Source: an uncultured Gammaproteobacteria bacterium (GTDB lineage Bacteria > Patescibacteriota > Microgenomatia > UBA10105 > UBA927). Taken from it: a stretch of DNA of 64,000 nt. Below the pieces are notes generated by a model. The model was not told where the DNA came from, made no database searches, and saw nothing but the letters and a program-made list of their open reading frames with translations. The position numbers were made by a program, and so were the translations under genes. Of this stretch, positions 1 to 64,000 are shown in pieces; positions within the stretch are counted from its first letter, which is position 1; each line of letters begins with the position of its first letter. Location: positions 36,815 to 100,814 of the forward strand of contig CAZNKB010000003.1 of the NCBI GenBank assembly GCA_964573695.1. The letters run 5' to 3'.

Positions 1-3000
1 ACCGGTGATATGTCCGTAGGGGCATGGGTCAAGCGGAGCGCATCAGGCACTGATGTCGATGTAATTGCGGCAGATTGGGGCAACGCTATTGGAGACCAAG
101 AATTCCGCCTGTATTTTGATGCGACGGATTTTCCAACGTTTCAAACAACCGACGGGACATCCACGACGACAAGTGTAAGCCCTACGGCTATAACCGATAC
201 CAACTGGCACCATATCACCGCTCAGTTCAATAATAGCACCGCAAACATACAGTATCTCTATGTTGACGGGAGACTGGTCGACTCCGATACTGCATCATCA
301 ACAGATCAACCCAATAATACAGTGGCGTTTACTATAGGGGCAGACCTGTCCGGGGCAGCAAATACAGCGGCCAACTTTTTCCGCGGCACCATAGACGAAG
401 TCTATTACGACAGAGAAGGTCTTGACCCTTCTTATATCCGGCGCATATATGAATCCGGATACCGCGCGTTACAAAATCACACGTCAAGCCGTATTACCGG
501 TATATCCGGAGCAGATAATTATCAACGACTTCTCGGAAACGCGTCGGGTGGTACCGCTGCAAGCAACAATGCAACAAGTATCGCTATCGACGACACCCGC
601 CGGTTTATCTACGCCGGATTGCATGACGCCACTACCAATACCGGAGGCGTTACCGTTATCGCAGAAGAAGCGGATACTGCTATCGATCTATTTGACAGTA
701 CCGCTAACACCAGCAAAGACGATGACATCGGTACCCAATTTTCGGCAAATGACGTCGTTTCTATCTCGCTTTCCGGCAGTCCGTGTCCCGGATACAACGG
801 CGGATCCACAACCTGTAATAACTCCGCAACGCTAGCAATCGCAGGAACAAACGATTCTGCCACCAGGGTATGGATGGAAACCAGCACAGTGTCTATAGCG
901 GACGCACTAAGTCTTTTGGGCTCTACAAGCCTTACCAAAAATATCGCAAATATTACCAGCGTGCTACAGGTATACGATGTATACAATCGAAACGATGATG
1001 ACGCAACGGGTGGAGAACACCAAGTCCCAGCCCTGAAGGTCGACAGCACCGGCATGTTCACGTATAACTATTTAAATACTCAAACATCATCGGTTGCTAT
1101 GGACATTAACGACAGTACCCATACATCCGGAACTGTCATTGATATTAGTGGCTCTGCAATCAACTCTGGGGAAGGTATAAATCTATCTACAAACGCACTT
1201 ACTACCGGTCGTGGACTCTTAATAACTTCATCGGCTACAGGATGTACTAGTTGTGCACTCGAGCTCATCACCCACTCCGGTAGCAATGCAAACAATACCG
1301 GATATTTACTGCAATTGGCAAACACCGGGACATTAAACGCAAATACGTCATTCTATATCCAACACTATGCTACAGGGACCAATAACCTCGCCATGCGAAT
1401 AGATGACGAGAGCGCTGACACGACTCCGTTTGCCATAGACGGCTTGGGCAATGTCGGTATCGGCGACAGCAGCCCGGATTATACCCTGGAACTCTACGAC
1501 CCAACCAACACACCGGTTATCGTATTGTCTGACGATGATATCGCACAAGGATTTACTACAGATGTCGCTGCCACAGACGCATTCCTCCATATCTCTTCCA
1601 TATCAACAACAGCTGGAGGAGCTCAATTTACAGGCCTATCAAGCGGTGATGCACAAGCTTTTTCCATACGCGGTGGAATCGACAGTTCAACCCCGGCCAA
1701 CACAACCCCAGCGATTAAAATCATCGGGGGTAAACTTAGCGGCACGACATTCGGAGATCTCGATGTAGATTCTACACAAGGTGGCACCAATGCGGAAACG
1801 GTCTTCCAAATTGCCAACAACGATGACACAGCGAGCTTCACCATGCTCGGCAATGGCAACATAGGTATTGGCAACCAGGTGACTCCCCTTGCCAAACTCC
1901 ATGTCATCTCAAACCCGCTCGCAGCCCTTTATACAACCGGCAGGGCCGCAGCCATATTCGACCAATTTGAAAACCAGGATATTATCGCCGCCTCCGCCTC
2001 AGGGGTGACGAAGCTTCGGGTCACCAATACGTCCGACGTCATCGCAGAACGGTTTGTCGACCTGGGTAACACCTCCGGAACGTTTTATATCGACCCGGCA
2101 AATGGCACGACATCCATAGTTGTAGACGGAGCTATCATAAGCGACGGCGCTTTTAGCATCACATCAAATGGCACGAATGGTAATGTGACCATTAGCGCAG
2201 GCACCGGAGACGTCATTCTGGGAACTGCCGACAGCACCGGAGCAGAAGTATGTGTCAGCCTAGACGGCTCGACGTGTACCGGCAAGATCGATGCCGCGAC
2301 GTTTGATCCTCCCTATACGATCAATGACAAAAACTATGCCACCTACGCACCAAGCATGACGGGCATCAAAGAAGAAACAGTAGGAACTATCCAGACATCT
2401 ACGTATGTAGCGGGTATCGGATACAAGACAGAGATTGACTTTACCGATCTTCCCATAGGATCAGACCTCTGGCTGTTCTCACGGACGACGGACCTCAAAA
2501 CCAATGCGGACCAACTCGTCGTGCTGTTGTCTCCGGCCTCATCTGCGCGTGTATGGTACAGTTTTGATCCGGACGCTCTTATTCTCACCATGTATTCTTC
2601 GCGGCCGACCAGTGTTTCGTACCGGCTTACGGCTCCCCGCTTCGACTGGCAGCAATGGGCCAACACGCGCGCAGATGACGATCGGCGAGGTATGACGCTT
2701 AACTATGACAACGCCTGGTTTACCGGCAGCGGATCGGCCGCGGCTCCCGAAGATCCGCTTGCTCATCTTACGATCGAGCCCGTAGACGAAAGCACATTGC
2801 AGTTTAGGATCCGCCATGAAAACGGCGACATCATAGAAGAAGCGACCAGTTTTGCCCGGCTGCTCGTCGCTAATGTGCAAACGGGAGCAATCCGCAGTAT
2901 CAACGGCATATTCGGAAAAGTAGTGATCACCGAGTCTATAACATCCCCGGTAGCGCAAATAGATTCGGTACGTACCAATTCCATTTCACCTATCGCAACG

Positions 3001-4194
3001 GAATCCGGACAAATCACTGTCAATCTAAATCAAACACAATCATTCGGAATCAAAAATACGGATACAAATACCGTAACCACGACGTTTGATGCACTGGGGA
3101 ACGCGACACTCTCCGGCACACTCACGACAGAAAACCTCAACATAAACGGTGACGCGACGGTTGCGGGAGCATTAACCAGCACATCGGTAACCACGGAAGA
3201 TGCCCACCTTGACTCGCTATCGGCGAGGCAGGCATCCGTATCCGGTCAATTATATGCAGACCGCATTGTCACCAACTTCGGCGACCTGGACACCCGGTTC
3301 CAAACCATAGAGCAATCGATCGATTCTATAAGCACACAATCTGCCATAGCCTACACAAACCCAACACCTTCTACGAGTCCGGCTGCCGATTACGGAGGAG
3401 CAATTTCCCTGTCCGGAGGCGATGTCGTCGTCAACACGAATCTCTTTGTATTGGGCGACAGCTTGCTTTCCAGAACCTCAATTACAGGGTCGTTGCTCGT
3501 CGACGGCGTTATTCGCTTCGCAGAAAATGTCATAGAAACCATTTCGGAAACCCTATATATCCAAAAAAACAAACTCGCGTCTGTCGATATCCTCGACGGC
3601 ACGATTATCGCCGACATATGGAACCGGGTATTCGTCCGGGGCACACTGGGTATTTCAGGCAATACAACGATCGGAGGCGTCCTCGGAGCATCAACGCTGT
3701 CTCCGATTACCGGTAGTAACCTGACTATTGATTTGAATCAGTCCATCCCGGATCCTTTCGCATTACAGCAAGCTACCCCCTCATCCGGATTTGCTGACCT
3801 AGTCATCAAAGGCATAAACAACCAAACCGTCGCAACGATAAACGCATCCGGAAGCGCGACGTTTACCGGAACTGTTGCCGCTGATATGCTTGTAGCGAGC
3901 GGATCAGCAACGGTAAGCAAACTCAATATCAGCACGGGTGATGTGGCGGCATCTACGGACTCCGCTATCCCTTCCAGCTCTGTAGGTACTGGCCTATTGC
4001 CCGCAAACTTTACCGAAATCACCGTACTCTCCAATCAGATTGCAGCCGATTCACTGGTATACCTGACCCCGCTATCGAGTACGGGAAACCAAGTGATTTA
4101 TGTGAAGGAAAAACTGCCGGGCGTCGGATTCATCGTGGCAATTGATTCCTCCTTATCTATACCCATAAACTTCAATTGGTGGATTATCAATTAA
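1..4194 (+). CDS. 3' portion (1394 aa, N-terminus off-window) of a giant surface/fibre protein: LamG/concanavalin-A-like domain followed by ~1250 aa Thr/Ser/Asn/Gly-rich low-hydrophobicity region
   Basis: Frame is open to nt 1, so the ORF is truncated at its 5' end. The N-terminal ~140 aa carry LamG-type motifs (NWHHITAQF, LYVDG, FRGTIDEVYY). The same motifs recur in the downstream DUF2341-LamG gene. The remainder is extremely T/S/G/N-rich, with repeated GN(V/I)GIG motifs and few hydrophobic residues. Confidence 0.6.
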   Translation, partial: TGDMSVGAWVKRSASGTDVDVIAADWGNAIGDQEFRLYFDATDFPTFQTTDGTSTTTSVSPTAITDTNWHHITAQFNNSTANIQYLYVDGRLVDSDTASSTDQPNNTVAFTIGADLSGAANTAANFFRGTIDEVYYDREGLDPSYIRRIYESGYRALQNHTSSRITGISGADNYQRLLGNASGGTAASNNATSIAIDDTRRFIYAGLHDATTNTGGVTVIAEEADTAIDLFDSTANTSKDDDIGTQFSANDVVSISLSGSPCPGYNGGSTTCNNSATLAIAGTNDSATRVWMETSTVSIADALSLLGSTSLTKNIANITSVLQVYDVYNRNDDDATGGEHQVPALKVDSTGMFTYNYLNTQTSSVAMDINDSTHTSGTVIDISGSAINSGEGINLSTNALTTGRGLLITSSATGCTSCALELITHSGSNANNTGYLLQLANTGTLNANTSFYIQHYATGTNNLAMRIDDESADTTPFAIDGLGNVGIGDSSPDYTLELYDPTNTPVIVLSDDDIAQGFTTDVAATDAFLHISSISTTAGGAQFTGLSSGDAQAFSIRGGIDSSTPANTTPAIKIIGGKLSGTTFGDLDVDSTQGGTNAETVFQIANNDDTASFTMLGNGNIGIGNQVTPLAKLHVISNPLAALYTTGRAAAIFDQFENQDIIAASASGVTKLRVTNTSDVIAERFVDLGNTSGTFYIDPANGTTSIVVDGAIISDGAFSITSNGTNGNVTISAGTGDVILGTADSTGAEVCVSLDGSTCTGKIDAATFDPPYTINDKNYATYAPSMTGIKEETVGTIQTSTYVAGIGYKTEIDFTDLPIGSDLWLFSRTTDLKTNADQLVVLLSPASSARVWYSFDPDALILTMYSSRPTSVSYRLTAPRFDWQQWANTRADDDRRGMTLNYDNAWFTGSGSAAAPEDPLAHLTIEPVDESTLQFRIRHENGDIIEEATSFARLLVANVQTGAIRSINGIFGKVVITESITSPVAQIDSVRTNSISPIATESGQITVNLNQTQSFGIKNTDTNTVTTTFDALGNATLSGTLTTENLNINGDATVAGALTSTSVTTEDAHLDSLSARQASVSGQLYADRIVTNFGDLDTRFQTIEQSIDSISTQSAIAYTNPTPSTSPAADYGGAISLSGGDVVVNTNLFVLGDSLLSRTSITGSLLVDGVIRFAENVIETISETLYIQKNKLASVDILDGTIIADIWNRVFVRGTLGISGNTTIGGVLGASTLSPITGSNLTIDLNQSIPDPFALQQATPSSGFADLVIKGINNQTVATINASGSATFTGTVAADMLVASGSATVSKLNISTGDVAASTDSAIPSSSVGTGLLPANFTEITVLSNQIAADSLVYLTPLSSTGNQVIYVKEKLPGVGFIVAIDSSLSIPINFNWWIIN

Positions 4195-4366
4195 CTGCGT
4201 AGCCCCGTACCTGCGCCCTTGCGACGCGTGGATGTAAACCACGGGAGCAAGCAAGCTTGGTACTGGGGGTGGATCATTAACTAATATATGTATAGTGATA
4301 TACTTTTTCCCAGTTGACAAAATATAACGGGAATGATGTACTCTAAAAAGAGTTTAGTTCCCTGCC

Positions 4367-4912
4367 ATGAAATCATCGAAGAATCAGGCTACCACAGGGC
4401 AAGTCACATCTGCATTTGTTGCTATTGTCGTTATTATAGGCGCAAGCGTCTTTGTCTGGTTTAGGATGCAGCGCCAGAACATACAGGAAAAAGCAGGTCT
4501 GCCCACGCAAGTAGAAGCACAGCCGACTGCTATCCCCACGCCAACGCCGACTCCCACGAAATTATTCCATGGCAAAGACACCTATATAGTCAGTCGCGGA
4601 TCCCAAGCCAAAGGGCCAAATATTTCAGAAATCACATTTGATCCGTTGGATCCGGCAGTAGGCGCACAACAAATCATTTCCGTAAAAGTCAGTCACAACA
4701 ATCCCGTGACAGACGTCACGGTCAAACTGCGCACCGACACCAAAACCACCACGCTCAAGTTAAACCGCTCAGAGGGCACGGAGTTGGGCGGCACATGGCA
4801 AACCACCTGGACTATTCCGGAAAGTTACCTGTATAACTATGCAGCAACAGTGGTTGCCAGTGCGGGCAAGGAAGAAACATCCATTCCGATCATTATCCGG
4901 GAACGAAAATGA
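4367..4912 (+). CDS. small membrane-anchored hypothetical protein (N-terminal TM helix, PTPTPTPT linker, ~110 aa extracytoplasmic domain)
   Basis: 181-aa ORF. The TM segment is VTSAFVAIVVIIGASVFVWF and is followed by a Pro-Thr linker. Its stop overlaps the start of the next gene by 4 nt. Confidence 0.5.
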   Translation: MKSSKNQATTGQVTSAFVAIVVIIGASVFVWFRMQRQNIQEKAGLPTQVEAQPTAIPTPTPTPTKLFHGKDTYIVSRGSQAKGPNISEITFDPLDPAVGAQQIISVKVSHNNPVTDVTVKLRTDTKTTTLKLNRSEGTELGGTWQTTWTIPESYLYNYAATVVASAGKEETSIPIIIRERK

Positions 4913-5706
4913 AAAAATCGACACAGTCTATAGGATTTACCGTATTATTGCTCTTGAGTTTGAGTGTTGGTGCGCGTGAAGCACAGGCAGCCTGCAATTG
5001 GAGCCCAAGCGCAGGAAGTGTTACCGCCACAACATGCGGTATCGACGGACAATCAGAAGAAGCGTATGATTATTCTTCGGGAACGGATGACTCTACGAAC
5101 GGACTCACGCTTACCATTCCCAACGGAGTCACCGTTACCCTCAACACCGGTTCTGTGGGTACACCCACGACGCTCTATGTCGGGGCTATAAATCTCACTG
5201 GAACAGGATCTCTTGTGGCTTCTGCAAACTACGTGCAGATCAAAAGCGGATTCCGATGCTATGTGACCGATGCTGACGGCGACGGATACAGTCCAACCCC
5301 CAATGTATGTTCTTCAACAAGTGGTGCTGGGAAAATCCGCAAATTCTCATCAGGGTTCCATACGGGAGTTGACTGTGGAGACGGAAATAGCGCCGCTAAT
5401 CCAGGTCAGACTGTTGCCCAGTCAACGACATTTACCAATACCGCCACCGGGTTAAGCGGTGATTGGAATTGTAATGGCGCGGAAACGAAAACATACGCTA
5501 CAGCCACATATACCTGTAGCGCGTGCACCAACGGATCAGGGTATGCGAGTTTCCAAAATACCACAAACGGATTCCAAACGTCCGTACCGGCATGCGGAGT
5601 AGCAGGCACATACTATACGGTAACCAATGCAACGTGTGTAGATCCCGCTGTTGCAAACTGTGCAGCAAGTGCTACTACCTCCAGCGTTACACAAACCTGT
5701 CTGTAA
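4909..5706 (+). CDS. secreted Cys/Gly/Thr-rich hypothetical protein with signal peptide
   Basis: N-terminus MKKSTQSIGFTVLLLLSLSVGAREAQA is a typical Sec signal peptide. The mature part has many Cys and DxDGDG-like motifs. The start overlaps the upstream stop (ATGA). Confidence 0.5.
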   Translation: MKKSTQSIGFTVLLLLSLSVGAREAQAACNWSPSAGSVTATTCGIDGQSEEAYDYSSGTDDSTNGLTLTIPNGVTVTLNTGSVGTPTTLYVGAINLTGTGSLVASANYVQIKSGFRCYVTDADGDGYSPTPNVCSSTSGAGKIRKFSSGFHTGVDCGDGNSAANPGQTVAQSTTFTNTATGLSGDWNCNGAETKTYATATYTCSACTNGSGYASFQNTTNGFQTSVPACGVAGTYYTVTNATCVDPAVANCAASATTSSVTQTCL

Positions 5707-6424
5707 ATCATTGCGAGCGAATCCCCACGGGCGTGTATAACAACTTGGCTACTGTCGTAGATTTCTCATCGGAACGATCCAGTATAATCTCATCGTGGCT
5801 CATAAACTATGCGCTTGTTTATTCATATTAAGCACCTCACCCGTAAATAGCCATACATGGGCGCACACAACCACATGTAGACCCTTTCTATGAATACTAC
5901 CAATCCATATATACACGATAAACAAATCCAGCTCATGGTCACCCCTACGCGGGTAAACGTTTACAAAGGTACATGTGCTTCCCTCCTTCTGTTATCTCAA
6001 GTTTGATGCATGTCACGGACTCTAAATAAACGAACCAAAACCGTTCGGCCATAGAACAAAAATGTGTCATTACAATATGTCTATAGGATATATATTTAGG
6101 TACATATATCCCTGTACACACCATATATCCATTTATCCCGTTCTAGCAGCAAAGTATATACTCATGAAAAATCTTATTAGAACAATCCAAACTCACTCAA
6201 TGACGATCTATTATCCAAAATAGGCCTATAATTAGAATATAAAATACCTATAGTATAGCCTCGATATGCTAATTTTGAGAGTGATAATTTGACACATTTC
6301 TCGTAAGGTTCTGTAATAGTAATAGGCCTATGATTTTTACCGAGCAAACCCATGCAAACTCTAGTCATTTGAGGCTAATAAGCAACCTTCTTTCGCATAG
6401 CTTCCCATTCACATACACACCGTC

Positions 6425-9400
6425 ATGACATTGAGCCCAACTGATAAATTATATACTATAAGCCAAGCTTCAAAACGTCTTGGTGTCTCAATAAGCACAC
6501 TCCGCCGGTGGATAAAATTACACAAAATTGATGTGATTACTGATGCCCAAGGCATCCATGTTTTTAACGAATCCGCACTACAAAAAATCCAAACCATTAC
6601 TCCGGTTGTTTCACCACTATTACCAGATGTCGATGCATTGTCCCCCGCTCAAGCGGCAAAAGCATTGGGAATTTCAACGTGGACATTGCTTCGTTGGGAA
6701 AAAGCCGGATTGATCGTCAGTTCACGTACGCCAGGAGGAGCTCGCCGATTTCAAAAAGACGCAGTAGCTTCCCTACTCAGTAAACGAACCACATATCAGC
6801 GAGTTCCTTCGGAAACACCCCGGGTAAATAGAGTAAACCAGGTAGCCGACAAAAACGTAAGCAGTAACGTGCATCCAATAATAGCTACATCAAAATATAC
6901 TGAAACATATCAAAAAATACCCTCATATTCACAGCCGCCACATCGTAATTCGTTATATTTTATCCTTGTTATTCTTATTTTTTTGCTATGTAGCGGTATT
7001 ATTGGACTCCAAATTGCCGGCATGCAATCGAGCAAACAAACAGTACCGACACAAGCGACAAGCGGTGCCACGACTATAGACCAAAACATCATACAAACGA
7101 TCGTCGCTCAGGTTACAAAAATTATTGAATCCAATAGTTCGACGTCTATATCCGGACGCGACGGTATAGACGGCGCTACGGGTGCAACAGGACCACATGG
7201 CACAAATGGTGCAAACGGTTCAAATGGTACAAACGGCACCAATGGTGAGTTAGGTCCAATCGGTCCGACAGGAAGCACCGGGACGGGTGGAGGCGGCGGA
7301 GACGGACCAAGTGGAGCAACTGGAGCAACAGGATCTGGTGGTGTCGTTGGTCCTACCGGCTCTACTGGTGCGACGGGAGGAATAGGAGCAAGTGGCCCCA
7401 CGGGATCAACGGGGGCGACGGGAGGAAATGGACCCACAGGTGCTACCGGTGGAACGGGTATATCGGGAGCAGGAGGAGATGGACCAACCGGACCGACAGG
7501 TGCAAATGGTCCGACTGGTTCTACTGGTGCTACTGGTGGTGTTGGAGCATCTGGACCAACAGGATCAACAGGCGCAACCGGTAATGTTGGTACCTCAGGG
7601 CCAACCGGCTCAACTGGAGCAACAGGAGGAATTGGTGCAAGTGGTCCGACGGGAAGTACTGGTGCTACTGGTGGTGTTGGAGCATCTGGACCAACAGGTT
7701 CGACTGGGGCGACTGGAACAGCCGGAGCAAATGGTCCGACTGGAAGCACTGGGAGCACGGGATTAAATGGTTCATCAGGCCCAACGGGAAGCACGGGTGC
7801 CACTGGATTTCAAGGGGCATCAGGTCCTACTGGCTCCACCGGAGCAACAGGGGCAGTTGGCTCTTCAGGTCCAACAGGTTCGACTGGGGCAACAGGAGTT
7901 GACGGTCCAACGGGAAGTACTGGTGCCACAGGTGGTGTTGGAGCAAATGGTCCCACCGGAAGTACGGGTGCCACTGGATTTCAAGGGGCATCAGGTCCAA
8001 CAGGATCAACAGGCGCAACCGGTAGCATTGGTTCATCTGGCCCAACAGGAGTTACTGGAGCGACGGGAAGTATCGGTTCTTCTGGTCCAACTGGAAGTAC
8101 GGGTGCAACTGGAGCGACGGGAATACAAGGGTCTTCAGGACCGACAGGTAGTACCGGAGCGACTGGTGGAATTGGAGCAAGTGGTCCGACTGGTTCCACA
8201 GGAGCAACTGGCAGCATTGGAGCTTCTGGTCCTACTGGCTCTACTGGTGCAACTGGGAGTGTAGGTGCATCAGGCCCGACGGGTAGTACCGGTGCCACTG
8301 GTGGAATTGGAGCATCCGGTCCAACAGGAAGCACAGGTTCCACGGGAGCAACAGGCAGCATTGGAGCTTCTGGTCCTACTGGCTCTACTGGTGTAACTGG
8401 AGGCGTTGGAACAAGTGGCCCAACGGGTAGTACGGGAGCCACTGGAGGCATCGGGGCATCCGGTCCAACAGGAAGCACAGGTTCCACGGGAGCAACAGGA
8501 GGTATTGGCGCCTCTGGTCCGACGGGGGCTACAGGAGCCACTGGTGGAATTGGAGCAAGTGGTCCGACTGGTTCCACAGGGGCGACAGGTGGAATAGGTA
8601 TTTCTGGCCCAACCGGATCCACAGGGGCTACTGGTGGAATTGGTGCATCTGGACCGACGGGATCTACTGGAACAACAGGTGCCCAAGGTCCCACCGGCGC
8701 CACAGGAAGCACTGGTAGTATCGGGGCATCTGGCCCAACCGGATCCACTGGAGCAACCGGGAGTGCTGGCGTGTCTGGCCCAACCGGATCCACAGGGGCT
8801 ACTGGTGGAATTGGTGCATCTGGACCTACTGGTAGCACCGGAGCAACTGGTGGAATTGGAGCAAGTGGTCCGACTGGTTCGACAGGAGCAACAGGATTTG
8901 CAGGCCCTACCGGCTCAACGGGAACAACCGGTGTTCAAGGTCCGACGGGCCCTGTGGGACCAGGAGGAGAAACTCTCTTAAATTACACCGGCAGCGGTGA
9001 AACTGCATTTTTATACAACAACACAACGTACACATATGATTTCGCGACGCAAGACTTAATCTTAGGATACAGTGGGGTCGATGGTGCTGATATCACGACA
9101 CAAGACACGAACGAAAACCTAACCATTGATCCAAATGGAACTGGAACGATATATTTTCATGGCACTGCAGTACAGTTTGATAGCGATGGATCAATCACAC
9201 AAACAGCGACAGATACGACAACGGTTGCCTATTCATTACTTGCAAACAGCTTATCTTCAGGAACAGGCCTTTCGTTGACATCCACATCTACAAGCTTTTC
9301 TACAGGAAAACTTGCAAACATCGACTGGTCGCCAGGAAGTGCTACAACTGCAACTGGCGATCTTGTTCGAATCAACATCGGACCAAATGGAACCGTGGGC

Positions 9401-11263
9401 AATCTATTCAATGTCACTGACAATGCGTCAACACTTTTTAGTGTATCCGAAACACAAATCACCTCTGCCCTCCCCCACCAATTCACGGCAGCTGGGGACG
9501 TGGCAGTCGCTTACGACCTGATATTCACCAATCAAACGTCAAGTGGCATCAAATCATATGGCCCACTCACCATAGAATCCGGCGAATCATTTGAATCAAA
9601 TAACCTTATCCTCAAATCCTACAATAGCGGTAATCTGGTATTAGATATTGCCTCAGCGATTATCGATATAAACACCTCAAAATCACTCACGTTTACCAAT
9701 GCAAACAGCCCATTTGGAAGCGCTCTAGTCGCTGGCGCATTCATCGACACCAATTCTCGATTGACAGAAGAATTCAACATGGACACACAAAATTCAGCAA
9801 TCACTGCAGATAGCGCAGCTATTGGAGATGATGCATCCTGGTATTTCGATACTACAGACGTTTCATCAACATACTCAACTCCAACAGATACGGTAAACGG
9901 CATATCAAGACTTACCTTTGGCACCACCACAGGAGTTGGAGGTCTTATCGGTTTTGGCGGAGATACCGCCGCAAATGACTTAAATAGCATATTCCTGAAA
10001 GCAAACTTGCCGATCGTTGAAATGAAACTTCGCACAAATATAAACAACACAACAAACGACATCGTTTGGGGTATTACCGATCAGGCCACTGCACCAACGG
10101 TCAACGATACGCTTCCGGCAAACGGCATATTCTTCTGGCACAACAATACGACGACTTGGACAGGCTATGTTCGAAGCGGATCTGCAAATGTGGGCACGGC
10201 TACATGCACCGGTGGAGCGGTCAGCACGACACAATTTGCGTTGGGCCGTATTGAGGTGCTGAGTGCCACGTCAGTGCGGTTCCTCATGGACTATGATGTG
10301 TCAGATGGTGTTAATTTTATAGACTGCGGAACCGTTTCCGGAGCCAATCCTACCGCTGCTCTTGGTGCGACTGTCTATAACGTGCACACCGAAACGACCG
10401 GCTCACGAACCGTCGATGTCGATTTCTTCCGTGTATGGCAAGACGATGCAGTGGTACTAAGCCAAGATATCCTGCAGCAAGATATCGCCATAGAAGCAGG
10501 CCAAAAAATAGACGTCCGCGGAGAAGTTCACTTCACCGATGACCCCAATAATCCAGGGTTTTACCGCTTGATGGACAAAAACGGACTGCACATCAATGCT
10601 GTCTATATCGAAGATATACAAAGCAAGAGTCTTTCAGAGAAATTCAAAAACATTGATGCCGCCATCGCGTCGCAAAGTGGCAGTCTCGCTGTATCAGGCA
10701 CAGCCACGACATTCATTGATGGTATCCGGGAATTTTTATCAGAAATTCGGTTCAGCAATCTTGTACAATTTGTTGCTGATGTGGTGTTTCACGCAAACGT
10801 CGGCATAGGAGGAAAACTCACAGTAAACAAAGAGGCCACATTCAGTGGCCAACTCACATTCCCGGATAATATGGCCGGAAGCGCGGTAATCTCCAAATAC
10901 ACCCAATCGGTTGACGTGGTTTTTGATCACCCATTTAACACAACGCCAGTGGTCACTATTTCGCAGGTAATCACGAATGCCACGGATAGCGCATTTTTAT
11001 CCGAAGGATTTAATGCAGGAGTATCCAACATTACACCCAACGGATTTACCATATCCTTAGATACACTTGCCATACGGAATTATACATACAACTGGATTGC
11101 CGTATCTGTCAGCAATACACACCAAACAGTGTCGAGTTCCCCGCTTATGGATATTCTCGGTGTTGAGGATCAGCTGAGTGCAACGCCGTCAGGATCAACT
11201 GAATCAACAAGCTCTGGTATTCCAAACGAAAGCACACCCTCCGGGTGGTTAGATGCACAATAA
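6425..11263 (+). CDS. 1612-aa collagen-like triple-helix-repeat protein: two N-terminal MerR/excisionase-type HTH domains, one TM helix, ~600 aa G-X-Y repeats, C-terminal H-type-lectin-like domain
   Basis: HTH 1 is [22 protein letters not shown] and HTH 2 is [26 protein letters not shown]. The TM helix is [23 protein letters not shown]. About 200 uninterrupted [16 protein letters not shown] triplets follow. The C-terminal segment [20 protein letters not shown]...GFTISLDT...YNWIAV resembles the H-type lectin fold. Confidence 0.7.
7150..8965. repeat. ~1.8 kb of near-identical 9/18/27-nt tandem repeats encoding the collagen-like G-X-Y region
   Basis: Visible periodic DNA ggtccgactgg(a/t)agcac(t/g)gg(t/a)gc(a/t)ac(t/a)gg... 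Antisense ORFs with PVGP repeats are artefacts of this repeat. Confidence 0.85.
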
Positions 11264-11265
11264 CT

Positions 11266-14200
11266 ATGATAAAACGACGCAGTACAAAGATATGGAAAAA
11301 ATCGCTCGCAATCCTTCTTTGCGCGCTCATACTCGTTGTCGGCATTCGACTCATATGGTTTAGACCGGAACAAATTGAGGCCGCCTGGTACAACGATACC
11401 TGGGGATTTCGGGTAAAACTCACGATCGATCATACGAAAGTTGCTGCAGACCAGACAGATTTTCCTGTCTACGTGGATCTGTCAAAACTACCTGCAATCT
11501 TTCATGCTCATGTCAATCAGACCGATGGACGAGATATTCGCGTTACCACAGCCAATGGATCGACTGAACTACCTCGCGAAGTGGTCTTTTATGATGCAAC
11601 GTCAAACAAAGGCGAATTACATTTTAAATACACAGGAACACTTTCATCATCAACAGACACAAGCGTTTATATCTATTTTGGAAATGCAGGTGCAAGCGAC
11701 TATGCAGCTAGCGACACCTATGGGAAAAATAATGTGTGGGATAGTAGTTTTTCCGGTATACACCATCTCCAAAATAACAGCTTTGCCGATTCTACCTCAG
11801 GGGCACATAACGGCACCAACAATGGCACAACCAACACATCGGGTAAGGCAGGAGATGGACGACTCATTGATGCGAACGGTGAATATTTTTCGGTGCCACT
11901 ATCGGGATATATACATACATCAGTTGGTACGGTAGATTGGTGGTACAAAAATACTGTCTCCTCTGCAAACTTTTTAAGTTTTTGGGGCTCTAATGAGGGA
12001 GACAATCAATTTCAATTTCAACGTAGTACGCTAGACACTAGTCTAGATTTTATTGTCAATTCTAGTGGTGCAAACTGGACCTCTCTAGCAAAAAATGTTT
12101 TTGATGGTTCCTGGCATCATATAGCCGTTGTGTACGATACCACAAATAACACACAGGACTTGTATATTGATAGCGTTGCGCAAACACAAAATATAGAGAA
12201 TCACACAGATATCGATATTTCCACCTACGCCCTCCTTATAGGTGAGAATGGTGCAGGGGGAGGAAACAACGCCAGAGGGGTCATCGATGAATTTAGGGTA
12301 TCAAATAATCTTAAACGGAGCAGCACATGGATCACGACCGAATACAATAATCAAAGTAGTCCCACCACGTTTTTTACCACAGGGGCAACAGAACAGAGAA
12401 AGTCAGCAGTTCTCAATCTGGCCTTTGACGAAGGGTACGGAACAACCGTCAATGATTCTTCATCCAATGGATATACTGGCACCCTCAGTGGCGCTACAAC
12501 GCCTTCCTGGCAATCTGAAAGTCAATGTATTTCCGGCAAATGCCTCTATTATCAAGGCTCCACTGCCTATACAAGCATTGGAACATCGGTGCCAAACGTT
12601 CAGTCTGTTTCGTTTTGGGTAAAGCCGAAGACAAACGCAGAAACACTCGTGGATTTTGACGGTGGCACACATTATATTTCTGCGTCAGCTGGCACCATTA
12701 CCGCCACCGGCTTTTCATCCTCTACTATTTACGTAAATGGAAAATCAGGAAATACATTAACTGCTAACGCATGGCAGCACATAGAAGTCACGACCGCCAC
12801 AGCGTTTACCGCCTCAGCGATAACCATTGGCAAACAATCCACCAATTATCTTAATGGGTTTATTGATGAATTTACGCTGTATGATTATGCCCGATCTTCG
12901 TCTCAAGTAAAACTAGATTTTACATCCAGATCTTCTCGGTCCGGCGTGGGTGCCCGTTTCGGTCCCGATACGGGAAACACGCTTTCCAACGGACTCGTGG
13001 GGTACTGGAAAATGGATGAAGCCGCATGGGGTACGCCAAATTGCTCAACGGACGTTACCATGGATTCATCTGGCAATGGAGCAAACGGCGACGCATGTCC
13101 TACTTCAACTGGACCAGTCGGGGGAAATGTGGGCAAATTCGGAAAAGCAGTAGCCTTTGATGGAAGTGACGACTATATCCCTATCAACGGGTCTACTGTA
13201 TATGCAACAATGAATTCTCCATTTAGTGCAAGCGCATGGGTTAATTTAACTGACTTTAGCACATCAAATTATCCAGTTGTTATCGCTTTGCGAAGCGATG
13301 ATACCGACCCATGGTTTATTATTTTGTCCAATCAAACTAACTTCTTAGGAGTCAGTATTGGAAATGATAACTCATTCGCAGGGATAAAAACTGACACTCC
13401 GACGGCGAGTTTAACCGGCGCGTGGCATCATATAGCTGTTTCATATAATGGTCAAGGCTCGGGAGCCATGACCAACTTCAAAATATATCTTGATGGACAA
13501 CTACAAACAAACATCGCGTCTGGAACCTATGCGAGTCACTCACAAACCACGTCCATTGGGTATAACGGCGGAGGAAATCGTTGGTACGGATCTATCGATG
13601 AGGTACGCGTGTACAACAGAGCCCTCTCCACATCAGACGTGAATCAGTTATACAATTGGGCTCCAGGACCAATCGGATATTGGAAAATGGACGAAAACAC
13701 GGGAACAACGATTTACGACACGAGCGGAAACGGATATAACGGCACATTTCAGGATAGCCTAACAAAAGCAGATTGGAAAAATGGAAAATACGGCTCTGCC
13801 GTCTCATTTGTAGGCGCAAACAAATCTATTTTGGCTCTACATAGTACCGGATTTGATTTTGGAACATCTACAAAGTTTACCGTGGGAACATGGGTTAAAG
13901 TAACGGCCGATACCGGATCTCAACAATCATTAATTAATCCAACTGGCGTTGTATCAGCAGGCTTTGAATTATACACGGGAAGTGACGGTAAACTTCGTGC
14001 AGCTATCGGAAGCGGCACATATTGTTCCATACGGAATACTGGCGTGACCCTTGAAGACAACAATTGGCATTATGTCGAAGCAGTATTTAACAGGGGGTCC
14101 GGTTGCACAACAGCAAGCACACAAATATATATTGACGGCAAGCTAGAACCAACTTCAGTTGCGGACAGTAGCGGCGGTGCCGACGCAAACATAGACATGG

Positions 14201-16464
14201 GTGGAATCAAATTCACGTCATCGTCCACGAACGACTCTGTTGTTTTGGACAATGTTATTATATATAACTACGCCCGTACGCCGGGTCAAATTATAGAAGA
14301 TATGAACGCCGGGCATCCGGCTCCCGGCTCCCCCATTGGCTCCTACGTCGCATATTGGAAGTTTGACGAGGGAGCGCTGAATACCTGCTCTGGAGGAACC
14401 AATGACTTTTGCGATTCGAGCGTAAACGCCAATGATCTGGCTGCTCCACCTACTACGACCATACTAACGAACGCCGGAAAATTTGGCAAAGCGTTTAATG
14501 CAAGTGGAGCAGTTTTGGCAACAAGAGCAGATGACAGTGACTTCGATTTTGCCGCGGCTGACGATCTATCCATGAGCATGTGGCTATACGCCAGTGCCGC
14601 CGATAAACCGACTTCCGGCAATGTCCAATATGTCTATACCAAAGGGGGTATTGTCGCTGCCGGGACAGTTGGCTATATTCTCTATACAAACTCTAGTGGT
14701 AATGTTTCCTTTGCCATACGCTCAACCTCAGGCAACTGGGTGGCAACTCCTCCTGCTGAACCCACATCCGACGATAAAGTTACCTCTACTACTGATTTGT
14801 ACGACAGTACATGGCACCATATCGTCGTGACAAAAACGGGAACCTCGCGAATTGATCTTTTTGTAGACGGAAAACTGAACGCGTCCGATACGAGTCTGAC
14901 CGCAACAGGGACGCTAGAGAACGCTGTCACTAGTAGGTTTGCAGATAGAAACGAGACCAACGACGGAGATGAATTTGTCGGAAAAATAGATGAAATGAAA
15001 ATATACCGCTTGGCACTGAATACCGATCAGGTCAAGGTGGAATACAATCATGGCTTCCAAAACCAATTAGGCGCTCTTTCCACCGACGCTTCAAATAATC
15101 CCTCCAATTCCGCCACCGACGAATATTGTCCTCCGGGCCAAGGATCTGATTGCACTGCGCCAGTCGGGCACTGGAAATTAGATGAAAACACTGGCACATC
15201 AACAGTGTACGATTCAAGTGGAAATGGAAGAGACGGCACAATGACAAACATAAGTGAAGATGATTGGGCTACAGGAAAACTCGGGTCAGGTATTAATTTT
15301 GATAACGCAAATGATTATGTCAATATTGCCGACAATGATGCGTTTTCCGCAAATACGACCAATCAACTTACCGTCGAAGCCTGGGTATATCTTGACGCGC
15401 TCGGTATTACCCAAGAAATCGTCAATAAAGGAGCTGCTTCTAACTACGAATGGGCAATCCGGATAAATACTGACGGCAACACACTTGCATACTTATATCA
15501 ATCGGGTGGAGGTACATACATGGTTACACCATTTGCTTTGGCGGCTGCGACCAATACATGGTATCACCTTGCGTTGGTTGCAGATGTAAGCATCCCCTCT
15601 TTAAAATTATTTATTAACGGAAAATTTGCGGCGGAGGATACGACTGCTTCGGGATCGTATACCAACGGCACTGCCGCGGTACGGATTGGTGATCGGGTAG
15701 ACGGTATTACAGATGTGGATGGTACCGTAGATGATGTGCGAATATACAACTACGCCCGCACCCCTGCTCAAATTGCCTGGGACTACAACCGCGGCGGACC
15801 GGTTGGATGGTGGAAATTGGATGAAAACACGGGAACTGCTGCCAATGATTCCATGGGCAATAGTACAGCTGGAACGCTCACCAACACGCCTACGTGGGCA
15901 ACCGGAAAATTGAATCAGGCGATATCATTTGCAGGTAGCAACCAACATGTGTTGATTGGAGATGATCCTGATTTTGATTTTGCCGATGATGAAAACATGA
16001 CCCTCACGGCTTGGTTTAAACACACAACTGCATCCACGCAGGAGGTTATTTTGTCAAAATACGCCGCAGCCGGATATAAAATTATCATGGAATCCGACGG
16101 GGATATAACATGTGGATTAGACTATGACGCTACGTGGACACCAACAGATTCGGTAACTTCAACACTCGCTACCTACGATGATGATAATTGGCACCATATT
16201 GCCTGTATAAAAACTGGTGCAACCAGTTTAGAACTATATATTGACGGTATATTGATAACAACGGATTCATCAATTACAGCGACGAACACACTAACAAATG
16301 CGGATCCAATATATTTAGGAATTGACGCCGATGGCACATCAAATGATTTTACTGGAACAGTAGATGACGTCAGAATCTACAGATATCCACTCACCCCTCA
16401 ACAAATCAAAACCGTTATGGGAGAAAGTGCGGTTCGATTCGGCCCGTTAACTGGGTCGCCGTAA
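11266..16464 (+). CDS. ~1730-aa giant surface protein: N-terminal TM anchor, DUF2341-like domain, then 5-6 LamG/concanavalin-A-like lectin repeats
   Basis: The ATG at 11266 lies immediately after the upstream stop, and a GTG at 11245 is an alternative start. The TM is LAILLCALILVVGIRLIWF. The DUF2341-like segment is WGFRVKLTIDH...DFPVYVDL...DIRV...YIYFGN. Repeated modules carry (Y/W)WK(M/L)DE...G...D.SGNG..G and WHHIA...LYIDG...IDE(F/V)R(V/I)YN motifs. Confidence 0.7.
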   Translation: MIKRRSTKIWKKSLAILLCALILVVGIRLIWFRPEQIEAAWYNDTWGFRVKLTIDHTKVAADQTDFPVYVDLSKLPAIFHAHVNQTDGRDIRVTTANGSTELPREVVFYDATSNKGELHFKYTGTLSSSTDTSVYIYFGNAGASDYAASDTYGKNNVWDSSFSGIHHLQNNSFADSTSGAHNGTNNGTTNTSGKAGDGRLIDANGEYFSVPLSGYIHTSVGTVDWWYKNTVSSANFLSFWGSNEGDNQFQFQRSTLDTSLDFIVNSSGANWTSLAKNVFDGSWHHIAVVYDTTNNTQDLYIDSVAQTQNIENHTDIDISTYALLIGENGAGGGNNARGVIDEFRVSNNLKRSSTWITTEYNNQSSPTTFFTTGATEQRKSAVLNLAFDEGYGTTVNDSSSNGYTGTLSGATTPSWQSESQCISGKCLYYQGSTAYTSIGTSVPNVQSVSFWVKPKTNAETLVDFDGGTHYISASAGTITATGFSSSTIYVNGKSGNTLTANAWQHIEVTTATAFTASAITIGKQSTNYLNGFIDEFTLYDYARSSSQVKLDFTSRSSRSGVGARFGPDTGNTLSNGLVGYWKMDEAAWGTPNCSTDVTMDSSGNGANGDACPTSTGPVGGNVGKFGKAVAFDGSDDYIPINGSTVYATMNSPFSASAWVNLTDFSTSNYPVVIALRSDDTDPWFIILSNQTNFLGVSIGNDNSFAGIKTDTPTASLTGAWHHIAVSYNGQGSGAMTNFKIYLDGQLQTNIASGTYASHSQTTSIGYNGGGNRWYGSIDEVRVYNRALSTSDVNQLYNWAPGPIGYWKMDENTGTTIYDTSGNGYNGTFQDSLTKADWKNGKYGSAVSFVGANKSILALHSTGFDFGTSTKFTVGTWVKVTADTGSQQSLINPTGVVSAGFELYTGSDGKLRAAIGSGTYCSIRNTGVTLEDNNWHYVEAVFNRGSGCTTASTQIYIDGKLEPTSVADSSGGADANIDMGGIKFTSSSTNDSVVLDNVIIYNYARTPGQIIEDMNAGHPAPGSPIGSYVAYWKFDEGALNTCSGGTNDFCDSSVNANDLAAPPTTTILTNAGKFGKAFNASGAVLATRADDSDFDFAAADDLSMSMWLYASAADKPTSGNVQYVYTKGGIVAAGTVGYILYTNSSGNVSFAIRSTSGNWVATPPAEPTSDDKVTSTTDLYDSTWHHIVVTKTGTSRIDLFVDGKLNASDTSLTATGTLENAVTSRFADRNETNDGDEFVGKIDEMKIYRLALNTDQVKVEYNHGFQNQLGALSTDASNNPSNSATDEYCPPGQGSDCTAPVGHWKLDENTGTSTVYDSSGNGRDGTMTNISEDDWATGKLGSGINFDNANDYVNIADNDAFSANTTNQLTVEAWVYLDALGITQEIVNKGAASNYEWAIRINTDGNTLAYLYQSGGGTYMVTPFALAAATNTWYHLALVADVSIPSLKLFINGKFAAEDTTASGSYTNGTAAVRIGDRVDGITDVDGTVDDVRIYNYARTPAQIAWDYNRGGPVGWWKLDENTGTAANDSMGNSTAGTLTNTPTWATGKLNQAISFAGSNQHVLIGDDPDFDFADDENMTLTAWFKHTTASTQEVILSKYAAAGYKIIMESDGDITCGLDYDATWTPTDSVTSTLATYDDDNWHHIACIKTGATSLELYIDGILITTDSSITATNTLTNADPIYLGIDADGTSNDFTGTVDDVRIYRYPLTPQQIKTVMGESAVRFGPLTGSP

Positions 16465-16522
16465 CAATATGGCTAGACATCAACCCAAACATTGAGTATA
16501 GTAGTCCGATAGAAACGGGTAT

Positions 16523-17017
16523 ATGAAACACATAATGAAAATCGTCGCGATAATAATACTCCTCCTTATCAGCGTGGCAGGAGCGGGTGCATCATACTAT
16601 TGGTACAACCGATATCAAACCGTGGTGACCAACCCACAGGCAGGATCCACCGAAGAAATACAAACAATCGTCAAAAAACTCTCCGCGTTCATGGACTTAC
16701 CCAATGAAACTCCCTCTATAGTGACTGTTACAGACCGGGAAAAGCTCCAAAACCAGGAATTTTTCAAAAAAGCAGCTAACGGCGACAAAATTATTATCTA
16801 TGAAGCATCCCGACGGGTCATCCTCTACAGACCTTCAACAAACCGAGTGATTGACGTGGCTCCGCTTGTATTTAATGATGCGACACAAAATTCCCAACAG
16901 CTCATGCCGCAAACCAACCCCACTCCCCTCGTTGAGGCGGACTTACCTTCCACAGGTTCGGCTGATGGAATCACAACGCCAACTGGGGAATATAATAAAT
17001 TTATGCCTACACCTTAG
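16523..17017 (+). CDS. small membrane-anchored hypothetical protein
   Basis: 164-aa ORF with an N-terminal TM (IVAIIILLLISVAGAGASYYWY) and a hydrophilic C-terminal region. Confidence 0.45.
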   Translation: MKHIMKIVAIIILLLISVAGAGASYYWYNRYQTVVTNPQAGSTEEIQTIVKKLSAFMDLPNETPSIVTVTDREKLQNQEFFKKAANGDKIIIYEASRRVILYRPSTNRVIDVAPLVFNDATQNSQQLMPQTNPTPLVEADLPSTGSADGITTPTGEYNKFMPTP

Positions 17018-17044
17018 GAAGGTCTTTGGGTTGCGCCAAACTAG

Positions 17045-17566
17045 CTACTCCGAACACACAGCATAATCCGTGCCGGATAATCCGCTGCACTTCGTACCAC
17101 ATCGCGACCAAGACGCACCGATTTCGCTATCAGATGCGTTTTCAAGAGACGCCTTGAGGCAAAAATCATCCCCTGCGTTTACCTGATAATAAAACATACT
17201 ACTCCCTAATTCTCCGGGGAATTTGGTCATGTACACGGTGTCGCAGCCGGTCGCTCCCGCGGCAAATGCCACCGAACACGTAGCGGGGCAAAGCGTCGAC
17301 GCATTGGATCCGCACCCTGCGATGTAATTAAGTTTACCGACGCCCCCGTTTGCGGCGTCAGGATAGACCTTATAATCATTGTAATACAACTGTAAGGCTG
17401 TCTTAAGTTGATTCAATTCTCCCTTTCGTCTCGCATCACGCGCTCTGCTTCTGGCTCCCAAAAAATTTGGTAACGCCAATCCGATGATAGTGGCAATCAC
17501 CGCAATACTCACAAGCAATTCTATTAACGTAAATGCATCAATATGTTTTTTAGTATTATTTTTCAT
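17045..17566 (-). CDS. type IV pilin/pseudopilin-like protein (class III signal, N-methylation motif)
   Basis: From an internal Met the leader is MKNNTKKHIDA|FTLIELLVSIAVIATIIGLALP (prepilin cleavage / FTLIE motif), followed by ...LQLYYND... Confidence 0.65.
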   Translation of the reverse strand: MKNNTKKHIDAFTLIELLVSIAVIATIIGLALPNFLGARSRARDARRKGELNQLKTALQLYYNDYKVYPDAANGGVGKLNYIAGCGSNASTLCPATCSVAFAAGATGCDTVYMTKFPGELGSSMFYYQVNAGDDFCLKASLENASDSEIGASWSRCGTKCSGLSGTDYAVCSE

Positions 17567-17589
17567 ATATTTATATATATAAGTATATA

Positions 17590-18108
17590 TTAAGGACTCG
17601 CATCTCCGCTTGCTATACCGTAGGTACATTCAATGGTACTATCGGTGCTGCAATTGGTGCCGGTATATCCATTCTGATCCACGCCGTCACCGGCATCGTT
17701 TGTATTTTCTAATTTCGCGTATATTTTAAAATTTGTACCGCTGGTCGATACATAATAATATGTTTGCGTACTTATAGGATCCGAGGGAAGAAGCACCATG
17801 TAGAGTGTACTATACTGATCGCGAAAGGCGCCACCCCAGGAACATGCCTGCGCATCAAGCGCTCCGCATCCCATCATGACACCTGCGGAACCGACCGGGT
17901 ACTGCCCCTTGTCATTATAATAGGCCTCAAGCGCCGTCACCAGACTCCGTAAATCGTTTTTCCGCCGGTTGTCACGGCCTCTTCGCGAACTGGACGCATA
18001 TGAACCAGTCGCGATAGCGACCAAAATACTCATAATCACCATGACGATCAGGAGCTCCATAAGCGTGAAACCTGATTGCTTATTTTTTGACTGCCAAAGA
18101 CGTTTCAT
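17590..18108 (-). CDS. type IV pilin-like protein
   Basis: Leader MKRLWQSKNKQSG|FTLMELLIVMVIMSILVAIATG, followed by ...LEAYYND... Confidence 0.65.
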   Translation of the reverse strand: MKRLWQSKNKQSGFTLMELLIVMVIMSILVAIATGSYASSSRRGRDNRRKNDLRSLVTALEAYYNDKGQYPVGSAGVMMGCGALDAQACSWGGAFRDQYSTLYMVLLPSDPISTQTYYYVSTSGTNFKIYAKLENTNDAGDGVDQNGYTGTNCSTDSTIECTYGIASGDASP

Positions 18109-18125
18109 AATACAAAACCAAAAAC

Positions 18126-18824
18126 TCACTGTGTACACCAATTGCTCGCATCGCCGCATAATCCCAGACAATCGTTTTCTGCCCATGATCTGGGACAACC
18201 AAATGCCGCAGGATCACCGACATTATTACACGTTCCGGGGGCGACAACCTGACCGCCTGAAATAGTGCCAGGTCGACATGCATACGGGCCAGAATACGCC
18301 GGAGTCGGTGTGAGTGTCGGCGTTGGAGTAAGATCAGGGTTAAATCCCGGAGCGGTAACCGTCGTACCGGTAGCCAAGCAATAGTTCCAAAATGCACCCC
18401 AGCCGCATCCAACTTGGGCATCACAACCCAACGTCGTGATATCCGGATCCGACCAATCCTGCAACTTGGCGCAAACCCGATTTCCTATACACAAATTGGT
18501 GTCACTGTCCGGCTGGTACTTATAGGCTTCGTTTGTCGTCGGATCACACGGAATCTTATCGATATACGGAGCTAATCCCGGCCCGTTACAGTTATTAAGA
18601 ATATCCATGGCAGGATAACACCCGTTGTCGTTGTAATATTCTTCATATGCGCGGCGAATATTTGCTATGTCAGCCTTCCGCTGGGCGTCCTGCGCCCGGT
18701 AAATATTCCGTTTCCAGCTTATAAGGAGAAAAATGACAGCAAGTATCGCGATGATCACTACGACGATAAGTAATTCGGCAAGCGTCCAACCGGCTTGAGA
18801 AGATCGTTTGTTGAGAAAACCCAT
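18126..18824 (-). CDS. type IV pilin-like protein with larger Cys-containing C-terminal domain
   Basis: Leader MGFLNKRSSQAG|WTLAELLIVVVIIAILAVIFLL, followed by ...YEEYYNDNGCYP and a C-terminal part with about 10 Cys. The alternative start at 18851 gives a 21-aa leader. Confidence 0.6.
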   Translation of the reverse strand: MGFLNKRSSQAGWTLAELLIVVVIIAILAVIFLLISWKRNIYRAQDAQRKADIANIRRAYEEYYNDNGCYPAMDILNNCNGPGLAPYIDKIPCDPTTNEAYKYQPDSDTNLCIGNRVCAKLQDWSDPDITTLGCDAQVGCGWGAFWNYCLATGTTVTAPGFNPDLTPTPTLTPTPAYSGPYACRPGTISGGQVVAPGTCNNVGDPAAFGCPRSWAENDCLGLCGDASNWCTQ

Positions 18825-18897
18825 GCGGCCTCGGGCAAATAAGCGCTTCATAAGGACAATGCTTATTATAGTATGGCAAAATATTCCCCACAACACA

Positions 18898-20910
18898 ATG
18901 CGACGAAAACCTTATGCTACACTACAGTCACCTATAGCACCCATGAACTGGCTCCTTTTCACTGCAGTTATTTTCAGCTTTTTCTTTCATCAGGAAAGCG
19001 ACGCAGCGGTCTTCATATGGAGTTCTTTTCTCCTGCTTCTTATGATGATTCGGCGAATACACCACATATCCGGATCATCACCCGTTTCCATAACATGGAT
19101 ATGGGTATTTGGGGCTCTTATCCTTACTACTATCACATCGAGGAGTATCGGCGCCTCGCTCATGGCATATATCCGCTACACCCTGGGATTTCTTGTATAT
19201 ATTTATGCGTCACAGTTTGCGCCAACGCATCTGTCGCGTGTCACGAGATGGGCATACCGGTTTTTCAACGCGATCATTCTTCTGTTTCTTTTGTTCCTCG
19301 GCCTCAACGTGTCTATGCCGCAATTCAATATTCTTCCGTTGTATAACGGAATCACCGCCGTTAACGGCCACCACCCGATTGCATACCTTATCGTATTGGG
19401 ATTCCCACTCGTGTATGAAATACACCGGCGTACTCATTCCAAAAAATCCCTTATGTATGTCCTATGTGCGGTCATAGCGCTTGCGTTGAGCGCCTCGCGG
19501 GGAGCAATGCTCCTTATATCCCTTTGGTTGATCGCTGCCGCAGTATCCGATCGTGATTGGAAAAAATACACGCTGCCGGTAGGATTTTTTCTGATTCCGA
19601 TATGTGTCGCACTCTTTGGCATAAGCTGGATATCCGGGTTTTCGTATGAGCAAAAGCTCTCTCTCGCCGGCCGACACCCGGTACTATCGGCATATATCAA
19701 AGAACGTCCTCGAGATGATCTGCGCAGAGAATTTCTCTATCAGGCGATACAAGGAGTAAAGCACTCCCCGATCCTGGGGAATGGCCCGGGAACGTTCGCG
19801 CTCGTTTCCCGGGCGTTTGAACGGCGTCCCGGAGTCTATAGCGCTCACGCACATTCGTATCCGATGCAGCTTTTGTCGGATCAGGGAATCCTCGGAAGCA
19901 TTCCGGTATTTGTCCTCATGGGATTGATCTTTTTTTACTCGCTTACACGTATAAGACATCACAAGGACGCCCATATACGCGCCCTGTCATGGGGAATACT
20001 TTTGTCTCTCATCTACAGTATATTTGAAGGAAACCTAAGTAGCATTGGCATATGGATGCTCTGGTGGGCCACAGTGGGATTTATAACGACAGACAAACCA
20101 AAGGAAAATCGCATCCCGAGAATTAGTTTTGTCCGCGCACAATACATATTCCTTATTATCTTTGTACTAAGTGCCATGCTTTCAACGCTTTTTGTATATA
20201 CCGGCAACATCGGTATGGCTACCCGTGTGGCACCTTACCGCAAAGACCTGGCACTACGTCTGCTTTCGCAGCATTTATCACCGCGGGATATTTCGATTCT
20301 TCGCTTTTTTTACCAGCGCGATCCCGATGTGACATTTGCGCTTGCCACACTCGCAGTAGCACCGCTTGATAATTACTTCAAAGCGACCCGGCTCGATCCA
20401 TATAACTACCGCTACTGGCAGCAGGCCGTATGGAGTTTTTCACAGGAGAAAAATTCAGACGCCCAAATACGCATACTCTGTGATCTCATACAACTTACCC
20501 AACCTTCTCGCCCGTGCCGTATTACACAATCACAAACATTACTCCCCTATCTTACAAGTCCTGACTTCGCAATTCCGGTAAGCTACCTCCATGGCACAGA
20601 CGGGCTTGCAAAGTTCTATTATTATCTCGGACTGACGCTCTTTCGTCAGACGCATGACGCAGAAACTGCAATATATTTTTGGACTCTGGCCCGGGATAAC
20701 GGACAGAATTGGGGATATTATCATCTGGAACTCGCCAGTGCCTACTATTATTGGAAAAACGACCCTTCCGGGGCACAACGCGTATTAGACGACTGCCAAC
20801 AACAATCCCTTGCAAAGCACGGGTGCTCTGCCATGGCACAAACGCCGGATCAGTTATATGTTCCCGGCGTATATGCTAGTGACATAACACTCATCCCTGC
20901 CATACAATAA
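18898..20910 (+). CDS. O-antigen ligase (Wzy_C) family polytopic membrane protein with C-terminal TPR-like region; candidate pilin/protein O-oligosaccharyltransferase
   Basis: About 10 TM helices and the Wzy_C signature ALALSASRGAMLLISLWLI. It is divergent from the pilin trio. The start is ambiguous (18898 or 18943). Confidence 0.6.
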   Translation: MRRKPYATLQSPIAPMNWLLFTAVIFSFFFHQESDAAVFIWSSFLLLLMMIRRIHHISGSSPVSITWIWVFGALILTTITSRSIGASLMAYIRYTLGFLVYIYASQFAPTHLSRVTRWAYRFFNAIILLFLLFLGLNVSMPQFNILPLYNGITAVNGHHPIAYLIVLGFPLVYEIHRRTHSKKSLMYVLCAVIALALSASRGAMLLISLWLIAAAVSDRDWKKYTLPVGFFLIPICVALFGISWISGFSYEQKLSLAGRHPVLSAYIKERPRDDLRREFLYQAIQGVKHSPILGNGPGTFALVSRAFERRPGVYSAHAHSYPMQLLSDQGILGSIPVFVLMGLIFFYSLTRIRHHKDAHIRALSWGILLSLIYSIFEGNLSSIGIWMLWWATVGFITTDKPKENRIPRISFVRAQYIFLIIFVLSAMLSTLFVYTGNIGMATRVAPYRKDLALRLLSQHLSPRDISILRFFYQRDPDVTFALATLAVAPLDNYFKATRLDPYNYRYWQQAVWSFSQEKNSDAQIRILCDLIQLTQPSRPCRITQSQTLLPYLTSPDFAIPVSYLHGTDGLAKFYYYLGLTLFRQTHDAETAIYFWTLARDNGQNWGYYHLELASAYYYWKNDPSGAQRVLDDCQQQSLAKHGCSAMAQTPDQLYVPGVYASDITLIPAIQ

Positions 20911-20914
20911 CCAC

Positions 20915-21796
20915 ATGAAAATATCGCCCCCTACTCTCTCGATTGTTACCCTGACTCGAAACCGGGCGAATCTTCTCTCGCTTAACCTCCAATCACTTAT
21001 CGGCCAACTATCCCAAAAAGACGAAATCATCATCATCGATAACGGCTCGACGGACAATACGGCATCGATACTTCGCACCTATGCCAAAAAACTACCGCTG
21101 CGAATCTACAAAATGTCCCGCGGAAAATATCCGCACCTCTACAACGCCGGGATCAGGCACGCGACAAAAGATATTATCGTATTTCTGGACGATGACTGTG
21201 TCGCCAGCCCCAACTATATCGAACGTATACGCCGCGCGCACGCAAAACGACCAAACGCTGCCATACAAGGCATGACGCACAGCATTCCGAAGGGCAACAT
21301 TTTCGCAGAAATCATGGGCGACCATTACAAGCACTTCATTAGCACCAATATGCTGGATCGTAGTCATCTTCGAATACTGGACAACAAAAACGCTTCCATA
21401 CCCAAAAAACTCATGATCTCCGTCGATGGATTTTGCGAGGACTTGGACTGCGGATCGGAAGATATCGAATTCGGCATCCGGCTCCGCTCGGGCGGGATAA
21501 ATATATTATTCGACCCGACGATAGTCGCCTACCACCATGAACGCACCACATACACCGACTTCGTCGCACAACACCTTCGGTTTGCCAAATGTGAAGGGCA
21601 TCTCGATAGATTACTTCCGCCTCATGAACGCATGGGGCTCGTCCGGTTTCCCAAGCTGAAACGACAGATTATGAGTGCCCTGGCTCGTGAATGGTCCTAT
21701 GTGCGATCAGCCAAGATAAAAGAGGCGCTGCTGTTGCCTTTCCTGTATCTGGTACTTGCATGTATCCGTATCTACGGGTACGCCAGCGGATTATGA
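20915..21796 (+). CDS. glycosyltransferase family 2
   Basis: TLSIVTLTRNR...IIIIDNGSTDNT...IIVFLDDDCV (GT-A DxD fold). Confidence 0.7.
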   Translation: MKISPPTLSIVTLTRNRANLLSLNLQSLIGQLSQKDEIIIIDNGSTDNTASILRTYAKKLPLRIYKMSRGKYPHLYNAGIRHATKDIIVFLDDDCVASPNYIERIRRAHAKRPNAAIQGMTHSIPKGNIFAEIMGDHYKHFISTNMLDRSHLRILDNKNASIPKKLMISVDGFCEDLDCGSEDIEFGIRLRSGGINILFDPTIVAYHHERTTYTDFVAQHLRFAKCEGHLDRLLPPHERMGLVRFPKLKRQIMSALAREWSYVRSAKIKEALLLPFLYLVLACIRIYGYASGL

Positions 21797-22668
21797 AAAG
21801 AAGACCCACACTCTCTATTATTACGGTGACGAAAAATCGGGCAGCACTTCTTAATCAAGCACTTGCCTCATTGGTCGGCCAATGTAAACGCGGCGATGAA
21901 ATCATCGTTGTCGACGCTTCAACCGATGAGACACCGGACATAGTGGCTTCGTATTCCAAAAAATTACCCCTGGTCTATATCCGGTTTCTCAAATCCGGAT
22001 ATCCGACCTTCTATAACAAAGGGGCAAAACAGGCAAAAGGTGACATCCTGGTTTTTTTTGATGACGACTGCCGCGCAACGCCCCGGTTTCTCGAACGAAT
22101 CCGTCGGGCACACGAGACCCACCCTGATTCGATCATTCAGGGGTTTTCCCGAAGCGAACCCAAAGGCAATCTCTATGTCGACATCATGGGCGACCATTAT
22201 GCAAATTGGTTGGAAGCGATGTCCTTGAAAGACAACACCCTCAAAGTCTTCGACAGCAAAAATGCGTCCATTCCCCGAGCCCTTTTTTGGAAATATGGCG
22301 GCTTATCACACACTATGCAACTGGGAAGCGAGGATATCGAATTGGGACTCAGATTACGACGCCACGGCATCAATATTTATCTTGACCGATCGATCGTCGT
22401 ATCACATCGCGAACGCACGACGCTCTGGGAATTCCTTGTGCAGCATCGTCGCTTCGCCGCCAGTGAAGGCCACCTGGACCGCGTCCTTCCGCGTTCTGAA
22501 CGTCTGGGTGTCATACCGTACAAAAAACTCATGCTGCATATCCGCAGCTTTCTCCGAAGAGAACGTCACGCCATTTCCCGGGGCAACATAAAAGATGCTG
22601 TCTTTCTTCTGTTTCTTTACGCCACTCTTGCATGGATCCGGGTTTGGGGGTACGCTTGGCACCGATGA
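21793..22668 (+). CDS. glycosyltransferase family 2 (paralogue of the preceding gene)
   Basis: TLSIITVTKNR...IIVVDASTDET...ILVFFDDDCRA. The start codon overlaps the upstream stop (ATGA at 21793). Confidence 0.7.
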   Translation: MKRRPTLSIITVTKNRAALLNQALASLVGQCKRGDEIIVVDASTDETPDIVASYSKKLPLVYIRFLKSGYPTFYNKGAKQAKGDILVFFDDDCRATPRFLERIRRAHETHPDSIIQGFSRSEPKGNLYVDIMGDHYANWLEAMSLKDNTLKVFDSKNASIPRALFWKYGGLSHTMQLGSEDIELGLRLRRHGINIYLDRSIVVSHRERTTLWEFLVQHRRFAASEGHLDRVLPRSERLGVIPYKKLMLHIRSFLRRERHAISRGNIKDAVFLLFLYATLAWIRVWGYAWHR

Positions 22669-23120
22669 GACCGGTCATTGGTATTATCACATCAAAGGGA
22701 GGACATCTTTATCAGATGTACCGGCTAAAAGACTGGTGGAGCCGCTATGACCGGTTCTGGGTGACGTTTCCGGGACAGGATTCCCAGTCGCTCCTTTCCC
22801 ATGAACGCGTATATCTTGGGTATTATCCCGAAACCCGAAATCTCATCAACGCATTCCGCCACATACGATTAGCGTGGCGTATCTTATTGCGCGAACGACC
22901 GACACTACTCATCAGCTGCGGGGCGGGAATCGCTCCCCCATTTTTTCTCGTCGCTAAGTTACTCCGTATACCGACAGTCTTTATAGAAGTCTTTGACCTG
23001 GTGAAGCACCCGAGTCTCACCGGCAAACTCGTGGAGCCTTTTGTAAATTACTTCCTCATCCAGCACCCGACGCAACGCAAATTCTATAAACACGCGCTCT
23101 ATAAAGGAGCGATTTTATGA
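22665..23120 (+). CDS. Alg14-like oligosaccharide-biosynthesis protein (membrane/acceptor-binding half of a split GT28-type transferase)
   Basis: The segment IGIITSKGGHLYQMYRL resembles the GSGGHTxEM motif. Size is ~150 aa. There is an ATGA overlap with the upstream gene. Confidence 0.6.
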   Translation: MRPVIGIITSKGGHLYQMYRLKDWWSRYDRFWVTFPGQDSQSLLSHERVYLGYYPETRNLINAFRHIRLAWRILLRERPTLLISCGAGIAPPFFLVAKLLRIPTVFIEVFDLVKHPSLTGKLVEPFVNYFLIQHPTQRKFYKHALYKGAIL

Positions 23121-23608
23121 TACTGATTTCCGTAGGCTCCACGCTGTTCCCGTTTCAGCGAATGACGACGCTGGTCGAGCATCTGGCACACGTGAGACCA
23201 AGAAACGAACGCATCATCTTTCAGTACGGCCATACCCAACCGCATTTTTTGGACCGTCACGTCGAGCCATACGCGTTTATCCCGCATGCGAGACTCATGC
23301 GGTACATGGTCAACGCACGGATTATCATCTGTCATGGCGGCCCGGGCACGATTTATCAGGCGCTGTCATTCGGTAAAATTCCCTGGGTCCTGCCACGCCA
23401 AAAGCGCTTCGGGGAACATCTCAACAATCATCAGGTAGATTTTGCCAAATTCATGGCCAGACATAAACTCATTCATATTATTACCCCAAAAACATCGATA
23501 ACGCGCATATGCATGACGGACAAATCGATTCCACCCATACGCAAAACCAACCGACAGTTGTCTGTATTTCTTGACTCGTTGCTTGGGGAAAACTCTGATA
23601 AACAGTGA
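23117..23608 (+). CDS. Alg13-like / Glyco_tran_28_C catalytic subunit
   Basis: MILISVGST...ARIIICHGGPGTIYQALSFGKIPWVLPR...HQVDFAKFM. It overlaps the Alg14-like gene by ATGA, and an AAGGAG RBS sits 8 nt upstream. Confidence 0.6.
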   Translation: MILISVGSTLFPFQRMTTLVEHLAHVRPRNERIIFQYGHTQPHFLDRHVEPYAFIPHARLMRYMVNARIIICHGGPGTIYQALSFGKIPWVLPRQKRFGEHLNNHQVDFAKFMARHKLIHIITPKTSITRICMTDKSIPPIRKTNRQLSVFLDSLLGENSDKQ

Positions 23609-23641
23609 GGGCCTAACTTATACTATAATTGAAGCTATCTT

Positions 23642-24658
23642 ATGCCGGGAAAAGACACATCTTCCATGCCAACCAGCGCGTTTATCGCGGTCACCATGCT
23701 TTGTAATTCACGGTGCATTCACTGTGACATCTGGAAAAACAAAGGCCTGGATTTTTTGCCCGTCGATATCTACCGCAAACTTCCTAAGACCCTGGAAATG
23801 GTCGACCTGACCGGAGGCGAGCCGTTTCTTCGGAGTGACATGCCGGAAATTGTAGCGGCGGTTCGCCAAACTTGTCCAAAAGCAAGAATTCTCATTACGA
23901 CAAACGGATTTCTTCCCGCCAAAATAAAAAAATACATCGCCGCAATTGTAAAACATGACCCGAACATCGCCTTCCGTCTCTCGCTCGACGGCTGGGGGTC
24001 TACCCACGAAAAAGTACGTGGCATTCCCGATGCGTTTGAAAAAGTCATGGAAACGATCACGATTCTCAAATCGGCGGGAGTTAACGATATCGGCCTCACT
24101 TTTACCCTCATGAAGATAAACCAGCACGAACTGAAAACCGTTTATGATTATTGCCGGAAAGAAAAATTATCGTTTTCACTAAACGTTGTTCACGATTCAC
24201 CCATTTACTTCGGCACCGGAAAAACATCCCTGCAGCCCAAACCCAAAGAGGTAAAGAAAGACTTTGAATATCTCTTTTCTCAGCAAATGAAAAGCATCAA
24301 CCCGAAAGACTGGGGCAAAGCATGGTTCAACCGCTATTCGTATGAATACATGCTGCATCACAAACGCCCTCTCCCCTGCGGAGCAGGAGAAAACTTCTTC
24401 TATATGGATCCGTTTGCAAATGTTTTTATGTGCCAGATAAAGAATTGGCCTATTGGTAACTTACGAAAACAATCTTTTGAACAAATTTGGTATTCTAACC
24501 CAAAACAAAAATTTCTGGGTCCAGCCCACGCCTGCAACGACTGCTGGATCGTGTGTACGGCAAAAGACGCGATCAAAAAAAATAAACTCCGGGTAGCCGG
24601 CGACATTGTCGGTCTTATGTCCACCGGTAAACCATTATTTACCCCGATCAGTTCATGA
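23642..24658 (+). CDS. radical SAM enzyme with C-terminal SPASM/twitch-like Cys cluster
   Basis: CNSRCIHC (CX3CX2C) lies near the N-terminus. C-terminal Cys residues occur in CGAGENF...FMCQ...AHACNDCWIVC. Confidence 0.65.
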   Translation: MPGKDTSSMPTSAFIAVTMLCNSRCIHCDIWKNKGLDFLPVDIYRKLPKTLEMVDLTGGEPFLRSDMPEIVAAVRQTCPKARILITTNGFLPAKIKKYIAAIVKHDPNIAFRLSLDGWGSTHEKVRGIPDAFEKVMETITILKSAGVNDIGLTFTLMKINQHELKTVYDYCRKEKLSFSLNVVHDSPIYFGTGKTSLQPKPKEVKKDFEYLFSQQMKSINPKDWGKAWFNRYSYEYMLHHKRPLPCGAGENFFYMDPFANVFMCQIKNWPIGNLRKQSFEQIWYSNPKQKFLGPAHACNDCWIVCTAKDAIKKNKLRVAGDIVGLMSTGKPLFTPISS

Positions 24659-25560
24659 AAAACAATCCGCTATCCATAAGCGTCGTGATTCTCACGAATG
24701 ACCGTCCTCATCTTTTGAAAAAGGCGCTCATGTCGATCAAACGGCAGACTACCAAACCCATAGAAGTCGTGACGGTTGACGATTCTTCTGTTCTTCACAA
24801 AGAAACCGTTGCCGTGATCAAGGCCTATACCAATGCGCTTCCCATTATCAAGCGTAATACCGAGCATTCGATATCGTACGGCAGGTCTATCGGCATGAAA
24901 TCATCTCACGGAGATATTATTGTCTATCTGGACGATGATTGCGAGGCAAAACGCACGTATCTTACGAAATTCCGTAACCATTTCCACGAAGACCCGAGCC
25001 TTACGGCCGTGATCGGCCGGATCATAAACGGCCTTCCTGACAACGTGTACGCCTCCACACAGTACGCATATTATGACCGAGGACTCCGACGCTTTTTCCC
25101 GACTCTCAACCACGTAGCACCTCTTACATGGGGAAGAATTTTGGACTGTGAGGTTATGGGTATCCGAAGGGCAACACTCAAAGCATTCGGGTTTCCGGAT
25201 CGAAACAGGCTATACCGAAACGATGACGTCGAGTTGGGCCTGCGACTTACCAAAGCCGGAGAACACGTTATCTTTGACCCGTCCATACAAGCAACCGCGT
25301 ATCCGAGGACATCACTTATCCCGCTGTGGATCGCGGCATTTTGGAATGGATACTCAGACGCCTGCACCGCAGATCTTTATCACGTCAATCTTCGTGCGGC
25401 TCCGTACCCGTCATTTTTTCTAACCTGGTTTATCGGTGAAATACGGTCAAAAAAAAGTTATTCCTGGTTTAAAAAGCTTTATTACGCATTACTCTTGCTT
25501 TCCTTCCCTACCGTATCGAGAATCGGTAAGTTATGGTATCACGTACGGAAAATTTCATGA
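24655..25560 (+). CDS. glycosyltransferase family 2
   Basis: ISVVILTNDRP...VVTVDDSS...IIVYLDDDCEA. ATGA overlap with the radical SAM gene. Confidence 0.65.
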   Translation: MKNNPLSISVVILTNDRPHLLKKALMSIKRQTTKPIEVVTVDDSSVLHKETVAVIKAYTNALPIIKRNTEHSISYGRSIGMKSSHGDIIVYLDDDCEAKRTYLTKFRNHFHEDPSLTAVIGRIINGLPDNVYASTQYAYYDRGLRRFFPTLNHVAPLTWGRILDCEVMGIRRATLKAFGFPDRNRLYRNDDVELGLRLTKAGEHVIFDPSIQATAYPRTSLIPLWIAAFWNGYSDACTADLYHVNLRAAPYPSFFLTWFIGEIRSKKSYSWFKKLYYALLLLSFPTVSRIGKLWYHVRKIS

Positions 25561-26666
25561 AAATCGCAATCATAAACGACACGCTTGACGAATTCGGCGG
25601 CGCCGAACGTGTAGCGCTCACCATGCTCCGGATGTTTCCCGATGCAGATTTCTTCACGTCATTTGCGAACAAAAAGATCGTACAAAATTTCTTTACCAGA
25701 TTAACGCCGCACATCCACACCCCATGGCAAATACTCTCATTTGTCGCCACACATCGTTCTCTTATGCAGCTGATCTCACCGTTTCTGTGGGGACACTGGG
25801 ACCTATCCCGATATGATTTGGTACTGTCAAACCCAAGCAACCTCATGTGTAATATGGTCTCAGTCAAACGCGGAGCACATATCCAATATATTCACACGAT
25901 ACCCAAAAACCTTTTTGGACTACTCCCGAAAACCCCGCTGCAACGACTTATCGGGTACGACGCATCGATCGCACCAAAATATCGCATGGCGATTTCTAAC
26001 ACGCCACACATTCTGACCAGTTCACGGCATATGCAGCAGACGATCAATCGTCTTTTCGGCATCACGGCTCACGTTTTACCCCCTCCGGTACATATTCCAA
26101 TCAATAAACCGATACGGAAAAAGCCGGAATTTTATCTGTGTGTATCCCGGCTTGACCGGGATAAGCATTTGGAGCTTGCGATACTGGCCTGCACGAAACT
26201 CGGGGTACCGCTACGCATCGTTGGGGTTACCAATGAACCGAGCTATGAAACGTATCTGCATAGCATTGCCGGCCCAACAATACAATTCATGGGTTACCGT
26301 TCCGACGAGGAAGTAAACTCGCTATATAAATCATCGTACGCGTTCCTGTTTCCCTCAAAACAAGAGGACTTCGGCATTGCTCCGCTCGAGGCGTTAGCAC
26401 ATGGTGTGCCGGTTATCGCCTTCTATGGTGGCGGACCCAAAGAAACGCTTAGAGAAGGAATAACCGGCACGTTTTTTCACAATCACACGGATACGAGTCT
26501 TTCCGAAGCGATCCGCCGCATAGAACGGAGGACATTTGATCCTGTTCTGCTTTATACGCATGCCAAAAAATATAGCGAGGCGGTATTCCAGAAACGGCTT
26601 CTTACCTATATACGCGAGGTCATGAGGCAAAAATCCGCTATTTCCCGACCGAGACAATCTCGGTGA
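25557..26666 (+). CDS. glycosyltransferase family 4 (GT-B, group 1)
   Basis: MKIAIINDTLDEFGGAERV...FLFPSKQEDFGIAPLEALAHGVPVIAF (EX7E motif). ATGA overlap with the upstream GT2. Confidence 0.7.
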   Translation: MKIAIINDTLDEFGGAERVALTMLRMFPDADFFTSFANKKIVQNFFTRLTPHIHTPWQILSFVATHRSLMQLISPFLWGHWDLSRYDLVLSNPSNLMCNMVSVKRGAHIQYIHTIPKNLFGLLPKTPLQRLIGYDASIAPKYRMAISNTPHILTSSRHMQQTINRLFGITAHVLPPPVHIPINKPIRKKPEFYLCVSRLDRDKHLELAILACTKLGVPLRIVGVTNEPSYETYLHSIAGPTIQFMGYRSDEEVNSLYKSSYAFLFPSKQEDFGIAPLEALAHGVPVIAFYGGGPKETLREGITGTFFHNHTDTSLSEAIRRIERRTFDPVLLYTHAKKYSEAVFQKRLLTYIREVMRQKSAISRPRQSR

Positions 26667-27507
26667 CACGGGGCTCGATATCTATCTTACCCAGGAATAA
26701 CGGAATGGGAAGATTTACTTTTATGGGAATTGAGTCGAGATAATACATCTGATTATCCACGATTTGCGTTGCTATCCGAAGCGTCAAAAATACATCCACC
26801 TTTCTCGGATGCTGTCGTTCATAAATATTGCCGTACTGATCAACAGTTGTAACGGATGCCGGACGTACCGTCTTTTCAAGCACCTCGGCAAGCAACACTC
26901 CGTCCGAATCCATAGCTTTGTCCCCTACGGAAATCGCATCTGCACTATAGCGGTCGACCCCGGTCGTCTCGTTAAACGGCTCATACAAAAATGGCCCTTC
27001 TAGTTTTAATTGCGCTTTTAGGGTTACGTATGTCGGGGGCTTCATATCCTGTGAGGGAACCATGACCAAAATTCCGTTTATGACCGTCGATTGGATCGTC
27101 AAACGCAACCAATCGCTCGATTGCAATACCATGCCTTCATATCGATATTGGTTTTTGCGTTTATTGTAGGAAGTGCGCAGGCGAAGCGTCACGAAAACGG
27201 TTTTTTTGTTCACATACGCAGACTCCACCCGTGGCTGATCAAACGAGGTTACTTTCACAACCTCTGCAGTCGTTCGTCCAAAGAGATCCGTTTCCTTCAT
27301 GCCCACCTTCACGGTGTTTGCACGTACGCCGCGCGGCGAACCGCCGTCCAGCCAAATCAGGTCTTTGTCTGCCAGTCGAAGGGTCACCAATACGTCAGTA
27401 GATTTGGGAGAAATAAAAATATAAATAAGGGCCGCGACGACCAACAACACTGAGATACCGAAGTACTCTATAAATCCGACTTTCCGCAACAAGGAACCGA
27501 TCTTCAT
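26638..27507 (-). CDS. hypothetical membrane-anchored protein (N-terminal TM, beta-rich extracytoplasmic domain)
   Basis: From an internal Met (MKIGSLLRKVGFIEYFGISVLLVVAALIYIF). Its start overlaps the stop of the upstream Wzy-like gene by 4 nt. Confidence 0.45.
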   Translation of the reverse strand: MKIGSLLRKVGFIEYFGISVLLVVAALIYIFISPKSTDVLVTLRLADKDLIWLDGGSPRGVRANTVKVGMKETDLFGRTTAEVVKVTSFDQPRVESAYVNKKTVFVTLRLRTSYNKRKNQYRYEGMVLQSSDWLRLTIQSTVINGILVMVPSQDMKPPTYVTLKAQLKLEGPFLYEPFNETTGVDRYSADAISVGDKAMDSDGVLLAEVLEKTVRPASVTTVDQYGNIYERQHPRKVDVFLTLRIATQIVDNQMYYLDSIPIKVNLPIPLFLGKIDIEPRVTEIVSVGK

Positions 27508-28985
27508 ACAGTGTCCGACAAGTATATCATAGTAAGTGACGTTAATAACGAGATATCGGGAAGAATCGGCTGCATAAATCCGTTCACAACCGAAGCGCAA
27601 TATGCGCATAGCAACGATACGCCAAATATTCTGGAAATCCGCGTTTTAGCGAGGCGAACGCGTATGATCACCCACGTAAATAGCGAAACCACGAGAAGGT
27701 AATACGGAAGTGCGCCGACGATACCCACTTCGATAAGTAACCGCAAAAATCCGTTGTGCACGGGCTCAGGGAAATAAAGCACCACGGATCGATTCGGCGC
27801 ATCAATATTCCAACTTCCATACCACTCGGAACGCAAATATTGTATATACACATCCATCTCAAGGCCTACACCGAAGTACAAATTCGGAGTGATGTCTTTG
27901 GTATATTCCTTAAGAAGCATCATGCGGGTTTCTAAACTCCCGTACTTCCCGCCGGAATACAACGTACTGATCAAACGCGGCAACATAATGACGCCCAGTC
28001 CTAAAATCGCCAGTGAGATCACGACGCGTTGTGTTTTTTTCAACGTGACGGCAAGAGATAATGGAGTATTCCATACAAATTTCATGACGGCATAAAACAC
28101 GGCAAACGCGACGGCAGCGCTTAACCATGCAGACCTGCTCATCGTCAATACCAATACGACGATACCGGCAAAAAAACTTGTAAACAGCAACACATCTTTC
28201 TTGCCAAATCGGTAAAACGCGGCGGGTAACGCGATAAACAGAGGGATAAGCAAGCCATGCGCGAGCGCGTTTGCATGCATATACGTTCCGGCATATCGGA
28301 GTATCCCACCGGCATCACGAGACAGATCGACCACAACGTAATTGACCAACGGTTCAATCACAAGACCTATGGATCCTCCCCGGAACACCTGACCCAATAC
28401 AATACCTAATTCAAAAAATAAACCACCACCGAGTATCACGAGCGCTGATACCATAGAAAACGAAGAAAACGTAGAAAAAAAATAATAAAGTATGAGCGGC
28501 CGTATCGTAAAAAGACTATGTAAAATAGATATGTCTGGTCTGACCGATCCAGCTAACGTTGAGAGAATCGTCGCCGCTGGATATGCAAATAGCAATAACT
28601 CTATGATTCGGTTTCGACGAACGGGCGTTTTACCCCTCACAGATTCCGCCACCAAAATAACCGCCATAAGAGCCACCACCATATCCCCAATCGACACGAT
28701 AACGTCGGCAGAAATGCCAAACGTTCGCCCGGTGATTCCGAGTTGCTGTGCAGAGATAAGATCGATGACAAACAGCTTACCGACGATAAGTGGCACGAGG
28801 GTAAGATATAGCGCCATGAATGCATGACGGAAATTATGAAACAGTCGCCAAAGTACAAAAAAATACAGACTGCAGAGAATAAACAGGACTATTTTGTGGG
28901 GAACCATGAGCGTCGCCCCATAAAATATAAGCGTTGAAAAAAGAAGTGTCCGATGCGGGAGTTTCATTTCAACCGATTCTATCAT
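27504..28985 (-). CDS. O-antigen ligase/polymerase-like (Wzy_C family) polytopic membrane protein
   Basis: Multi-TM protein with the VLVLTMSRSAWLSAAVAF signature. Start uncertain (28985, 28967 or 29171). Confidence 0.55.
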   Translation of the reverse strand: MIESVEMKLPHRTLLFSTLIFYGATLMVPHKIVLFILCSLYFFVLWRLFHNFRHAFMALYLTLVPLIVGKLFVIDLISAQQLGITGRTFGISADVIVSIGDMVVALMAVILVAESVRGKTPVRRNRIIELLLFAYPAATILSTLAGSVRPDISILHSLFTIRPLILYYFFSTFSSFSMVSALVILGGGLFFELGIVLGQVFRGGSIGLVIEPLVNYVVVDLSRDAGGILRYAGTYMHANALAHGLLIPLFIALPAAFYRFGKKDVLLFTSFFAGIVVLVLTMSRSAWLSAAVAFAVFYAVMKFVWNTPLSLAVTLKKTQRVVISLAILGLGVIMLPRLISTLYSGGKYGSLETRMMLLKEYTKDITPNLYFGVGLEMDVYIQYLRSEWYGSWNIDAPNRSVVLYFPEPVHNGFLRLLIEVGIVGALPYYLLVVSLFTWVIIRVRLAKTRISRIFGVSLLCAYCASVVNGFMQPILPDISLLTSLTMIYLSDTV

Positions 28986-29007
28986 AGAATGGGCCGGAGT
29001 CTTTTTT

Positions 29008-30000
29008 ATGCCAACACAACGAAAAATCCGGCAAACCCTCGGCATTATAGGGCTCGGATACTGGGGTGAAAAAATACTACGTGCGAGCATCTCACTTGGG
29101 CTACCGGTATTGGTTTGCGATACCGATCCGAAACGCGTACGCGCCATACAAAAGCTGTATCCCGGTGTCACTGTAGTACCTCACGCCGATATGTTGTTTA
29201 CAAATCCGGCAATTGACGTTTGCATCATAGCCACTCCTCCGCTTTCCCACTATGCGCTCGCAAAAAAGGCGCTTGACCACCGCAAACATGTCCTCGTCGA
29301 AAAACCGATGACATTAGACTCCAAGGAAGCCAAATCGCTCGTCGCACTCGCGCGTAGGAACAATCTGATTCTCATGGTAGATCATGTCTATTTGTTCTCC
29401 CCTATTGTCCACCAGGCAAAAAATCTCCTCGGGAGAGGTAACATCGGTCGCGTGCGAAGAATACATAGCATCCGCCACGTGGGACGCATACACCCCGGAA
29501 GCTCCGTGTTATGGGATTTGGCACCCCATGATATCGCACTATCTTCCTATCTTCTCAATGCATTTGTGCGTACAACACGTGCGCTTGCCGGCATGAACCT
29601 TCAAAATGGCGTACCCGGTGACGTCTTCTACGTGCTCACGTATGGATTAGACACACAAGTTATTTGTCATGTAAGTTGGAGCGCTCCGGTCAAAAAACGG
29701 TCTATGGAAATCATCGGCACCAAAGGCTCGATATTCTTGTCTTGGGAAAATGGTGAGGAATCTATCACCGCGTACAAATCCGACGCGTCAAAAAATACCA
29801 ACAGGATTAGTTTTGCCAAACGCTGCACTCCTCATAGAGAGCCGCTTCAGGCGCTTCTTATGCATATGCTCCGCGTCACAAAAAACCAAGAAAACGCTCT
29901 GATAAGCGGCGACCATGGCCTCAAGGTAACCCGTGTTATAGAAGCAATTCATCTGTCCCTCAAAAAAAACGGCACAGTAATCCGCCTGACAAACTCATAA
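29008..30000 (+). CDS. Gfo/Idh/MocA-family NAD(P)-dependent oxidoreductase (WbpB-like sugar dehydrogenase candidate)
   Basis: GIIGLGYWG Rossmann motif and HVLVEKPMTL (EKP motif). Confidence 0.7.
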   Translation: MPTQRKIRQTLGIIGLGYWGEKILRASISLGLPVLVCDTDPKRVRAIQKLYPGVTVVPHADMLFTNPAIDVCIIATPPLSHYALAKKALDHRKHVLVEKPMTLDSKEAKSLVALARRNNLILMVDHVYLFSPIVHQAKNLLGRGNIGRVRRIHSIRHVGRIHPGSSVLWDLAPHDIALSSYLLNAFVRTTRALAGMNLQNGVPGDVFYVLTYGLDTQVICHVSWSAPVKKRSMEIIGTKGSIFLSWENGEESITAYKSDASKNTNRISFAKRCTPHREPLQALLMHMLRVTKNQENALISGDHGLKVTRVIEAIHLSLKKNGTVIRLTNS

Positions 30001-30013
30001 CGATTCAAGTCTA

Positions 30014-30604
30014 CTAAGGAATGAGGTAATTTCCGATTACCCCGAGAGGATCATCGAAGAAATACAATAACCATTGCTGAAGCTTCCTGTTAGGGTACAA
30101 AAATGTCACTTTCTTTTGATAGATGCGGCCAAATAACGTGCGAATGGGGATTTCTTTTGGCTCATCGAGCTCGACACTTCCGGTATTTTTAAGGAGGCGC
30201 ACGGTAATAATTCTTCCTACATTATTTTCAACTTCGTCTAGCGAAATGGGAATCACCATCCGGGGATAATACCCCTCCACAAGGTACCCAGACGCCCCAA
30301 CAAGCAACAACCCCACATCCGTCTCAAGATACACCATGACAAAACCCGGATCTTTCAGACGAACGGATGCCAACTGTATAATCGAACTTCGCACCTGTGG
30401 AAATATGACAACGCGATTATACGGTGCTACCGCGATAATTAGCGCCATAATAAGACTTAAAATCATTCCTGACACGATAGCCCAAAGGATCGAACGACTC
30501 CACAAAAACACGGGTGTGGGTACAGTTTTTGCCTTCACTTGTGTGTCACCCTGGGTGAGTTGTGTCGTTTGCGGTATACTGGCTATAGAAGGCTTTGGCT
30601 CCAT
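30014..30604 (-). CDS. hypothetical membrane protein
   Basis: From internal Met MEPKPS. The TM is ILWAIVSGMILSLIMALIIAVAP. No recognisable domain. Confidence 0.4.
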   Translation of the reverse strand: MEPKPSIASIPQTTQLTQGDTQVKAKTVPTPVFLWSRSILWAIVSGMILSLIMALIIAVAPYNRVVIFPQVRSSIIQLASVRLKDPGFVMVYLETDVGLLLVGASGYLVEGYYPRMVIPISLDEVENNVGRIITVRLLKNTGSVELDEPKEIPIRTLFGRIYQKKVTFLYPNRKLQQWLLYFFDDPLGVIGNYLIP

Positions 30605-30639
30605 ACATCCATTGTAACCAAAGCCAACTAGAAACAACA

Positions 30640-31461
30640 ATGGAACCGATGTCCATACCGATAGCAGAAGCACATACTTCACCTGCCGATGCCCTGACCG
30701 CATCACAGTCACAGAGCAATCCGATTCCACCGACGGCAACCGGGAATGCTTTTTTACAAATCAAAGATATTCCCCGAGTCATCATATGCTGCATCCTTTG
30801 TGCAGTAGTATCTCAAATCGGTTCAAGATACCTCCTATCCATAGCTCGCGATATTCCATATGCGTTTGGGTTTACACGCGAATATATTCTCTATGAAGGG
30901 ATACGCTACACTCCGCATTTATTTCTTCAACGCATCAACGAACAACAAGAGGGCTTCCGCAAAACAATGGTATATTTGGATTCACGGGATTATGTCAGAT
31001 CGTTACCTACAACTCTTCCGTACATTACCCCCATAACTCATATTTACGTCAATAACAATCCCATTGGAAAACTTCCCGAAAATATTTCTGATATGACCCA
31101 ACTTCGATCCTTATATGTTCTCAATGGAAATCTCAAAGTATTACCAGAAACGATCGGTAATCTTACTCAATTAGAAGAAATCATGCTCGCAGGAAATCAC
31201 ATAAAGCGCATACCGGATAGTATTGGTAATCTGACCAACCTCACCGCACTCAATCTCTCATATAACGACATCGAGTCAATTCCCACAAGCATTGCGAATA
31301 TGGAGCATCTTCAAGTTCTCGATCTGACGGGAAACCAGCTAAAAGAATTTCCCCGCGTCCTCCCTCCAAATCTTGTGCTTTTGTTAATTGGCGGCAATCA
31401 TATTTCACCCAGAGTACTGCAAAAAACAGTTGTTCCGGTGCTACAAGACATCATCTTCTGA
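30640..31461 (+). CDS. membrane-anchored leucine-rich-repeat (LRR) protein
   Basis: TM is VIICCILCAVVSQIG. About 8 LRRs follow: LxxLxxLxLxxNxLxxLPxxIGNLTxL (IGNLTQLEEIMLAGNHIKRIPDSIGNLTNLTALNLSYNDIESIP...). Confidence 0.6.
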   Translation: MEPMSIPIAEAHTSPADALTASQSQSNPIPPTATGNAFLQIKDIPRVIICCILCAVVSQIGSRYLLSIARDIPYAFGFTREYILYEGIRYTPHLFLQRINEQQEGFRKTMVYLDSRDYVRSLPTTLPYITPITHIYVNNNPIGKLPENISDMTQLRSLYVLNGNLKVLPETIGNLTQLEEIMLAGNHIKRIPDSIGNLTNLTALNLSYNDIESIPTSIANMEHLQVLDLTGNQLKEFPRVLPPNLVLLLIGGNHISPRVLQKTVVPVLQDIIF

Positions 31462-31558
31462 GCACTTCGCTTTCCCGTAGTCAAACGGCAATGGTGACAT
31501 TCTATAGACGCTGTCTGATTTCTATCATAGAATAGGCACGGCAAATCTAAATTCTCGT

Positions 31559-32659
31559 ATGATACCGCTCAATAATCTCTCTCTTCATCATCGCAGCTTG
31601 TCTCATCAGTTCATCGCATCTCTTAAGCGAGTCATGAAACATGGTACGTATATTTTGGGTCCGGAAGTTATAGCATTCGAATCGGCCTTTGCCCGATATA
31701 CCAACACGAAATACGCTATCGGTGTGTCAAACGGCACAGATGCTCTTACGGTATCCCTCAAAGCGGTCCATATCGGCCCGGGAGACGAAGTGATCATTCC
31801 GGCGTTTACGTTTGTGAGCACTGCGTTTGCCGTGCTTCAAACCGGAGCACGACCTGTCCTTGTAGACATAGAACCAACCACATATACCATAGACACCCTC
31901 CAAATGGCCCGGGCGATAACTCGCAAAACAAAAGCAATAATTCCCGTACACCTATATGGCATGCCTTGCGATATGGACATGATCGGACGCCTCGCCAAAA
32001 AGTATAGACTCACCGTCATTGAAGACGCGGCTCAAGCACACGGGAGTTTCTATAAGAAGCGTCCGGCTGGTTCTATTGGGGATATGGGGTGCTTCTCGTT
32101 TTACCCATCCAAAAATTTAGGAGCCTTGGGAGATGCGGGGGCCATAACGACAAACTCATCTCGTCTCGCCTCCCGGATCCGAACCATAATAAATTTGGGC
32201 ACTACAAAAAAATACATACACGTAGATATCGGGGTGAATAATCGGCTTGATAGCTTGCAGGCTGCTTTTCTTTCAAGTGAGCTCCCGATGCTAAATTCAT
32301 GGAACGCGAGACGCCGAAACATAGCGGCGCGCTATACTTCCCTACTTAAGGAGTTGCCGATCGAATTACCGAAAACGCAAAAGGAGCGCATCACCAACAT
32401 GCATTTGTATGTCATCCGCACTAAACAGCGTGCGGCATTACGCCGACACTTGCTTGCCCGAGGCATACAAACAGGTATCCACTACCCTAAGGCGCTCCAT
32501 GAACAACGAGCGCTCCACATGCTTGGGTACACCAAAGGGGCATTTCCGGTAAGCGAGACCGCCGCAAAAGAAGTACTGAGTTTGCCCATGTATCCCAAGC
32601 TCACCGATCGGCAAATCATAACAGTAACCTCGGCAGTTCGGTCATTTTTTCGCCAATGA
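31559..32659 (+). CDS. DegT/DnrJ/EryC1/StrS-family PLP-dependent sugar aminotransferase
   Basis: ...GVSNGTDAL...DEVIIPAFTFVSTA...IEDAAQAHGS...FSFYPSKNLGALGDAG. Confidence 0.75.
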   Translation: MIPLNNLSLHHRSLSHQFIASLKRVMKHGTYILGPEVIAFESAFARYTNTKYAIGVSNGTDALTVSLKAVHIGPGDEVIIPAFTFVSTAFAVLQTGARPVLVDIEPTTYTIDTLQMARAITRKTKAIIPVHLYGMPCDMDMIGRLAKKYRLTVIEDAAQAHGSFYKKRPAGSIGDMGCFSFYPSKNLGALGDAGAITTNSSRLASRIRTIINLGTTKKYIHVDIGVNNRLDSLQAAFLSSELPMLNSWNARRRNIAARYTSLLKELPIELPKTQKERITNMHLYVIRTKQRAALRRHLLARGIQTGIHYPKALHEQRALHMLGYTKGAFPVSETAAKEVLSLPMYPKLTDRQIITVTSAVRSFFRQ

Positions 32660-35418
32660 AACGCTACCTTATTTTCATTCCTTTTCACAATCCATGGGAC
32701 TGGCATACGGATTACGCAAATCAAACCGCTACACTGTTGTCTCTACACCACAGTGTGATCTGTTTCCTGTGGGGTGATACAGTTTCCCTTCGCGAAATTT
32801 TCTCGGGAAGAAAACAGTACCGTCCGATAACCCGTCGTGGACGCACGATTTTGTATCAGCCGATTTACCTCATTCCGGGAAAGCGCGTGCTTGCGGTACA
32901 GTTTATAAACTTGTTTTTCAATCTCTTGATTGCATATATTTTATGTTCAATAACCGCAATTTATCACAAAAAACAGCTCCTTTTCTGGTTTTTCGGGATC
33001 TACGACCCGACTTTTATTCTCCTGCCAATATTTTTCCGGCACACTCCTACGCTGTACGACTGCGTCGATACCCCGTGGCATCCGAAACCGGAGATGGCTT
33101 CTCGGCTCCAGCAAGCAGAAGCGGACATATTGGATCGCGCTTGGATTGTCGCGACCAACTCGCATACGCTTCGCAGTAGACTCCAAAAGACGAGAAAAGA
33201 CATCCACATGGTTCCTCTTGGATTCCGGTCGGAAATGTTTGAACGCCCCCAAAAACATCCGCTCCCTTTTTCCCGAAAACGTCCGATCATTTGCTATACC
33301 GGAGCAATTGATTACCGCCTGGATTTCCCCCTGTTATATCGCCTTATAAGGGCTAACAAAAACTGGCAGTTTGCACTCATCGGCCCTGTGTTCTATGACC
33401 ATATGGTGGCAAAATCCCGTCGTCTCATGGACACCGTATTGACCCTTCCGAACGTATATCACAACACTGTCAGGCCAAACGCAGTGCCGGATATCATAGC
33501 CCAAAGCGACATAACTATCATTCCCTATCGGAATGATTTCGCTTTTAACCGCTATGCTTTCCCCATGAAAATCATGGAATATTTATATGCCAAAAAGAGA
33601 ACTATCACAAGCCAAATCAATGAACTTCGCGGGTACAACCCCCTTGTGGTTATGGCGCAAACCACACGCGAATGGACGACATCAATTCGATATGCCCTGG
33701 CACACCCGCTCGACCAAACTCAAAAACGGAGGGCGCGTCTTACCGCCTCGTCGCACACCTGGAAGAAAAAAATTGACGCCCTCAATCACATACTGGAAAA
33801 TACTCCGGACGACACTACCGGACAGCGCCGATCAGACAAAACTACGGCATTCTGGCTTATTCTTTCCTGCATCCTATTGATCTCATTCGCACTTCGCTTC
33901 TACCGCCTTCCCGAAACCATATGGTTTTTTAATGACCAGGGGCTTGATATGGTGAGCATCTTGCAAATGGAAAAACATGGGATATTGCCTCTCGTCGGAC
34001 CTTTTTTGGATATTCCCGAGGTATATACGCCACCTACGTACTATCTGATCACATGGGCGATGTATCAAGTCACGCACACCGTCATCGGCGTCGTCTATGG
34101 TTATGCACTTCTTAATCTATTTACCATAGTCGTTCTTACAAAAGTAGCGCTCGATAGCATGGGGCGGCGCGCAGCAATTTTTGTGGGAATCCTTCTTGCC
34201 GTATCCGACACTATGATTGATCAGAGTAGGACATTTTGGCAACCCTATCCTATTCAGATATTTCTAGCACTTAGCATCTTGGGATTATGGCAGGCACACA
34301 AAACCAAACGCCTGGTATTTGTATGGCTCGCATCACTCTGTTTTCTTGTGGCCTGCTCTATCTATCCTTCCCCGATCCTGTTATTACCGTTTGTGGCTTA
34401 CCGAATATTTCTCTGGTATCGATTTACCGGACGCAAACGAGTCGCCACATCAGTCTTCCTTGCGATGTTTACGCTTGGAGCGACAGCCGCGCTCGTCTAT
34501 TTGCCTCAAATTGTATTTGAATTTACCCGTGGATTTCCAACAATTATGTCACTATTCTCGACACACACGGAAAAACTCATCCTCAATCCCATGACAAGCT
34601 TGGCACAAAACATTTCCCTGCTTTTCACGGATTTTTTTGCCATACAGCATCTACCCGACCCGTTCAAACCCATAATGATCATAAGCATCGCGGCGCTTTA
34701 TCTTTTCCTCGTTTACAAAACACGCTCCTGGGGAGGAGATAAGCCTCCGTTTTTTGAGCTTTGGCCGCTTGCGCTGGGTTTTTTGTGGTTTCTCTTCTAT
34801 CCGTATGAAGCGCATGCCCACCGTACGGTAGCATATTTGCCTTTTGGCTTTTTGTTGACAGCGGATCTATTGGCCCGAGCATGGAATACGAATCGTGGAA
34901 CGAAATCTCTTGCGGCCGCATTGTTGTTCGGGTATATCATACTCAATCTTTATGGCGCGAAAGGATATTGGATAGGGACCGTTCCCGACCAGAGGAAACA
35001 AACCAAAGACGTCGCGCGCTTTATCGAATCGGATATCGTCACGCGCAATATACCACGGGACACGGTAGGAATTTTCTATAAAGCTGCCAACGACCCGACA
35101 AATGGAAATTACGGCATATACCGTATTTTATTTTGGTTACTGCAACGTGAGGCAATTTCATTTCCCCTTAACCAAGGGGACATACAAATCCCGCATGATT
35201 ATTCTACCCCCATACTCAAACCCTATATGTACATCGTCTGTTGGGGGTTTTCTCTAACAGATTCATTACACGACACGTGTATAAAACCCGTCATCAAATC
35301 CGCACCATATCGCTTTCTTATGGAGCGAAGACTACATGATATGACTATTATGGTGCTGACAAACGAGTCAACGGGCTCTGCCGCTTCCTTCTTTCCTGGC
35401 AACGACCAAAACCGATGA
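32656..35418 (+). CDS. fusion protein: N-terminal GT-B (GT4-like) glycosyltransferase domain plus C-terminal GT-C (ArnT/PMT-like) polytopic membrane domain
   Basis: aa ~200-400 read ICYTGAIDYRLDFPLL...FPMKIMEYLYAKKRTI (GT-B C-domain). aa ~420-900 hold more than 10 TM helices with an early loop FYRLPETIWFFNDQGLD. ATGA overlap with the upstream aminotransferase. Confidence 0.6.
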   Translation: MKRYLIFIPFHNPWDWHTDYANQTATLLSLHHSVICFLWGDTVSLREIFSGRKQYRPITRRGRTILYQPIYLIPGKRVLAVQFINLFFNLLIAYILCSITAIYHKKQLLFWFFGIYDPTFILLPIFFRHTPTLYDCVDTPWHPKPEMASRLQQAEADILDRAWIVATNSHTLRSRLQKTRKDIHMVPLGFRSEMFERPQKHPLPFSRKRPIICYTGAIDYRLDFPLLYRLIRANKNWQFALIGPVFYDHMVAKSRRLMDTVLTLPNVYHNTVRPNAVPDIIAQSDITIIPYRNDFAFNRYAFPMKIMEYLYAKKRTITSQINELRGYNPLVVMAQTTREWTTSIRYALAHPLDQTQKRRARLTASSHTWKKKIDALNHILENTPDDTTGQRRSDKTTAFWLILSCILLISFALRFYRLPETIWFFNDQGLDMVSILQMEKHGILPLVGPFLDIPEVYTPPTYYLITWAMYQVTHTVIGVVYGYALLNLFTIVVLTKVALDSMGRRAAIFVGILLAVSDTMIDQSRTFWQPYPIQIFLALSILGLWQAHKTKRLVFVWLASLCFLVACSIYPSPILLLPFVAYRIFLWYRFTGRKRVATSVFLAMFTLGATAALVYLPQIVFEFTRGFPTIMSLFSTHTEKLILNPMTSLAQNISLLFTDFFAIQHLPDPFKPIMIISIAALYLFLVYKTRSWGGDKPPFFELWPLALGFLWFLFYPYEAHAHRTVAYLPFGFLLTADLLARAWNTNRGTKSLAAALLFGYIILNLYGAKGYWIGTVPDQRKQTKDVARFIESDIVTRNIPRDTVGIFYKAANDPTNGNYGIYRILFWLLQREAISFPLNQGDIQIPHDYSTPILKPYMYIVCWGFSLTDSLHDTCIKPVIKSAPYRFLMERRLHDMTIMVLTNESTGSAASFFPGNDQNR

Positions 35419-36117
35419 TCCGTAGGGATACGATACGAAGGGTAATATCCACGATTCTATCCTATGGAGAAAGATGCACATTTCATTTATCTTGGTGGGT
35501 ACAGCCGAAACGTCCGATGCGCACCCTTTCACATTGAAAAAACGGTCAACCAGGCGCTTCATGGCAAACCAGGGAAACAAAAAAAAGAACATATAAGAGA
35601 TTTTCCGGATGCCAAATCCCGCCTGAGCGACACGCGACCCCAAAAGCGCGCTTGTATAGCGTATCCTGCCGTGTACCGCACGGTCGTGCGGACCAGCCAA
35701 CCACGGCATAGCGCAGTCGGTCACGATAAGCAGTCCGCCCGGCTTAAGAATCCGGTTTGCCTCAGCTAACGCCTTGCGATCGTCTATCCCCCGGTGATAA
35801 AGCACGTCAAATAAACAAACCATATCCATACTTCTCGTAGCCAGCTTTGTCCGCTCCGCATTATCTGCCCGCAACGATATGCCGCGCTTTTTGGCCAACT
35901 TGCGTGCTTTGTGATGCGGCTCAATACCAATCACCGTTCCGTACCGCTTGAGAAGCGAAAACATCCCTCCGGTTCCCGCGCCGATATCTGCAATGGTGAG
36001 GCGCTTTACACCTATCCCGATGTGCCGAAACATGGACTCCAAAAATAAGCGGCGTGAGACAAACCACCAGTGAGTTTTCTCGACATCATACATCACCTGA
36101 TATTCATGCTCTTCCAT
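35368..36117 (-). CDS. class I SAM-dependent methyltransferase
   Basis: IADIGAGTGGMFSLL motif I; ...ILKPGGLLIV. Confidence 0.65.
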   Translation of the reverse strand: MEEHEYQVMYDVEKTHWWFVSRRLFLESMFRHIGIGVKRLTIADIGAGTGGMFSLLKRYGTVIGIEPHHKARKLAKKRGISLRADNAERTKLATRSMDMVCLFDVLYHRGIDDRKALAEANRILKPGGLLIVTDCAMPWLAGPHDRAVHGRIRYTSALLGSRVAQAGFGIRKISYMFFFLFPWFAMKRLVDRFFNVKGCASDVSAVPTKINEMCIFLHRIESWILPFVSYPYGSSVLVVARKEGSGRAR

Positions 36118-37105
36118 GGATAAGACGGCCAGCGAGTGCGCCTGCGAAAATGAAACAATATAACGTAAGCCCGGTGAAAAAGCTTTTTGCGGCAAAAACC
36201 CCGCCCTTTTCCTGATACACAAAGACGAGAAACTTTCGGATCAGGAAAAAGTGGATGACTATGATCACCCCAAGCGCCACCAACGCGTATCCTACGCTAC
36301 CTAAATGACTTAGATAACTCAGGGATGTTGCGATCACAGCTCCCACCACTCCTACCCCGCTCAGAGTCGTCAGAGCCTCTTGCATGGTGGTTGCCACAGG
36401 ATCAAATCGTTTACGCCTGGCATATAGCTTGGTCCAGTAATACGCACGGAGAAAATATTTTTTGGCAATCGGCCAAAATCCTTCAAATTCATGCCGGACT
36501 CTCACCTGAGGTGCAAAAATAATCGCATACCGCCTTGCTATCCGATATGTCAGCTCGATATCTTCGACTAACGGCGCGGGATAGTTTTCGTCAAAGCCTC
36601 CCAGCCTCTCAAACACGGCTTTTTTTATCGCGGCGATCCTGGTCGAAAAGAGAAAGTAGTACCCGCTCTTATCACGCTCATTTATCCAATAACTCCAATC
36701 CCGAAGCGCTTTGAAGTTGGGGAAAAAATCTTTCGAGCGTTGATGCTTTACCCAAACGCCTGTCAGCGCGACGATATCCGGGTCGTCCGAAAATACATTC
36801 GCTATTTCCGATAGAGTATCAGGAAATACCTCAACGTCTCCGTCCAAAAATACGACAAATTCCCCTTTCGCCGCAGCTACCCCCCTGTTTCGAGCCACCG
36901 CAGGTCCTTTGTTATGTGGTAAGCGGACGATATTTGCGGTTTTCTTTCGCATCACGCGAAACGGCAATGGCTGTTTGGATCCGTCGTCAACGACGATAAT
37001 TTCATATGGCGGAGCGTTCTTGCTTTTGGCAAGAGTGAATAGAAGTCGTTCTAGTTTATCCGGAGCGTTAAAATAGGGAATAATAACCGACAAATATGGC
37101 TTCAT
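36104..37105 (-). CDS. glycosyltransferase family 2 with C-terminal TM helices
   Basis: LSVIIPYFNAPD...IIVVDDGS...FVVFLDGDVE, with 2-3 C-terminal TM segments. Confidence 0.65.
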   Translation of the reverse strand: MKPYLSVIIPYFNAPDKLERLLFTLAKSKNAPPYEIIVVDDGSKQPLPFRVMRKKTANIVRLPHNKGPAVARNRGVAAAKGEFVVFLDGDVEVFPDTLSEIANVFSDDPDIVALTGVWVKHQRSKDFFPNFKALRDWSYWINERDKSGYYFLFSTRIAAIKKAVFERLGGFDENYPAPLVEDIELTYRIARRYAIIFAPQVRVRHEFEGFWPIAKKYFLRAYYWTKLYARRKRFDPVATTMQEALTTLSGVGVVGAVIATSLSYLSHLGSVGYALVALGVIIVIHFFLIRKFLVFVYQEKGGVFAAKSFFTGLTLYCFIFAGALAGRLIHGRA

Positions 37106-37222
37106 AATGTCTTCCTGTCATCCCGGGATCGCTTCGACTCAGCGAGGCGAGCCTAATCCGGGACCAATCAGATTTTCTCAAACATCGGGTTCCTACCCGT
37201 GGGCCGGAGCGACAACCTACTG

Positions 37223-38362
37223 TTACAGAGCCTTCAACACCTTCCGGGCAGTAGATATTACATAATCCAGCTCTCTTCCTGTCATCCCGGCATAGATTGG
37301 CATACGCACCAGCGTTGCCGCTACATCTTCTGTCACGGGCAATCTGATATGTCCTCCCGATAGACGCTTTCCCATGGGAGAAGCGTGAAGCGGCATATAA
37401 TGCGTAGAGACTTCGATATGTTTGGCGCGCATTGCTTTTACAAAGGCCTCCCGCATGCGTGTGTCGGCAAATTTAAGCGCATAAATGTGCCAATTCGGCT
37501 GCGTCATCCCCTCCGGTGCCATGGGAATCTGTATTTTCCCGGCAAATGACTGCAATGCCTTACTATATTCTGATGCAATGTGACTTCTATCTTTATTTAT
37601 TTTATCAATTTGACCTAGTTGTATATTTACCAATGCGGCAAGTATATCGGAAAGCATAAAACTACTTCCCTCCCCTACCCAACTATATGCTGATACTTTA
37701 CCGGCCAAAAACGCCATCCTATCGGTGCCTATAGAACGGAATATTTCCATAGCATTTGCCAGCTTTTTGGAATTCGTGAGAATACTTCCTCCCTCACCGG
37801 CCGCGACGTTTTTTGTCCCATGAAAACTAAGCGCTCCGGCTACCCCAAAGGTACCCAAGGCTTTTCCTTTATATAAAGCGCCTATACAGTGCGCCGCATC
37901 CTCAACTACCCATATCCCTGCTTTTTTTGCGACCCGCATGAGCTCCTCAAAATACCGGCCGGCAAACCCTGCGTAATGTACTGTGATAATACCGACAGTC
38001 CGTTTGGTAATCCGACGCATAACATCGCGTGGATCAAGGCTATAGTGTAGAGGGTCAATGTCAGCAAATACCGGAGTTGCACCTCTGACCATGGCGGCCG
38101 TAGCAGTGGAGGCAAGTGTAAAGCTGGGTACGATGATTTCATCACCCTTTTTTGCTCCCAGACAGGCAACTGCTGCTTCCATGGCGTGTGTGCAACTCGT
38201 GACCGGAATTGCGTATGTGGCTTTCGTAAGCTGTATCAGTTTTTTGCGCATCAGCACTGACTCCGGCCCGTCTGCAGTACCCACACCGGTACGCATAGCA
38301 TGGATTACGCCTGCTTCTGCTTTCACCCCCCAAAACGGTTTATGGAGCGGAATTTTCATCAA
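37223..38362 (-). CDS. DegT/DnrJ/EryC1-family PLP-dependent sugar aminotransferase (second copy)
   Basis: ...VEDAAHCIGALYKGK...SFHGTKNVAAGEGG (PLP-Lys motif). Confidence 0.75.
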   Translation of the reverse strand: MMKIPLHKPFWGVKAEAGVIHAMRTGVGTADGPESVLMRKKLIQLTKATYAIPVTSCTHAMEAAVACLGAKKGDEIIVPSFTLASTATAAMVRGATPVFADIDPLHYSLDPRDVMRRITKRTVGIITVHYAGFAGRYFEELMRVAKKAGIWVVEDAAHCIGALYKGKALGTFGVAGALSFHGTKNVAAGEGGSILTNSKKLANAMEIFRSIGTDRMAFLAGKVSAYSWVGEGSSFMLSDILAALVNIQLGQIDKINKDRSHIASEYSKALQSFAGKIQIPMAPEGMTQPNWHIYALKFADTRMREAFVKAMRAKHIEVSTHYMPLHASPMGKRLSGGHIRLPVTEDVAATLVRMPIYAGMTGRELDYVISTARKVLKAL

Positions 38363-38425
38363 AACCGATCATACTTGAAGCCATACGGGTTTGACAAGAC
38401 CTGCCGGAGACGGCTACAACTAAAT

Positions 38426-38881
38426 CACATGAGCGAAATGGGTAATAGGCTCAAACCAAGGGCCACACACCAACAGAAATATGTCGTGTATAAACCAATA
38501 GACGTTCCCATTACCGTCAGTATGGACACACCCGGTAATACGGTGCGCGAACTCATGAAATGGCCCAAAAACAAAAAGGTGTTGGCAGTACGGGTACCGA
38601 ACACATTTTCGGAATACGAAACACACTACCTCACAAACAGCAAAACAGCAGCAAGCCACGGTCAGGAGGCCAGAAAAGCCACAATAGAAGCGCTTAGTAC
38701 CGAGCATCACAAGTCCGCACGGGAAATACTGCGTGCCCTGGCCAGAGGCGAAGTATTGTCACTTAACTATTTCACAAGCTTGCCTTACCTCACCACGCCG
38801 CGAGGCGCTCTTCGTGAACCTGTATTTTTGACCCCGAAACAAGCCAAGCTGAAGAAAAAAAATACCGCTAAATCCGTTTAA
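38426..38881 (+). CDS. hypothetical basic protein (weakly supported)
   Basis: Only plausible ORF in the 500-nt gap between minus-strand genes. It is convergent with the acetyltransferase and overlaps it by 14 nt. No recognisable domain. Confidence 0.3.
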   Translation, partial: HMSEMGNRLKPRATHQQKYVVYKPIDVPITVSMDTPGNTVRELMKWPKNKKVLAVRVPNTFSEYETHYLTNSKTAASHGQEARKATIEALSTEHHKSAREILRALARGEVLSLNYFTSLPYLTTPRGALREPVFLTPKQAKLKKKNTAKSV

Positions 38882-39401
38882 TGAGTTTTGCCGGCACACC
38901 CGCTACCATAACGCTGTCGGGCACGGATTTCGTAACGACGGCGCCTGCACCGACCACGCTTTTTTTGCCTATCGTAACTCCGGGCAATATAATCGCTCCC
39001 GTACCCACATAAGCCGCCGGCTTCACGACGACACTCGCTTCACGAGTCGGATAGATGCGCTGCAACGGATGATCGTCGTAACCCACATTTATATGTGTGA
39101 CGACCGTTACCCTGCCGGAGAGCGTCACCTCATCGGCAAGCTCAATGCCGCCGCGAACGTCCAAACTGACTTCATCGCCCAAAAAACATTTGTCGCCGAT
39201 TGTCAGCCTGCGGAAACCGTAATGATGCAGATTGGTAAACTGCACATTCATTATCACCGTGTCTTTTCCTATCGTTGCTCCCGCCAGCCGCAGGAGAACC
39301 ACCCGTACGGGCGGCAACGACATATGAATAATCCAGGCATAAAAGCCATACCACACATAGCGGATCGCTTTCGACACCCCTATGGATTGCAGCGCCTTCA
39401 T
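38868..39401 (-). CDS. hexapeptide-repeat (LbH) sugar N/O-acetyltransferase
   Basis: Repeats IGDKCFLGDEVSL...IELADEVTLSGRVTVV...VGTGAIILPGVTIGKKSVVGAGAVV. Confidence 0.7.
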   Translation of the reverse strand: MKALQSIGVSKAIRYVWYGFYAWIIHMSLPPVRVVLLRLAGATIGKDTVIMNVQFTNLHHYGFRRLTIGDKCFLGDEVSLDVRGGIELADEVTLSGRVTVVTHINVGYDDHPLQRIYPTREASVVVKPAAYVGTGAIILPGVTIGKKSVVGAGAVVTKSVPDSVMVAGVPAKLIKRI

Positions 39402-40117
39402 AGATGTAATCGCTTCCGAAACTTCAACAACTGTACCACATAGTCTAGCGTATCCCGGAATATATTTACCGACGAGACTTTATCGAATCTGCGCAAAAAC
39501 AAGACCGGAACTTCGGTAATCCTCAAACCCGCGCGGCGCGCATATACCATGACCTCGGTATCCCAAAACCATCCGGCATACTGCGTTTTTGAGATAACCG
39601 GCAAAATCTTTTTCCTGTGGAAAAACTTATAACCGGTTTCCGTATCCATACCTCCCGTTCCGATAAGCATGTCAGAAAGCCATTGATACCCCCGACTCAG
39701 CACCTCACGAAGGACCGCTCTCGGACTTGTCCGATAAAAACGCTTTCCGATCACGACATCGGATTTTTTGTTGAGGATCATCGTCACAAGCAGCGGAATA
39801 TACACCGGGGATACTTCGCAATCGATATCGATATACCCCACAACGGTAGCGCGTGCCTCACGCATACCGTCCATGACGGTTTGACCACGGCCTCTGTTGG
39901 TAGCGTGATACAAGGCCCGCATTGATGGATTGTTGCGACAAACGGATGCAATTAATCGAGGGGTGATATCCCGGCTGGCGTCGTCAACGAAAATTATCTC
40001 ATAGGAAAGCCTGCTCGCATCAAGCACTTCAACGATTCGCTCGACACTTTCCATGAATAAACCGGACTCGTTGAAACACGGCAATATAAGGGAAAGATCC
40101 AGGGATAATTGCTTCAT
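39398..40117 (-). CDS. GT2 polyprenol-phosphate glycosyltransferase (DPM1/ArnC/GtrB-like)
   Basis: LSLILPCFNE...EIIFVDDASRD...VVGYIDIDCE. About 240 aa and soluble. ATGA overlap with the acetyltransferase. Confidence 0.7.
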   Translation of the reverse strand: MKQLSLDLSLILPCFNESGLFMESVERIVEVLDASRLSYEIIFVDDASRDITPRLIASVCRNNPSMRALYHATNRGRGQTVMDGMREARATVVGYIDIDCEVSPVYIPLLVTMILNKKSDVVIGKRFYRTSPRAVLREVLSRGYQWLSDMLIGTGGMDTETGYKFFHRKKILPVISKTQYAGWFWDTEVMVYARRAGLRITEVPVLFLRRFDKVSSVNIFRDTLDYVVQLLKFRKRLHL

Positions 40118-40163
40118 TGCCGCTCATCATATCAGGCGCAAATGTAAAGATGCAACACACGCA

Positions 40164-41693
40164 TCAGTCGATACGGACAAGCAAGCTATTATCAGCCGAT
40201 TCCGATCGGTAATGCGCGCGGATGTAGGCCTGATTGGCGGCGGACAAAGTCGATACGCGCCCCAACCGCCCCTGATATATATATCGTGTGTGCGTCCGTT
40301 CCAAGGTGCTGGGCAAATCAGGCAACGGGCGTGACAAGTACGGTTCCCATTGTCCGAACGGAACGCAGCAAACATAATACGGATCGGCAAAATAGATCGT
40401 TGATCCGACCAGATCCAAAACATACGCACCTTTGGGAATCATCGCTATAGCCCTGTTGAGAATACGGACATCCTCATCATTGGTAAGCATGAGTTTAGGC
40501 ATATTGATCTGGCCGTTTACGCTCCATATGCCGATGCACAAGGCCGCAAAACCTAAGGTAAATACGAACCGTCCTTCCTGCCTCTGACTCAAATAATTCC
40601 ATGCAACCAACACGACATCCGCTGCATAAAACGCTACAAACACCGCAATAGGAATCAGATATTGGGCGTGACGCAGCGGGTAGCCATAGAGAAACGATAG
40701 GATGTAGGAGAGACATGTCCCCGCAATAAGCATCTCCTGCCATACGCCTTTTTTGCCGTGTGCAACAAACGGGCTGACAAACCGAATGCTTCCGGCCATA
40801 AGCCCTATAAACCAACATATATGATTTGCAACGAGCCCGACGGACCATCCGGGCAGACCGTAATAAACGGTATTCGGATAAAAAAATAAATCAGCCTGCA
40901 TACCGAATACTTCTCCTATTCGGTTTACTTCAAACGGAAGCTTGGTTAGGGAATAAACGACCGTATCAACGACCGTCCAGTCTCGGAAGACAAAAGCGAC
41001 CCAGAACACAAACATCCCGAAAGATATCACCCCTCCGGCGACAAAGCTTATGAATGCTCGATTTCTGTCCCGGATACTTTCTTCACCCAAAAACATCCAC
41101 GCAAAAAGAACCACGCTGGAAACGACGACCTGCGGCAGCGTCTTTTGTAACACCAGAAGCGACGCGCCGTACAATAACCCCGAAAGGATGAACATCCAGT
41201 ATCGGCGAGGCAGACGGATCGCGTCAATCTCACAGATGAGACCGAGCAATGCAAGAAGCACGGCCAGCGTGTCCGGCCGTATCTCCATGAGCTTGTCTTG
41301 CGGCAACGGGAGAAAAACAAACAACGCTGCAGCCAGTACCGCCACCCAAGACTTCCGCACCTGCCAAAACAAATACGACATAGCCCCCGCCGTCATGACA
41401 TATAGGACAAATGCGACGGTGCGCCCTACAAAAAGTACCACCTGTCCTTCAACAAACGCATACATCGGGGCCAACACATAAAGAAACCCGGGAGGCGCAT
41501 AAAGGAGAAAATCCCGATAAGGAAGATGTCCGGAAAATACATTATGTGCCCAATGAAGATAAGCGAGCTCATCCGCATCGAAGTACCGCACAAGTGAACT
41601 ATGCCAGCGCGACCATAAAAGGAGCAAAAGCAGGCAGAAGGAAAAAAGTCCCAAAATTTTCGCAAGTGGCACTCGAAATTGTGTTAGTCGCAT
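40164..41693 (-). CDS. GT-C-fold polytopic membrane glycosyltransferase (ArnT/PMT-like)
   Basis: More than 10 TM helices. The first loop FDADELAYLHWAHNVFSGHLPYRDF carries the DE motif typical of GT-C enzymes. Start uncertain (41693, 41759 or 41819). Confidence 0.55.
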   Translation of the reverse strand: MRLTQFRVPLAKILGLFSFCLLLLLLWSRWHSSLVRYFDADELAYLHWAHNVFSGHLPYRDFLLYAPPGFLYVLAPMYAFVEGQVVLFVGRTVAFVLYVMTAGAMSYLFWQVRKSWVAVLAAALFVFLPLPQDKLMEIRPDTLAVLLALLGLICEIDAIRLPRRYWMFILSGLLYGASLLVLQKTLPQVVVSSVVLFAWMFLGEESIRDRNRAFISFVAGGVISFGMFVFWVAFVFRDWTVVDTVVYSLTKLPFEVNRIGEVFGMQADLFFYPNTVYYGLPGWSVGLVANHICWFIGLMAGSIRFVSPFVAHGKKGVWQEMLIAGTCLSYILSFLYGYPLRHAQYLIPIAVFVAFYAADVVLVAWNYLSQRQEGRFVFTLGFAALCIGIWSVNGQINMPKLMLTNDEDVRILNRAIAMIPKGAYVLDLVGSTIYFADPYYVCCVPFGQWEPYLSRPLPDLPSTLERTHTRYIYQGRLGRVSTLSAANQAYIRAHYRSESADNSLLVRID

Positions 41694-41718
41694 GGGATAA
41701 TGACACCATTGTGACACA

Positions 41719-43329
41719 ATGAAAAAAATATCTCGAGATACGAGTGCTACTTTTATCATAGGTGCGTTAATCATTACGGCGAATTCATGGCACGTGATAA
41801 CCGAATGGCTTATCAACAAACCAAACGAAGTATTTACGGCCGTATCGCATTACTTCATAGATTATTTTTTCTATATATCTCACATTGTCCAGGGAGCAAA
41901 TGGCGCGTGGCTATACACAAGGCACATGTTCACCAACGAGCCGCTGACTCCCACTTGGATTTATTGGCTTTACACGATTTTAGGTAAATTCAGCAGCATA
42001 GGAGTCAATCCCTTTACTGTGTACAACATAAGTATTGTCGCCTTTTCTGCCCTGACACTTATCCTCTGGTGGAAGATGCTCAGGGTAATACTCCCAGATA
42101 AACCCCTCACACGACTCGTTGCATTCTTGTTTATCACGACGGCGTCGAATTTCCCCGGATTGGGAGACTTCTGGTTTTCCCCTACTCCGGCGCTCAATCG
42201 TCTGGGCGGAGTTCCGCACCAAATTTTCCAAACAATCGTCCTTCTTTTGACAATGTATTTATTCTCGTTGACCATGCACCCAAAGCAACTCCTGGTGGGC
42301 CGCAAACGAACAGTCATGCTTGGTTCCCTCACGCTTGTGTCCTTTATATCGGCAACCGTAAGTCCTATACAAATGCTTCTTGTCGTCGCTGCTACTGCTT
42401 TGTTGCTCATCATAACGGGAAAAGGGAAAATGGAGGCTCTTCACCTCATATCGTTTAGCGTTCTCGCCGCCCCGGCGCTGGCAGGGGCATATCTTACTAA
42501 TGGAGAATTTGCCCGCCAACAAATCCTTGTAATTGCAAAATCCTGGGAAAACAGTCAGCACATTTCTGTCACGCTTTGGCAATTTATACTAGCGGTCGGC
42601 CCTATTTCTATCTGCATCCCTTTTGGGATAAAACCGTTCGCACAAAAAACGCCGCCCCTACGCATGCTCCTCGGGATATTTTCATTGCTTTCCCTCATAC
42701 TTTTTTTCTCCCCCGTTCCCCGCTTATTAGGAACTGCTTCGGTGCGTTGGCTTTCCCCCGCTTCTTACGGGGCGCTCCCGATTCTTGCAGCGTTGGGATT
42801 TGAAGAAATCGTCCGACTCACAAAACGGTCTGTACTGCGGCAAATTCCGTCGCCAAGTGTATTTTCCCTTCTCCTCGTCATCTATCTCCTCGTTACGATT
42901 CCCTCTCTAATCAACCAAATACACGCGCGCGTGTCTCCTCTTAGAAACGATCGGGTCATTGCATCGCTTAACCATATTCCCTTTGCCATGAGGGACGCGT
43001 TCGTGGTCATTAAGAAAGACAGTCGCGACGGTGTTATCATGACGGATCCGGTACTTACCTACGATACGGTTATCCCGATATTTACCGGCAAACGAACGCT
43101 TACCGGGCAACCGGTTCACACGCTTTATCCCCAGGTGAAAGAACATCTACGCACGCGTTTTTTTTCCGGAACCATGTCGGAGCTTGAGGCCAAACAATTT
43201 ATCACGGACCATGATATTGACTACATTCTCGCTTCTTCGGGCGCATCGCGCTCGCTCCCCACTTATGCATTTATGAGCGAAATATTTCACAACGAAGCTG
43301 CCTCCGTCTATGTCACATACAAAAAGTAG
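41719..43329 (+). CDS. polytopic membrane protein, uncharacterised GT-C-like family (paralogue 1 of 3 in this window)
   Basis: Shares HxxDYxFYxSxIxxGxxGxW...FTxE...GGVPHQ motifs with the ORFs at 51686-53344 and 56259-57854. Confidence 0.55.
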   Translation: MKKISRDTSATFIIGALIITANSWHVITEWLINKPNEVFTAVSHYFIDYFFYISHIVQGANGAWLYTRHMFTNEPLTPTWIYWLYTILGKFSSIGVNPFTVYNISIVAFSALTLILWWKMLRVILPDKPLTRLVAFLFITTASNFPGLGDFWFSPTPALNRLGGVPHQIFQTIVLLLTMYLFSLTMHPKQLLVGRKRTVMLGSLTLVSFISATVSPIQMLLVVAATALLLIITGKGKMEALHLISFSVLAAPALAGAYLTNGEFARQQILVIAKSWENSQHISVTLWQFILAVGPISICIPFGIKPFAQKTPPLRMLLGIFSLLSLILFFSPVPRLLGTASVRWLSPASYGALPILAALGFEEIVRLTKRSVLRQIPSPSVFSLLLVIYLLVTIPSLINQIHARVSPLRNDRVIASLNHIPFAMRDAFVVIKKDSRDGVIMTDPVLTYDTVIPIFTGKRTLTGQPVHTLYPQVKEHLRTRFFSGTMSELEAKQFITDHDIDYILASSGASRSLPTYAFMSEIFHNEAASVYVTYKK

Positions 43330-45025
43330 CCTGAAAAAAATCCTGTCGTGGTGCCACACGCACGCAGGACTCATCACCACCGTAGCATTTCTTTTACTGC
43401 ATCTGTCTATCATGGACAGATACGGATATACGTGGGATTTTCATTTCCACTTCTTCGGAGGCGGCAAATTGTTGGGAATAGAGCCGAACGTACTGGAACC
43501 GCGTAACTTACCCTTTGTCGAGCCGGATCCGAGAAACGCCTGGACGCTTCCGTATGGGGCGCTCATGAGCATCCCCCCCGTCGCCTCATACCTTGTCCTG
43601 TACAAAACGCTGCACCTGCTCCCTGCCGATGCCGCATACCATCTGCCGATTATTTTTTGGGGCATAGCCGGTGTAGCCATTCTGTATGCGTTTGTTAAAG
43701 AAGCGGCCAATGCGCGCACGGCGTTATTTGCAGCATTCATATTGGCACTTACGCCGCGATATTTTGGGGACATGCATAATAATATGAAGGACATCCCTTC
43801 TGCAGTTGTATTCGCGCTTAATATATGGCTCTTGTGGCGGTTCGTCCGTCATAAACGACTGACGGATCTTCTCTTGGCTATAGCCGCCTTTGCCATAGCG
43901 TTCAACGTGAAGGTCAACAGCGTCTTTATTCCTGCCGTCTTTGCCTGCTGGCTTATTTTTTTGCGTTTTACCAATTACCGATTACGGAGTGCTAACTACC
44001 TATCGTATTTTCTCCTCGCTCCCCTTGCCGCATTTCTTCTCTGGTGGGTATTCTGGCCCGATCCTATCGGACAACTGAAACACGCGTTTCTCACATTTGG
44101 CATAGGAACGAATAATATAGAAGTCCTCTTGAACGGATCCTGGTACTGCTCCGGATCTACCGTACCGTGGTATTACCCGTATTGGTATCTAGCTATAACT
44201 ATGCCGCTATCTGTTTTGATATTCTTTTTGGTAGGTGTTAGCGCGCCAATTTTTCCGGCAGTGCAACAATTCTTGACCGTTTACACATCACCGCTCAGGG
44301 GAAAAACATATCACATAACTCATGACGTTTCCGTGAGGCATCAACGGCAAACTCTTCTGCTCCTCTGGCTCTTCATCCCGCTTACCCGTTATCTCGTGCC
44401 TTCTATCGGAGTCATTGATGGAATTCGGCATTTTGAAGAAGCGCTCTTCCCCCTCGCCGCCCTCGCGGCTCTCGGCGTGGACAAGATATTTAGCTTCGCA
44501 AGGCGTCCCCTTGCGAAGCTAATTTTTCTATGTTTCGTTTTTGGGTCTTTGTTCTCCATAAATTGGTCTTACCACCCTTACCAAATCGCTTACTTTAACG
44601 AACTTGTGGGCGGAGCCGCGGGCGCCGTCGGCAAATATGATCTCGATTACTGGGGTACGAGCCAGAAGGAGGCGGTTCTTTGGGTCAACGCTCATGCGCC
44701 GAAAAACTCTACCGTTCACATCGCCATGGCAGCTGCTGTAGCCGGCCAATATCTGCGTCCGGATCTTCTCGCGACTCTCAATACGCGGGGATACGACGAT
44801 TCGGACTTTGTCGTCATCTTAAATAGGCAATCATTCTTCTATCGTTTCTTCTACGTCTACGAATATCTTCTCGCCCACCGGCCAACATACACGGTGCGCG
44901 CGGCGGGAGCGCCTCTCACCTGGGTATACGACAACCGATCCGCAAACACGACACCACGTCAATCACCTTGGTGGCAAGATGAAGATCCATGTATCATAAA
45001 ATATTGGCGGGGAGAACGTCCGTAA
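43310..45025 (+). CDS. GT-C-fold polytopic membrane protein (PMT_2/ArnT-like)
   Basis: About 12 TM helices with a large hydrophilic C-terminal domain. Loop TPRYFGDMHNNMKDIP. Confidence 0.5.
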   Translation: MSHTKSSLKKILSWCHTHAGLITTVAFLLLHLSIMDRYGYTWDFHFHFFGGGKLLGIEPNVLEPRNLPFVEPDPRNAWTLPYGALMSIPPVASYLVLYKTLHLLPADAAYHLPIIFWGIAGVAILYAFVKEAANARTALFAAFILALTPRYFGDMHNNMKDIPSAVVFALNIWLLWRFVRHKRLTDLLLAIAAFAIAFNVKVNSVFIPAVFACWLIFLRFTNYRLRSANYLSYFLLAPLAAFLLWWVFWPDPIGQLKHAFLTFGIGTNNIEVLLNGSWYCSGSTVPWYYPYWYLAITMPLSVLIFFLVGVSAPIFPAVQQFLTVYTSPLRGKTYHITHDVSVRHQRQTLLLLWLFIPLTRYLVPSIGVIDGIRHFEEALFPLAALAALGVDKIFSFARRPLAKLIFLCFVFGSLFSINWSYHPYQIAYFNELVGGAAGAVGKYDLDYWGTSQKEAVLWVNAHAPKNSTVHIAMAAAVAGQYLRPDLLATLNTRGYDDSDFVVILNRQSFFYRFFYVYEYLLAHRPTYTVRAAGAPLTWVYDNRSANTTPRQSPWWQDEDPCIIKYWRGERP

Positions 45026-45035
45026 CTGTCAGATT

Positions 45036-46724
45036 ATGAAACAGCATATATACCTGCCGATTATTGTCTTTGCGCTTCTTGTGCTCGCTCCGCTCCTTAC
45101 TCCTCTGACTCAGCACGGCACGCTGCACCAATTCGATACGATACTCCATTTGGAACGGATCGTGGCGTTTTATCAGGCGCTTTTGGATCACAGTATTCCT
45201 CCTTCGTGGTCCACATATTTATCGTATGGATTCGGGTCCCCTGTGCTTATCTACAACTGGTCTTTCCCCTATTATGTTGCCTCCCTGTTCCTTTCTCTTC
45301 ATGTCACCCTTGTGGATACGTACAAATGGATGACGGCAATAACTTACGTACTCGCATTTGTCTGGATGTTTCTATTTGTCGCCACTTTTACCAAATCCCG
45401 CGCCAGCGCGCTCGTTGCAGCAGCCTGGTACGTGTGGGCACCATACCAGTTCAACATCAACCAGCTGCGGGGCGCTATCGGGGAAGAATTTGCCACCGCG
45501 TTTTGGCCGGGTATATTTTGGGCGACGGTGACACTGTTTCATAAACGCTATACGCTCGGCTTTTTCACCGGCACCTTACTGTGGTCTGTGACACTTTGGT
45601 CCCACCCGCCGATGTTTGCCATGATTGTTCCGCTGTGGTTGCTATTTATGATACTCCACCTGATTGAAACACGGAATATCCGCGCGGCAATCGTATCGCT
45701 TAGCACGCTTTTGGCCGGCATGGGGATAGTCGCGTATTCCTGGATTCCGATTCTTTTTGAACGTGAATGGCTCTATTATGGCGTACACGAGGCAATATAT
45801 CCGGACAACTTTGTCCGTTGGTCGCAACTGCTTTCTCAGCCTAATTTCTATGAATTCAACCTTGAGCTTGGCCCCACACGGTACTTCGTCTTTTATTCCA
45901 TAGGGTGGGTATTCCTGGTAGTTGGAATTCTTACGGCATACGCACTCGTTGTCCACAGCCGGAAATTGACCCGCACGCATATCTTTGCGCTCCTGTTTCT
46001 TGGTATGGGAATATTCGGGGTTTTTCTCCTTCGCCCGGCATCTACCTGGTTATGGGCATATCTGCCGTTACTTGCTCCCACTATGGTATTCCCTCAGCGG
46101 TTTTTGGGACTCGTTATGTTTTGCGGGAGTGTCCTGGGCGGATTGTATATATCCCGTCTCAATAAGCGGCACGTCTGGACCGGAGCCATACTGTCTATTG
46201 CCGGGATTATGTTTCTCAATTATCCGTATCTTACGCTGAATAAAAATCGCGAAACGGACATAGCCAAACTCAATAATCCCGTACTGACGACGACAGACGT
46301 ATGGGGAGAATTCAGTCCGAAATGGATACCGGCCGATTTCCAACAGCGTGGCCCAACCCTCGCCAAACGTCCCCTTCTCACTATAACGCCGGAACAACCC
46401 AAGGAACCCGTATGCACCCAGACATCGATATCCCTCACCTGTACCGTTGATACCCAAGACGCCGCAACTGTAGGAATACGTCAGTTCTATTTCCCGGGCT
46501 GGCAGGCTACAGCGGACGGAACCGACTACCCCGTTACAAAAGATGCAGACGGCACCATGCGTCTTGATCTTACCAAGCCTACCCATACTATTCGGTTAGT
46601 CTTTGGTAAGACTCCGGTACGGAAATTTTCCCTGATTCTGTCCGCCGTATGTACGGGACTGTATCTATTTTTTGGTGCAAAAGCTGTTTATACTCGTATG
46701 AGAAGGAAACACACACACTTATGA
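45036..46724 (+). CDS. polytopic membrane protein, GT-C-like (DUF2298/COG5617-like features)
   Basis: HLERIVAFYQAL...PPSWSTYLSYGFGSPVLIYNWSFPYYV motif, then more than 10 TM helices and a C-terminal soluble domain. Confidence 0.5.
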   Translation: MKQHIYLPIIVFALLVLAPLLTPLTQHGTLHQFDTILHLERIVAFYQALLDHSIPPSWSTYLSYGFGSPVLIYNWSFPYYVASLFLSLHVTLVDTYKWMTAITYVLAFVWMFLFVATFTKSRASALVAAAWYVWAPYQFNINQLRGAIGEEFATAFWPGIFWATVTLFHKRYTLGFFTGTLLWSVTLWSHPPMFAMIVPLWLLFMILHLIETRNIRAAIVSLSTLLAGMGIVAYSWIPILFEREWLYYGVHEAIYPDNFVRWSQLLSQPNFYEFNLELGPTRYFVFYSIGWVFLVVGILTAYALVVHSRKLTRTHIFALLFLGMGIFGVFLLRPASTWLWAYLPLLAPTMVFPQRFLGLVMFCGSVLGGLYISRLNKRHVWTGAILSIAGIMFLNYPYLTLNKNRETDIAKLNNPVLTTTDVWGEFSPKWIPADFQQRGPTLAKRPLLTITPEQPKEPVCTQTSISLTCTVDTQDAATVGIRQFYFPGWQATADGTDYPVTKDADGTMRLDLTKPTHTIRLVFGKTPVRKFSLILSAVCTGLYLFFGAKAVYTRMRRKHTHL

Positions 46725-47824
46725 AACGGGATATCGCGTGGATCATAAACATATTTCTTCTGGCTTCCCTTCTGTTATACGGATATTATTGCCTGTTTAC
46801 GCCCCATGGCATGAGTTACGTCTACAAAAACTGGGACGGGCCCGGCTACCTGATTGTCGCCAAAACTCTTTATGATACTTCGCTCATCGAGCGAATAAAT
46901 CCGTTCCCGTTTTTGGCTCCGACACACTATGCCTTTCAGTTCCCCGGATACCCGCTCGTCATCCGGCTCTTTTCGTTTATGGGTTGGAATGAATCGATGA
47001 TATTCTCCAGCCAACTCTTTGCCCTCCTGTATTCTGTAGCACTCTACGTACTTATCAGGGAAGTCAATCCAAAGGCCAATGCCTTCGTTGTCGCTATCCT
47101 TTCTATCTTCTTTACGCCGAGGTGGTTTATCGTGTCGCACGTGGGCAGTACAGAGCCTCAGATGATGTTTTTTATTACCCTTTTTATGATTTTATTCCAC
47201 AGGAAAAAATATTTCTGGGCGGGCCTTTCTATGGGACTTGCGCAACTGACCAAACCCCAGGGAATTGTCTTTTTTGCCGGCATCGGACTGTATTACCTGT
47301 ATTCCGTGTTCGTTACACGGAAAATAAGCATCATGCGCGGCCTCAAAGAAAGCGCCCCGTTTCTATGCATTCCCATTGCGCTGGCCGCTATATTTGCAAC
47401 ATATTATTTCCGGTTCGGGAACTTCTGGATATTTCTCCAAAATGGCGCCTTCCCCACCATGCAGTTACCCCCGCTTAAAGTCCTTACAGCAACAAGCATC
47501 ATGGGTTTTCCCCTGGGATTCTGGACCGGGTGGCTTGAATTTGTCGTGTATAACTACATACTGTATCTGGGAGGGATTGTACTTTTGTTTGAAAAGAAGC
47601 TGTATTTTTTTGGGTTCGTCGCACTCATCTATTTCTTTCCGGTGTTGACGTTTGTACAGGCCGATATGGCACGGTTTATCCTCCCGATCTTGCCGTTTGT
47701 ACTCCTCGGATACTCCGACATCCTGTCTCAAAAATCCGTCTATCGTACGCTCATACTTTCTCTACCCATGGTGTTCATTTTTGCCGTGGGGTATATCAAT
47801 TACAATCTGGCACCACTTCCATAA
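46721..47824 (+). CDS. polytopic membrane protein, putative GT-C-like mannosyltransferase
   Basis: From MKRDIAW (ATGA overlap with the upstream gene). Loop WDGPGYLIVAKTLYD; about 10 TM helices. Confidence 0.5.
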   Translation: MKRDIAWIINIFLLASLLLYGYYCLFTPHGMSYVYKNWDGPGYLIVAKTLYDTSLIERINPFPFLAPTHYAFQFPGYPLVIRLFSFMGWNESMIFSSQLFALLYSVALYVLIREVNPKANAFVVAILSIFFTPRWFIVSHVGSTEPQMMFFITLFMILFHRKKYFWAGLSMGLAQLTKPQGIVFFAGIGLYYLYSVFVTRKISIMRGLKESAPFLCIPIALAAIFATYYFRFGNFWIFLQNGAFPTMQLPPLKVLTATSIMGFPLGFWTGWLEFVVYNYILYLGGIVLLFEKKLYFFGFVALIYFFPVLTFVQADMARFILPILPFVLLGYSDILSQKSVYRTLILSLPMVFIFAVGYINYNLAPLP

Positions 47825-47893
47825 CGATACATGGCAAGAGTGGCGCTTGCCATTTTTCTCTCGCAAAGCGTATTATGTGGAAAAGCAATATCT

Positions 47894-48307
47894 ATGTCAC
47901 GCGGAATCGAACCTATTTTGCATCACAAAAAAGAAATCGCGTGCGTCTATCGTAAAACGATCAAAGCATCGGGAATTCGTTTTCTTACCCAGCCTCAAAA
48001 CGCATTTCAAATTGGCTTGCACGACCGTAAACTCCCCGTATCGCTCCCTGCACATATCCATAATTGTCCGACACCCTTATCCATACCGGAAATTCAGGAG
48101 GTACTATTTGTTATCAAAGGAAAAATTCGCATTACCATGCTCACGAAAAATAACGAGGTAATCGCCAAAAAACTCTTATCATCCGGGGATGCGGTGTTAC
48201 TAAAAACTCAGGCACATAAAGTCGAATTCCTGGGAAATGCCCGGGTTTTTGAAATCAAACAAGGACCCTACCCCGGAGATGCAAATGCCAAACATTACCT
48301 AACATAA
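47894..48307 (+). CDS. cupin-domain protein (FdtA/WxcM-like sugar isomerase candidate)
   Basis: PAHIHNCPTP...EVLFVIKGKIRI...GDAVLL cupin motifs; ~137 aa. Confidence 0.5.
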   Translation: MSRGIEPILHHKKEIACVYRKTIKASGIRFLTQPQNAFQIGLHDRKLPVSLPAHIHNCPTPLSIPEIQEVLFVIKGKIRITMLTKNNEVIAKKLLSSGDAVLLKTQAHKVEFLGNARVFEIKQGPYPGDANAKHYLT

Positions 48308-48330
48308 TAACCTAAATCCCATGTAGCTTC

Positions 48331-49089
48331 ATGAACCGCCCAACAACAAGCATCATACTTCCCACATATAACGAAGCAGGACATATCACCGCTCTCCTGG
48401 AAGAAATCGTGCGCTACGCCCCTCCCGAAACGGAAATAATCGTTATTGACGATAACTCACCCGATAATACCGGAGCGTTGGCTAGACATTACATCGACAC
48501 CCACCACAAAATGCGGCGTATGCGCGTCATCACCCGCCTGAATAATCGCGGGCTGACCAATAGCCTCATTGAGGGGATAACACGCGCTCATGGTGACATC
48601 ATTCTTTGGATGGACTGTGACTTTTCTCATCCGCCATTCATCATACCCAAACTGATCCGCGCTATCGATCAGGGCGCGGATATGGCGATAGGATCACGAA
48701 ACCACAAAACACCGTCAACTGGCTCCAAAAATACCCAACCACAGGCCCAAACGGTATTTTCACGCATACTCAACATGGTACTTTCCGTCGTATTCGGCTC
48801 TGGCATTACCGATTACACAACGGGCTTTGTCGCGGCAAAAAAAACAGTTCTTCAGAAAATTCCTCTCCGCGGCAATTACGGAGAATATTGCGTGGATTTA
48901 TTGATACGGGCTTTTGGCGCCGGGTACCGTATTGTAGAAATTCCTTTTTTCAGCCCGCAGAGAAAATCCGGAAGCTCCAAAACAGCACCCGACGTATTCA
49001 CATTCCTCCGTCATGGGTCGGGATACGTAAGCACCTTTATCCGGTTACTATGGACACAAAAACTATTCCGCAAAAAAATAGAGATATGA
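48331..49089 (+). CDS. GT2 polyprenol-phosphate glycosyltransferase (DPM1/ArnC-like), second copy
   Basis: TSIILPTYNE...IIVIDDNSPDNT...ILWMDCDFSH. Confidence 0.7.
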   Translation: MNRPTTSIILPTYNEAGHITALLEEIVRYAPPETEIIVIDDNSPDNTGALARHYIDTHHKMRRMRVITRLNNRGLTNSLIEGITRAHGDIILWMDCDFSHPPFIIPKLIRAIDQGADMAIGSRNHKTPSTGSKNTQPQAQTVFSRILNMVLSVVFGSGITDYTTGFVAAKKTVLQKIPLRGNYGEYCVDLLIRAFGAGYRIVEIPFFSPQRKSGSSKTAPDVFTFLRHGSGYVSTFIRLLWTQKLFRKKIEI

Positions 49090-49682
49090 ATACGGCACTA
49101 CATATCCGTCCCATGCGGCTATCGGATATACCCGAAGCGAGCCAACTTCACCTACGTACATTACCCGGAGTGGTCGCCAATATCGGCATCCCGTACCTTA
49201 CGGCTCTCTATACCCGCCTCTTTCAACTACCAGCCTTCCATATTGCGCTCGTGGCCGAGGAGCAATCACACATCGCAGGAGTCATCACGGCAACGACCAA
49301 TCTCTACAAAACCCAAGATGCTCTATCCTGGATATTCGTGCAGCCTGCCGTCCTAGCAGCTCTATGCGTGGCAGTACTCAAACGCCGGGTAACGATATCC
49401 GACCTTCTCAAGCGGTTCATCAAGGAGAGGCATTTCCGCGCCCGATTTAAAGCCCCGTATCCTACTATTCTCACCTTTTTTGTCGGCCTGCCGTATCAGC
49501 ACAAAGGCATAGGGAAACAGCTTCTTGTCAGTCTGAATCGACAGCTTCCCCGCAACATACCCCTTTATGTCGACACCGAAAAAACAAACGTTCACGCACA
49601 GGACTGGTACAGCTCCCATGGATTTGAAAAAATTGCGGATGTCGACGCAAATGTCGTTTATCGTCAACAGATCTTACACTGA
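49086..49682 (+). CDS. GNAT-family N-acetyltransferase
   Basis: From internal Met MNTALHIRPMRLSD (ATGA overlap at 49086). Acetyl-CoA motif VGLPYQHKGIGKQLL. Confidence 0.6.
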   Translation: MNTALHIRPMRLSDIPEASQLHLRTLPGVVANIGIPYLTALYTRLFQLPAFHIALVAEEQSHIAGVITATTNLYKTQDALSWIFVQPAVLAALCVAVLKRRVTISDLLKRFIKERHFRARFKAPYPTILTFFVGLPYQHKGIGKQLLVSLNRQLPRNIPLYVDTEKTNVHAQDWYSSHGFEKIADVDANVVYRQQILH

Positions 49683-51695
49683 CGTAGATTTGGGTTTTTT
49701 ACGAATCCAATAGAATAACGCCATGGCGGTCAAACCGCTTATTCCCGCTCCGATATAGAAAATCGTCGGGCGATACTCCTGGATAACGGTGTGTTTTCCC
49801 TTCGATACAATAAGTGTTCGAAAAGTAGAATTCTCACTGCTATAACTTGATTTTTTACCGTCAATATATACAGTCCAACCGGGATAGAGCACCTCGGAAC
49901 TCATGAGGGTGGTGTCACACGTCGCTTCTACGGATAATTCGATGCGGTTGGGAGAATATGAGGAGATACCGACAGCCCCGCACGCAGGCGACATGAGGTA
50001 AAATCGAGAAAACACTGTCGTATTTTCATAGAGACGATAATCGGGATTATCGCTTTGCCCTATAAGACGATAACGGACGGAGTCGGCAAACGGATCATAT
50101 TGGGAGGGAACCATTATGTATTTGATGTTGAGTGCGTCTATCGTGTCCGCCTGCTGGGGTGTAAGATAGGGAACCTGAACGTCATGTTCAAGCACTAGCG
50201 TACTCCCCTGTTTTCCCAACGCATGGGAAATATACTCATAATACGACCGCAACATGGACGTGTCGTATCCGGTCGCAGAAAATATGCCATAACTCATGAC
50301 ACTATCAAAATCCATGGCGTCACGGCTATCTAGCCACACTCCGAAATTCTGAAGCACCCGATATGGCTCGCGATCTTGTGTCAGTCGTGTCACAAGCTTC
50401 TCATCATGACGCCGGGCTGGAACGGGACCAAGTTCGATAAAGTGCTTCCCGAACAGGAAAAGTTCGATGACAAGTATGCCGGCGACGCCAAGCGGGAGCA
50501 GACGAAACTTTCCTGCTCCCCGAAATATGACGTCCATACCTATCCCGACTAGTCCGGACAGAGCGAATGCCACAAGGACAAGATGCCGGGGAGGAATCCG
50601 AAGATAGTGATACATCGGCACGATGCGCCACAATATATACTGCAGGTCAACCGGCGCGTTGGGGCCAAGTGAAACCCATAGCCCGAAAAGGGCGATACAA
50701 AAAAATCCGCATCCGTAAAAAAACACTCCGCTCTTATGTGCGTCCTTTCGAATGAACGTTATCAAGAAAACTACTCCTACGAGCGCCAATGTGACACCCG
50801 TAATGCCCAAAAAAACGCTATGCTCTATAAAATTGGGGGGCAACCCCCGATACGTACGCTGATCACCGAAAAAAAACGGCTGAAGAAATCCTATGAAGCT
50901 TTCCAAACCCCAGGAACCGTATGAAACCCACGAGTACGGCAAACGGAAAGTCCGTATACTCTGCCGAAAAAATTCCTGTACAGGCACCAGGTGGATCGCT
51001 GCAAGGAAAATACCTATGCATCCTGCAAGGATTACCCGGATGAGCGGAAACGCAGTCTTCGTCATAACCGTACGAATAAGCGCAAATACAAAAACAGCAA
51101 TGAGCGTCATAAATGCCATAGTCTGATACCCGGCTAATAATTGAAACGCAAAAACCACTGAAGCAAGAGCTATGGTTTTTTTCCGCTGTCCCGCTTCAGG
51201 CGAAAGCTGCAGGATATCGGAAAATGCAAGTACGACCCAGGGCATCCAGCTTGCCGAAGCGATGACATCCACATGTCCGGCCCATGTCCTCGCCATAAAA
51301 AATCCGCTCAACCCGAAACTCACACCGGAAACCCACATGGAAAGCGTGTGTTTGGTGAAACGCCTTGAAAGGGCGTACATCCCTAGACACGCCCAAAAAA
51401 TATGAATAACGATGTGCCATGCGTACGCCACGGGAAGCGGCATCACGATAAACAACCACGTAGCCGGATACCACATATTGACCATAGGATCCGCCATGAA
51501 CGGCTGGCCGGAGAACAGATACGTATTCCACCAGGGAATGATACCCTTGTGAAAGAACGTATTAAAAAATTCACGGAAAAAGTAGTACTGACGGCCAATA
51601 TCATCGCCGAAAATCATGTATCCTTCGGGGGGTATCAGCACGCCCCCAAAGATAATGACAAGCAACAAAAAATAACTGACCGCTGCTATCGCCAT
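49674..51695 (-). CDS. YfhO-family polytopic membrane protein (GT-C-like glycosyltransferase)
   Basis: The N-terminal DDIGRQYYFFREFF...GIIPWWNTYLFSGQPFMADPMVNMWYP segment is characteristic of YfhO. About 12 TM helices and a C-terminal soluble domain. Confidence 0.6.
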   Translation of the reverse strand: MAIAAVSYFLLLVIIFGGVLIPPEGYMIFGDDIGRQYYFFREFFNTFFHKGIIPWWNTYLFSGQPFMADPMVNMWYPATWLFIVMPLPVAYAWHIVIHIFWACLGMYALSRRFTKHTLSMWVSGVSFGLSGFFMARTWAGHVDVIASASWMPWVVLAFSDILQLSPEAGQRKKTIALASVVFAFQLLAGYQTMAFMTLIAVFVFALIRTVMTKTAFPLIRVILAGCIGIFLAAIHLVPVQEFFRQSIRTFRLPYSWVSYGSWGLESFIGFLQPFFFGDQRTYRGLPPNFIEHSVFLGITGVTLALVGVVFLITFIRKDAHKSGVFFYGCGFFCIALFGLWVSLGPNAPVDLQYILWRIVPMYHYLRIPPRHLVLVAFALSGLVGIGMDVIFRGAGKFRLLPLGVAGILVIELFLFGKHFIELGPVPARRHDEKLVTRLTQDREPYRVLQNFGVWLDSRDAMDFDSVMSYGIFSATGYDTSMLRSYYEYISHALGKQGSTLVLEHDVQVPYLTPQQADTIDALNIKYIMVPSQYDPFADSVRYRLIGQSDNPDYRLYENTTVFSRFYLMSPACGAVGISSYSPNRIELSVEATCDTTLMSSEVLYPGWTVYIDGKKSSYSSENSTFRTLIVSKGKHTVIQEYRPTIFYIGAGISGLTAMALFYWIRKKPKSTSV

Positions 51696-53344
51696 GGTGG
51701 TAAAGCGTAGATTGTCACCTGATTATTTCTGTAGACCTCTGTGATATATGGATATGCCGCCCGCAGATCTCTAAGTCCCCCGTCCTCACGCTCTTGCGGC
51801 CCGAAAAATATGTATCGAACAGGTATGCTTTGCATCCACTTCTTCGCTTCATCCGGATGCATCGATCCGGAAAAAAACGCTTTGACTTTTTCCTTTTTCA
51901 TCTCAAAGGCGACGGTGTTGTCATGTCCTGCGTAGACGAAATTTCCGGTAAGTGCCGGAATATAATTGCCCGCGGTCGTTTCCGAAAGAATGACACCCTG
52001 TCCATTGGTTTGATCCCGGATAAATCCCATGGCAGCTACGAAATCCTTCAAAGGGTACATCACGAAACTTCCGGTGGGAACCAGCGGCAGCGTGGCACGA
52101 ATCTTATGATCTACGAAGTCTCGCTGCCATAAGTAAGAAGAATACATATGAAACAGTCCTGTTGTGAGAAGAAGCAACGACACAAATACCGCAAGAAACC
52201 GAAGTGGCCGTGCTATGTATAGCTTGAGCATGACGTAAGCGCTGAGCACTCCAAGCGGCACGTGCGGTATCATTTCGGAAAACCGTAGCGGGCTTTGTTG
52301 GGGTACAAACGCAAATATTCCCAGAAGAGCTATCCATGCAAAAACCCAGGATACCGCAGGAAACAATGCCGACTCATGACCCGCAAGCGCCATAATTGTC
52401 CCGATCATCCCGAGAGGCAACATCGGACCGAGAGCGCGCACATACTCTGCGTAATCAAACGGAAGCGGTCGGATAATATCGACCTCTGCCAACCGTTTCC
52501 ATGGGTATATACCGGTCATGAGCGCAAGATACACAAGAGAGGCGGCGCTCAGCATCACAACAAGAGCATAAGGCATGAGATAGGCGCGAAAACGCGTGCC
52601 GCTCATAATTGCATGAATACCCATAACCGCATAAACAAACAATAATCCCGGTGGAAATATCATTCCGAGAACAAAAGCGAAACCTCCCAATATAAGGGTA
52701 CGCATGCCAGATTTCATGGCAGAAGGGGCGGTAAGCGAAATGATTAGAAATATCATCAATACCTGTCCGGCAAGCAAATGCGGAATAAACGTAATCCGCT
52801 GCAAGCTATCCATAACAGACCACCACGCCATAAACCCTCCAAAACGCCATGCACCCAAAACCTCAACAGGTTTCGGCCAGCTACTTGCGGACACTGCAAA
52901 CAAAAACGCCAAAAGGGATGCGCCGAATACATACCGGCTACGGATGTGCTCAAAAGACTTTTGCGAAAACGCCACGATCGCCCACAGCAGTGCTACAGCA
53001 AGCACAATGCGCGCTACGTGATAGATATCCCCCGCGCGGTAGGTGGGCACCCGGACAAACCGCCCAGCTTGCCCCATAAGCAAATACAGCTCGTGGATAA
53101 ACGAACCGTTATGAGATTCCGAGGTATATTTTTCTACAACCGCCCACCTTCCTTCGAGCCCTTCCCTGATGCGGGAAAGGTAAAAATTATAATCTGTCGG
53201 GAAATTGTGCACGAGCTCAAACTGACGGTCAGGACGGAGAAAACGGGCGTGTGACAGTTCATAAAACGTCGGCGCCAGGGAAAACAAAACAAACGCGGCG
53301 ACAAGCAGCGGGAAAATAATCTTTTTTCGTGCCATAATCCCCAT
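51686..53344 (-). CDS. polytopic membrane protein, paralogue 2 of the uncharacterised GT-C-like family
   Basis: VHNFPTDYNFYLSRIREGLEGRWAVVEKYTSESH motif shared with 41719-43329 and 56259-57854. Confidence 0.5.
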   Translation of the reverse strand: MGIMARKKIIFPLLVAAFVLFSLAPTFYELSHARFLRPDRQFELVHNFPTDYNFYLSRIREGLEGRWAVVEKYTSESHNGSFIHELYLLMGQAGRFVRVPTYRAGDIYHVARIVLAVALLWAIVAFSQKSFEHIRSRYVFGASLLAFLFAVSASSWPKPVEVLGAWRFGGFMAWWSVMDSLQRITFIPHLLAGQVLMIFLIISLTAPSAMKSGMRTLILGGFAFVLGMIFPPGLLFVYAVMGIHAIMSGTRFRAYLMPYALVVMLSAASLVYLALMTGIYPWKRLAEVDIIRPLPFDYAEYVRALGPMLPLGMIGTIMALAGHESALFPAVSWVFAWIALLGIFAFVPQQSPLRFSEMIPHVPLGVLSAYVMLKLYIARPLRFLAVFVSLLLLTTGLFHMYSSYLWQRDFVDHKIRATLPLVPTGSFVMYPLKDFVAAMGFIRDQTNGQGVILSETTAGNYIPALTGNFVYAGHDNTVAFEMKKEKVKAFFSGSMHPDEAKKWMQSIPVRYIFFGPQEREDGGLRDLRAAYPYITEVYRNNQVTIYALPPWR

Positions 53345-53361
53345 TCTAACCTAAACCCGGG

Positions 53362-53391
53362 TTGACTTTACACCCTGCACATTGGGATAAT
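53362..53391 (+). promoter_or_regulatory. sigma70-like promoter (TTGACT-18-GATAAT) only 7 nt upstream of the ATG of the RmlC-like gene; implies a leaderless or near-leaderless transcript
   Basis: TTGACT at 53362-53367, GATAAT at 53386-53391, ATG at 53399. Confidence 0.35.
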
Positions 53392-53398
53392 TGATCTC

Positions 53399-53953
53399 AT
53401 GAGTGATGCGCTTACCGATTCGTCGATTGATGCGAAGCAACGGGACAAAGTATACGAACAGGATTATTCCCCCAAACCGACGATTACCGGAGTCCGGATT
53501 CTCAAAATCCGGAATTTCGTGGGAGAAAACGGTGACTTTTCTGAACTCCTGCGTATGACGGAATCCGGGGAAGCAGAATCCATGCCGGATTTTCGTGTCA
53601 GGCAAATAAACAGAAGCAAACAATACAACAAAGCGATAAAGGCCTGGCACCTTCACTATAATCAGGATGAAATCTGGTATGTCCCCCCGGATGAGCACTT
53701 GCTACTGGGCCTCTGGGACGTACGGGATAGTAGCGACACCAAAGGAGTGACCCAAAAAATTCCGCTTGGCGGCGGCAACTCTATCGCAGTCTATATCCCT
53801 CGGGGGGTTGCTCATGGGGCGGCGAATTTCTCCGGCAAAAAAGCAAATGTGTATTACTTCGTAAACAATCAGTTCAATCAGGAACATCCAGATGAGCACC
53901 GTTTACCGTGGGATGCGGCCGGGAAAGAATTTTGGGAAGCCCCGAAAGAATGA
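53399..53953 (+). CDS. RmlC-like cupin (dTDP-sugar 3,5-epimerase / isomerase family)
   Basis: ...RQINRSKQYNKAIKAWHLHYNQDEIWYVPPDEHLLLGLWDVR...IAVYIPRGVAHGAANFS resembles RmlC core motifs. Confidence 0.55.
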   Translation: MSDALTDSSIDAKQRDKVYEQDYSPKPTITGVRILKIRNFVGENGDFSELLRMTESGEAESMPDFRVRQINRSKQYNKAIKAWHLHYNQDEIWYVPPDEHLLLGLWDVRDSSDTKGVTQKIPLGGGNSIAVYIPRGVAHGAANFSGKKANVYYFVNNQFNQEHPDEHRLPWDAAGKEFWEAPKE

Positions 53954-53964
53954 CAGCGCTACCC

Positions 53965-54738
53965 CTACTTCTCTTGTAACATCAAGGGAATAAGTCCTGC
54001 GATTCCTTCTGCCCGAAGAATACCCGTAATAGCCGATTTCCCGTTGGAATTATGCTTGCCCCAATCACTCTCTGCCAAAAAAACATTTCCCTCGCGTACT
54101 CCTGCTTCTAACGCAGGCACCGTGTCTGCGATGAGACTATCCCCTCCGGTCATGACATCTCGGGGCTGTAGGCCTAACCCGCGCGCCGCCGCCACCCAAT
54201 CCCTCGCTTCCTTATGCTTTTGAGCAACCGGCACCACATGGACATGTGACATATACCGCAATAATCCGGTGAAAAACAATTTATCTCCCGTCCATGGGCC
54301 GAGCGCATGCGAATTAATGGCGACAGGTGCCACTTCATGAAGAATGGCCACAGTCCGCAAAGCCCGGGGCACAGGACTTGGAATTGTCTTATATATGGCA
54401 AGTAATGTCGGGGTAAACCGCTTGAGTATCGGGCGCATCCGCCTCCCTAGCGTATTTCCGAGTGAATGAACGATTCTCTCCCACCGTCTCGGATCCACTC
54501 CCATATCCAGATGTATTTGTTTATTGGCGTCATGGACGGCTCCTCTCATAAACGCAAAGGGAATATCCGGTTCCAGCGAGACGACCTGTCGCGAAAAGAC
54601 ATCCATTTGTCGGCCGAATGCATCTCTATTTGTATCGAGCAGAAAATCATCGAGATCAAATACGACTCCACGAATATTTTTCCTTCGGAAATACTCGCGT
54701 ACCTGGGGGACAACACTACCGGTTCGTTCTCGCGGCAT
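53965..54738 (-). CDS. HAD-superfamily hydrolase (phosphatase)
   Basis: From MPRERTGS. Motif I is VVFDLDDFLLDT (DxDxT). Confidence 0.6.
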   Translation of the reverse strand: MPRERTGSVVPQVREYFRRKNIRGVVFDLDDFLLDTNRDAFGRQMDVFSRQVVSLEPDIPFAFMRGAVHDANKQIHLDMGVDPRRWERIVHSLGNTLGRRMRPILKRFTPTLLAIYKTIPSPVPRALRTVAILHEVAPVAINSHALGPWTGDKLFFTGLLRYMSHVHVVPVAQKHKEARDWVAAARGLGLQPRDVMTGGDSLIADTVPALEAGVREGNVFLAESDWGKHNSNGKSAITGILRAEGIAGLIPLMLQEK

Positions 54739-54763
54739 AATCGACGCATTGTAGCAATACATT

Positions 54764-55522
54764 CTATGTATGCGCAATGAGAGTGTCTATCACCGTATGT
54801 ATGCCGCTTGCTTCTATTACGCCCTCCGGCATGTCACCACGCTGATACGGTTCCCATGGACTGGGCAGATGTACCAAATGCACGACTCCCGCTTCCCGGG
54901 CTGCCCTCATATCACCTTGTATACTATCGCCGATGACCAGCACCTCTTGCGGCTGGACGCCGAGGGTGGCAATGGCTTTTTGCCAATGACCGGAATTCTT
55001 GTTTCCCCACTCATCCGCTATTTCCACATGATCAAACATTTCGCCAAGCCCCGTTTCACGAAGCTTGAGTTCTGTATACTCCCGGTTTGCATGGGTAACA
55101 AGTCCTAGTCTCGCAGTACTCTGGCGGAAAAACTGGAGCGTTTCCAGCGCTTTGGGAAAAAGCCCGGGAGACTGCTCATAAATAGAAAGAAGAATGCCGA
55201 GCCCTTCACGGTAGGTTTCTGGCGGCAAACGATATTTGGCACATACAAGCGTTACTAACCCTCCCCAGCGCTCGTTACTCACGGAGTGAGTACCAAAGAC
55301 GGTCATATCTGCTTCGTCGACTGCCCTATCAAGTTCTTCGGGTGATACATCGGGAACACTTGCATGAAGAAATGCTTTAAATTCGCTAATTTTCCCGCTA
55401 TACAACGCATGGGAATCGAGCAAGGTATCGTCCAAATCAAACAATACGGCTTTAATACCTCGCGAACCCAGCCATTCTTTAAGGATGATATTCTGTTCAG
55501 TTACACGTCGTTCTTTCATCAT
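54764..55522 (-). CDS. HAD-superfamily hydrolase, tandem paralogue
   Basis: From MMKERRV. Motif I is VLFDLDDTLLDS and motif IV is VIGDSIQGD. Its 5' leader is homologous to that of the neighbouring HAD gene. Confidence 0.6.
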   Translation of the reverse strand: MMKERRVTEQNIILKEWLGSRGIKAVLFDLDDTLLDSHALYSGKISEFKAFLHASVPDVSPEELDRAVDEADMTVFGTHSVSNERWGGLVTLVCAKYRLPPETYREGLGILLSIYEQSPGLFPKALETLQFFRQSTARLGLVTHANREYTELKLRETGLGEMFDHVEIADEWGNKNSGHWQKAIATLGVQPQEVLVIGDSIQGDMRAAREAGVVHLVHLPSPWEPYQRGDMPEGVIEASGIHTVIDTLIAHT

Positions 55523-55605
55523 ATCCGGCGCATTGTAACAATATATATGTATTTCATCAAACACACAGCCTGGAATATCTTTGTGTAATTCTCTATACTC
55601 GCGCT

Positions 55606-56271
55606 ATGGAAGACTCCAAAGAATCCAACATAGTACTCCCTGCAATTATCATAAGCATCGTGCTTTTTGCCGGTGTCTATTTTGCGTTTCAATCGTCCAA
55701 GTCGCATCAAGGTACAATCGTGCTTCCGGGAGGAATCACCTATCTGGGTCCCACACCGACAGAAAAGCAAACCACGGAAACACCGGCAACAGAGGGTGGC
55801 AATCCTATCCCCGTTTCCAAAGATACGCCCTGGAGTCAACGCCGCGGAGTTACTTTTCCTTACACATTCTCGTACCCGGAGACACTTTCCCTGGGAACGT
55901 TTCCCGATGACCCGTACGACTCGCTCACTCTTTTTTATCCGGGAACGGACGCCAACGCAAATATTTTTTTCCGTGTGGATGACCTTACCAAACTCAACAA
56001 AAAACAATACCTGGGAAAAACCGAGGAATATGCTAAAAACTGGTGGAAAGAATACAATTGGAAAGGTGTCGAATCCGTTACTGCGTTTACCAATAGCAAG
56101 GGGCTCAAAGGGCATAGGGCGAAATACCTAAACGACCAAAACAATACCCCGTACGATCATGTATTTTTTGAGATTCCGGCCTCGGACAATCTCGTCATTT
56201 GGCTCAGCGGAAAACTCTTCAGCCGCGAAGTTTTCGACCGCATGGCTGATTCAGTCTCGTGGAACCCGTAA
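55606..56271 (+). CDS. membrane-anchored hypothetical protein
   Basis: N-terminal TM VLPAIIISIVLFAGVYFAF followed by a soluble domain. Confidence 0.45.
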   Translation: MEDSKESNIVLPAIIISIVLFAGVYFAFQSSKSHQGTIVLPGGITYLGPTPTEKQTTETPATEGGNPIPVSKDTPWSQRRGVTFPYTFSYPETLSLGTFPDDPYDSLTLFYPGTDANANIFFRVDDLTKLNKKQYLGKTEEYAKNWWKEYNWKGVESVTAFTNSKGLKGHRAKYLNDQNNTPYDHVFFEIPASDNLVIWLSGKLFSREVFDRMADSVSWNP

Positions 56272-57854
56272 AGAAAATCATGATAGACGCCGTAATCGTT
56301 AGCATCATTGTCCTTGCCACGGCAGAAAACTACCTCCCGTTTATCATCGGACTTATGCAAACCCCCGATCAGTATGTATTTTTGGGAACGGTGCATCACC
56401 CCGCCGACTATTTCTACTATCTTTCCCAATTTGCCCAGGGGTCATACCGCTTTATAACAACGGTCAATCTTTTCTCAGGGGAACAAGCTACTCCGACCTT
56501 TGTCGGCTGGAGCAACGTGTTGATAGGACGCTTTTTTCATATATTCGGCCTTTCCCCGTTTGTTGCGTATCACGTGAGTGTTCTCCTGTTAACTGCACTG
56601 CTTTTTATTGCCGGCTACCAGCTGTTTTCCACTATGATGCCCAAACGTCCGGCGACACTTGCCCTTTTTCTGTTTGCCCTGTTCCACGCATTTCCGGTAC
56701 TGCGTGACGGCTTACCGTCCTATGGGGATTACTGGAACAACTTTGCCGTCCCTAGAGTCCGATTCGGCGGCGTGCCGCACCAGCTTCTGCTTACTGCGGC
56801 TTCCTTTTTCATGGTTTATTGTTTCAATATCTGGATACAACGTAAACATCACACATGGAACATACTCGCCGGCCTCGGAATATCCAGTCTTATTCTGGCA
56901 AGTCTACAACCCATCTTATGGGTGCTTATCGTGGGTGTAGTTGGACTTTCCGTATGCATCCACACGGTGATAACCACAAAACAGGTCACCTTTGTGCTGC
57001 GCGCCGTGCCCCCGGTCCGTATGTGGCTTACTATCCTCATCAGCGGGGCACTGCCCCTTCTTTACCTCAACCGGCTGTTTTCTGCTCTTCCGTTCTCCCA
57101 GCTTAGAGCGTGGGAGGCTCATGCACAAACGTCCCTCACTCCCGAACATATACTCACTGCTACCGGGCCCGTATTACTGATTGCGCTCTTTTCGCTGCCT
57201 CATTTCATAACACGGCCGTCATTTGTAGCGCTTTTTACCGCGTTGTTTTCCGTTGTCTCCTTCAGTCTCTTTCTCTCCCCGCTCCCGCAGTACCTGGCCA
57301 TAAGCCACGTCCGCTTCATGTCGGCGCTGACCGTGCTTTGTATTTCCAGCATTGCTGCAAAGGGAATAATGTCGCTTTGGCAATCCCGGAACCGCGTGGC
57401 ACGCACTGCAGGAATACTCATTTTTGCAGGCACAGCAGCCCTCCTGATTCCGAATCATTTCAAGACGCTGGAGCTATCAACCCGATTTGATCCAAATAAC
57501 GCCTATTACTACCTCACTAACACTGACTATGCATTTTTGAAAGAAGCGGGTTTAATCGGCACACTTGAGGACACATTCCTCGTCGCCTGGCCGTATAACA
57601 GTATGTTTCCGGCAATTACCGGCAGGCGATCGTACAACGGACACCCGCTCATTACCGTCAACTCACCGGAGAAGGATCGGCTCGCCGCCGCCATTCTCAA
57701 CGGCTCCATGAGTGCGGAAGCAACCCATACGTTTTTTCTGGAAAACCACATTACCTACCTCATCGTACCTGCGGACAACACCTATATTGCAAATCTGCTG
57801 TATCTTACCCGAAAACTAGCTTCAAATAGCCTTGTTTTGTATACAGTACGGTAA
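56259..57854 (+). CDS. polytopic membrane protein, paralogue 3 of the uncharacterised GT-C-like family
   Basis: VHHPADYFYYLSQFAQGSYRF...FSGEQATPTF and PRVRFGGVPHQLLL motifs. GTG start at 56259 or ATG at 56280. Confidence 0.55.
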   Translation: MEPVKKIMIDAVIVSIIVLATAENYLPFIIGLMQTPDQYVFLGTVHHPADYFYYLSQFAQGSYRFITTVNLFSGEQATPTFVGWSNVLIGRFFHIFGLSPFVAYHVSVLLLTALLFIAGYQLFSTMMPKRPATLALFLFALFHAFPVLRDGLPSYGDYWNNFAVPRVRFGGVPHQLLLTAASFFMVYCFNIWIQRKHHTWNILAGLGISSLILASLQPILWVLIVGVVGLSVCIHTVITTKQVTFVLRAVPPVRMWLTILISGALPLLYLNRLFSALPFSQLRAWEAHAQTSLTPEHILTATGPVLLIALFSLPHFITRPSFVALFTALFSVVSFSLFLSPLPQYLAISHVRFMSALTVLCISSIAAKGIMSLWQSRNRVARTAGILIFAGTAALLIPNHFKTLELSTRFDPNNAYYYLTNTDYAFLKEAGLIGTLEDTFLVAWPYNSMFPAITGRRSYNGHPLITVNSPEKDRLAAAILNGSMSAEATHTFFLENHITYLIVPADNTYIANLLYLTRKLASNSLVLYTVR

Positions 57855-57888
57855 TGGACGGTTTCCTACTTGATTTTAGTCCTATAGT

Positions 57889-58701
57889 ATGGTATCTTTA
57901 TCTATTGAAATGACTACTGCCGAATTTCGTCCGGTTGGTGAGATCTTAAACCCCCACGCTCCGAACTTTAGCGAGCTTCACTACCACGTCAGAATCGATG
58001 CGATGACCCCGGAAGACAAACTCTACTGGCTTTCCGATCAAATCCTCAAAGAAGAACACCGCCTGTTGCGCGAACCATACAACATGCCCCAGATCCGCCC
58101 CGAGGCAAAAATCATGTTCCTGACTGGCGGGCCCAAATCAGACGTGACCGAAGCGCGGGATTTCGAGGGGAACTTGATCCACACGCGTCACCTTGATCAT
58201 CCGCGCCCCATGTTTGCCGAAATTCCCGAGGCACTTAGCTCGATTTCCCACTGGTTTGACCTGACAATCCAAAGCAAGGAAAATAATACGGTACCCCCTT
58301 CTCCTGTCGCAGCACTCTCAGAGGTATCTGACGTCGTCTATAACGTCTCCCATCTCCTTACCCTCGATGAATATTTCTGGGAGGAATACAACGAGTACTT
58401 AAAACGCATCGCAGAATCCTTGGGATACAACCTGGATCAGCTCCTCACGATTGCGGTTTATAAATACAACTTTCGCCTGGGTCAGGGCAAATCACAAAAA
58501 AATATCGGCATCGAAAACGACCTGATCGCAAAAGTACTTTCCAAAACCGGTGCTGACGGCAAACCGCTTTTCCCTACTCCCACCGAAGCGCAGTTCCAAA
58601 AAACCTTCCACACGCTTGCCGAAGTGCAAACGCTCCTCAATACCCGCCTGGAACAGCTGCGGCAGGATTATGAGTGGAAACGAAACCCGGTCACCGGATA
58701 G
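57889..58701 (+). CDS. hypothetical cytoplasmic protein
   Basis: 270 aa with no TM. Acidic and helical C-terminal half. No domain recognised with confidence. Confidence 0.45.
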   Translation: MVSLSIEMTTAEFRPVGEILNPHAPNFSELHYHVRIDAMTPEDKLYWLSDQILKEEHRLLREPYNMPQIRPEAKIMFLTGGPKSDVTEARDFEGNLIHTRHLDHPRPMFAEIPEALSSISHWFDLTIQSKENNTVPPSPVAALSEVSDVVYNVSHLLTLDEYFWEEYNEYLKRIAESLGYNLDQLLTIAVYKYNFRLGQGKSQKNIGIENDLIAKVLSKTGADGKPLFPTPTEAQFQKTFHTLAEVQTLLNTRLEQLRQDYEWKRNPVTG

Positions 58702-58751
58702 GCACTGTTTGTGCAATTTCACAAATCAGCAAATTCCCGTATGATAAAAGG

Positions 58752-60602
58752 GTGCGAAAAAATGCCCTTCTCTTGTCTCTTATAGCCATTGGCGTAATGT
58801 TACGCCTTACGCTTATCCCTAACCCGGGTTTTGAAGCGGATATATCATTCTGGAAATCCTGGGGGCTGGCAGCCGTCGATAAAGGAGCGGTCGAAGGGAT
58901 CAAAGTCACGAATAACAATTATCCGACGCCCTTCGTTTACACACTGGGCATCATGGTGGGGATATATAAATTGTTTGCCGATCCTCATAATTTCAACGAA
59001 TACTGGAGCAATACCAATCTCCTGTTTCTTGCGATAAGTAAGCTCCTGCCAATACTGGCTGATCTGGGTATTGCCCTGCTCATATTATATATAGGCAAAA
59101 GCACAACTTCCGCGAGCCGTAAGATAGGATTTCCCGCTGTCTCACTTTCGTTCTTTGGCCTTTCGTTTTACGAACTGCTTGCTACTACTTACCTTCTTTC
59201 ACCCGTTTCCCTCATAGACGGCGCATGGTGGGGCCAAGTCGACAGCGTGGGCGTATGCATATTCCTTTCCGCTCTGGTGTTGGTACTCAAAAAACAACCG
59301 TTCTGGGCAGGTCTTGTCTTCATGCTCGCGATGATGACCAAACTCCAGAATATGATCTACGGCCCCGTGTTATTTCTCTTCGTTTGGCAGATCGCCGGAT
59401 TACCAGGACTCATTCGCGCGGTAGCGGGAGCATTCGTCGGATTTGTGGGCCTCAATGCGGAATTCCTGGCATCTCATAACGCCGACCGGGTATTTGCTTC
59501 GCTGACAGAAAATTATGACTATTTCCCCTGGATGAGTCTTATGGCATATAACCTATGGTGGATTGTCACGGGAGCCAAAGGGCTCATGACGTCAGACAAA
59601 CTCACGGTACTTGGTATACTCAATGCAAAAACCGTTGGCCTCGTATTATTTAGCGCCACCTATCTCTTCGCCACTCTTAGGCAATTGTGGGAAAAATCCA
59701 AAACTGACGACTCCAGTATGACGAAACTGACCCTCGAAAGCCTGATTCTGGTCAACGCCGCGTTTTTCCTCTTCCAGACGCAGTCACATGACCGGTATGC
59801 ATATCCACTTTCCGTTTTTCTTCTCTTATGGGCGCCGTTTTATATAAGTAATCGGCAAACGGTAAACGGTAAACGGCATGTTGTACTATTTACTATTTAC
59901 TATTTACTATTTACGCTCTTTTACTTCTACAATCTCCATACAGCCCTTGTCGTCAATTATCCGCACAACGGATTGCCGTGGCTCTCCTTACTGACGCAAC
60001 CTGTGTTTACCCTAGGAACCGCGTATATGCTGCTTGGATTGTTTGGTGTATTCGTTTATTCACTTCTCTTGACGTCCAAAAAATCACGCGTGCTGTTATC
60101 TATAATCATAGGGCTCGTGTTAGCAGGCCTCCTGGGACTCAACGCCCCGCTACTCACCCGTAAACCGGTCAGCCTGACAACATTTGTGCCTTTTATCAGC
60201 GAGCAGGCATATGGTACTCGTCAGACAAATAGATCCGTCCAAAGTTCATTCGGCGACGCTTACAAATGGACCAGGCTTTCCGTGCAGTATCTGTTTTATG
60301 ATAAGGGCATCGGCACGCACGCACGGAGCAAGCATGTATTTGATATCAATAACAAATTCAAACGATTTACCGTAGATTTCGGCATAGACACCGAGGCAGG
60401 TGCCAAAGGAACTGCTATCTTTGAAATTTGGGGGGACGACCGTCTTTTGTATCGATCAGATATCATGGGCCGATATGATCTGCCAAAACACGCCGACGTG
60501 AATATTGCGGGAGTAAAACATCTATCCCTCATAACGACAGACGCGGGTGACGGCAACTATGACGACCATACGGACTGGCTCAATCCGCGTTTGTTCCCAT
60601 AA
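58752..60602 (+). CDS. GT-C-like polytopic membrane protein fused to a C-terminal NPCBM (glycan-binding) domain
   Basis: About 12 TM helices with an early loop GFEADISFWKSWG. The C-terminal segment KRFTVDFGIDTEAGAKGTAIFEIWGDDRLLYRS...IAGVKHLSLITTDAGDGNYDDHTDWLNPRLF matches the NPCBM fold signature. Start uncertain (GTG 58752, or 58674 overlapping the upstream gene). Confidence 0.6.
   Translation: MRKNALLLSLIAIGVMLRLTLIPNPGFEADISFWKSWGLAAVDKGAVEGIKVTNNNYPTPFVYTLGIMVGIYKLFADPHNFNEYWSNTNLLFLAISKLLPILADLGIALLILYIGKSTTSASRKIGFPAVSLSFFGLSFYELLATTYLLSPVSLIDGAWWGQVDSVGVCIFLSALVLVLKKQPFWAGLVFMLAMMTKLQNMIYGPVLFLFVWQIAGLPGLIRAVAGAFVGFVGLNAEFLASHNADRVFASLTENYDYFPWMSLMAYNLWWIVTGAKGLMTSDKLTVLGILNAKTVGLVLFSATYLFATLRQLWEKSKTDDSSMTKLTLESLILVNAAFFLFQTQSHDRYAYPLSVFLLLWAPFYISNRQTVNGKRHVVLFTIYYLLFTLFYFYNLHTALVVNYPHNGLPWLSLLTQPVFTLGTAYMLLGLFGVFVYSLLLTSKKSRVLLSIIIGLVLAGLLGLNAPLLTRKPVSLTTFVPFISEQAYGTRQTNRSVQSSFGDAYKWTRLSVQYLFYDKGIGTHARSKHVFDINNKFKRFTVDFGIDTEAGAKGTAIFEIWGDDRLLYRSDIMGRYDLPKHADVNIAGVKHLSLITTDAGDGNYDDHTDWLNPRLFP
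59853..59915. repeat. two adjacent heptanucleotide tandem repeats, (cggyaaa)x3.5 and (tactatt)x4, inside the GT-C::NPCBM coding sequence
   Basis: cggcaaa cggtaaa cggtaaa cggcatg ... tactatt tactatt tactatt tactatt tacg. Confidence 0.85.
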
Positions 60603-60633
60603 ACGCGTCCTGAGTACAGTGGAAGAACCTGTT

Positions 60634-62997
60634 ATGAAGCATATTGAAAAACTTATCGGTATCGGCCTGCTGCTTTTTGCCGTGGTATTCAACCTATGGA
60701 CCTATCGAGCGGAACCGAACGCACTCGTTGATCCGAATGATAATACATTCCAATTCGCTTTGGTTGACAGGACAAACCAGATATTGTCTTTTGCACAACA
60801 AAAGTGCACTGGCATAACCAAGCCATTCTGTGTGTTGTCATATCTTACCGATCACTGGGTTCCTAACTGGGCAGAGGGGTATAACCTGCCTTCCTATTAC
60901 TCGCATATCCCACAGATCGTCATCGTGATAACTTGGAAAATAGCTGCGTTGTTTTCTTCTCACTATTCTCTCTTTACCCATTATCATTATGTAGTTTATT
61001 TCTTGTTGTGCCTGTTTCCTCTTTCCTTGTTTATCGCGCTTCGCATCATCGGCATTTCGTGGGTGACGGCAGGTATAGGCGCTGCATTGGCAACCCACCT
61101 TTCCACAGACGGATTATACGGACTGGACCCCACATCATTTCTTTGGCGCGGGTACGGATTAAGCAGTCAGCTTTTTGCCATGATCTGGCTACCCCTTGCT
61201 GTAGCATATGCCTGGAGATATCTAAGCGGTACTCCGACAAAACAGACACTGCTACTGGCAATCCTCTTCCTTGCGGCAGTCACAAGCGGGCATCTGGGTA
61301 TCGGCATCATCGCATTTATGAGCATCGGCATACTTGCGTTTGGACCGTTGATTCGATCCATACTTACAAAATCCTGGGGCACAAGCTCGACAAACCTCGC
61401 ACTCGCACATACACAAAAACTCCTGCTTGTTTTTGGCGGGGTCGGGCTCCTTCTCGGATATTGGATCCTGCCGATATTGCGGGACGGCAACTATCATAAT
61501 ATTTCCGTTTGGGACGGTATTTGGAAATTCGATTCCTTCGGCTACCGCAACGTGCTGGCGTGGCTATTTAATGGGGCATTATTTGATTTCGGGCGCGCGC
61601 CGATTATGACGGCTCTCATACTACTCGGGGTTTTTGTAGCTGCACAAACCGCATTTTTTGATTTCGCGGTGCTGTTTGTATTCTGGGTGCTTATGTATTT
61701 CGGACGCACGACATGGGGTCCGCTATTTACCCTCATTCCCGGCATGAGCGAATTTCACCTTTCCCGGTTTATCGTCGGTGTTCATATGACAGGATTATTC
61801 CTGATTCCGATGAGCATAGATTGGGTGATATCACGCGCACGCGCGCTGTTTTCGTCTCCCATGCGGCAACCTGCCTCCGTCTGGCTCGGTGTCGCTACAG
61901 CGGTGCTACTCATCGTGAGCGCCTATCCGCAAACCATGCGGTACAGTGCACACAATGATTTCCTGATCGCTCGCGGCAATACGAACTACCAAAGAGATTC
62001 AGAAGATATTGATGCGCTCATTTCACTGCTTCGGACAAAGCTTCAGGAACATCCTGGTCGGGTGTTTGCCGGCAGAGGTGGAAGCTGGGGCAAAAATTTC
62101 CGTATCGCCGAAACCCCGATGTATATGCACCTTTCCACGTACGGGATCCCGGTTATCTTATGGCTGCCGGAAACGTGGTCGCCCAACTCGGACACGGAGC
62201 AGTATTTTTCCGAAAGTAACCCTGCCCACTACTCCCTCTACAATGTGCGGTACGTCGTAACCCAGACAACGCTCACTCCAGAACAAATACAACCCTTCTG
62301 GAGGCTTACAGAAAGCGGAAAGACATGGAAATTATATGAAGTGACGGCTTCTGTCGTCCCAAGCGAAGTCGGAAGATCCGGATATATCACAACCGGAGTG
62401 CGCCCGGCCACCGTAAGCAGTAGTAAGACGGACTATCGATCCCTCATCCGACTTTGGATGCATTCAAAGGCATATAGTCAGGCATTGTTCCCCGAACTTA
62501 CGTTTGATTCTTCGTATCCTAAGAAAACCGGACTTCCCAATTTTCGCATGCTCGATGAGGTGACATACGAGGTGCCGGACGGATCCGTGCACAATCTTTT
62601 CGCCGAAAATCCTCTCTACGTAAGCCCCCTAAGTGATCTAAGTACCTTAGACAAACTAAAAGTTACTTCTCAATCCTCCGACAACGATATGGTGTTTAAT
62701 GCAACCGTCGATGTTCCCAAAAACTGCGTCGAATGCATGGTCATATTGAAACAATCTTTTCACCCGTCATGGCGGGCATCAGTTGATGGCACGCCAATCA
62801 AGCCATTTGCCGTATTTCCGTTCTATACGGCAGTCGACGTACATACCCCAGGAAAACACGAAATCGTATTTTCATACGAACCGTCACTTATGAAAAAAAT
62901 CCTGCTTATCATCGGTATTGTTTCTCTGACATTTTCTGTAGGCATCCTCATCTGGCTAGCCCGTCCCGACAACCTGCGCAGATTCAACCCCGATTAG
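60634..62997 (+). CDS. large polytopic membrane protein with C-terminal extracytoplasmic domain and a final TM anchor (GT-C-like, family not assigned)
   Basis: From MKHIEKLIGIGLLLF (GGAAG RBS 9 nt upstream). More than 12 TM helices, a ~300-aa hydrophilic domain and a C-terminal TM (ILLIIGIVSLTFSVGILIWL). Confidence 0.55.
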   Translation: MKHIEKLIGIGLLLFAVVFNLWTYRAEPNALVDPNDNTFQFALVDRTNQILSFAQQKCTGITKPFCVLSYLTDHWVPNWAEGYNLPSYYSHIPQIVIVITWKIAALFSSHYSLFTHYHYVVYFLLCLFPLSLFIALRIIGISWVTAGIGAALATHLSTDGLYGLDPTSFLWRGYGLSSQLFAMIWLPLAVAYAWRYLSGTPTKQTLLLAILFLAAVTSGHLGIGIIAFMSIGILAFGPLIRSILTKSWGTSSTNLALAHTQKLLLVFGGVGLLLGYWILPILRDGNYHNISVWDGIWKFDSFGYRNVLAWLFNGALFDFGRAPIMTALILLGVFVAAQTAFFDFAVLFVFWVLMYFGRTTWGPLFTLIPGMSEFHLSRFIVGVHMTGLFLIPMSIDWVISRARALFSSPMRQPASVWLGVATAVLLIVSAYPQTMRYSAHNDFLIARGNTNYQRDSEDIDALISLLRTKLQEHPGRVFAGRGGSWGKNFRIAETPMYMHLSTYGIPVILWLPETWSPNSDTEQYFSESNPAHYSLYNVRYVVTQTTLTPEQIQPFWRLTESGKTWKLYEVTASVVPSEVGRSGYITTGVRPATVSSSKTDYRSLIRLWMHSKAYSQALFPELTFDSSYPKKTGLPNFRMLDEVTYEVPDGSVHNLFAENPLYVSPLSDLSTLDKLKVTSQSSDNDMVFNATVDVPKNCVECMVILKQSFHPSWRASVDGTPIKPFAVFPFYTAVDVHTPGKHEIVFSYEPSLMKKILLIIGIVSLTFSVGILIWLARPDNLRRFNPD

Positions 62998-63029
62998 ATC
63001 GGGATCAAGGTTAAGTCTTGAAATCAACG

Positions 63030-63067
63030 TTGACGCTATGTATGAATATTGCTATTATTCATACATA
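63030..63067 (+). promoter_or_regulatory. sigma70-like promoter (TTGACG-17-TATTAT) overlapped by a perfect 12-bp inverted repeat (TATGTATGAATA-7-TATTCATACATA); likely autoregulatory operator of the TA module; leaderless start
   Basis: -35 at 63030-63035 and -10 at 63053-63058. IR arms at 63037-63048 and 63056-63067. Antitoxin ATG at 63067. Confidence 0.45.
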
Positions 63068-63309
63068 TGACTACTATAAATATTTCACTACCCGATAAGC
63101 TGAAAAAACAAGCCGACGCAGTAATATCAGACGGTCACTATGCGTCATTTAGCGACCTCGCGCGGACTGCACTCCGGCAAATTCTTCGCGACCACAAGCT
63201 GGATCGCATGGTGGCAGAAGCAAAAGCAGATTATAAAGCGGGGCGAGGGACACTTCTTCGCAATAAAAAAGATATTGCAAAGTTTATGTCTCAATTCAAA
63301 CCGAAATAA
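63067..63309 (+). CDS. ribbon-helix-helix (ParD/CopG-like) antitoxin
   Basis: MTTINISLPDKLKKQADAVISDGHYASFSDLARTALRQIL is a typical RHH N-terminus. ~80 aa and located immediately upstream of the toxin. Confidence 0.6.
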   Translation: MTTINISLPDKLKKQADAVISDGHYASFSDLARTALRQILRDHKLDRMVAEAKADYKAGRGTLLRNKKDIAKFMSQFKPK

Positions 63310-63312
63310 TGC

Positions 63313-63573
63313 ATGAAAATATTCGCGACTCCGCGATATATCAAGACGCTCAAAAAATTTCTTGGGACGCACCCGGAATATCACGCCATAATTACCCGCC
63401 GGCTTGAACTATTAGAGCAAAGCCCAAATCACCCCACCCTCAGGCTTCATAAACTCGCCAACCGCGAGAACGAGTACTCAATATCCATTGACCATTCTAT
63501 CCGCCTTATTTTCTCCCGAGAAAAAAGCATCTGCTACCTTCTGGAAATCGGATCCCATGATGAAGTGTATTAA
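63313..63573 (+). CDS. RelE/ParE-superfamily toxin (mRNA interferase-like)
   Basis: 86 aa. ...LRLHKLANRENEYSISIDHSIRLIFSREKSICYLLEIGSHDEVY matches the RelE/YoeB/ParE C-terminal pattern. The start lies 3 nt after the antitoxin stop. Confidence 0.65.
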   Translation: MKIFATPRYIKTLKKFLGTHPEYHAIITRRLELLEQSPNHPTLRLHKLANRENEYSISIDHSIRLIFSREKSICYLLEIGSHDEVY

Positions 63574-63623
63574 CCATATGATCCCCTTCTGGCTAGCCAA
63601 TCTCGTTAAGTCTTGAATTTATT

Positions 63624-64000
63624 ATGTTCTATCACAAACGATACGCACACGTTTTTACAGCGGTATTCCTACTAGTGTTGAGCGTACTTCTACCCGGAAA
63701 AAATACAAAAAGAGCCGATATCCTCATCGTCTCCCCTCATCCTGATGACGCGGTGTTATGCTGTGCAGGGCTCATCCAACAGATGCTTGAACAGGGAAAG
63801 CGCGTCCATATCGTAGAACTGACTGACGGAGACGGATATACCGAGGCTGCGGCATTGCTTGCCGATAAACCCGCATCGTTACTCACGCCAAACGATTATC
63901 GGCGCCTGGGGTACGTCCGAAAGCATGAGGATATTCGCGCCATGAGCCTTTTGGGGATACCCCGTCGCCGTATCACATTTTTGGGATACCCGGACGGCTG
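63624..64000 (+). CDS. PIG-L/LmbE-family N-acetylglucosaminyl deacetylase (5' part; continues off-window)
   Basis: ...ILIVSPHPDDAVLCCAGLI...VELTDGDGY (HPDD zinc-binding motif). No stop before the window end. Confidence 0.65.
   Translation, partial: MFYHKRYAHVFTAVFLLVLSVLLPGKNTKRADILIVSPHPDDAVLCCAGLIQQMLEQGKRVHIVELTDGDGYTEAAALLADKPASLLTPNDYRRLGYVRKHEDIRAMSLLGIPRRRITFLGYPDG

Follow-up and report, generated by a model that had tools for sequence, protein, structure and literature searches.

Giant lectin-bearing surface proteins encoded at a Patescibacteria locus, with predicted DNA-binding domains at the cytoplasmic end of one of them

Because almost none of the Patescibacteria (CPR bacteria) have been cultured, little is known about how they recognise their hosts, keep hold of them, and react to them; an attached lifestyle is the usual inference for the group. 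The question takes a concrete form in a 64-kb stretch of DNA (hereafter, the window) from an ultra-small, groundwater-type Patescibacteria/CPR bacterium of the Microgenomates type, in which 3 giant genes (p1, p2, and p3) cover 14.2 kb of the first 16.46 kb, as determined by open reading frame (ORF) analysis. What are these proteins, and what might they do at the cell surface? An initial annotation had listed 3 giant ORFs with LamG, collagen, H-lectin, and DUF2341 modules; the ORFs were found as described (1397 codons for p1, which is cut by the window, 1612 aa, and 1732 aa), and every domain call held in a Pfam scan, that of DUF2341 marginally. We consider it probable (roughly 0.6) that p1–p3 are glycan-binding adhesion or recognition fibres and lectin arrays, and that the base of p2 most likely binds the cell's own DNA.

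The second protein, p2 (nt 6425..11263, + strand), is one continuous ORF of 1612 aa, with a predicted topology of a type II single-pass membrane fibre protein. Its parts follow each other in the order of 2 winged helix-turn-helix (wHTH) domains, a Pro-rich linker, a transmembrane (TM) helix, an amphipathic segment, a collagen-like stalk, a cassette that we call module A, a concanavalin A (ConA)-like fold, a beta-spiral, and an H-type lectin domain. HTH1 (nt 6452..6598, + strand; PF13411 at aa 10-58) is a MerR/HTH_17-type wHTH, which retains the recognition-helix residues and has a lost or degenerate basic wing; the PF13411 match is limited to profile positions 1-49 of 69, and NCBIfam yielded a weak RacA match. 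HTH2 (nt 6638..6787, + strand; PF12728 at aa 72-121 and PF00376 at aa 74-109) is of the BldC/excisionase type and carries an RTPGGARRF wing. The MerR winged HTH profile PF00376 scored 57.6-63.7 bits in 2 stretches of p2, and the excisionase-family DNA-binding domain TIGR01764 scored 41.9 bits in HTH2, above its cutoff of 28.8. The best PDB match of HTH2 is BldC (6ama/6amk, E 3e-6).

BldC contacts DNA through residues K26, T27, T29, R30, W31, K33, H46, R47, and R48 (PMC5859096). Six of these 9 contacts are identical in HTH2 (T27, R30, W31, K33, R47, and R48, corresponding to T87, R90, W91, K93, R107, and R108) and invariant in the family alignment, the equivalents of K26, T29, and H46 being different, and 4 of the 9 are identical in HTH1 according to by-eye mapping on the alignment. 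Judged by these residues, the HTH domains of p2 probably retain DNA binding. The protein is not a classical MerR activator: a Pro-rich linker and then the TM helix stand in place of the long coiled-coil helix and effector domain. No Trans_reg_C match was obtained for p2 with Pfam, which argues against an OmpR/PhoB-type winged HTH. The initial annotation overlooked both the 2 N-terminal HTH domains and the internal TM helix.

That helix (nt 6944..7024, + strand; aa ~174-200) is the sole hydrophobic window above 1.8 in p2, and the motif at its outer end, QIxGxxxGxQ[RK], is common to P0103, P0069, P0105-P0108, P0110, L006, and L001. It is followed by a juxtamembrane amphipathic segment (nt 7067..7132, + strand; aa ~215-236). 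P0002 and P0103 preserve this segment, and the example of type II transmembrane collagens makes it a candidate helix for trimerisation or nucleation. Because p2 has no signal peptide and its N-terminal domain is folded and basic, an N-in orientation is predicted, with the HTH domains in the cytoplasm and the collagen and lectins outside the cell.

The window holds only the C-terminal part of p1 (nt 1..4194, + strand), which runs off the window start; in the source contig, the protein has at least 1860 aa (P0070 at NCBI, 1860 aa, 100% identical). Laminin_G_3 (PF13385) covers aa 1-134 with 61 bits, above the gathering threshold, the following ~1250 aa gave no Pfam match, and the C-terminal end is a beta-sandwich finishing in INFNWWIIN. 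The initial annotation took these ~1250 aa for almost pure Ser/Thr/Asn/Gly, and for an ideal O-glycosylation substrate. However, S+T+N+G amount to 39% overall (27-46% per 100-aa block, with hydrophobic residues at 23-37%), equal to the 38.7% of p3, so that p1 is an ordinary beta-rich protein rather than a low-complexity tract, and the Thr-rich collagen stalk of p2 fits the role of the substrate better. Structure prediction, which had been proposed as a check for a fibre or beta-helix, was of partial help: the AlphaFold2 (AF2) model is poor, with confident parts only at window aa 788-878 and 1328-1397, and fold matches to tailspike or fibre tips are weak (E 0.016-0.1). An hhalign comparison with the H-lectin end of p2 gave 86% probability over only 20 columns.

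Orthologues of p1 share 48-71% identity with it, and those in L006 and L001 begin with a tyrosine-recombinase core-binding domain, continued by a TM helix and then collagen, all 3 upstream of a conserved NLIYPYPVVNRS...SDTFSP segment. The L006 orthologue is a 2418-aa ORF in which Phage_int_SAM_1 (PF02899) scores 41.7 bits. Judged by these relatives, p1 is most likely the C-terminal part of a second giant fibre. Public gene calls of p1-type genes are N-terminally truncated.

In L006 and L001, Phage_int_SAM_1, a DNA-binding fold unrelated to HTH, sits at the same position as the HTH domains of p2, and in P0117, HTH-HTH is joined to a TM/juxtamembrane segment that hardly differs from the one in the integrase-type L001 protein. 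The exchange of 2 unrelated DNA-binding domains on the same chassis is hard to explain if the HTH domains have lost DNA binding and act as a cytoplasmic plug for protein interaction or anchoring, the fibres being adhesins with an exapted anchor; DNA binding therefore looks like a selected property, and the 6 invariant contact residues of HTH2 point the same way. RodZ, whose HTH binds MreB, offers a precedent for such a plug, which would also agree with the degenerate wing of HTH1, with the 3 differing contact residues of HTH2, and with the BldC family score of p2 (NF033787, 37.1 bits), which falls below the cutoff of 77. We regard loss of DNA binding as unlikely; a further point in favour of such a loss is that the operator repeats and promoter scan upstream of p2 did not exceed chance.

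This region, a non-coding spacer of 718 bp (nt 5707..6424, unstranded), is conserved with orthologous loci over its final ~200 bp, which include TTGACA at 6287. The palindrome ATAGGCCTAT occurs at 6220 and 6322, inside CCTATRRTT repeats at 6225 and 6327, and a cluster of these repeats, picked post hoc, lies upstream of both p2 and its orthologue. The total count of the candidate operator repeats is not above chance, a promoter scan of the spacer was at chance level, and no Rfam or tRNA match was obtained. BldC-family proteins bind direct repeats in DNA head to tail, and the repeats upstream of p2 are a lead only toward an operator of that kind.

Outside the membrane, p2 continues with a collagen-like stalk (nt 7154..8974, + strand; aa 244-850), delineated by PF01391, TRF arrays, and triplet analysis, which comprises 201 G-X-Y triplets; two 2-aa breaks divide them into runs of 17, 19, and 165. 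PF01391 scores 205 bits against a gathering threshold of 27.2 (E 1e-61). Thr occupies the Y position in 58% of the triplets, which are of the GPT/GAT/GST types, and by analogy with BclA the stalk is a likely O-glycosylation substrate of the neighbouring GT-C/GT2 island. Given the regularity of the repeat, 3 chains would form a triple helix of ~172 nm. Stalk length varies (65 and 239 triplets in p2 orthologues), and the exact triplet count of p2 is uncertain because, in relatives, it is frequently within this repeat that a contig stops.

Three modules follow in the remaining chain. Module A (nt 9182..9649, + strand; aa 920-1075) is a cassette of ~150 aa with 55-78% identity across dozens of otherwise dissimilar Patescibacteria proteins; it gave no match in Pfam or PHROG and no relative in a pattern scan of IMG/VR, and its AF2 model as a monomer has a pLDDT below 50. 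Module B (nt 9677..10459, + strand; aa ~1085-1345), missed by Pfam, is a ConA-like (L-type lectin) jelly roll assigned by fold only (AF2 pLDDT 70-91), for which Foldseek against the PDB retrieved the carbohydrate-recognition domains of ERGIC-53, VIP36, and Emp46p, as well as SO2946 (E 2e-7 to 1e-5, target TM score ~0.6). The H-type lectin domain (nt 10910..11104, + strand; aa 1496-1560) matches PF09458 with 32.1 and 34.2 bits against a gathering threshold of 24, is modelled with a pLDDT of 70-91, and is also present in the p2 orthologues P0001, P0002, and P0103; a helix and a short-strand beta-spiral precede it, and an acidic S/T/P tail follows. Together with the LamG modules of p1 and p3, these predicted lectin-type heads make a glycan-binding role plausible. 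Because the AF2 monomers of module A and most of p1 are poor, the term "fibre" rests on the collagen repeats, composition, and the weak tailspike-like matches.

The third gene, p3, ends at nt 16464 on the + strand (1732 aa), and its start is more likely the ATG at 11266, 2 nt after the p2 stop, than the alternative GTG at 11245. It encodes an N-terminally anchored or secreted string of DUF2341 and 7 LamG-type modules. The hydrophobic anchor or signal lies at nt ~11290-11370, and DUF2341 (PF10102) at nt 11524-11706 (aa 94-154 of the GTG-start ORF) is marginal, with 23.6 bits against a gathering threshold of 23.4, a pass obtained only by restricting the scan to the first 220 aa; the same region is 72% identical in the L001 orthologue. 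Laminin_G_3 scores 393 bits in 6 stretches with Pfam, and start and end motifs delimit 7 modules. The initial description of the giants as membrane-anchored or secreted thus becomes more specific for p2, through its one internal TM helix, and for p3, through its N-terminal anchor or signal. Genes p2 and p3 are conserved as a pair in 2 further genomes: in L001 and L003, a p3 orthologue with a 72% identical N-terminus lies directly 3' of the p2 orthologue, and in L001, the p3 start overlaps the p2 stop by 4 nt, compared with the 2-nt gap in the window.

The giants are embedded in a gene neighbourhood that is partly shared with relatives. Between p1 and the spacer lie orf181 (nt 4367..4912, + strand), encoding a small membrane protein in which a Pro/Thr linker connects a TM helix to a beta-rich domain, and orf265 (nt 4909..5706, + strand), whose start overlaps the orf181 stop and whose Cys-rich product is secreted, with a signal peptide. 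Both are syntenic with counterparts in L005 (52% and 53% identity, respectively), orf181 being kept 3' of p1, and neither matched a family in Pfam, PHROG, or NCBIfam. Downstream of p3 are orf164 (nt 16523..17017, + strand), for a small membrane or secreted protein, and 3 type IV pilin-like genes (nt 17045..18896, - strand; N_methyl, T2SSG, and GspG-like matches), which are syntenic in L005 and are context rather than fibre parts. Beyond the pilins, Pfam delineated a glycosylation island with Wzy_C, many GT2/GT4, PMT_2, YfhO, DegT, and radical SAM genes. The initial annotation was thus right to place the giants beside pilins and such an island. It also proposed to check whether homologues share this setting: p1 does so in L005, and for p2-p3, adjacency to the pilins is not conserved. 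The syntenic relative L005 has p1, the 2 small ORFs, the pilins, and the island, but lacks p2, p3, and orf164. Relative to L005, p2-p3 is an 11-kb insertion that includes orf164, a homologue of which lies 3' of another HTH-TM giant in L018, and the arrangement of all 3 giants beside the pilins is lineage-specific.

The proximity of this very large island, including the PMT_2 and YfhO GT-C enzymes, to a stalk of Thr-rich GPT/GAT/GST triplets could also indicate that the fibres form a protective glycosylated layer of the envelope rather than host-specific adhesins, in the manner of BclA, which forms the hairy nap on the Bacillus exosporium. Yet every fibre terminates in domains of the lectin type (ConA-like, H-lectin, and LamG), and both heads and stalk lengths differ strongly among close relatives, as is typical of recognition molecules. 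We therefore judge a purely protective layer to be rather improbable, although the 2 roles are not mutually exclusive, and infer that p1–p3 serve attachment or host interaction.

The insertion of p2-p3, together with the deviant GC skew of that region, raises the further question of whether the genes belong to a prophage or tailocin, as tail-fibre genes or their remnants. Several features are reminiscent of mobile elements: homologues of the shared modules often finish in Peptidase_S74 or Peptidase_G2 domains, which are intramolecular chaperones, the p1 C-terminus is weakly similar in fold to tailspike and fibre tips, and an excisionase-type HTH, like an integrase N-terminal domain, is something that such elements typically carry. 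Against this, p1, p2, and p3 lack an S74 or G2 domain, p1 and the p2 head have no PHROG match, the p2 head has none in INPHARED, and module A has no IMG/VR relative. Furthermore, Pfam scans of the remaining ORFs of 150 aa or longer across the 64 kb detected no capsid, portal, terminase, or baseplate family; the TM anchor is fused in frame, and the chromosomal synteny of p1 with the pilins and the island is conserved in L005. A phage origin of these genes as they stand is very unlikely. The putatively trimeric fibre logic and the shuffled receptor-binding cassettes, along with the module relatives bearing S74/G2, are what the giants have in common with phage tail fibres and tailspikes, from which they differ by membrane anchoring, chromosomal context, and, for the parts searched as given above, the lack of PHROG, INPHARED, or IMG/VR sequence matches.

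To assess how widespread the design of p2 is, we relied on an exhaustive profile search, which returned 10225 matches at E<1e-3, with 477 of them at E<1e-10. Of the 148 best representatives, 43 reach 600 aa or more, and in 39 of these 43 a single TM helix at aa 130-280 leads into S/T/N/G-rich sequence, reaching up to 5310 aa. The HTH-TM giants form dozens of 50%-identity clusters among the best matches, and the named members all belong to Microgenomates phyla (Gottesman-, Davies-, Levy-, or Beckwithbacteria). Hence, a predicted cytoplasmic HTH, a single TM helix, and a giant, putatively extracellular region recur in Patescibacteria. The p2 architecture itself recurs in P0002 (1279 aa) and P0103 (1926 aa), with the same part order in L010, and the N-terminal domain, stalk, and head undergo independent shuffling among genes and genomes. 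Public annotations of the relatives read "MerR family transcriptional regulator," "excisionase family DNA binding protein," or "hypothetical protein," and we found no description of the HTH-TM-fibre design in the literature.

The same recurrence bears on the concern that the giant ORFs, or the fusion of HTH to fibre, are artefacts of assembly or gene calling, such as chimeric collagen joins or a frameshift-fused regulator. Collagen repeats do break assemblies, with contigs of many relatives ending there; L003 has a frameshift inside the repeat, in L005 an off-frame ORF overlaps a collagen region that lies upstream of the gene, and this collagen does not run on into the gene as called, and the truncation of p1-type gene calls was mentioned above. 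However, full-length giant architectures recur in independent assemblies (P0002, P0103, L006, and L010), the same domain order is found across independent samples and assemblers (ENA Hainich, JGI, Logan, and NCBI), dozens of clusters have HTH and TM ahead of the repeat within a single ORF, and composition is even across the giant ORFs. An artefact is the least probable of the explanations considered here.

Parts of p2 resemble well-studied systems. BclA of Bacillus anthracis, Scl1/Scl2 of Streptococcus pyogenes, and Lcl of Legionella share with p2 long, Pro-poor, Thr-rich G-X-Y tracts of the GPT type and a collagen stalk that carries a globular head; all are located at the surface and presumed to act as adhesins or as a nap. 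In NCBIfam, the p2 repeat region scored 209/325 for SclB, 195/500 for Lcl, and 177/400 for SclA, all far below the cutoffs. The p2 stalk, with its 201 triplets, is much longer, its head is a ConA-like and H-type lectin pair instead of a TNF/C1q-like or V domain, and the anchor is an N-terminal TM helix with a cytoplasmic HTH instead of a sortase-processed end or the exosporium basal layer. We accordingly rejected p2 as an LPXTG-anchored adhesin of the Scl1/Scl2 type, given the SclB and SclA scores and the missing motif; an LPXTG motif is absent from all of p1-p3. Eukaryotic type II transmembrane collagens, class A scavenger receptors (SR-A), and membrane collectins have an N-terminal cytoplasmic domain, a TM helix, a juxtamembrane helix, collagen, and a lectin-type or other ligand-binding head. 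Collagen XIII/XVII, MARCO, and SCARA4/CL-P1 follow the same order as p2, in which, however, the cytoplasmic part is an HTH pair and the lectins are from different families; the likeness almost certainly arose by convergence. SR-A proteins have been described as type II glycoproteins that form homotrimers (PMC8353498).

At the cytoplasmic end, HTH2 resembles the architectural DNA binders BldC, Xis, and RacA in being a MerR-like wHTH with neither coiled coil nor effector domain, RacA being a chromosome-anchoring protein, and the tandem arrangement resembles TraN of pIP501, a single chain of which contains 2 successive wHTH units. All of these are small soluble proteins, whereas the HTH domains of p2 are the predicted cytoplasmic end of a 1612-aa membrane protein. 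In ToxR/CadC-type systems, an outside signal is coupled directly to transcription. Like ToxR, TcpP, CadC, VtrA, and the carbohydrate-sensing RsgI anti-sigma factors, p2 combines an inside DNA-binding or transcription-controlling domain, a single TM helix, and a putative outside ligand-binding domain in one chain, and it thereby has the layout of a one-component system, given the predicted N-in orientation. The HTH of p2 is of the MerR/excisionase type (with an integrase core-binding domain in the p1 orthologues) instead of the OmpR type of ToxR and CadC, and its outside part is a fibre of ~1400 aa instead of a compact sensor domain; the likeness may thus indicate a possible mode of action, not family membership. 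Finally, p3 and the LamG of p1 belong among the large LamG/DUF2341 surface proteins of Patescibacteria, of which p3 is distinguished by being encoded directly after the HTH-collagen-lectin fibre p2. Such proteins have been discussed as putative adhesins, and DUF2341 carries an annotation as part of type IV pilus-like systems (PMC11809585, PMC12911398).

Taken together, the predicted features suggest the following model for the preferred reading of p1–p3 as glycan-binding fibres and lectin arrays. Outside the cell, three p2 chains would wind into a collagen triple helix ~170 nm long and hold a trimeric lectin head far from the cell, and the fibre and its lectins would bind glycans on host cells or surfaces. 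The anchor, stalk length, and head would be exchangeable cassettes from which such fibres are assembled, and the neighbouring island would glycosylate the Thr-rich stalk. The cytoplasmic HTH end would bind the cell's own DNA, either as a membrane-tethered regulator, autoregulating or reporting fibre engagement, or as a tether between fibre and nucleoid. A more speculative extension, to which we assign a low probability, is that the trimeric ~170-nm glycan-binding fibre, with 6 DNA-binding domains inside, couples the outside of the cell to the chromosome, passing host contact or pull to DNA directly. This might occur through changed operator occupancy, as in ToxR/CadC, through Notch-like, force-triggered cleavage at the juxtamembrane QIxGxxxGxQR that releases the HTH, or through physical tethering of the nucleoid to the attachment site. 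Such coupling would amount to a way of sensing contact, or of anchoring, that is peculiar to ultra-small episymbionts and was built repeatedly from 2 unrelated DNA-binding folds.

For the question posed at the outset, the locus offers concrete candidates: a fibre with a measurable anchor, stalk length, and lectin heads, exchanged as cassettes, and an unexpected built-in link from fibre to DNA, the cytoplasmic DNA-binding domains being the unusual part. Should the HTH end turn out to control genes or to tether the nucleoid, it would represent a new coupling of cell contact to the chromosome; if it does neither, the fibres would nonetheless account for some of the "pili-like" surface structures and for the many genes that these organisms devote to glycosylation. 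The MerR, excisionase, and hypothetical labels in public databases hide a widespread architecture. A practical lesson is that gene calls for such proteins are often N-terminally truncated and that contigs break in the collagen repeat.

The three very long plus-strand open reading frames (ORFs) claimed for the first 16.5 kb of the window are present and encode giant proteins that we refer to as p1, p2 and p3. The p1 ORF (1..4194; 1397 codons inside the window) is open at the window start, p2 (6425..11263) encodes 1612 aa, and p3 (1732 aa) ends at 16464 and starts either at an ATG at 11266, two bases past the p2 stop codon, which is the more plausible choice, or at a GTG at 11245. Every domain proposed in the initial annotation was recovered by Pfam. 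Laminin_G_3 matched p1 with 61 bits (aa 1-134) and p3 with 393 bits, Collagen matched p2 with 205 bits, and H_lectin matched aa 1496-1560 of p2 (32-34 bits versus a gathering score of 24); DUF2341 at the p3 N-terminus passed marginally (23.6 versus 23.4 bits), and solely in a scan restricted to the first 220 residues. Motif counting revealed seven LamG-type modules in p3; membership of the NCBIfam family TafC was rejected because the match is limited to the LamG domain and lies far under the cutoff (108 versus 410 bits). The description of p1 as almost pure Ser/Thr/Asn/Gly proved wrong: these residues make up 39% of the protein (27-46% per 100-residue block), hydrophobic residues account for 23-37%, and the composition is the same as that of p3. 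The LPXTG motif is absent from p1, p2 and p3. Large LamG/DUF2341 proteins and pilin/glycosylation clusters are known in Patescibacteria and have been interpreted as adhesion factors (PMC11809585, PMC12911398), so neither p3 nor the broader notion of an attachment arsenal is out of the ordinary.

The architecture of p2 is solid. Two MerR/HTH_17-type winged helix-turn-helix (HTH) domains identified by Pfam (HTH1, aa 10-58; HTH2, aa 72-121) are followed by an SRTTYQRVP motif, a Pro-rich linker, the sole hydrophobic segment of the protein (aa ~174-200), and a conserved amphipathic segment of 20 residues after this transmembrane (TM) helix. The collagen region (aa 244-850) comprises 201 G-X-Y triplets, which two 2-residue breaks divide into runs of 17, 19 and 165; Thr accounts for 58% of the residues at Y, and the triplets seen most often are GPT, GAT and GST. 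At the collagen helix rise of 0.286 nm per residue, this region is computed to span ~172 nm. Beyond it lie module A (aa 920-1075), module B (aa ~1085-1345), a helix with a series of very short strands, the H-type lectin, and an acidic S/T/P tail. Module A, which is 55-78% identical across dozens of otherwise different Patescibacteria proteins, gave no confident fold as an AF2 monomer (pLDDT <50). Module B was modeled with pLDDT 70-91 and matched the L-type (ConA-like) lectins ERGIC-53, VIP36 and Emp46p in Foldseek (E 2e-7 to 1e-5; TM-score (target) ~0.6), so that, together with the H-type lectin, p2 possesses two lectin-type domains, one of which is invisible to Pfam.

The nearest solved structure to HTH2 is BldC (6ama/6amk, E 3e-6), a MerR-like protein of 68 residues that lacks a coiled coil and forms head-to-tail multimers on direct repeats (PMC5859096). 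When the nine DNA-contact residues of BldC (PMC5859096) were mapped onto the HTH2-BldC alignment, six were found to be identical, namely T27, R30 (the base-specific arginine of BldC; PMC5859096), W31, K33, and the wing arginines R47 and R48, and these six positions are invariant in the family alignment. HTH2 scores above the NCBIfam cutoff for the excisionase DNA-binding domain (41.9 versus 28.8 bits) and below that for the BldC family (37 versus 77 bits). In HTH1, the residues of the recognition helix are retained and the basic wing is lost; this domain weakly matches RacA, a chromosome-anchoring protein, in NCBIfam. p2 does not qualify as a classical MerR regulator, as it lacks both the dimerisation helix and the effector domain.

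A second type of anchor emerged from the relatives of p1. An NCBI protein from a 152-kb contig (P0070, 1860 aa) is 100% identical to p1, which therefore loses at least 463 residues to the window edge. Neither P0070 nor p2 was recovered by exact look-up in the contig index. The real loss is probably larger, because public gene calls of p1 orthologues place the start at a Leu or Met inside the conserved sequence "...NLIYPYPVVNRSxALGSxTFSPxDNPS" and the real ORF of one orthologue (P0073, locus L006) is 2418 aa long. This ORF encodes, in order, a Phage_int_SAM_1 tyrosine-recombinase core-binding domain (41.7 bits), a Pro-rich linker, a TM helix, and 81 G-X-Y triplets. The same type of N-terminus is encoded, divergently from the adjoining LeuRS gene, at locus L001, where the contig end falls inside the collagen repeat. 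As for the remainder of p1, the AF2 model of aa 199-1397 has a mean pLDDT of 41 and no Foldseek match at E ≤ 0.001, and in the last ~70 aa nothing was seen besides a weak tailspike-tip and H-lectin-like resemblance.

The HTH and integrase-type anchors are interchangeable. In P0117, an HTH-HTH pair is carried on a TM/juxtamembrane segment near-identical to the one in the integrase-type L001 protein, that is, one DNA-binding fold has been replaced by another on the same chassis. The motif QIxGxxxGxQ[RK] at the outer TM end is common to HTH-type and integrase-type collagen fibres (window 6944-7024; TM ends of P0103, P0069, P0105-P0108, P0110, L006 and L001), raising the question of whether it is a cleavage or trimerisation site. 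The main alternative for the cytoplasmic HTH end is a protein-interaction role like that of RodZ; since two unrelated DNA-binding folds interchange at this position, DNA binding is, judging from sequence, most likely the activity that has been kept there. Heads are also exchanged: a complete 1495-aa protein encoded at L010:645-5864 (Ga0209726_10019529) combines an HTH-HTH N-terminus and collagen with a p1-type C-terminus (725 aa, 32% identity, ending FDWFIIN), and a second HTH-type gene starts directly 3′ of it, a layout from which we conclude that fibre genes stand in tandem and swap heads. Anchor, stalk and head parts are thus exchanged independently.

To assess the spread of this design, the HTH-HTH-TM profile was used in an exhaustive HMM search of 1.84 billion representatives, which yielded 10225 matches at E<1e-3 and 477 at E<1e-10. 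Among the best 148 matches, 43 are at least 600 aa long, and in 39 of these 43 a single hydrophobic segment at residues 130-280 is followed by long S/T/N/G-rich sequence; lengths among the long HTH-TM members reach 3060, 3291, 3356 and 5310 aa. Like the metagenome loci, many shorter matches among the best 148 may be truncated by contig ends. The outside parts found in the family include collagen, Peptidase_S74, Peptidase_G2, NosD/beta-helix and H-lectin domains. The whole p2 architecture is repeated in P0103 (1926 aa, 239 triplets) and P0002 (1279 aa, 65 triplets), and the domain order recurs in independent assemblies: 10 of the best 11 loci in a metagenome scan encode HTH and TM, and 7 of those run into collagen (in 6 of the 7, the contig ends inside the repeat). 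All relatives belong to Patescibacteria/CPR, including Gottesman-, Woese-, Ames-, Davies-, Levy- and Beckwithbacteria, Moraniibacteriota, and Hainich groundwater MAGs. Their contigs repeatedly stop inside the collagen repeat (L002, L004, L008, L009 and L011-L014), L003 has a frameshift there, and at L005 the called gene does not connect continuously to the collagen sequence on its 5′ side. The broken contigs and the truncated calls of p1-type genes indicate that this gene class is systematically under-assembled and mis-annotated; public databases list members as "MerR family DNA-binding transcriptional regulator," "excisionase family DNA binding protein," "Peptidase S74 domain-containing protein," or "hypothetical protein." At L004:1-7050 (GCA_016218205.1, JACREO010000013.1, Candidatus Gottesmanbacteria), ~3 kb from the HTH-HTH-TM gene of P0069, one gene call has a product of 20,250 aa and is thus truly giant for CPR.

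The p2-p3 pair is conserved at L001 and L003, where a p3 orthologue with a 72-76% identical N-terminus lies 3′ of the p2 orthologue (at L001, the two called genes overlap by 4 nt); at L002, a p2 tail with 88% identity is followed by a LamG protein. A scan of genome contigs with the p3 N-terminus returned one relative only, and the side-by-side arrangement of all three giants is lineage-specific. As initially annotated, three type IV pilin-like genes (17045-18896, minus strand) and, beyond them, a very large glycosylation island follow. The window gene order is kept, at 50-78% identity, on a 1.29-Mb contig (L005), which carries the p1 orthologue, the two small ORFs found 3′ of p1 (orf181, 4367..4912; orf265, 4909..5706), three pilins, Wzy_C, GT2, Alg14, GT28C and radical SAM genes, and has no counterpart of window 5707-17044. 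At L005, the p1 homologue thus adjoins pilin and glycosylation genes; adjacency to the pilins is not conserved for p2 and p3, which are absent there. The missing 11.3-kb segment consists of a spacer, p2, p3 and orf164, and coincides with the sole stretch of near-zero GC skew in the window (-0.027 to +0.029 at 6001-16000; -0.04 to -0.157 in all other 2-kb bins). At L001, L003 and L006, the fibre genes flank a LeuRS-ComEA-ComEC-MBL block of DNA-uptake genes. The small membrane protein encoded by orf164 (16523-17017) has a 36%-identical homologue at L018:8562-8828, just 3′ of an unrelated 2372-aa HTH-TM giant from another metagenome, and is possibly an accessory to fibres of this kind.

The S74 and G2 domains of the relatives, the excisionase and integrase DNA-binding folds, and the weak likeness of the p1 C-terminus to tailspike tips hint at a mobile-element ancestry of the fibre components. 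Searches of PHROGs gave no match for p1 or the p2 head, tblastn against INPHARED gave none for the p2 head, and a pattern scan of IMG/VR yielded no module A relative; among the other window ORFs of at least 150 aa, Pfam identified no virion gene families. We therefore treat p1-p3 as cellular envelope proteins.

Given the lack of a signal peptide, the folded basic N-terminal domain, and the outside-type domains past the TM helix, p2 would adopt an N-in/C-out topology. It could trimerise via the juxtamembrane helix, collagen and H-lectin, and the resulting fibre of ~170 nm would hold a trimeric double-lectin head well away from a cell just a few hundred nm wide. The Thr-rich stalk may be O-glycosylated by the neighboring GT-C/GT2 enzymes, by analogy with BclA, a precedent for an O-glycosylated collagen stalk, and the heads would bind host cells or surfaces via glycans. 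The cytoplasmic end might serve as a membrane-tethered regulator following ToxR/CadC logic, possibly released at the conserved juxtamembrane motif, or as a fibre-to-nucleoid tether following RacA logic. The layout of p2 is like that of eukaryotic type II transmembrane collagens, class A scavenger receptors and membrane collectins, presumably through convergence. Bacterial adhesins of the collagen-like kind (BclA, Scl, Lcl) are known, as are one-component regulators bound to the membrane; in the open-access full-text literature, we found no description of HTH-TM-collagen proteins in CPR. Not described in that literature is the union of a collagen adhesin and a membrane-bound regulator in one protein whose stalk has this length, whose heads are lectins and whose DNA-binding anchor can be swapped.

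Approximately 200 bp 5′ of p2 are conserved with L001 and L003, including one TTGACA and several copies of the CCTATRRTT repeat. The palindrome ATAGGCCTAT, with CCTATRRTT repeats embedded, occurs twice within window 6220-6335, 102 bp apart, and related repeats lie 5′ of the p2 orthologue at L001 (6851-6883). These elements could be an operator for the HTH domains of p2 itself, a candidate that we offer as a lead only; CCTATRRTT, a motif picked post hoc, is not above chance in overall frequency. Promoter and terminator scans around p2 and 3′ of p3 were at chance level, and no RNA gene was detected anywhere in the window by Rfam (gathering thresholds) or by tRNA scans.

The pilin ORFs overlap, and 30-40 residues precede their G|FTL(I/M)EL processing motif; the true start codons are probably internal. 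The island encodes two Wzy_C proteins, many GT2/GT4 enzymes, Alg14/GT28C, DegT aminotransferases, radical SAM, PMT_2 and YfhO proteins, and a dTDP-sugar epimerase, with a leucine-rich-repeat protein (LRR_8, E 3e-23) mid-island at 30595-31461. Large multi-pass membrane proteins, including PMT_2, PTPS_related and YfhO (GT-C-type glycosyltransferases), are encoded at 40164-46724 and 49674-53344; several ORFs of 530-570 aa in these stretches have no family match. A 642-aa protein (58674-60602) bears a C-terminal NPCBM/NEW2 glycan-binding domain (E 2e-32), and the next gene (60547-62997) encodes an 816-aa protein with no Pfam match; both products are candidates for further surface or glycan-binding proteins.

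Follow-up and report, generated by a model that had tools for sequence, protein, structure and literature searches.

A collagen–lectin fibre protein with tandem MerR/BldC-type DNA-binding domains, a candidate transmembrane regulator of its own operon

What does a DNA-binding module do at the base of a long collagen-like fibre? This question is raised by a gene in a 64-kb stretch of DNA (the window, whose numbering is used for all positions) from a Microgenomates-type bacterium of the candidate phyla radiation. A single uninterrupted ORF (6425..11263, plus strand; 1612 aa) joins, in order, two MerR/BldC-type winged helix-turn-helix (HTH) domains, a disordered linker, one transmembrane (TM) helix, 201 Gly-X-Y triplets, a phage-tail-fibre-like module, a concanavalin-A-like beta-sandwich and an H-type lectin domain. 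Homologues that start at the same position back its start codon. Pfam and NCBIfam profiles together with a structure model bore out the sequence-only reading of the protein as tandem MerR/excisionase HTHs, one TM helix, about 600 aa of collagen and an H-type lectin head. Minus-strand ORFs at 7108-7803 and 7981-8838 are not genes but shadows of the collagen repeats. The gene is laid out as follows.

6449..6598, plus strand: HTH1 (aa 9-58), a MerR/excisionase-type winged HTH with a divergent wing (Pfam MerR_1/HTH_17; pLDDT >90)
6635..6784, plus strand: HTH2 (aa 71-120), a BldC-like minimal MerR-type winged HTH (best solved relatives, BldC 6AMA/6AMK)
6785..6949, plus strand: predicted cytoplasmic linker (aa 121-175), beginning with conserved TTYQRVP (aa 122-128); pLDDT 53-59, no secondary structure
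6950..7027, plus strand: single TM helix (aa 176-201), a putative signal anchor; predicted helix with pLDDT up to 96, hydrophobic 19-mer
7154..8974, plus strand: collagen triple-helix region (aa 244-850), 201 Gly-X-Y triplets with Thr-rich Y (Pfam Collagen 205 bits, E 1e-61)
8975..9796, plus strand: post-collagen fibre segment (aa 851-1124), including a 'neck' module at aa ~935-1074 that contains AYDLIFTNQ
9797..10444, plus strand: concanavalin-A-like (L-type-lectin-like) beta-sandwich (aa ~1125-1340; pLDDT 70-85; Foldseek)
10862..11119, plus strand: H-type lectin domain (aa ~1480-1565; Pfam match 1496-1560; PF09458 at 32-34 bits against a cut-off of 24; pLDDT 80-90)
11120..11263, plus strand: Ser/Thr/Pro-rich C-terminal tail and TAA stop codon, low-confidence and unstructured in the model

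An ORF of this kind could have arisen when an assembly or frameshift error joined a small excisionase/MerR gene to one for a collagen tail fibre, or it could belong to a prophage. The ectodomain does match phage tail-fibre PHROGs, the HTHs match excisionase families, and collagen repeats cause assembly and frame errors, as at locus L004, where the gene for homologue P0006 is split in two at the repeats. However, that is the sole frameshift seen, and it sits inside the repeats rather than between HTH and collagen. At least 10 further species-level genomes, from Woesebacteria, Gottesmanbacteria and other Patescibacteria, carry the same HTH-TM-collagen fusion, as do independent metagenomes; the ORFs are intact and 1279-3115 aa long, and the fusion is therefore no assembly artefact. 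The P0006 homologue is intact at 1279 aa, and HTH, TM and collagen follow one another in GTDB loci L003 (2068 aa), L005 (3060 aa), L011 (3115 aa) and L010 (>3488 aa). The fusion is reproduced on large contigs of 1.2 Mb (L005) and 433 kb, which disposes of the concern, voiced in the sequence-only reading, that two genes had been artificially joined; at least 12 independent loci and proteins show a colinear HTH-linker-TM-collagen junction. Neighbours of the fibre gene encode LamG adhesins, a pilin-like protein and glycan-synthesis functions and gave no matches to phage families, and viral contigs yielded no family member. An artefactual or mobile-element origin is thus effectively refuted. The same radiation holds a wider set of MerR-type HTH plus TM plus fibre proteins; among 36 long HTH+TM proteins, the ectodomains include Collagen in 11, Peptidase_S74 in 6, H_lectin in 2 and LamG_3 in 1.

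The ectodomain has the makings of a long, lectin-tipped fibre. Its collagen register is broken by just two 2-residue shifts over the 201 triplets, 118 of which carry Thr at Y, and the underlying DNA repeats are imperfect (66-84% matches). With the textbook collagen rise of 0.286 nm per residue, the calculated stalk length is ~170 nm. Trimerisation is assumed from collagen chemistry; as a monomer, the fibre is poorly modelled (pLDDT about 51). Beyond the collagen, the module reaching to aa ~1109 shows homology to the phage tail-fibre families phrog_6320 and phrog_819, and the neck module is common to many large Patescibacteria proteins at 55-78% identity. A lectin head had been proposed for aa 1350-1612. 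H_lectin is indeed present above its cut-off, but it extends over aa ~1480-1565 and is joined by the additional beta-sandwich at aa ~1125-1340. The latter region has no Pfam match at the sequence level; Foldseek against the PDB returned ERGIC-53/LMAN1, Emp47p, legume-lectin-like carbohydrate-recognition domains and GH43 C-terminal domains (E ~1e-6, target TM-score 0.53-0.60). The H-type lectin domain is kept in three homologues (P0005, P0006 and P0019).

Long uninterrupted surface Gly-X-Y repeats with a globular distal domain are also found in Streptococcus Scl1/Scl2, Bacillus BclA and Legionella Lcl, so an adhesin role is expected; the Thr-rich GPT/GST/GAT triplets recall BclA in particular. 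Unlike these proteins, the fibre lacks a signal peptide, an LPXTG anchor and attachment to an exosporium; it is instead anchored by an N-terminal putative signal-anchor helix, which DNA-binding domains precede. NCBIfam equivalog scores for Scl and Lcl fall far under their cut-offs, and the ~600-residue repeat is much longer than the partly matched models of 405-442 positions. Collagen phage tail fibres (phrog_6320, phrog_819, 'collagen like minor tail') share the order of collagen repeats, homologous fibre module and distal receptor-binding domains; sister proteins carry trimerising elements such as Peptidase_S74, and H_lectin is also found in tail fibres. In contrast to those fibres, this one is encoded by a chromosomal gene, and the HTH-TM anchor takes the place of the baseplate or tail attachment domain.

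The protein is probably a type-II, single-pass membrane protein with its N terminus inside. No other strongly hydrophobic segment was found in 55 family members, the window protein included and segments after the TM helix counted. The positive-inside bias is weak, with a K+R count of 2.5 in the N-flank against 2.0 in the C-flank; the N-flank is richer in 26 proteins and the C-flank in 12. Motifs on either side of the helix are conserved: TTYQRVP, kept in close homologues, on the predicted cytoplasmic side and LQI.G...QR..P (in its longer form, LQI.G..SG.QR..P) at the outer end and following segment. With the helix-destabilising Ser and Gly residues in the TM helix, these motifs fit a model in which the protein is an inactive, membrane-sequestered factor and shedding of or tension on the fibre provokes intramembrane or juxtamembrane cleavage, freeing the tandem HTHs to act on their promoter boxes and other targets. 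CadC-type transmembrane regulators are known to be activated by cleavage (PMC11484849). We consider proteolytic release distinctly unlikely here, however: the window ORFs scanned include no site-2 protease or partner protease, the flanking motifs have no known protease assignment, and the many short HTH-only proteins appear to be contig-end fragments rather than processed products.

Both N-terminal domains score strongly as HTHs, and the possibility that they would fail in profile searches can be set aside. Pfam matches exceed gathering thresholds (MerR 57.6 bits, HTH_17 48.6, MerR_1 44.9) over two stretches each (aa 10-58 and 72-121), and the NCBIfam excisionase-type domain TIGR01764 matches the 1612-aa protein twice. 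HTH2 aligns with BldC 6AMA/6AMK at E 3e-6 and superimposes with a Foldseek TM-score of 0.8 (rmsd ~1.6 Å); further structural matches were RacA, Xis, NmlR and TraN. T87, E92, R101, G105 and R107 of HTH2 are invariant across the family and R90, W91, G104 and R108 nearly so. BldC contacts DNA through T27, R30, W31, K33, G44, R47 and R48 (PMC5859096), and the equivalent HTH2 positions are invariant or nearly so. HTH1 retains T25, R28, W29 and K31 in its recognition helix, but its wing (D40-x-x-G43-x-H45) lacks the Arg-Arg pair and is degenerate. That the base-reading Arg (R90/R28) is retained suggests that DNA is read sequence-specifically.

The likeness to BldC of Streptomyces, a winged HTH without coiled-coil or effector domain, extends to ~38% identity over ~50 residues, and in both cases direct-repeat DNA elements are the known or candidate targets. 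BldC, however, has just 68 residues and is a free monomer until it oligomerises on DNA, whereas here two domains are covalently in tandem, membrane-tethered and probably present in threes; scores against the NCBIfam BldC family model (37-43 bits) stay below its curated cut-off of 77.

The domains might instead bind protein, serving as a cytoplasmic interaction or export-handling module while another factor controls the promoter. RodZ, a cytoskeleton adaptor, sets the precedent: it has the same layout of N-terminal HTH, TM helix and extracytoplasmic domain, and its HTH binds MreB. The degenerate HTH1 wing is in keeping with such a role. However, the family-invariant residues are MerR/BldC DNA-contact positions rather than an alternative surface. 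RodZ, moreover, has an XRE-type HTH and DUF4115 and no fibre ectodomain, and Pfam detected no RodZ-type domains (HTH_25, DUF4115) here. We regard this alternative as very improbable. In a survey of transmembrane regulators, proteins with HTH_25 and DUF4115 are themselves counted in that class (PMC10269533).

If the HTHs read DNA, candidate sites lie directly upstream of the gene; they are listed here with the gene that follows it:

6225..6232, plus strand: Box A (CCTATAAT; family consensus C[CT][CT]ATAGT), the upstream direct-repeat box, conserved in 11 loci
6247..6260, plus strand: Box B (CCTATAGTATAGCC), the most conserved upstream box, with C..ATAGT..AGC invariant in 11 loci
6289..6317, plus strand: promoter-like pair TTGACA - 17 nt - TGTAAT, read directly from the sequence
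6220..6331, plus strand: palindrome ATAGGCCTAT in two exact copies, at 6220-6229 (overlapping Box A) and 6322-6331 (just past the -10)
6344..6359, plus strand: leader direct repeat GCAAAC-N4-GCAAAC with 10-bp periodicity, the sole exact match in the window
11266..16464, plus strand: directly downstream gene for a giant Laminin_G_3-repeat protein with an N-terminal TM and eight LamG_3 stretches (Pfam); its ATG lies 2 nt past the fibre stop codon

Eleven loci from at least three clades keep both boxes, the -35, the -10 and the GCAAAC repeat. TTGAC and TAAT are invariant across them, with a spacer of 17 nt (18 in one locus), and transcription probably starts at this pair. Box B stands 39 nt from the -35 (38 in one locus). 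The distance between the boxes is 22-24 nt in seven loci and 34-35 nt in four, a difference of one helical turn (11 nt). In the leader, nearly all loci have CAA[AT] at +27 and +37 past the -10, while their -10 to ATG distances range from 107 to 125 nt. No consensus RNA structure was found in the leader, and RNA structure does not account for its conservation. The upstream region is ~75% identical between species, against 50-57% for the adjacent protein N termini. No exact copy of ATAGGCCTAT other than these two occurs in the 64 kb, and L003 is the only other locus to share part of the palindrome.

These elements are strictly linked to the gene. In 1.16 Mb of sequence, covering ~20 kb around each locus, the composite of Box B and TTGAC was found only upstream of family genes, once per family locus and at none of 71 other loci. 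Elsewhere in the window there is no composite, and one match to Box B alone lies inside an ORF. The LamG_3 gene is probably co-transcribed with the fibre gene; no plus-strand terminator-like site was found at the 11263/11266 junction, and in both L001 and L003 the next gene is likewise the LamG_3 gene, where it overlaps the stop codon of the fibre gene. BldC-type domains occupy direct repeats head-to-tail (PMC5859096). BldC itself prefers AATT-containing repeats, to which the candidate boxes have no obvious resemblance, lacking the AATT motif. No covariation of recognition-helix residues with box sequences was found, because helix and boxes both hardly vary. It could also be that a different, unlinked regulator binds the boxes.

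A DNA-binding domain beneath a 170-nm fibre may also be an anchor alone, without a signalling role. The adhesin's HTHs would then bind the nucleoid largely or wholly regardless of sequence, immobilising the fibre base or attaching the chromosome to the envelope as RacA does at the Bacillus pole, with no regulatory output. Cells of the candidate phyla radiation are very small, which brings the nucleoid close to the membrane. The HTHs match RacA weakly in NCBIfam and Foldseek, linker length is highly variable across the family (1-176 aa), and HTH-TM ectodomains are diverse fibres without a recognisable ligand-sensing signalling domain. RacA shares a MerR-like winged HTH that attaches DNA to the envelope, yet it has no TM helix or fibre ectodomain and acts through DivIVA, and matches to its NCBIfam models fall far under cut-offs. 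A purely structural anchor leaves unexplained the precisely spaced, deeply conserved boxes beside the gene in 11 of 11 loci and sits poorly with the retained base-reading Arg; we think it unlikely.

Our preferred reading, to which we give a probability of about 0.5, is that a trimeric adhesin fibre doubles as a transmembrane transcription regulator, one that probably autoregulates its operon. Outside, three chains would wind into the ~170-nm Thr-rich triple helix, which would lead through the tail-fibre-like neck to the ConA-like and H-type lectin domains at the tip, forming a long glycan-binding adhesin co-expressed with the giant LamG-repeat adhesin. Inside, each chain would carry two BldC-like winged HTHs, attached through a flexible linker of ~55 residues; in a trimer, six DNA-binding domains would then lie beneath the membrane. 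These may bind the phased direct-repeat boxes in their own conserved promoter and leader, regulating and physically tethering the fibre operon, and their occupancy or oligomeric state may change as the fibre outside binds ligand, comes under load or is lost.

Single-pass transmembrane regulators that act from the membrane are a known and common class (PMC10269533). Like ToxR, CadC, TcpP and VtrA (PMC10269533), the protein has an N-terminal DNA-binding domain, predicted to be cytoplasmic, one TM helix and an extracytoplasmic C-terminal part, and it is proposed to regulate from the membrane, possibly tethering its target locus there. The earlier suggestion of a membrane-tethered one-component regulator is plausible and gains from the conserved DNA-contact residues and the gene-linked, operator-like promoter, while the regulatory role itself is something we infer. 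'ToxR-type' in the family sense does not fit: no OmpR/Trans_reg_C domain was found, the HTHs are of MerR/BldC type and in tandem, and the ectodomain is a ~1400-aa, presumably trimeric fibre rather than a small sensor domain. The description 'unprecedented-looking' was likewise too strong, given that the architecture recurs in candidate-phyla-radiation bacteria. Among 50,302 surveyed transmembrane regulators, MerR occurs 386 times, MerR_1 350 and HTH_17 151, and Collagen, H_lectin and Peptidase_S74 are absent from the survey's domain tables (PMC10269533). What stood is that the combined collagen/lectin ectodomain appears neither in those tables nor in the literature searched, where we found no published description of an HTH-TM-collagen-lectin protein. 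The protein is a variant of two known kinds, transmembrane regulators and bacterial collagen-like adhesins. If the proposed mechanism is true, such a fibre-regulator may link host contact directly to gene control.

The HTH-collagen fibre gene is an uninterrupted + strand ORF at 6425-11263 of the window and encodes 1612 aa; the assembly index holds no exact copy of this protein. The sequence-only reading had described two N-terminal HTH motifs, a single TM helix, a collagen stalk and an H-type-lectin head in one chain, and each of these parts is borne out. Two N-terminal stretches score above every curated cut-off as MerR (57.6 bits, cut-off 28.2), HTH_17 (48.6 bits, cut-off 27) and MerR_1 (44.9 bits, cut-off 21.6) in Pfam and as the excisionase-type domain TIGR01764 in NCBIfam (41.9 bits, cut-off 28.8). 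The only hydrophobic helix divides the HTH part from the rest, the stalk matches PF01391 with 205 bits (E 1e-61), and the head matches PF09458 with 32.1 to 34 bits against a gathering threshold of 24, with a confidently modelled fold (pLDDT 80-90).

Domains of the fibre protein (amino-acid positions)
aa 10-58 and 72-121, + strand: HTH domains of MerR/HTH_17/excisionase type, from profiles above curated thresholds
aa 176-201, + strand: single hydrophobic TM helix between the HTH part and the remainder, from sequence and model
aa ~1125-1340, + strand: predicted ConA-like beta-sandwich, from model and Foldseek against the PDB
aa ~1480-1565, + strand: H-type lectin domain (PF09458 match at 1496-1560), from profile and model

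That an HTH gene and a collagen gene were joined artificially, the main hazard for such an architecture, is ruled out by independent sequences that share the junction, and the fusion is conserved in ~10 species-level genomes. The homologues P0002-P0004 and the full-length P0006 are colinear with the fibre protein through Met1, both HTHs, a conserved TTYQR.P motif, the linker, the TM helix and the collagen; P0006, from a groundwater metagenome, has 1279 aa and ends in an H_lectin domain. Scanning one genome per species recovered the N-terminal module in ~10 genomes of Woesebacteria, Gottesmanbacteria and other Patescibacteria, a few of which bear mislabelled TPA titles, and the closest locus to the window lies in a Woesebacteria MAG. 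A word-indexed homology search with the N-terminal profile returned 8 matches and added little. Full ORFs at relatives' loci reach 2068 aa (L003), 3060 aa (L005, on a 1.2-Mb contig), 3115 aa (L011, on a 433-kb contig) and more than 3488 aa (L010), each with a TM helix at ~180-300 followed by collagen repeats. One gene appears in two assemblies of a single groundwater site, intact in L001 (7053-10892, 1279 aa) and broken in L004 (10001-13839) into 434 + 845 aa, where a frameshift falls within the collagen repeats. This is the only frame break seen, it lies away from the HTH-collagen junction, and it stems either from misassembly or from phase-variation-like slippage of the repeats.

A model of aa 1-230 contains two winged HTHs (pLDDT above 90) separated by a connector of ~12 residues (aa 59-70), then a disordered linker (aa 121-175) running from HTH2 to the TM helix. 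Among solved structures, the BldC-DNA complexes 6AMA and 6AMK stand closest to HTH2 both by sequence (E 3e-6) and by fold (Foldseek TM 0.8, rmsd 1.5-1.7 A, ~38% identity); RacA, mycobacteriophage Xis, NmlR and the internally duplicated TraN match the wHTH fold as well in Foldseek. BldC is a minimal MerR-like protein, without coiled coil and effector domain, that binds direct repeats head-to-tail (PMC5859096). Aligned to 6AMA, its contact residues T27, R30, W31, K33, G44, R47 and R48 correspond to T87, R90, W91, K93, G104, R107 and R108 of HTH2, while BldC H46 and T29 are not kept (A106 and L89). In alignments reaching down to ~26% overall identity, HTH2 shows no variation at T87, E92, R101, G105 and R107 and almost none at R90, W91, G104 and R108. 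In HTH1 the recognition helix retains T25, R28, W29 and K31 but the Arg-Arg wing is replaced; more distant relatives have the canonical wing in both copies. At the level of sequence, this pattern argues for retained DNA binding by the HTH domains. A RodZ-like role, in which the HTHs would engage proteins and not DNA, is improbable; RodZ joins an XRE-type HTH_25 and a DUF4115 through a TM helix, and Pfam detects neither domain in the fibre protein.

The BldC model NF033787 scores 37.1 bits against the whole protein and 43.4 bits against an N-terminal fragment, below its 77-bit cut-off; HTH2 has the minimal wHTH fold and conserved DNA-contact residues in common with BldC, but the protein misses the curated family. 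Classical MerR regulators continue past the wHTH with a coiled-coil helix for dimerisation and a domain for effector binding, both of which the fibre protein lacks, and Pfam and NCBIfam profiles match no effector domain after its wHTHs. We therefore call it BldC-like and not a member of BldC. The proposed resemblance to ToxR-type membrane regulators holds in that a DNA-binding domain and a TM helix share one chain; it fails for the domain itself, which in ToxR-like receptors is an OmpR/PhoB-type winged helix and here is a MerR-type wHTH, with no Trans_reg_C match in Pfam even at E <= 1. Some relatives carry arrays of at least four successive MerR-type HTHs (P0070, 623 aa; P0081, 1015 aa; P0092; P0113; P0153), and in P0070 four HTHs precede a TM helix at ~495, which suggests wide variation across the superfamily in how many copies of the DNA-binding module a protein carries.

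All 55 family members compared (55/55) have exactly one strongly hydrophobic segment, whose flanking charges show a weak, mildly N-positive bias. The N-terminal domain is basic (24 K+R vs 11 D+E), and collagen, lectin and tail-fibre domains are extracytoplasmic wherever characterised. The lack of a signal peptide, the folded basic N-terminal domain and the ectodomain types together point to an N-in orientation. Proteolysis could release the HTHs from a fibre protein held in the membrane in this way; we regard such a release as quite unlikely.

The collagen segment (aa 244-850) comprises 201 Gly-X-Y triplets with just two 2-residue register shifts by script count, and Thr occupies the Y position in 118 of them. 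At the collagen rise of 0.286 nm per residue, we calculate a rod some 170 nm long. At the DNA level the repeats match one another imperfectly (66-84%), so they are no assembly array of recent collapse or expansion. On the minus strand, the P-V-A-P-V-G-P-rich ORFs 7108-7803 and 7981-8838 are antisense shadows of these repeats and should not be called as genes. Long uninterrupted Gly-X-Y repeats matching Pfam Collagen (PF01391) are what the protein shares with prokaryotic collagen-like proteins at large; the NCBIfam equivalogs Scl1, Scl2 and Lcl match through the repeats only and stay below their cut-offs (209/325, 195/500 and 177/400 bits). Known bacterial collagen-like adhesins have signal peptides and cell-wall or exosporium anchors. 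The fibre protein has neither a signal peptide nor the LPXTG anchor looked for in the Scl1/Scl2/Lcl group, no LPXTG motif being present and its C-terminus being an S/T/P-rich tail. Where regulation of collagen-like adhesins is known, a separate protein is the regulator, as in PclR/PclA (PMC9276737).

Beyond the collagen, AlphaFold models aa 881-1612 poorly on the whole, as it would if a presumed trimer is modelled as one chain, but with two confident domains. The first (aa ~1125-1340) has no Pfam sequence match. Foldseek searches of the PDB pair it with ERGIC-53/LMAN1 and Emp47p, in their L-type lectin carbohydrate-recognition domains, and also with legume-lectin-like and GH43 accessory domains (E 1e-6 to 1e-5, target TM 0.53-0.60), so the model predicts a concanavalin-A-like lectin/glucanase fold. 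The second is the H-lectin domain, for which a sequence search of the PDB gave no meaningful match and thus no detectable solved relative. The host-recognition factors proposed for a cultured patescibacterial epibiont are giant membrane proteins that carry adhesion domains, those of ConA type among them (PMC13059738).

Between stalk and lectin domains lies a segment whose core is a neck module of ~140 aa (window ~9227-9646, aa ~935-1074) with the motifs AYDLIFTNQ and ESFESNNL. The module belongs to no Pfam family and is 55-78% identical to segments of dozens of otherwise different large Patescibacteria proteins; it has the look of a portable domain that serves fibres as a 'neck' or junction. 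Neck and collagen together match the phage tail-fibre families phrog_6320 and phrog_819, the phrog_6320 match (E 7e-152) arising in part through the collagen repeats. Phage tail fibres have a homologous module in common with the fibre protein, but no phage or prophage setting was found: none of the genes neighbouring the fibre gene matches a phage family, and searches of viral contigs gave no relatives. We conclude that the ectodomain is tail-fibre-like but chromosomal. A prophage gene or an assembly artefact is scarcely credible in view of the colinear relatives, the phage-free neighbourhood and the absence from viral contigs.

Giant LamG / Laminin_G_3-repeat proteins flank the fibre gene at 10-4194 and 11266-16464, and the three-gene LamG-fibre-LamG block is syntenic in a Woesebacteria genome (flanking genes at L003 201-3881 and 10448-15031). 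The downstream LamG gene starts 2 nt past the fibre stop codon and overlaps it in L001 and L003, which suggests an adhesin operon. The stretch from the upstream LamG giant to the promoter region contains two overlapping small genes (4367-4912 and 4909-5706), which encode a 181-aa TM protein with a weak Big_1-like match and a 265-aa Cys-rich secreted protein with no family match. Just past the adhesin block are three small minus-strand genes (17045-18896), one with a prokaryotic N-terminal methylation motif (type IV pilin-like) and another with a weak PHROG 'pilin' match. A large cell-surface glycan island with a glycosyltransferase cluster spans 18808-62997 and includes two Wzy_C/O-antigen-ligase-like proteins, several GT2/GT4 glycosyltransferases, two DegT aminotransferases, a radical SAM/SPASM enzyme, a PMT_2-type transferase and a YfhO-like protein. 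PMT_2 is confirmed for 43310-45025 only, which is flanked by ~550-aa ORFs at 41719-43329 and 45036-46724. The enzymes of this island are plausible candidates for glycosylating the Thr-rich collagen.

The 718-nt AT-rich region 5' of the fibre gene is non-coding, since indels exclude coding, and strongly conserved: it has 75% column identity with L003 and L001, where the adjacent protein N-termini are 50-57% identical. Its blocks recur in a second and a third clade.

Conserved regions upstream of fibre genes
Window, 6075-6424
L001 (groundwater-site locus encoding the 1279-aa relative), 6703-7068
L003 (Woesebacteria locus), 3895-4260
L005-L012 (further relatives' loci)

The blocks follow a fixed order: Box A (C[CT][CT]ATAGT), Box B (C[CT][CT]ATAGT[AT]TAGCC), a promoter-like pair TTGACA-17 nt-T[GT]TAAT, and a leader repeat [CT]GCAAAC-N4-GCAAAC. 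Box B lies 39 nt from the -35 (38 in one locus), the -35/-10 spacer is 17 nt (18 in one locus), and two CAA[AT] cores fall at +27 and +37 past the -10, while the distance from the -10 to the ATG varies from 107 to 125 nt. DNA sites for proteins keep their helical phasing and distance to the promoter, not to the start codon. Box A and Box B are 22-24 nt apart in 7 loci and 34-35 nt apart in 4, a difference of one helical turn. The composite of Box B and TTGAC occurs once per family locus (11/11), each time just 5' of the fibre gene, and in 0/71 other loci (~1.2 Mb of sequence searched in all). Elsewhere in the window the composite is absent, a lone Box B match lying inside an ORF, and the motif CCTATRRT by itself is not significantly enriched (11 observed vs 6.7 expected). 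Specificity resides in the fixed-spacing composite only; the box motif CCTATRRT alone is unspecific. As a negative control, the pattern ATAGTNYAGCYN{20,35}ATTTGAC, loose for a collection of that size, gave at least 120 chance matches in metagenomes, and among the matches listed none preceded an HTH gene or had the -10/leader signature.

Other accounts of the upstream conservation failed. RNAalifold found no consensus structure in the leader, single-sequence z-scores were near 0, and Rfam has no match in the window. The small ORF MIF... (start 6331) and the minus-strand ORF 6177-6368 are both broken by indels, and conservation of the peptide is lacking. A 10-bp palindrome, ATAGGCCTAT, occurs in two exact copies 102 bp apart, at 6220-6229, overlapping Box A, and at 6322-6331, just past the -10, with no others in the 64 kb. 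It is common to the closest relative L003 only and so is no family-wide operator, though it may be a lineage-specific extra one.

We favour, with a probability of about 0.5, a protein that serves at once as a trimeric collagen-lectin adhesin fibre and as a transmembrane transcription regulator of the single-pass kind, probably binding its own promoter. Control of transcription from the membrane gains indirect support from the conserved promoter region linked to the gene. Trimerisation, topology, DNA binding, lectin activity and signalling are the properties that we infer for it. HTH1 and HTH2 have near-identical recognition helices (STL[RL]RW) and are covalently in tandem, so that a 10-bp direct repeat would be their natural target; a trimer could bridge the more distant boxes. 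For head-to-tail binding in the manner of BldC, the upstream region offers candidate direct repeats. Binding there would autoregulate the fibre/LamG operon and tether it to the membrane. Membrane-bound regulators that tether secretion-system loci offer a precedent (PMC9977878). A purely structural role, with the protein anchoring nucleoid and fibre to each other, is an unlikely reading of the same domains.

The HTH-fibre architecture extends beyond the window. An exhaustive profile search with local re-scoring returned many proteins with one to several MerR-type HTHs, a TM helix at ~80-340 and a long tail; among 36 long examples, Pfam called Collagen in 11, Peptidase_S74, a trimerising tail-fibre chaperone, in 6, H_lectin in 2 and Laminin_G_3 in 1, the rest receiving no call. 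The few source-named members belong to candidate-phyla-radiation lineages; their annotations read 'excisionase family DNA binding protein' or 'MerR family regulator', nothing more. A different build of the theme occurs in L002 (2808-7496), whose protein P0042 has a single HTH, a TM helix and a beta-helix-like fibre without collagen; the next gene encodes a separate 586-aa protein with a Peptidase_S74 chaperone domain, and the locus lacks the Box B/-35 composite. MerR-type HTHs and a TM helix on such varied tail-fibre-like ectodomains suggest a general way in which candidate-phyla-radiation bacteria mount fibres on the membrane.

The HTH-collagen fibre protein is neither categorically new nor unique to the window. 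A survey of transmembrane transcription regulators lists 50,302 proteins, 56% of them single-pass, with which it shares a DNA-binding domain and at least one TM helix in one polypeptide; MerR (386), MerR_1 (350) and HTH_17 (151) are minor DNA-binding domains there, and the domain tables have no Collagen, H_lectin or Peptidase_S74 entries (PMC10269533). Our search of the literature on collagen-like proteins in combination with Patescibacteria, candidate phyla radiation, HTH or transmembrane found no such fusion described. To the transmembrane transcription regulators the family would add a 'sensor' in the form of a trimeric fibre and a DNA-binding module of tandem BldC type, and to the prokaryotic collagen-like proteins a new anchoring mode.

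Candidate-phyla-radiation bacteria are believed to lead a life of attachment to host cells and have few classical signalling systems. We tentatively raise the further possibility, doubtful as it is, that the family is a contact sensor of a type not recognised before in these episymbionts, in which a trimeric fibre would pass ligand binding or mechanical load through three TM helices to six BldC-like wHTHs reading phased direct repeats in the promoter of their own fibre operon. The collagen-lectin fibre would by its length bridge the distance to a host cell, and attachment would act directly on transcription and membrane tethering of the adhesin locus, requiring no kinase, second messenger or separate regulator. 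With the fibre fused to its DNA-binding domains and a precisely spaced promoter beside it, this attachment-response hypothesis would be testable without culturing the organism.

Follow-up and report, generated by a model that had tools for sequence, protein, structure and literature searches.

The window analysed here is a stretch of 64,000 nucleotides, in which we examined a gene encoding a Wzy_C protein with a TPR-like tail (Wzy_C-TPR; Table 1). Its open frame spans from a TTG at 18808 to the stop at 20910. Translation from the ATG at 18898 yields 670 aa, and from the alternative ATG at 18943 yields 655 aa. A public protein (P0001) is 100% identical to the target and starts at ATG 18943; residues are counted from this start throughout, except for the Pfam interval 187-335, which refers to the 670-aa form. 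Judged by its orthologs, the gene is under selection, because proteins with only 31-74% identity retain its full length and motifs.

Table 1. Genes and features of the Wzy_C-TPR locus and the related genes of the window.
Feature	Coordinates	Strand	Basis and remarks
p181 and p265 surface proteins	4367..5706	+	always accompany the block in the pilin-adjacent clade
Pilin 1, 173 aa	17045..17566	-	N_methyl 1.3e-5, GspG-like; prepilin site A/FTLIELL; invariant C-terminus ...AVCSE
Pilin 2, 172 aa	17590..18108	-	N_methyl 3e-10; prepilin site G/FTLMELL; GspG-like fold
Pilin 3, 241 aa	18126..18851	-	N_methyl 1.7e-4, GspG-like; prepilin site G/WTLAELL
Thr/Pro-rich linker of pilin 3, PDLTPTPTLTPTP	18300..18338	-	kept in orthologs
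AT-rich divergent intergenic region, common to pilin 3 and Wzy_C-TPR	18852..18897	.	to 18942 if the start is 18943
Wzy_C-TPR protein (target)	18898..20910	+	ORF; Pfam Wzy_C; AF2 model; WaaL-type fold match
Polytopic membrane domain, residues 1-420	18943..20202	+	13 helices in AF2 model
N141-G-H-H-P145 motif, predicted outside loop between helices 5 and 6	19363..19377	+	conservation
Pfam Wzy_C match, residues 172-320	19456..19902	+	includes R186 in SASRGA string
Large predicted outside loop, residues 232-305	19636..19857	+	R261, P276, G279, G281, G283, F285, S289, H304
Thirteenth transmembrane helix, residues 391-419	20113..20199	+	AF2 helix; predicted to lead the tail outside
TPR-like all-helical tail, residues 421-655	20203..20907	+	profile and Foldseek; WGYYHLELAS motif
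Whole glycan-assembly operon, GT2 to GT4	20915..26666	+	Pfam, NCBIfam
GT2	20915..21796	+	Pfam; starts 5 bp after target stop
GT2	21793..22668	+	Pfam
PssD/Alg14	22665..23120	+	NCBIfam PssD 110.1 bits, cutoff 110
PssE/Alg13	23117..23608	+	NCBIfam PssE 7e-20
Radical SAM/SPASM	23642..24658	+	Pfam
GT2	24655..25560	+	Pfam
GT4	25533..26666	+	Pfam
DUF4330-like bitopic protein, 289 aa	26638..27507	-	weak Pfam DUF4330 match; partner of short Wzy_C
Short tail-less Wzy_C, 493 aa	27504..28985	-	Pfam Wzy_C 3.9e-13

An earlier note on this DNA had described the target as a Wzy_C-family membrane protein, and this description held. Pfam Wzy_C matches it at 2.9e-13 (50.3 bits, cutoff 31.7; residues 187-335 of the 670-aa form) and also matches 10/10 close and 28/28 diverse family members, and the AF2 model (pLDDT 79.6) is WaaL-like with 13 helices. 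The SASRGAML string that the same note had read as a signature is present in the sequence. Foldseek returned WaaL (7tpg) as the best PDB match of the model (E 2e-4, TM-score 0.50 on the target); SEDS proteins (FtsW, RodA) were also among the fold matches and were rejected, as the target sequence matches Wzy_C. NCBIfam assigned no family to either Wzy_C protein of the locus. K/R-rich loops (residues 38-48, 165-172, 203-210, 335-345 and 382-396) lie on one side of the model, which fits the positive-inside rule and suggests that the N-terminus is inside and the C-terminus outside; a K/R-rich segment, KPKENRIPRISFVR, precedes helix 391-419. We tentatively consider the target a WaaL-fold integral membrane glycosyltransferase of the Wzy_C superfamily, with its large loop and tail predicted to face outside.

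The large outside loop is the most conserved segment among the orthologs. Over 138 diverse family members, its residues listed in Table 1 are 97-100% conserved, R186 is 97% conserved, and R186, R261 and H304 all fall within 97-99%; in the loop between helices 5 and 6, G142 (97%) and H143 (99%) stand out. The spacing of R186-R261-H304 (75 and 43 residues) suggests, by spacing alone, a correspondence with R215-R288-H338 of Escherichia coli WaaL and R224-R298-H349 of PglL (PMC3643930). A PDB sequence search with the single target protein gave no match, and neither this search nor the family-profile search returned WaaL chains; the profile matched TPR proteins only, and the target residues are thus not mappable onto WaaL by alignment. 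The membrane helices of the family diverge fast.

The tail deserves the name TPR-like that it had been given, since the family profile matches consensus-TPR proteins in the PDB (E=3.8e-4) and Foldseek aligns the tail with CTPR, OGT and APC TPR domains. It is more conserved than the membrane helices, its motifs are kept across the whole Wzy_C-TPR family, and C618 and C628 are invariant (138/138 members). We would place it outside because of the thirteenth helix, the positive-inside pattern and the invariant Cys pair.

The target heads a GT2-to-GT4 run, in agreement with its proposed position directly upstream of a glycan-assembly operon. The genes of this operon are well conserved, with glycosyltransferases 47-94% identical and the radical-SAM protein 78-94%. 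The second Wzy_C protein that had been pointed out is real and is encoded on the opposite strand; its similarity to the target is local only, with the aligned His kept. Its DUF4330-like partner is modelled (AF2, pLDDT 72) with a transmembrane helix at the N-terminus and beta-barrel domains after it, and the model has no significant match in the PDB. A role of this partner as a Wzz-type co-polymerase is unsupported, given the helix-plus-barrel architecture and no Wzz-like fold, and no Wzz or GNVR Pfam match was found in the window. Elsewhere in the window, p181 combines a membrane anchor, a PTPTPTPT linker and a beta domain, and p265 carries a signal peptide and is rich in Cys, Ser and Thr. PMT_2 and YfhO-type GT-C enzymes are also encoded there, weak TuaH/TuaG/TuaC-like matches recall teichuronic-acid clusters, and neither a flippase nor an initiating transferase was found in the window.

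On the other side, the reported head-to-head arrangement with three pilin genes was confirmed: all three lie on the minus strand, have prepilin sites and give N_methyl and GspG-like matches, with additional T2SSG (1e-4) and GspG (1.6e-14) matches for pilin 2. The divergent intergenic region measures 46-91 bp, and a promoter and terminator scan around it gave nothing above shuffled expectation. The pilins are far more conserved than the Wzy_C proteins, with orthologs of pilin 3 being 72-95% identical. Pilin 3 consists of a globular domain, a Thr/Pro linker and a Cys-rich C-terminal domain, and the linker is kept even in a displaced copy at L008 (EPTPTPTPTP). We infer that this linker is a candidate O-glycosylation site, and it is a plausible target of the enzyme. 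None of the three pilins ends in Ser or Thr (...CSE, ...ASP, ...CTQ), nor do their orthologs.

A word-index homolog search gave only 10-22 relatives, and the family seemed rare until an exhaustive profile search recovered 421 cluster representatives at E<=1e-30. The family's constant neighbours in about 30 related loci are GT2/GT4 enzymes, PssD/PssE, a radical-SAM protein, and the short Wzy_C together with the DUF4330-like protein. The glycan operon accompanies the family in L016-L019, L023, L024, L028, L030-L032, L039 and L040, and the DUF4330-like and short Wzy_C genes co-occur in L001-L008, L016/17, L026, L028, L038 and L039. Adjacency to pilins, on which the earlier note had leaned, did not prove to be a trait of the family: the trio is confined to one syntenic clade (the window, L001-L007 and L038), of which L006 and L007 are labelled Candidatus Gottesmanbacteria, a CPR lineage. 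In L008 the adjacency is already broken, with the enzyme, p181/p265 and the operon retained and p181/p265 lying directly upstream of the Wzy_C-TPR gene and overlapping it; in at least nine other lineage contexts pilins are absent, and seven of these adjoin dnaA/dnaN. In L027/L028, pilX-pilM-pilN-pilO are the immediate divergent neighbours of the family gene, so that pilus genes are juxtaposed twice independently among about seven context types. L032 has a fusion of a family member with an initiating phosphoglycosyltransferase (Bac_transf). In L034/L035, weakly related Wzy_C+TPR genes lie downstream of a pilin gene and share its orientation. The neighbourhoods of two distant Wzy_C+TPR proteins, P0013 and P0014, are unrelated.

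Oligosaccharyltransferases (OTases), ligases and polymerases of the Wzy_C superfamily are indistinguishable by sequence (PMC9829042), and our interpretation draws on architecture, neighbourhood and analogy. Of the single readings, the most likely is that the target acts as a WsfB/PglL-like O-OTase for surface proteins, which we favour with some reserve. The earlier proposal of a PglL/PilO-like O-OTase thus survives as a role suggested by architecture and analogy, but the features that mark membership in the PglL or TfpO groups fail. PglL_A (PF15864) gave no match at E<=10 in the target and nine relatives and none at E<=0.01 in 28 diverse members (alignment A6); Wzy_C_2 (PF11846) gave none in the target at E<=10 and 0/28 at E<=0.01, and one member of alignment A1 matches it at 1.3e-3.

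Among the closest analogues is WsfB of Paenibacillus alvei, a predicted S-layer O-OTase that, like PglL, is reported to have a C-terminal TPR motif (PMC2943079). By its published description (PMC2943079), WsfB resembles the target in the order Wzy_C then TPR, in a monoderm host without LPS and in a location beside glycan genes. It differs in serving an ABC-transporter-type pathway and an S-layer protein, whereas the target locus has a second Wzy_C with a DUF4330-like partner, and no S-layer gene was identified there. PglL/PglS enzymes of Neisseria and Acinetobacter share with the target the Wzy_C core, an Arg/Arg/His triad of similar spacing, P-x2-G-x-G after the second Arg (P313, G316 and G318 in PglL; P276, G279 and G281 in the target), an extra outward-facing C-terminal domain, a length of about 550-670 aa and a frequent linkage to pilins; the C-terminal domain of PglL is predicted to face the periplasm (PMC12645811). 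Unlike them, the target lacks PglL_A and Wzy_C_2, would reside in a CPR monoderm and has a TPR-like tail with an invariant Cys pair.

For this O-OTase we propose the following mechanism. The host would be an ultrasmall, Gottesmanbacteria-type CPR bacterium with a single membrane, and the catalytic loop and the disulfide-bonded TPR-like tail would lie outside. The downstream operon, whose gene families are observed, may build an oligosaccharide on undecaprenyl-pyrophosphate, which would then be flipped outward. By analogy with WaaL and PglL, Arg186, Arg261 and His304 may hold the pyrophosphate, and the tail would recruit exported surface proteins, to whose Ser/Thr residues the glycan would be moved en bloc. 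In this lineage, the glycan might be accepted by the Thr/Pro linkers in pilin 3 and in p181, and possibly by giant LamG proteins.

Several observations count for this O-OTase. The classical WaaL acceptor appears to be absent, given the CPR lineage and the lack of LPS genes in the window; the target is the first gene of an operon with PssD/PssE, which act on polyprenyl-PP-linked sugars; the tail-less second Wzy_C, always present, could fill the polymerase role; and pilus genes are divergent neighbours in two arrangements. The same reading is favoured by the fusion to Bac_transf in L032, by the conservation of Thr/Pro linkers in pilin 3 and p181, and by the gene order in L034/L035. Against it count the absence of PglL_A and Wzy_C_2 and of a flippase or initiating transferase in the window, and the PMT_2/YfhO-type GT-C enzymes, which could glycosylate the Thr/Pro linkers instead. 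Pilin or pilus genes are missing from the surroundings in most lineages that carry the family. Moreover, tail motifs kept family-wide fit a conserved partner or acceptor better than diverse protein substrates.

It is possible, if rather unlikely, that the target is instead the Wzy-type polymerase of the operon's repeat unit, with the tail as a scaffold or chain-length device and with the short Wzy_C and its DUF4330-like partner as a ligase or second polymerase. Wzy polymerases also fall within Pfam Wzy_C (PMC4594306), and GT2/GT4 and PssD/PssE-like enzymes likewise surround Wzy/TuaE-type polymerases in their operons. What accompanies the family is glycan-assembly genes and no protein substrate, and the L032 fusion fits any Und-PP-dependent step. 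Fast-evolving membrane helices are typical of glycan-specific enzymes, but the operon is well conserved, and a conserved glycan fails to explain their divergence. The target also lacks the Wzz/PCP-type partner of such polymerases, and since the DUF4330-like protein is not Wzz-like, neither Wzy_C protein can be assigned as the polymerase by its partner. TPR tails are not, to our knowledge, a feature of polymerases, and we know of no characterised Wzy with one.

Unlikely as well is a ligase for a non-protein acceptor, in which the target would link the finished glycan to part of the CPR envelope, such as a membrane glycolipid anchor or wall polymer, as an equivalent of WaaL in monoderms. In structure the target matches WaaL best, with a conserved Arg/His outside loop of the same kind, and a widespread family often located by dnaA/dnaN is what a housekeeping envelope function might look like. 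The conserved tail motifs suggest one acceptor or partner, and the weak TuaH/TuaG/TuaC-like matches would fit. However, TPR domains usually bind proteins, no acceptor-synthesis genes were recognised, and wall attachment in monoderms is normally performed by LCP enzymes. WaaL itself has 12 helices, no tail and lipid A-core as its acceptor. LPS genes, which the earlier note had named as an alternative explanation of the protein, were not found: no Lpx, Kds or heptosyltransferase family occurs among the window ORFs scanned, and the syntenic loci are CPR, in whose genomes lipid A/LPS genes are reported to be absent (PMC5220378). A lipid-A-core ligase is therefore unlikely.

A dedicated pilin O-OTase of the PglS/TfpO/PilO type, with the three adjacent pilins as substrates, is improbable. 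Genes of known dedicated OTases usually adjoin that of their pilin (PMC3643930, PMC12645811), and the divergent trio is kept in nine loci although the enzyme is only 31-74% identical among them; however, these loci form one 20-kb syntenic block and amount to one observation. The enzyme was retained in L008 after adjacency was lost, and most family lineages have no nearby pilin or pilus gene, so the adjacency could be inherited synteny. TfpO/PilO and TfpM, Wzy_C enzymes that likewise adjoin a type IV pilin gene, lie downstream of it in the same orientation and modify the C-terminal Ser/Thr of the pilin, with TfpO/TfpM measuring 420-470 aa (PMC9829042). The target differs on all three counts: it has 655-670 aa with a 235-aa tail, is divergent from the pilins, and faces pilins whose last residues are E, P and Q. 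Support for a dedicated pilin specificity is weak, and the most likely role of the enzyme is that of transferase in a surface-glycan module found across the CPR.

It is doubtful that the trio is pseudopilus machinery that aids polysaccharide export, as proposed for hpsB-D beside hpsE-G in Nostoc (PMC6495340): all three pilins are GspG-like and far exceed the Wzy_C proteins in conservation, and for pilin 2 there is a weak match to HpsC (4.5e-3), but the Hps similarity is weak, genes for a pilus motor or platform are missing from the window, pilins are lacking in most family loci, and the idea accounts for the neighbourhood only and leaves aside the enzyme's role.

Taken together, we describe a Wzy_C subfamily of considerable size that has no name yet and carries an invariant Cys pair, predicted to lie outside, and a recurring gene module around it, which provide a concrete, clonable candidate for a CPR surface-glycan enzyme. 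If the target proves to be a polymerase or wall ligase, it would be an ordinary envelope-glycan gene; if it is a true O-OTase with a new tail domain, it may be of use in glycoengineering. To attach to host cells, CPR bacteria rely on large surface proteins and type IV pili, and what their envelope consists of is still unclear (PMC5220378, PMC12206443). O-glycosylation of CPR pilins has so far been predicted by software only, and no enzyme has been proposed for it. We speculate, as a possibility that is on balance rather improbable, that Wzy_C-TPR, the short Wzy_C, the DUF4330-like protein, PssD/PssE and the radical-SAM protein constitute a conserved surface-glycosylation system of Patescibacteria (CPR), often located beside oriC. 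Wzy_C-TPR would be its general protein O-OTase, the first to be assigned in CPR, and its placement in Gottesmanbacteria beside pilins and giant LamG adhesins would put the glycan on the pili and adhesins with which these bacteria contact their host.

The Wzy_C-TPR gene lies in an open frame spanning 18808-20910 (+). Translation from ATG 18898 yields 670 aa and from the alternative ATG 18943 yields 655 aa; P0001, an identical public protein, begins at the latter, from which residues are numbered. Wzy_C (2.9e-13) is the single Pfam domain found, and no NCBIfam model matched. The locus is as the earlier note described it: the Wzy_C membrane protein gene sits head-to-head with three prepilin genes, only 46-91 bp from pilin 3, and directly upstream of a glycan-assembly operon whose first GT2 starts five bases after its stop, and a second Wzy_C protein is encoded beyond that operon.

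Features in and around the Wzy_C-TPR locus (window coordinates)
Feature	Coordinates	Strand	Length	Description
ORF	6425-11263		1612 aa	two MerR/HTH_17 motifs, membrane segment, ~600 aa of collagen-type G-x-y repeats, C-terminal H-type lectin
ORF	11245-16464		1739 aa	LamG-rich
Further ORF	within 5707-17044		164 aa	
Pilin 1	17045-17566	-		N_methyl site, GspG-like similarity
Pilin 2	17590-18108	-		N_methyl site, GspG-like similarity
Pilin 3	18126-18851	-		N_methyl site, GspG-like similarity
Wzy_C-TPR gene	18898/18943-20910	+		Wzy_C, TPR-like tail
Glycan operon	from 5 bases past the Wzy_C-TPR stop	+		GT2, GT2, PssD/Alg14, PssE/Alg13, radical SAM/SPASM (23642-24658), GT2, GT4
DUF4330-like protein	26638-27507	opposite		beyond the GT operon
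Short second Wzy_C	27504-28985	opposite	493 aa	after the DUF4330-like protein

Modeled with AlphaFold2 from ten relatives (pLDDT 79.6), the protein has 13 membrane helices; of the solved structures, the O-antigen ligase WaaL (7tpg, E 2e-4) resembles the model most closely, followed by FtsW and RodA. The tail matches TPR proteins and the family profile matches the consensus TPR (3.8e-4), which bears out the TPR-like tail noted earlier. In the proposed topology every loop assigned to the cytoplasm is Lys/Arg-rich, and therefore helix 13 (residues 391-419) would carry the 235-residue tail outside. Across 138 proteins with a median identity of 23.5% to the window protein, G142-H143, R186, R261 and H304, as well as P276, G279, G281, G283, F285, S289, G315 and G318, are 97-100% conserved, and C618 and C628 of the tail are invariant. 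This Cys pair is compatible with a disulfide and thus fits an outside location of the tail. Ortholog comparison shows the highest conservation in the outside loop and the tail and the lowest in the membrane helices. The Arg-Arg-His spacing (75 and 43 residues for R186, R261 and H304) resembles that of the essential residues R215, R288 and H338 of E. coli WaaL and R224, R298 and H349 of PglL (PMC3643930), a correspondence by spacing and not by alignment; likewise by spacing only, a P-x2-G-x-G motif after the second Arg is placed as P313, G316 and G318 of PglL.

The earlier note had proposed a PglL/PilO-like enzyme, an assignment that we do not uphold. PglL and PglS are recognized by PglL_A plus Wzy_C_2 (PMC3643930; PMC12645811), and neither domain was found in the Wzy_C-TPR protein at E<=10 or in any of 28 diverse family members at E<=0.01. 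TfpO and TfpM are 420-470 aa long, their genes lie downstream of the pilin gene, and the residue they modify is a C-terminal Ser/Thr (PMC9829042), whereas the Wzy_C-TPR protein has 655-670 aa and its gene is divergent from the pilin genes. Pilins 1-3 carry no terminal Ser/Thr: across all orthologs their last residues are ...CSE, ...ASP and ...CTQ. Membership in PglL, PglS, TfpO or TfpM was therefore rejected. The protein may nevertheless have O-OTase activity, because the OTases, ligases and polymerases of this superfamily are not separable by sequence and their assignment relies on functional assays (PMC9829042). The closest architectural precedent, likened by its published description, is WsfB, for which an S-layer O-OTase function is predicted in the monoderm Paenibacillus alvei; as in PglL, its Wzy_C domain is followed by a C-terminal TPR motif (PMC2943079).

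We tentatively propose that the Wzy_C-TPR protein is an O-OTase acting on protein Ser/Thr. The analysis shows which class the enzyme belongs to, a loop with conserved Arg/Arg/His, a conserved TPR-like tail and the operon linkage to polyprenyl-PP-glycan assembly enzymes. With its catalytic loop and tail outside the membrane, the enzyme would bind an Und-PP-glycan through the Arg/His site and pass the glycan en bloc to an outside acceptor, which the TPR-like tail may recruit. We favor an O-OTase because WsfB and PglL have TPR tails, and because exported proteins with conserved Thr/Pro linkers adjoin the gene, namely pilin 3 (PDLTPTPTLTPTP) and the membrane-anchored surface protein p181 (PTPTPTPT). 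Comparable flexible linker extensions carry the glycans in neisserial PglL substrates besides PilE. Moreover, locus L032 (6612-9368) encodes a 918-aa fusion of a Bac_transf initiating phosphoglycosyltransferase (4.2e-58) with a family protein, which ties the family protein to an undecaprenyl-PP pathway; a single polypeptide here covers the initial step of such a pathway together with a late one.

That the protein is instead a polymerase seems rather unlikely: its Pfam family is common to Wzy enzymes and glycan genes are constant partners of the family, but a tail-less second Wzy_C is available for polymerization, which favors the O-OTase. To decide which Wzy_C is the polymerase, we checked the DUF4330-like protein, the invariable partner of the short Wzy_C, for Wzz-likeness and rejected it, since its model has an N-terminal membrane helix followed by several small beta-barrel domains and no significant PDB match. 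Less likely still is a ligase whose acceptor is a lipid or the wall, which would account for the housekeeping-like location by oriC and the family-wide conserved tail motifs. The earlier note had named LPS core genes as a competing explanation; no LPS-core or lipid-A family matched among the ORFs scanned within the 64-kb window, and a CPR genome analysis reports a lack of lipid A/LPS genes and describes the CPR envelope as still unclear (PMC5220378). A classical WaaL acceptor is therefore unlikely in this host, judged from the window and the CPR literature, and such a host, probably without LPS, favors the O-OTase.

Syntenic loci in a species-representative genome collection are titled Candidatus Gottesmanbacteria. 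Locus L008 (CAZEVT010000001.1, 433 kb) is labeled 'uncultured Gammaproteobacteria', probably wrongly, because it has the same CPR-type block as those loci: p183 and p268 (counterparts of p181 and of p265, a Cys/Ser/Thr-rich secreted-type protein), Wzy_C-TPR, GT operon, DUF4330-like and short Wzy_C.

A word-index search returned 10-22 relatives, but the tiny family that this implied was rejected, since an exhaustive profile search found 8869 matches with E<=1e-3, of which 421 reached E<=1e-30. The 150 top-ranked proteins have, almost without exception, the full length of about 640-700 aa. In source records, relatives are annotated simply as 'O-antigen ligase'. Eight compared loci (L001-L007 and L038) carry a giant LamG protein, p181, p265 and three pilins (-), then Wzy_C-TPR (+), the GT operon and the DUF4330-like and short Wzy_C genes (-). 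In this syntenic clade identity is 69-95% for the pilins, 34-90% for the short Wzy_C and only 31-74% for Wzy_C-TPR; the block has a common ancestry in all of them, and their pilin adjacency therefore counts as a single observation. The adjacency is kept there but broken in L008, where the enzyme gene is immediately preceded and overlapped by p183 and p268, and the sole pilin gene present, a pilin-3-like one 7 kb off, retains its Thr/Pro linker.

Sampling was widened by a metagenome scan and three contig look-ups, with neighborhoods annotated by ORF calling, phmmer and regex. No pilin or pilus genes surround the family gene in L012, L013, L016/17, L018, L019, L025, L026, L032, L039 or L040. In L012, L016/17, L018, L025, L026, L039 and L040 the gene and its glycan module adjoin dnaA, and, L039 excepted, dnaN, so that these loci are probably close to the replication origin. 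Recurrent partners are GT2, GT4, PssD/PssE, radical SAM and the DUF4330-like/short Wzy_C pair. In L027/L028 the divergent neighbors (4619-7919 in L028), upstream of a full-length family gene and head-to-head with it, are PilX_N (8e-5), PilM (6e-61), a PilN-sized gene and PilO (3e-4). Pilus genes thus adjoin the family in two arrangements among about seven context types, which is suggestive, but the comparative data weaken a pilin-specific story, and a dedicated pilin O-OTase, a sub-case of the O-OTase proposal rather than a separate alternative, appears improbable. Separately, in L034 (6840-10605; L035 is identical) a prepilin gene (N_methyl 2.6e-10) precedes two Wzy_C proteins in the same orientation, a tfpO-like layout; these (483 and 613 aa, weak TPR matches) are weakly related to the family.

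The Thr/Pro linkers could alternatively be glycosylated by PMT_2/YfhO-type GT-C enzymes encoded at other positions of the window. Genes for polytopic membrane proteins of about 530-670 aa are densely clustered at 39398-57854; some of the proteins have matches to PMT_2, PTPS_related or YfhO, four lack a Pfam match (three of them, u531, u536 and u552, are paralogous), and a small GT2 similar to polyprenyl-phosphate sugar synthases adjoins them. This is probably a second, lipid-P-sugar-dependent glycosylation route. The pilin trio might also form a pseudopilus exporting polysaccharide, as proposed for Nostoc hpsB-D (PMC6495340), the only support being a weak HpsC match.

The radical SAM/SPASM gene is the best conserved of the operon (78-94%, versus 31-74% for Wzy_C-TPR) and accompanies the family in the distant loci L023, L030 and L040; it reached no NCBIfam cutoff, the best being a PTO1314-type model (67 bits against 306). 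In the window only, ~11.3 kb (5707-17044) separate p265 from pilin 1, compared with roughly 170-230 bp in L001-L007 and L038, and giant surface proteins appear to have been inserted there in this lineage specifically. Window genes lie mostly on the + strand, and GC skew is negative in nearly all 2-kb bins (mostly -0.04 to -0.16; cumulative -2.9).

Taken together, the kind of enzyme is already known. New relative to described O-OTases are a distinct, large uncharacterized subfamily with helix 13, a Cys-paired TPR-like tail and no PglL markers, its CPR host, and a module that recurs and includes a second Wzy_C as well as a DUF4330-like protein. A literature search joining CPR, pilin, glycosylation and O-antigen ligase found nothing, and in the literature consulted CPR pilin glycosylation is reported as a software prediction only, with no enzyme named (PMC12206443). 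The Wzy_C-TPR protein is a good, clonable candidate for a predicted O-OTase.
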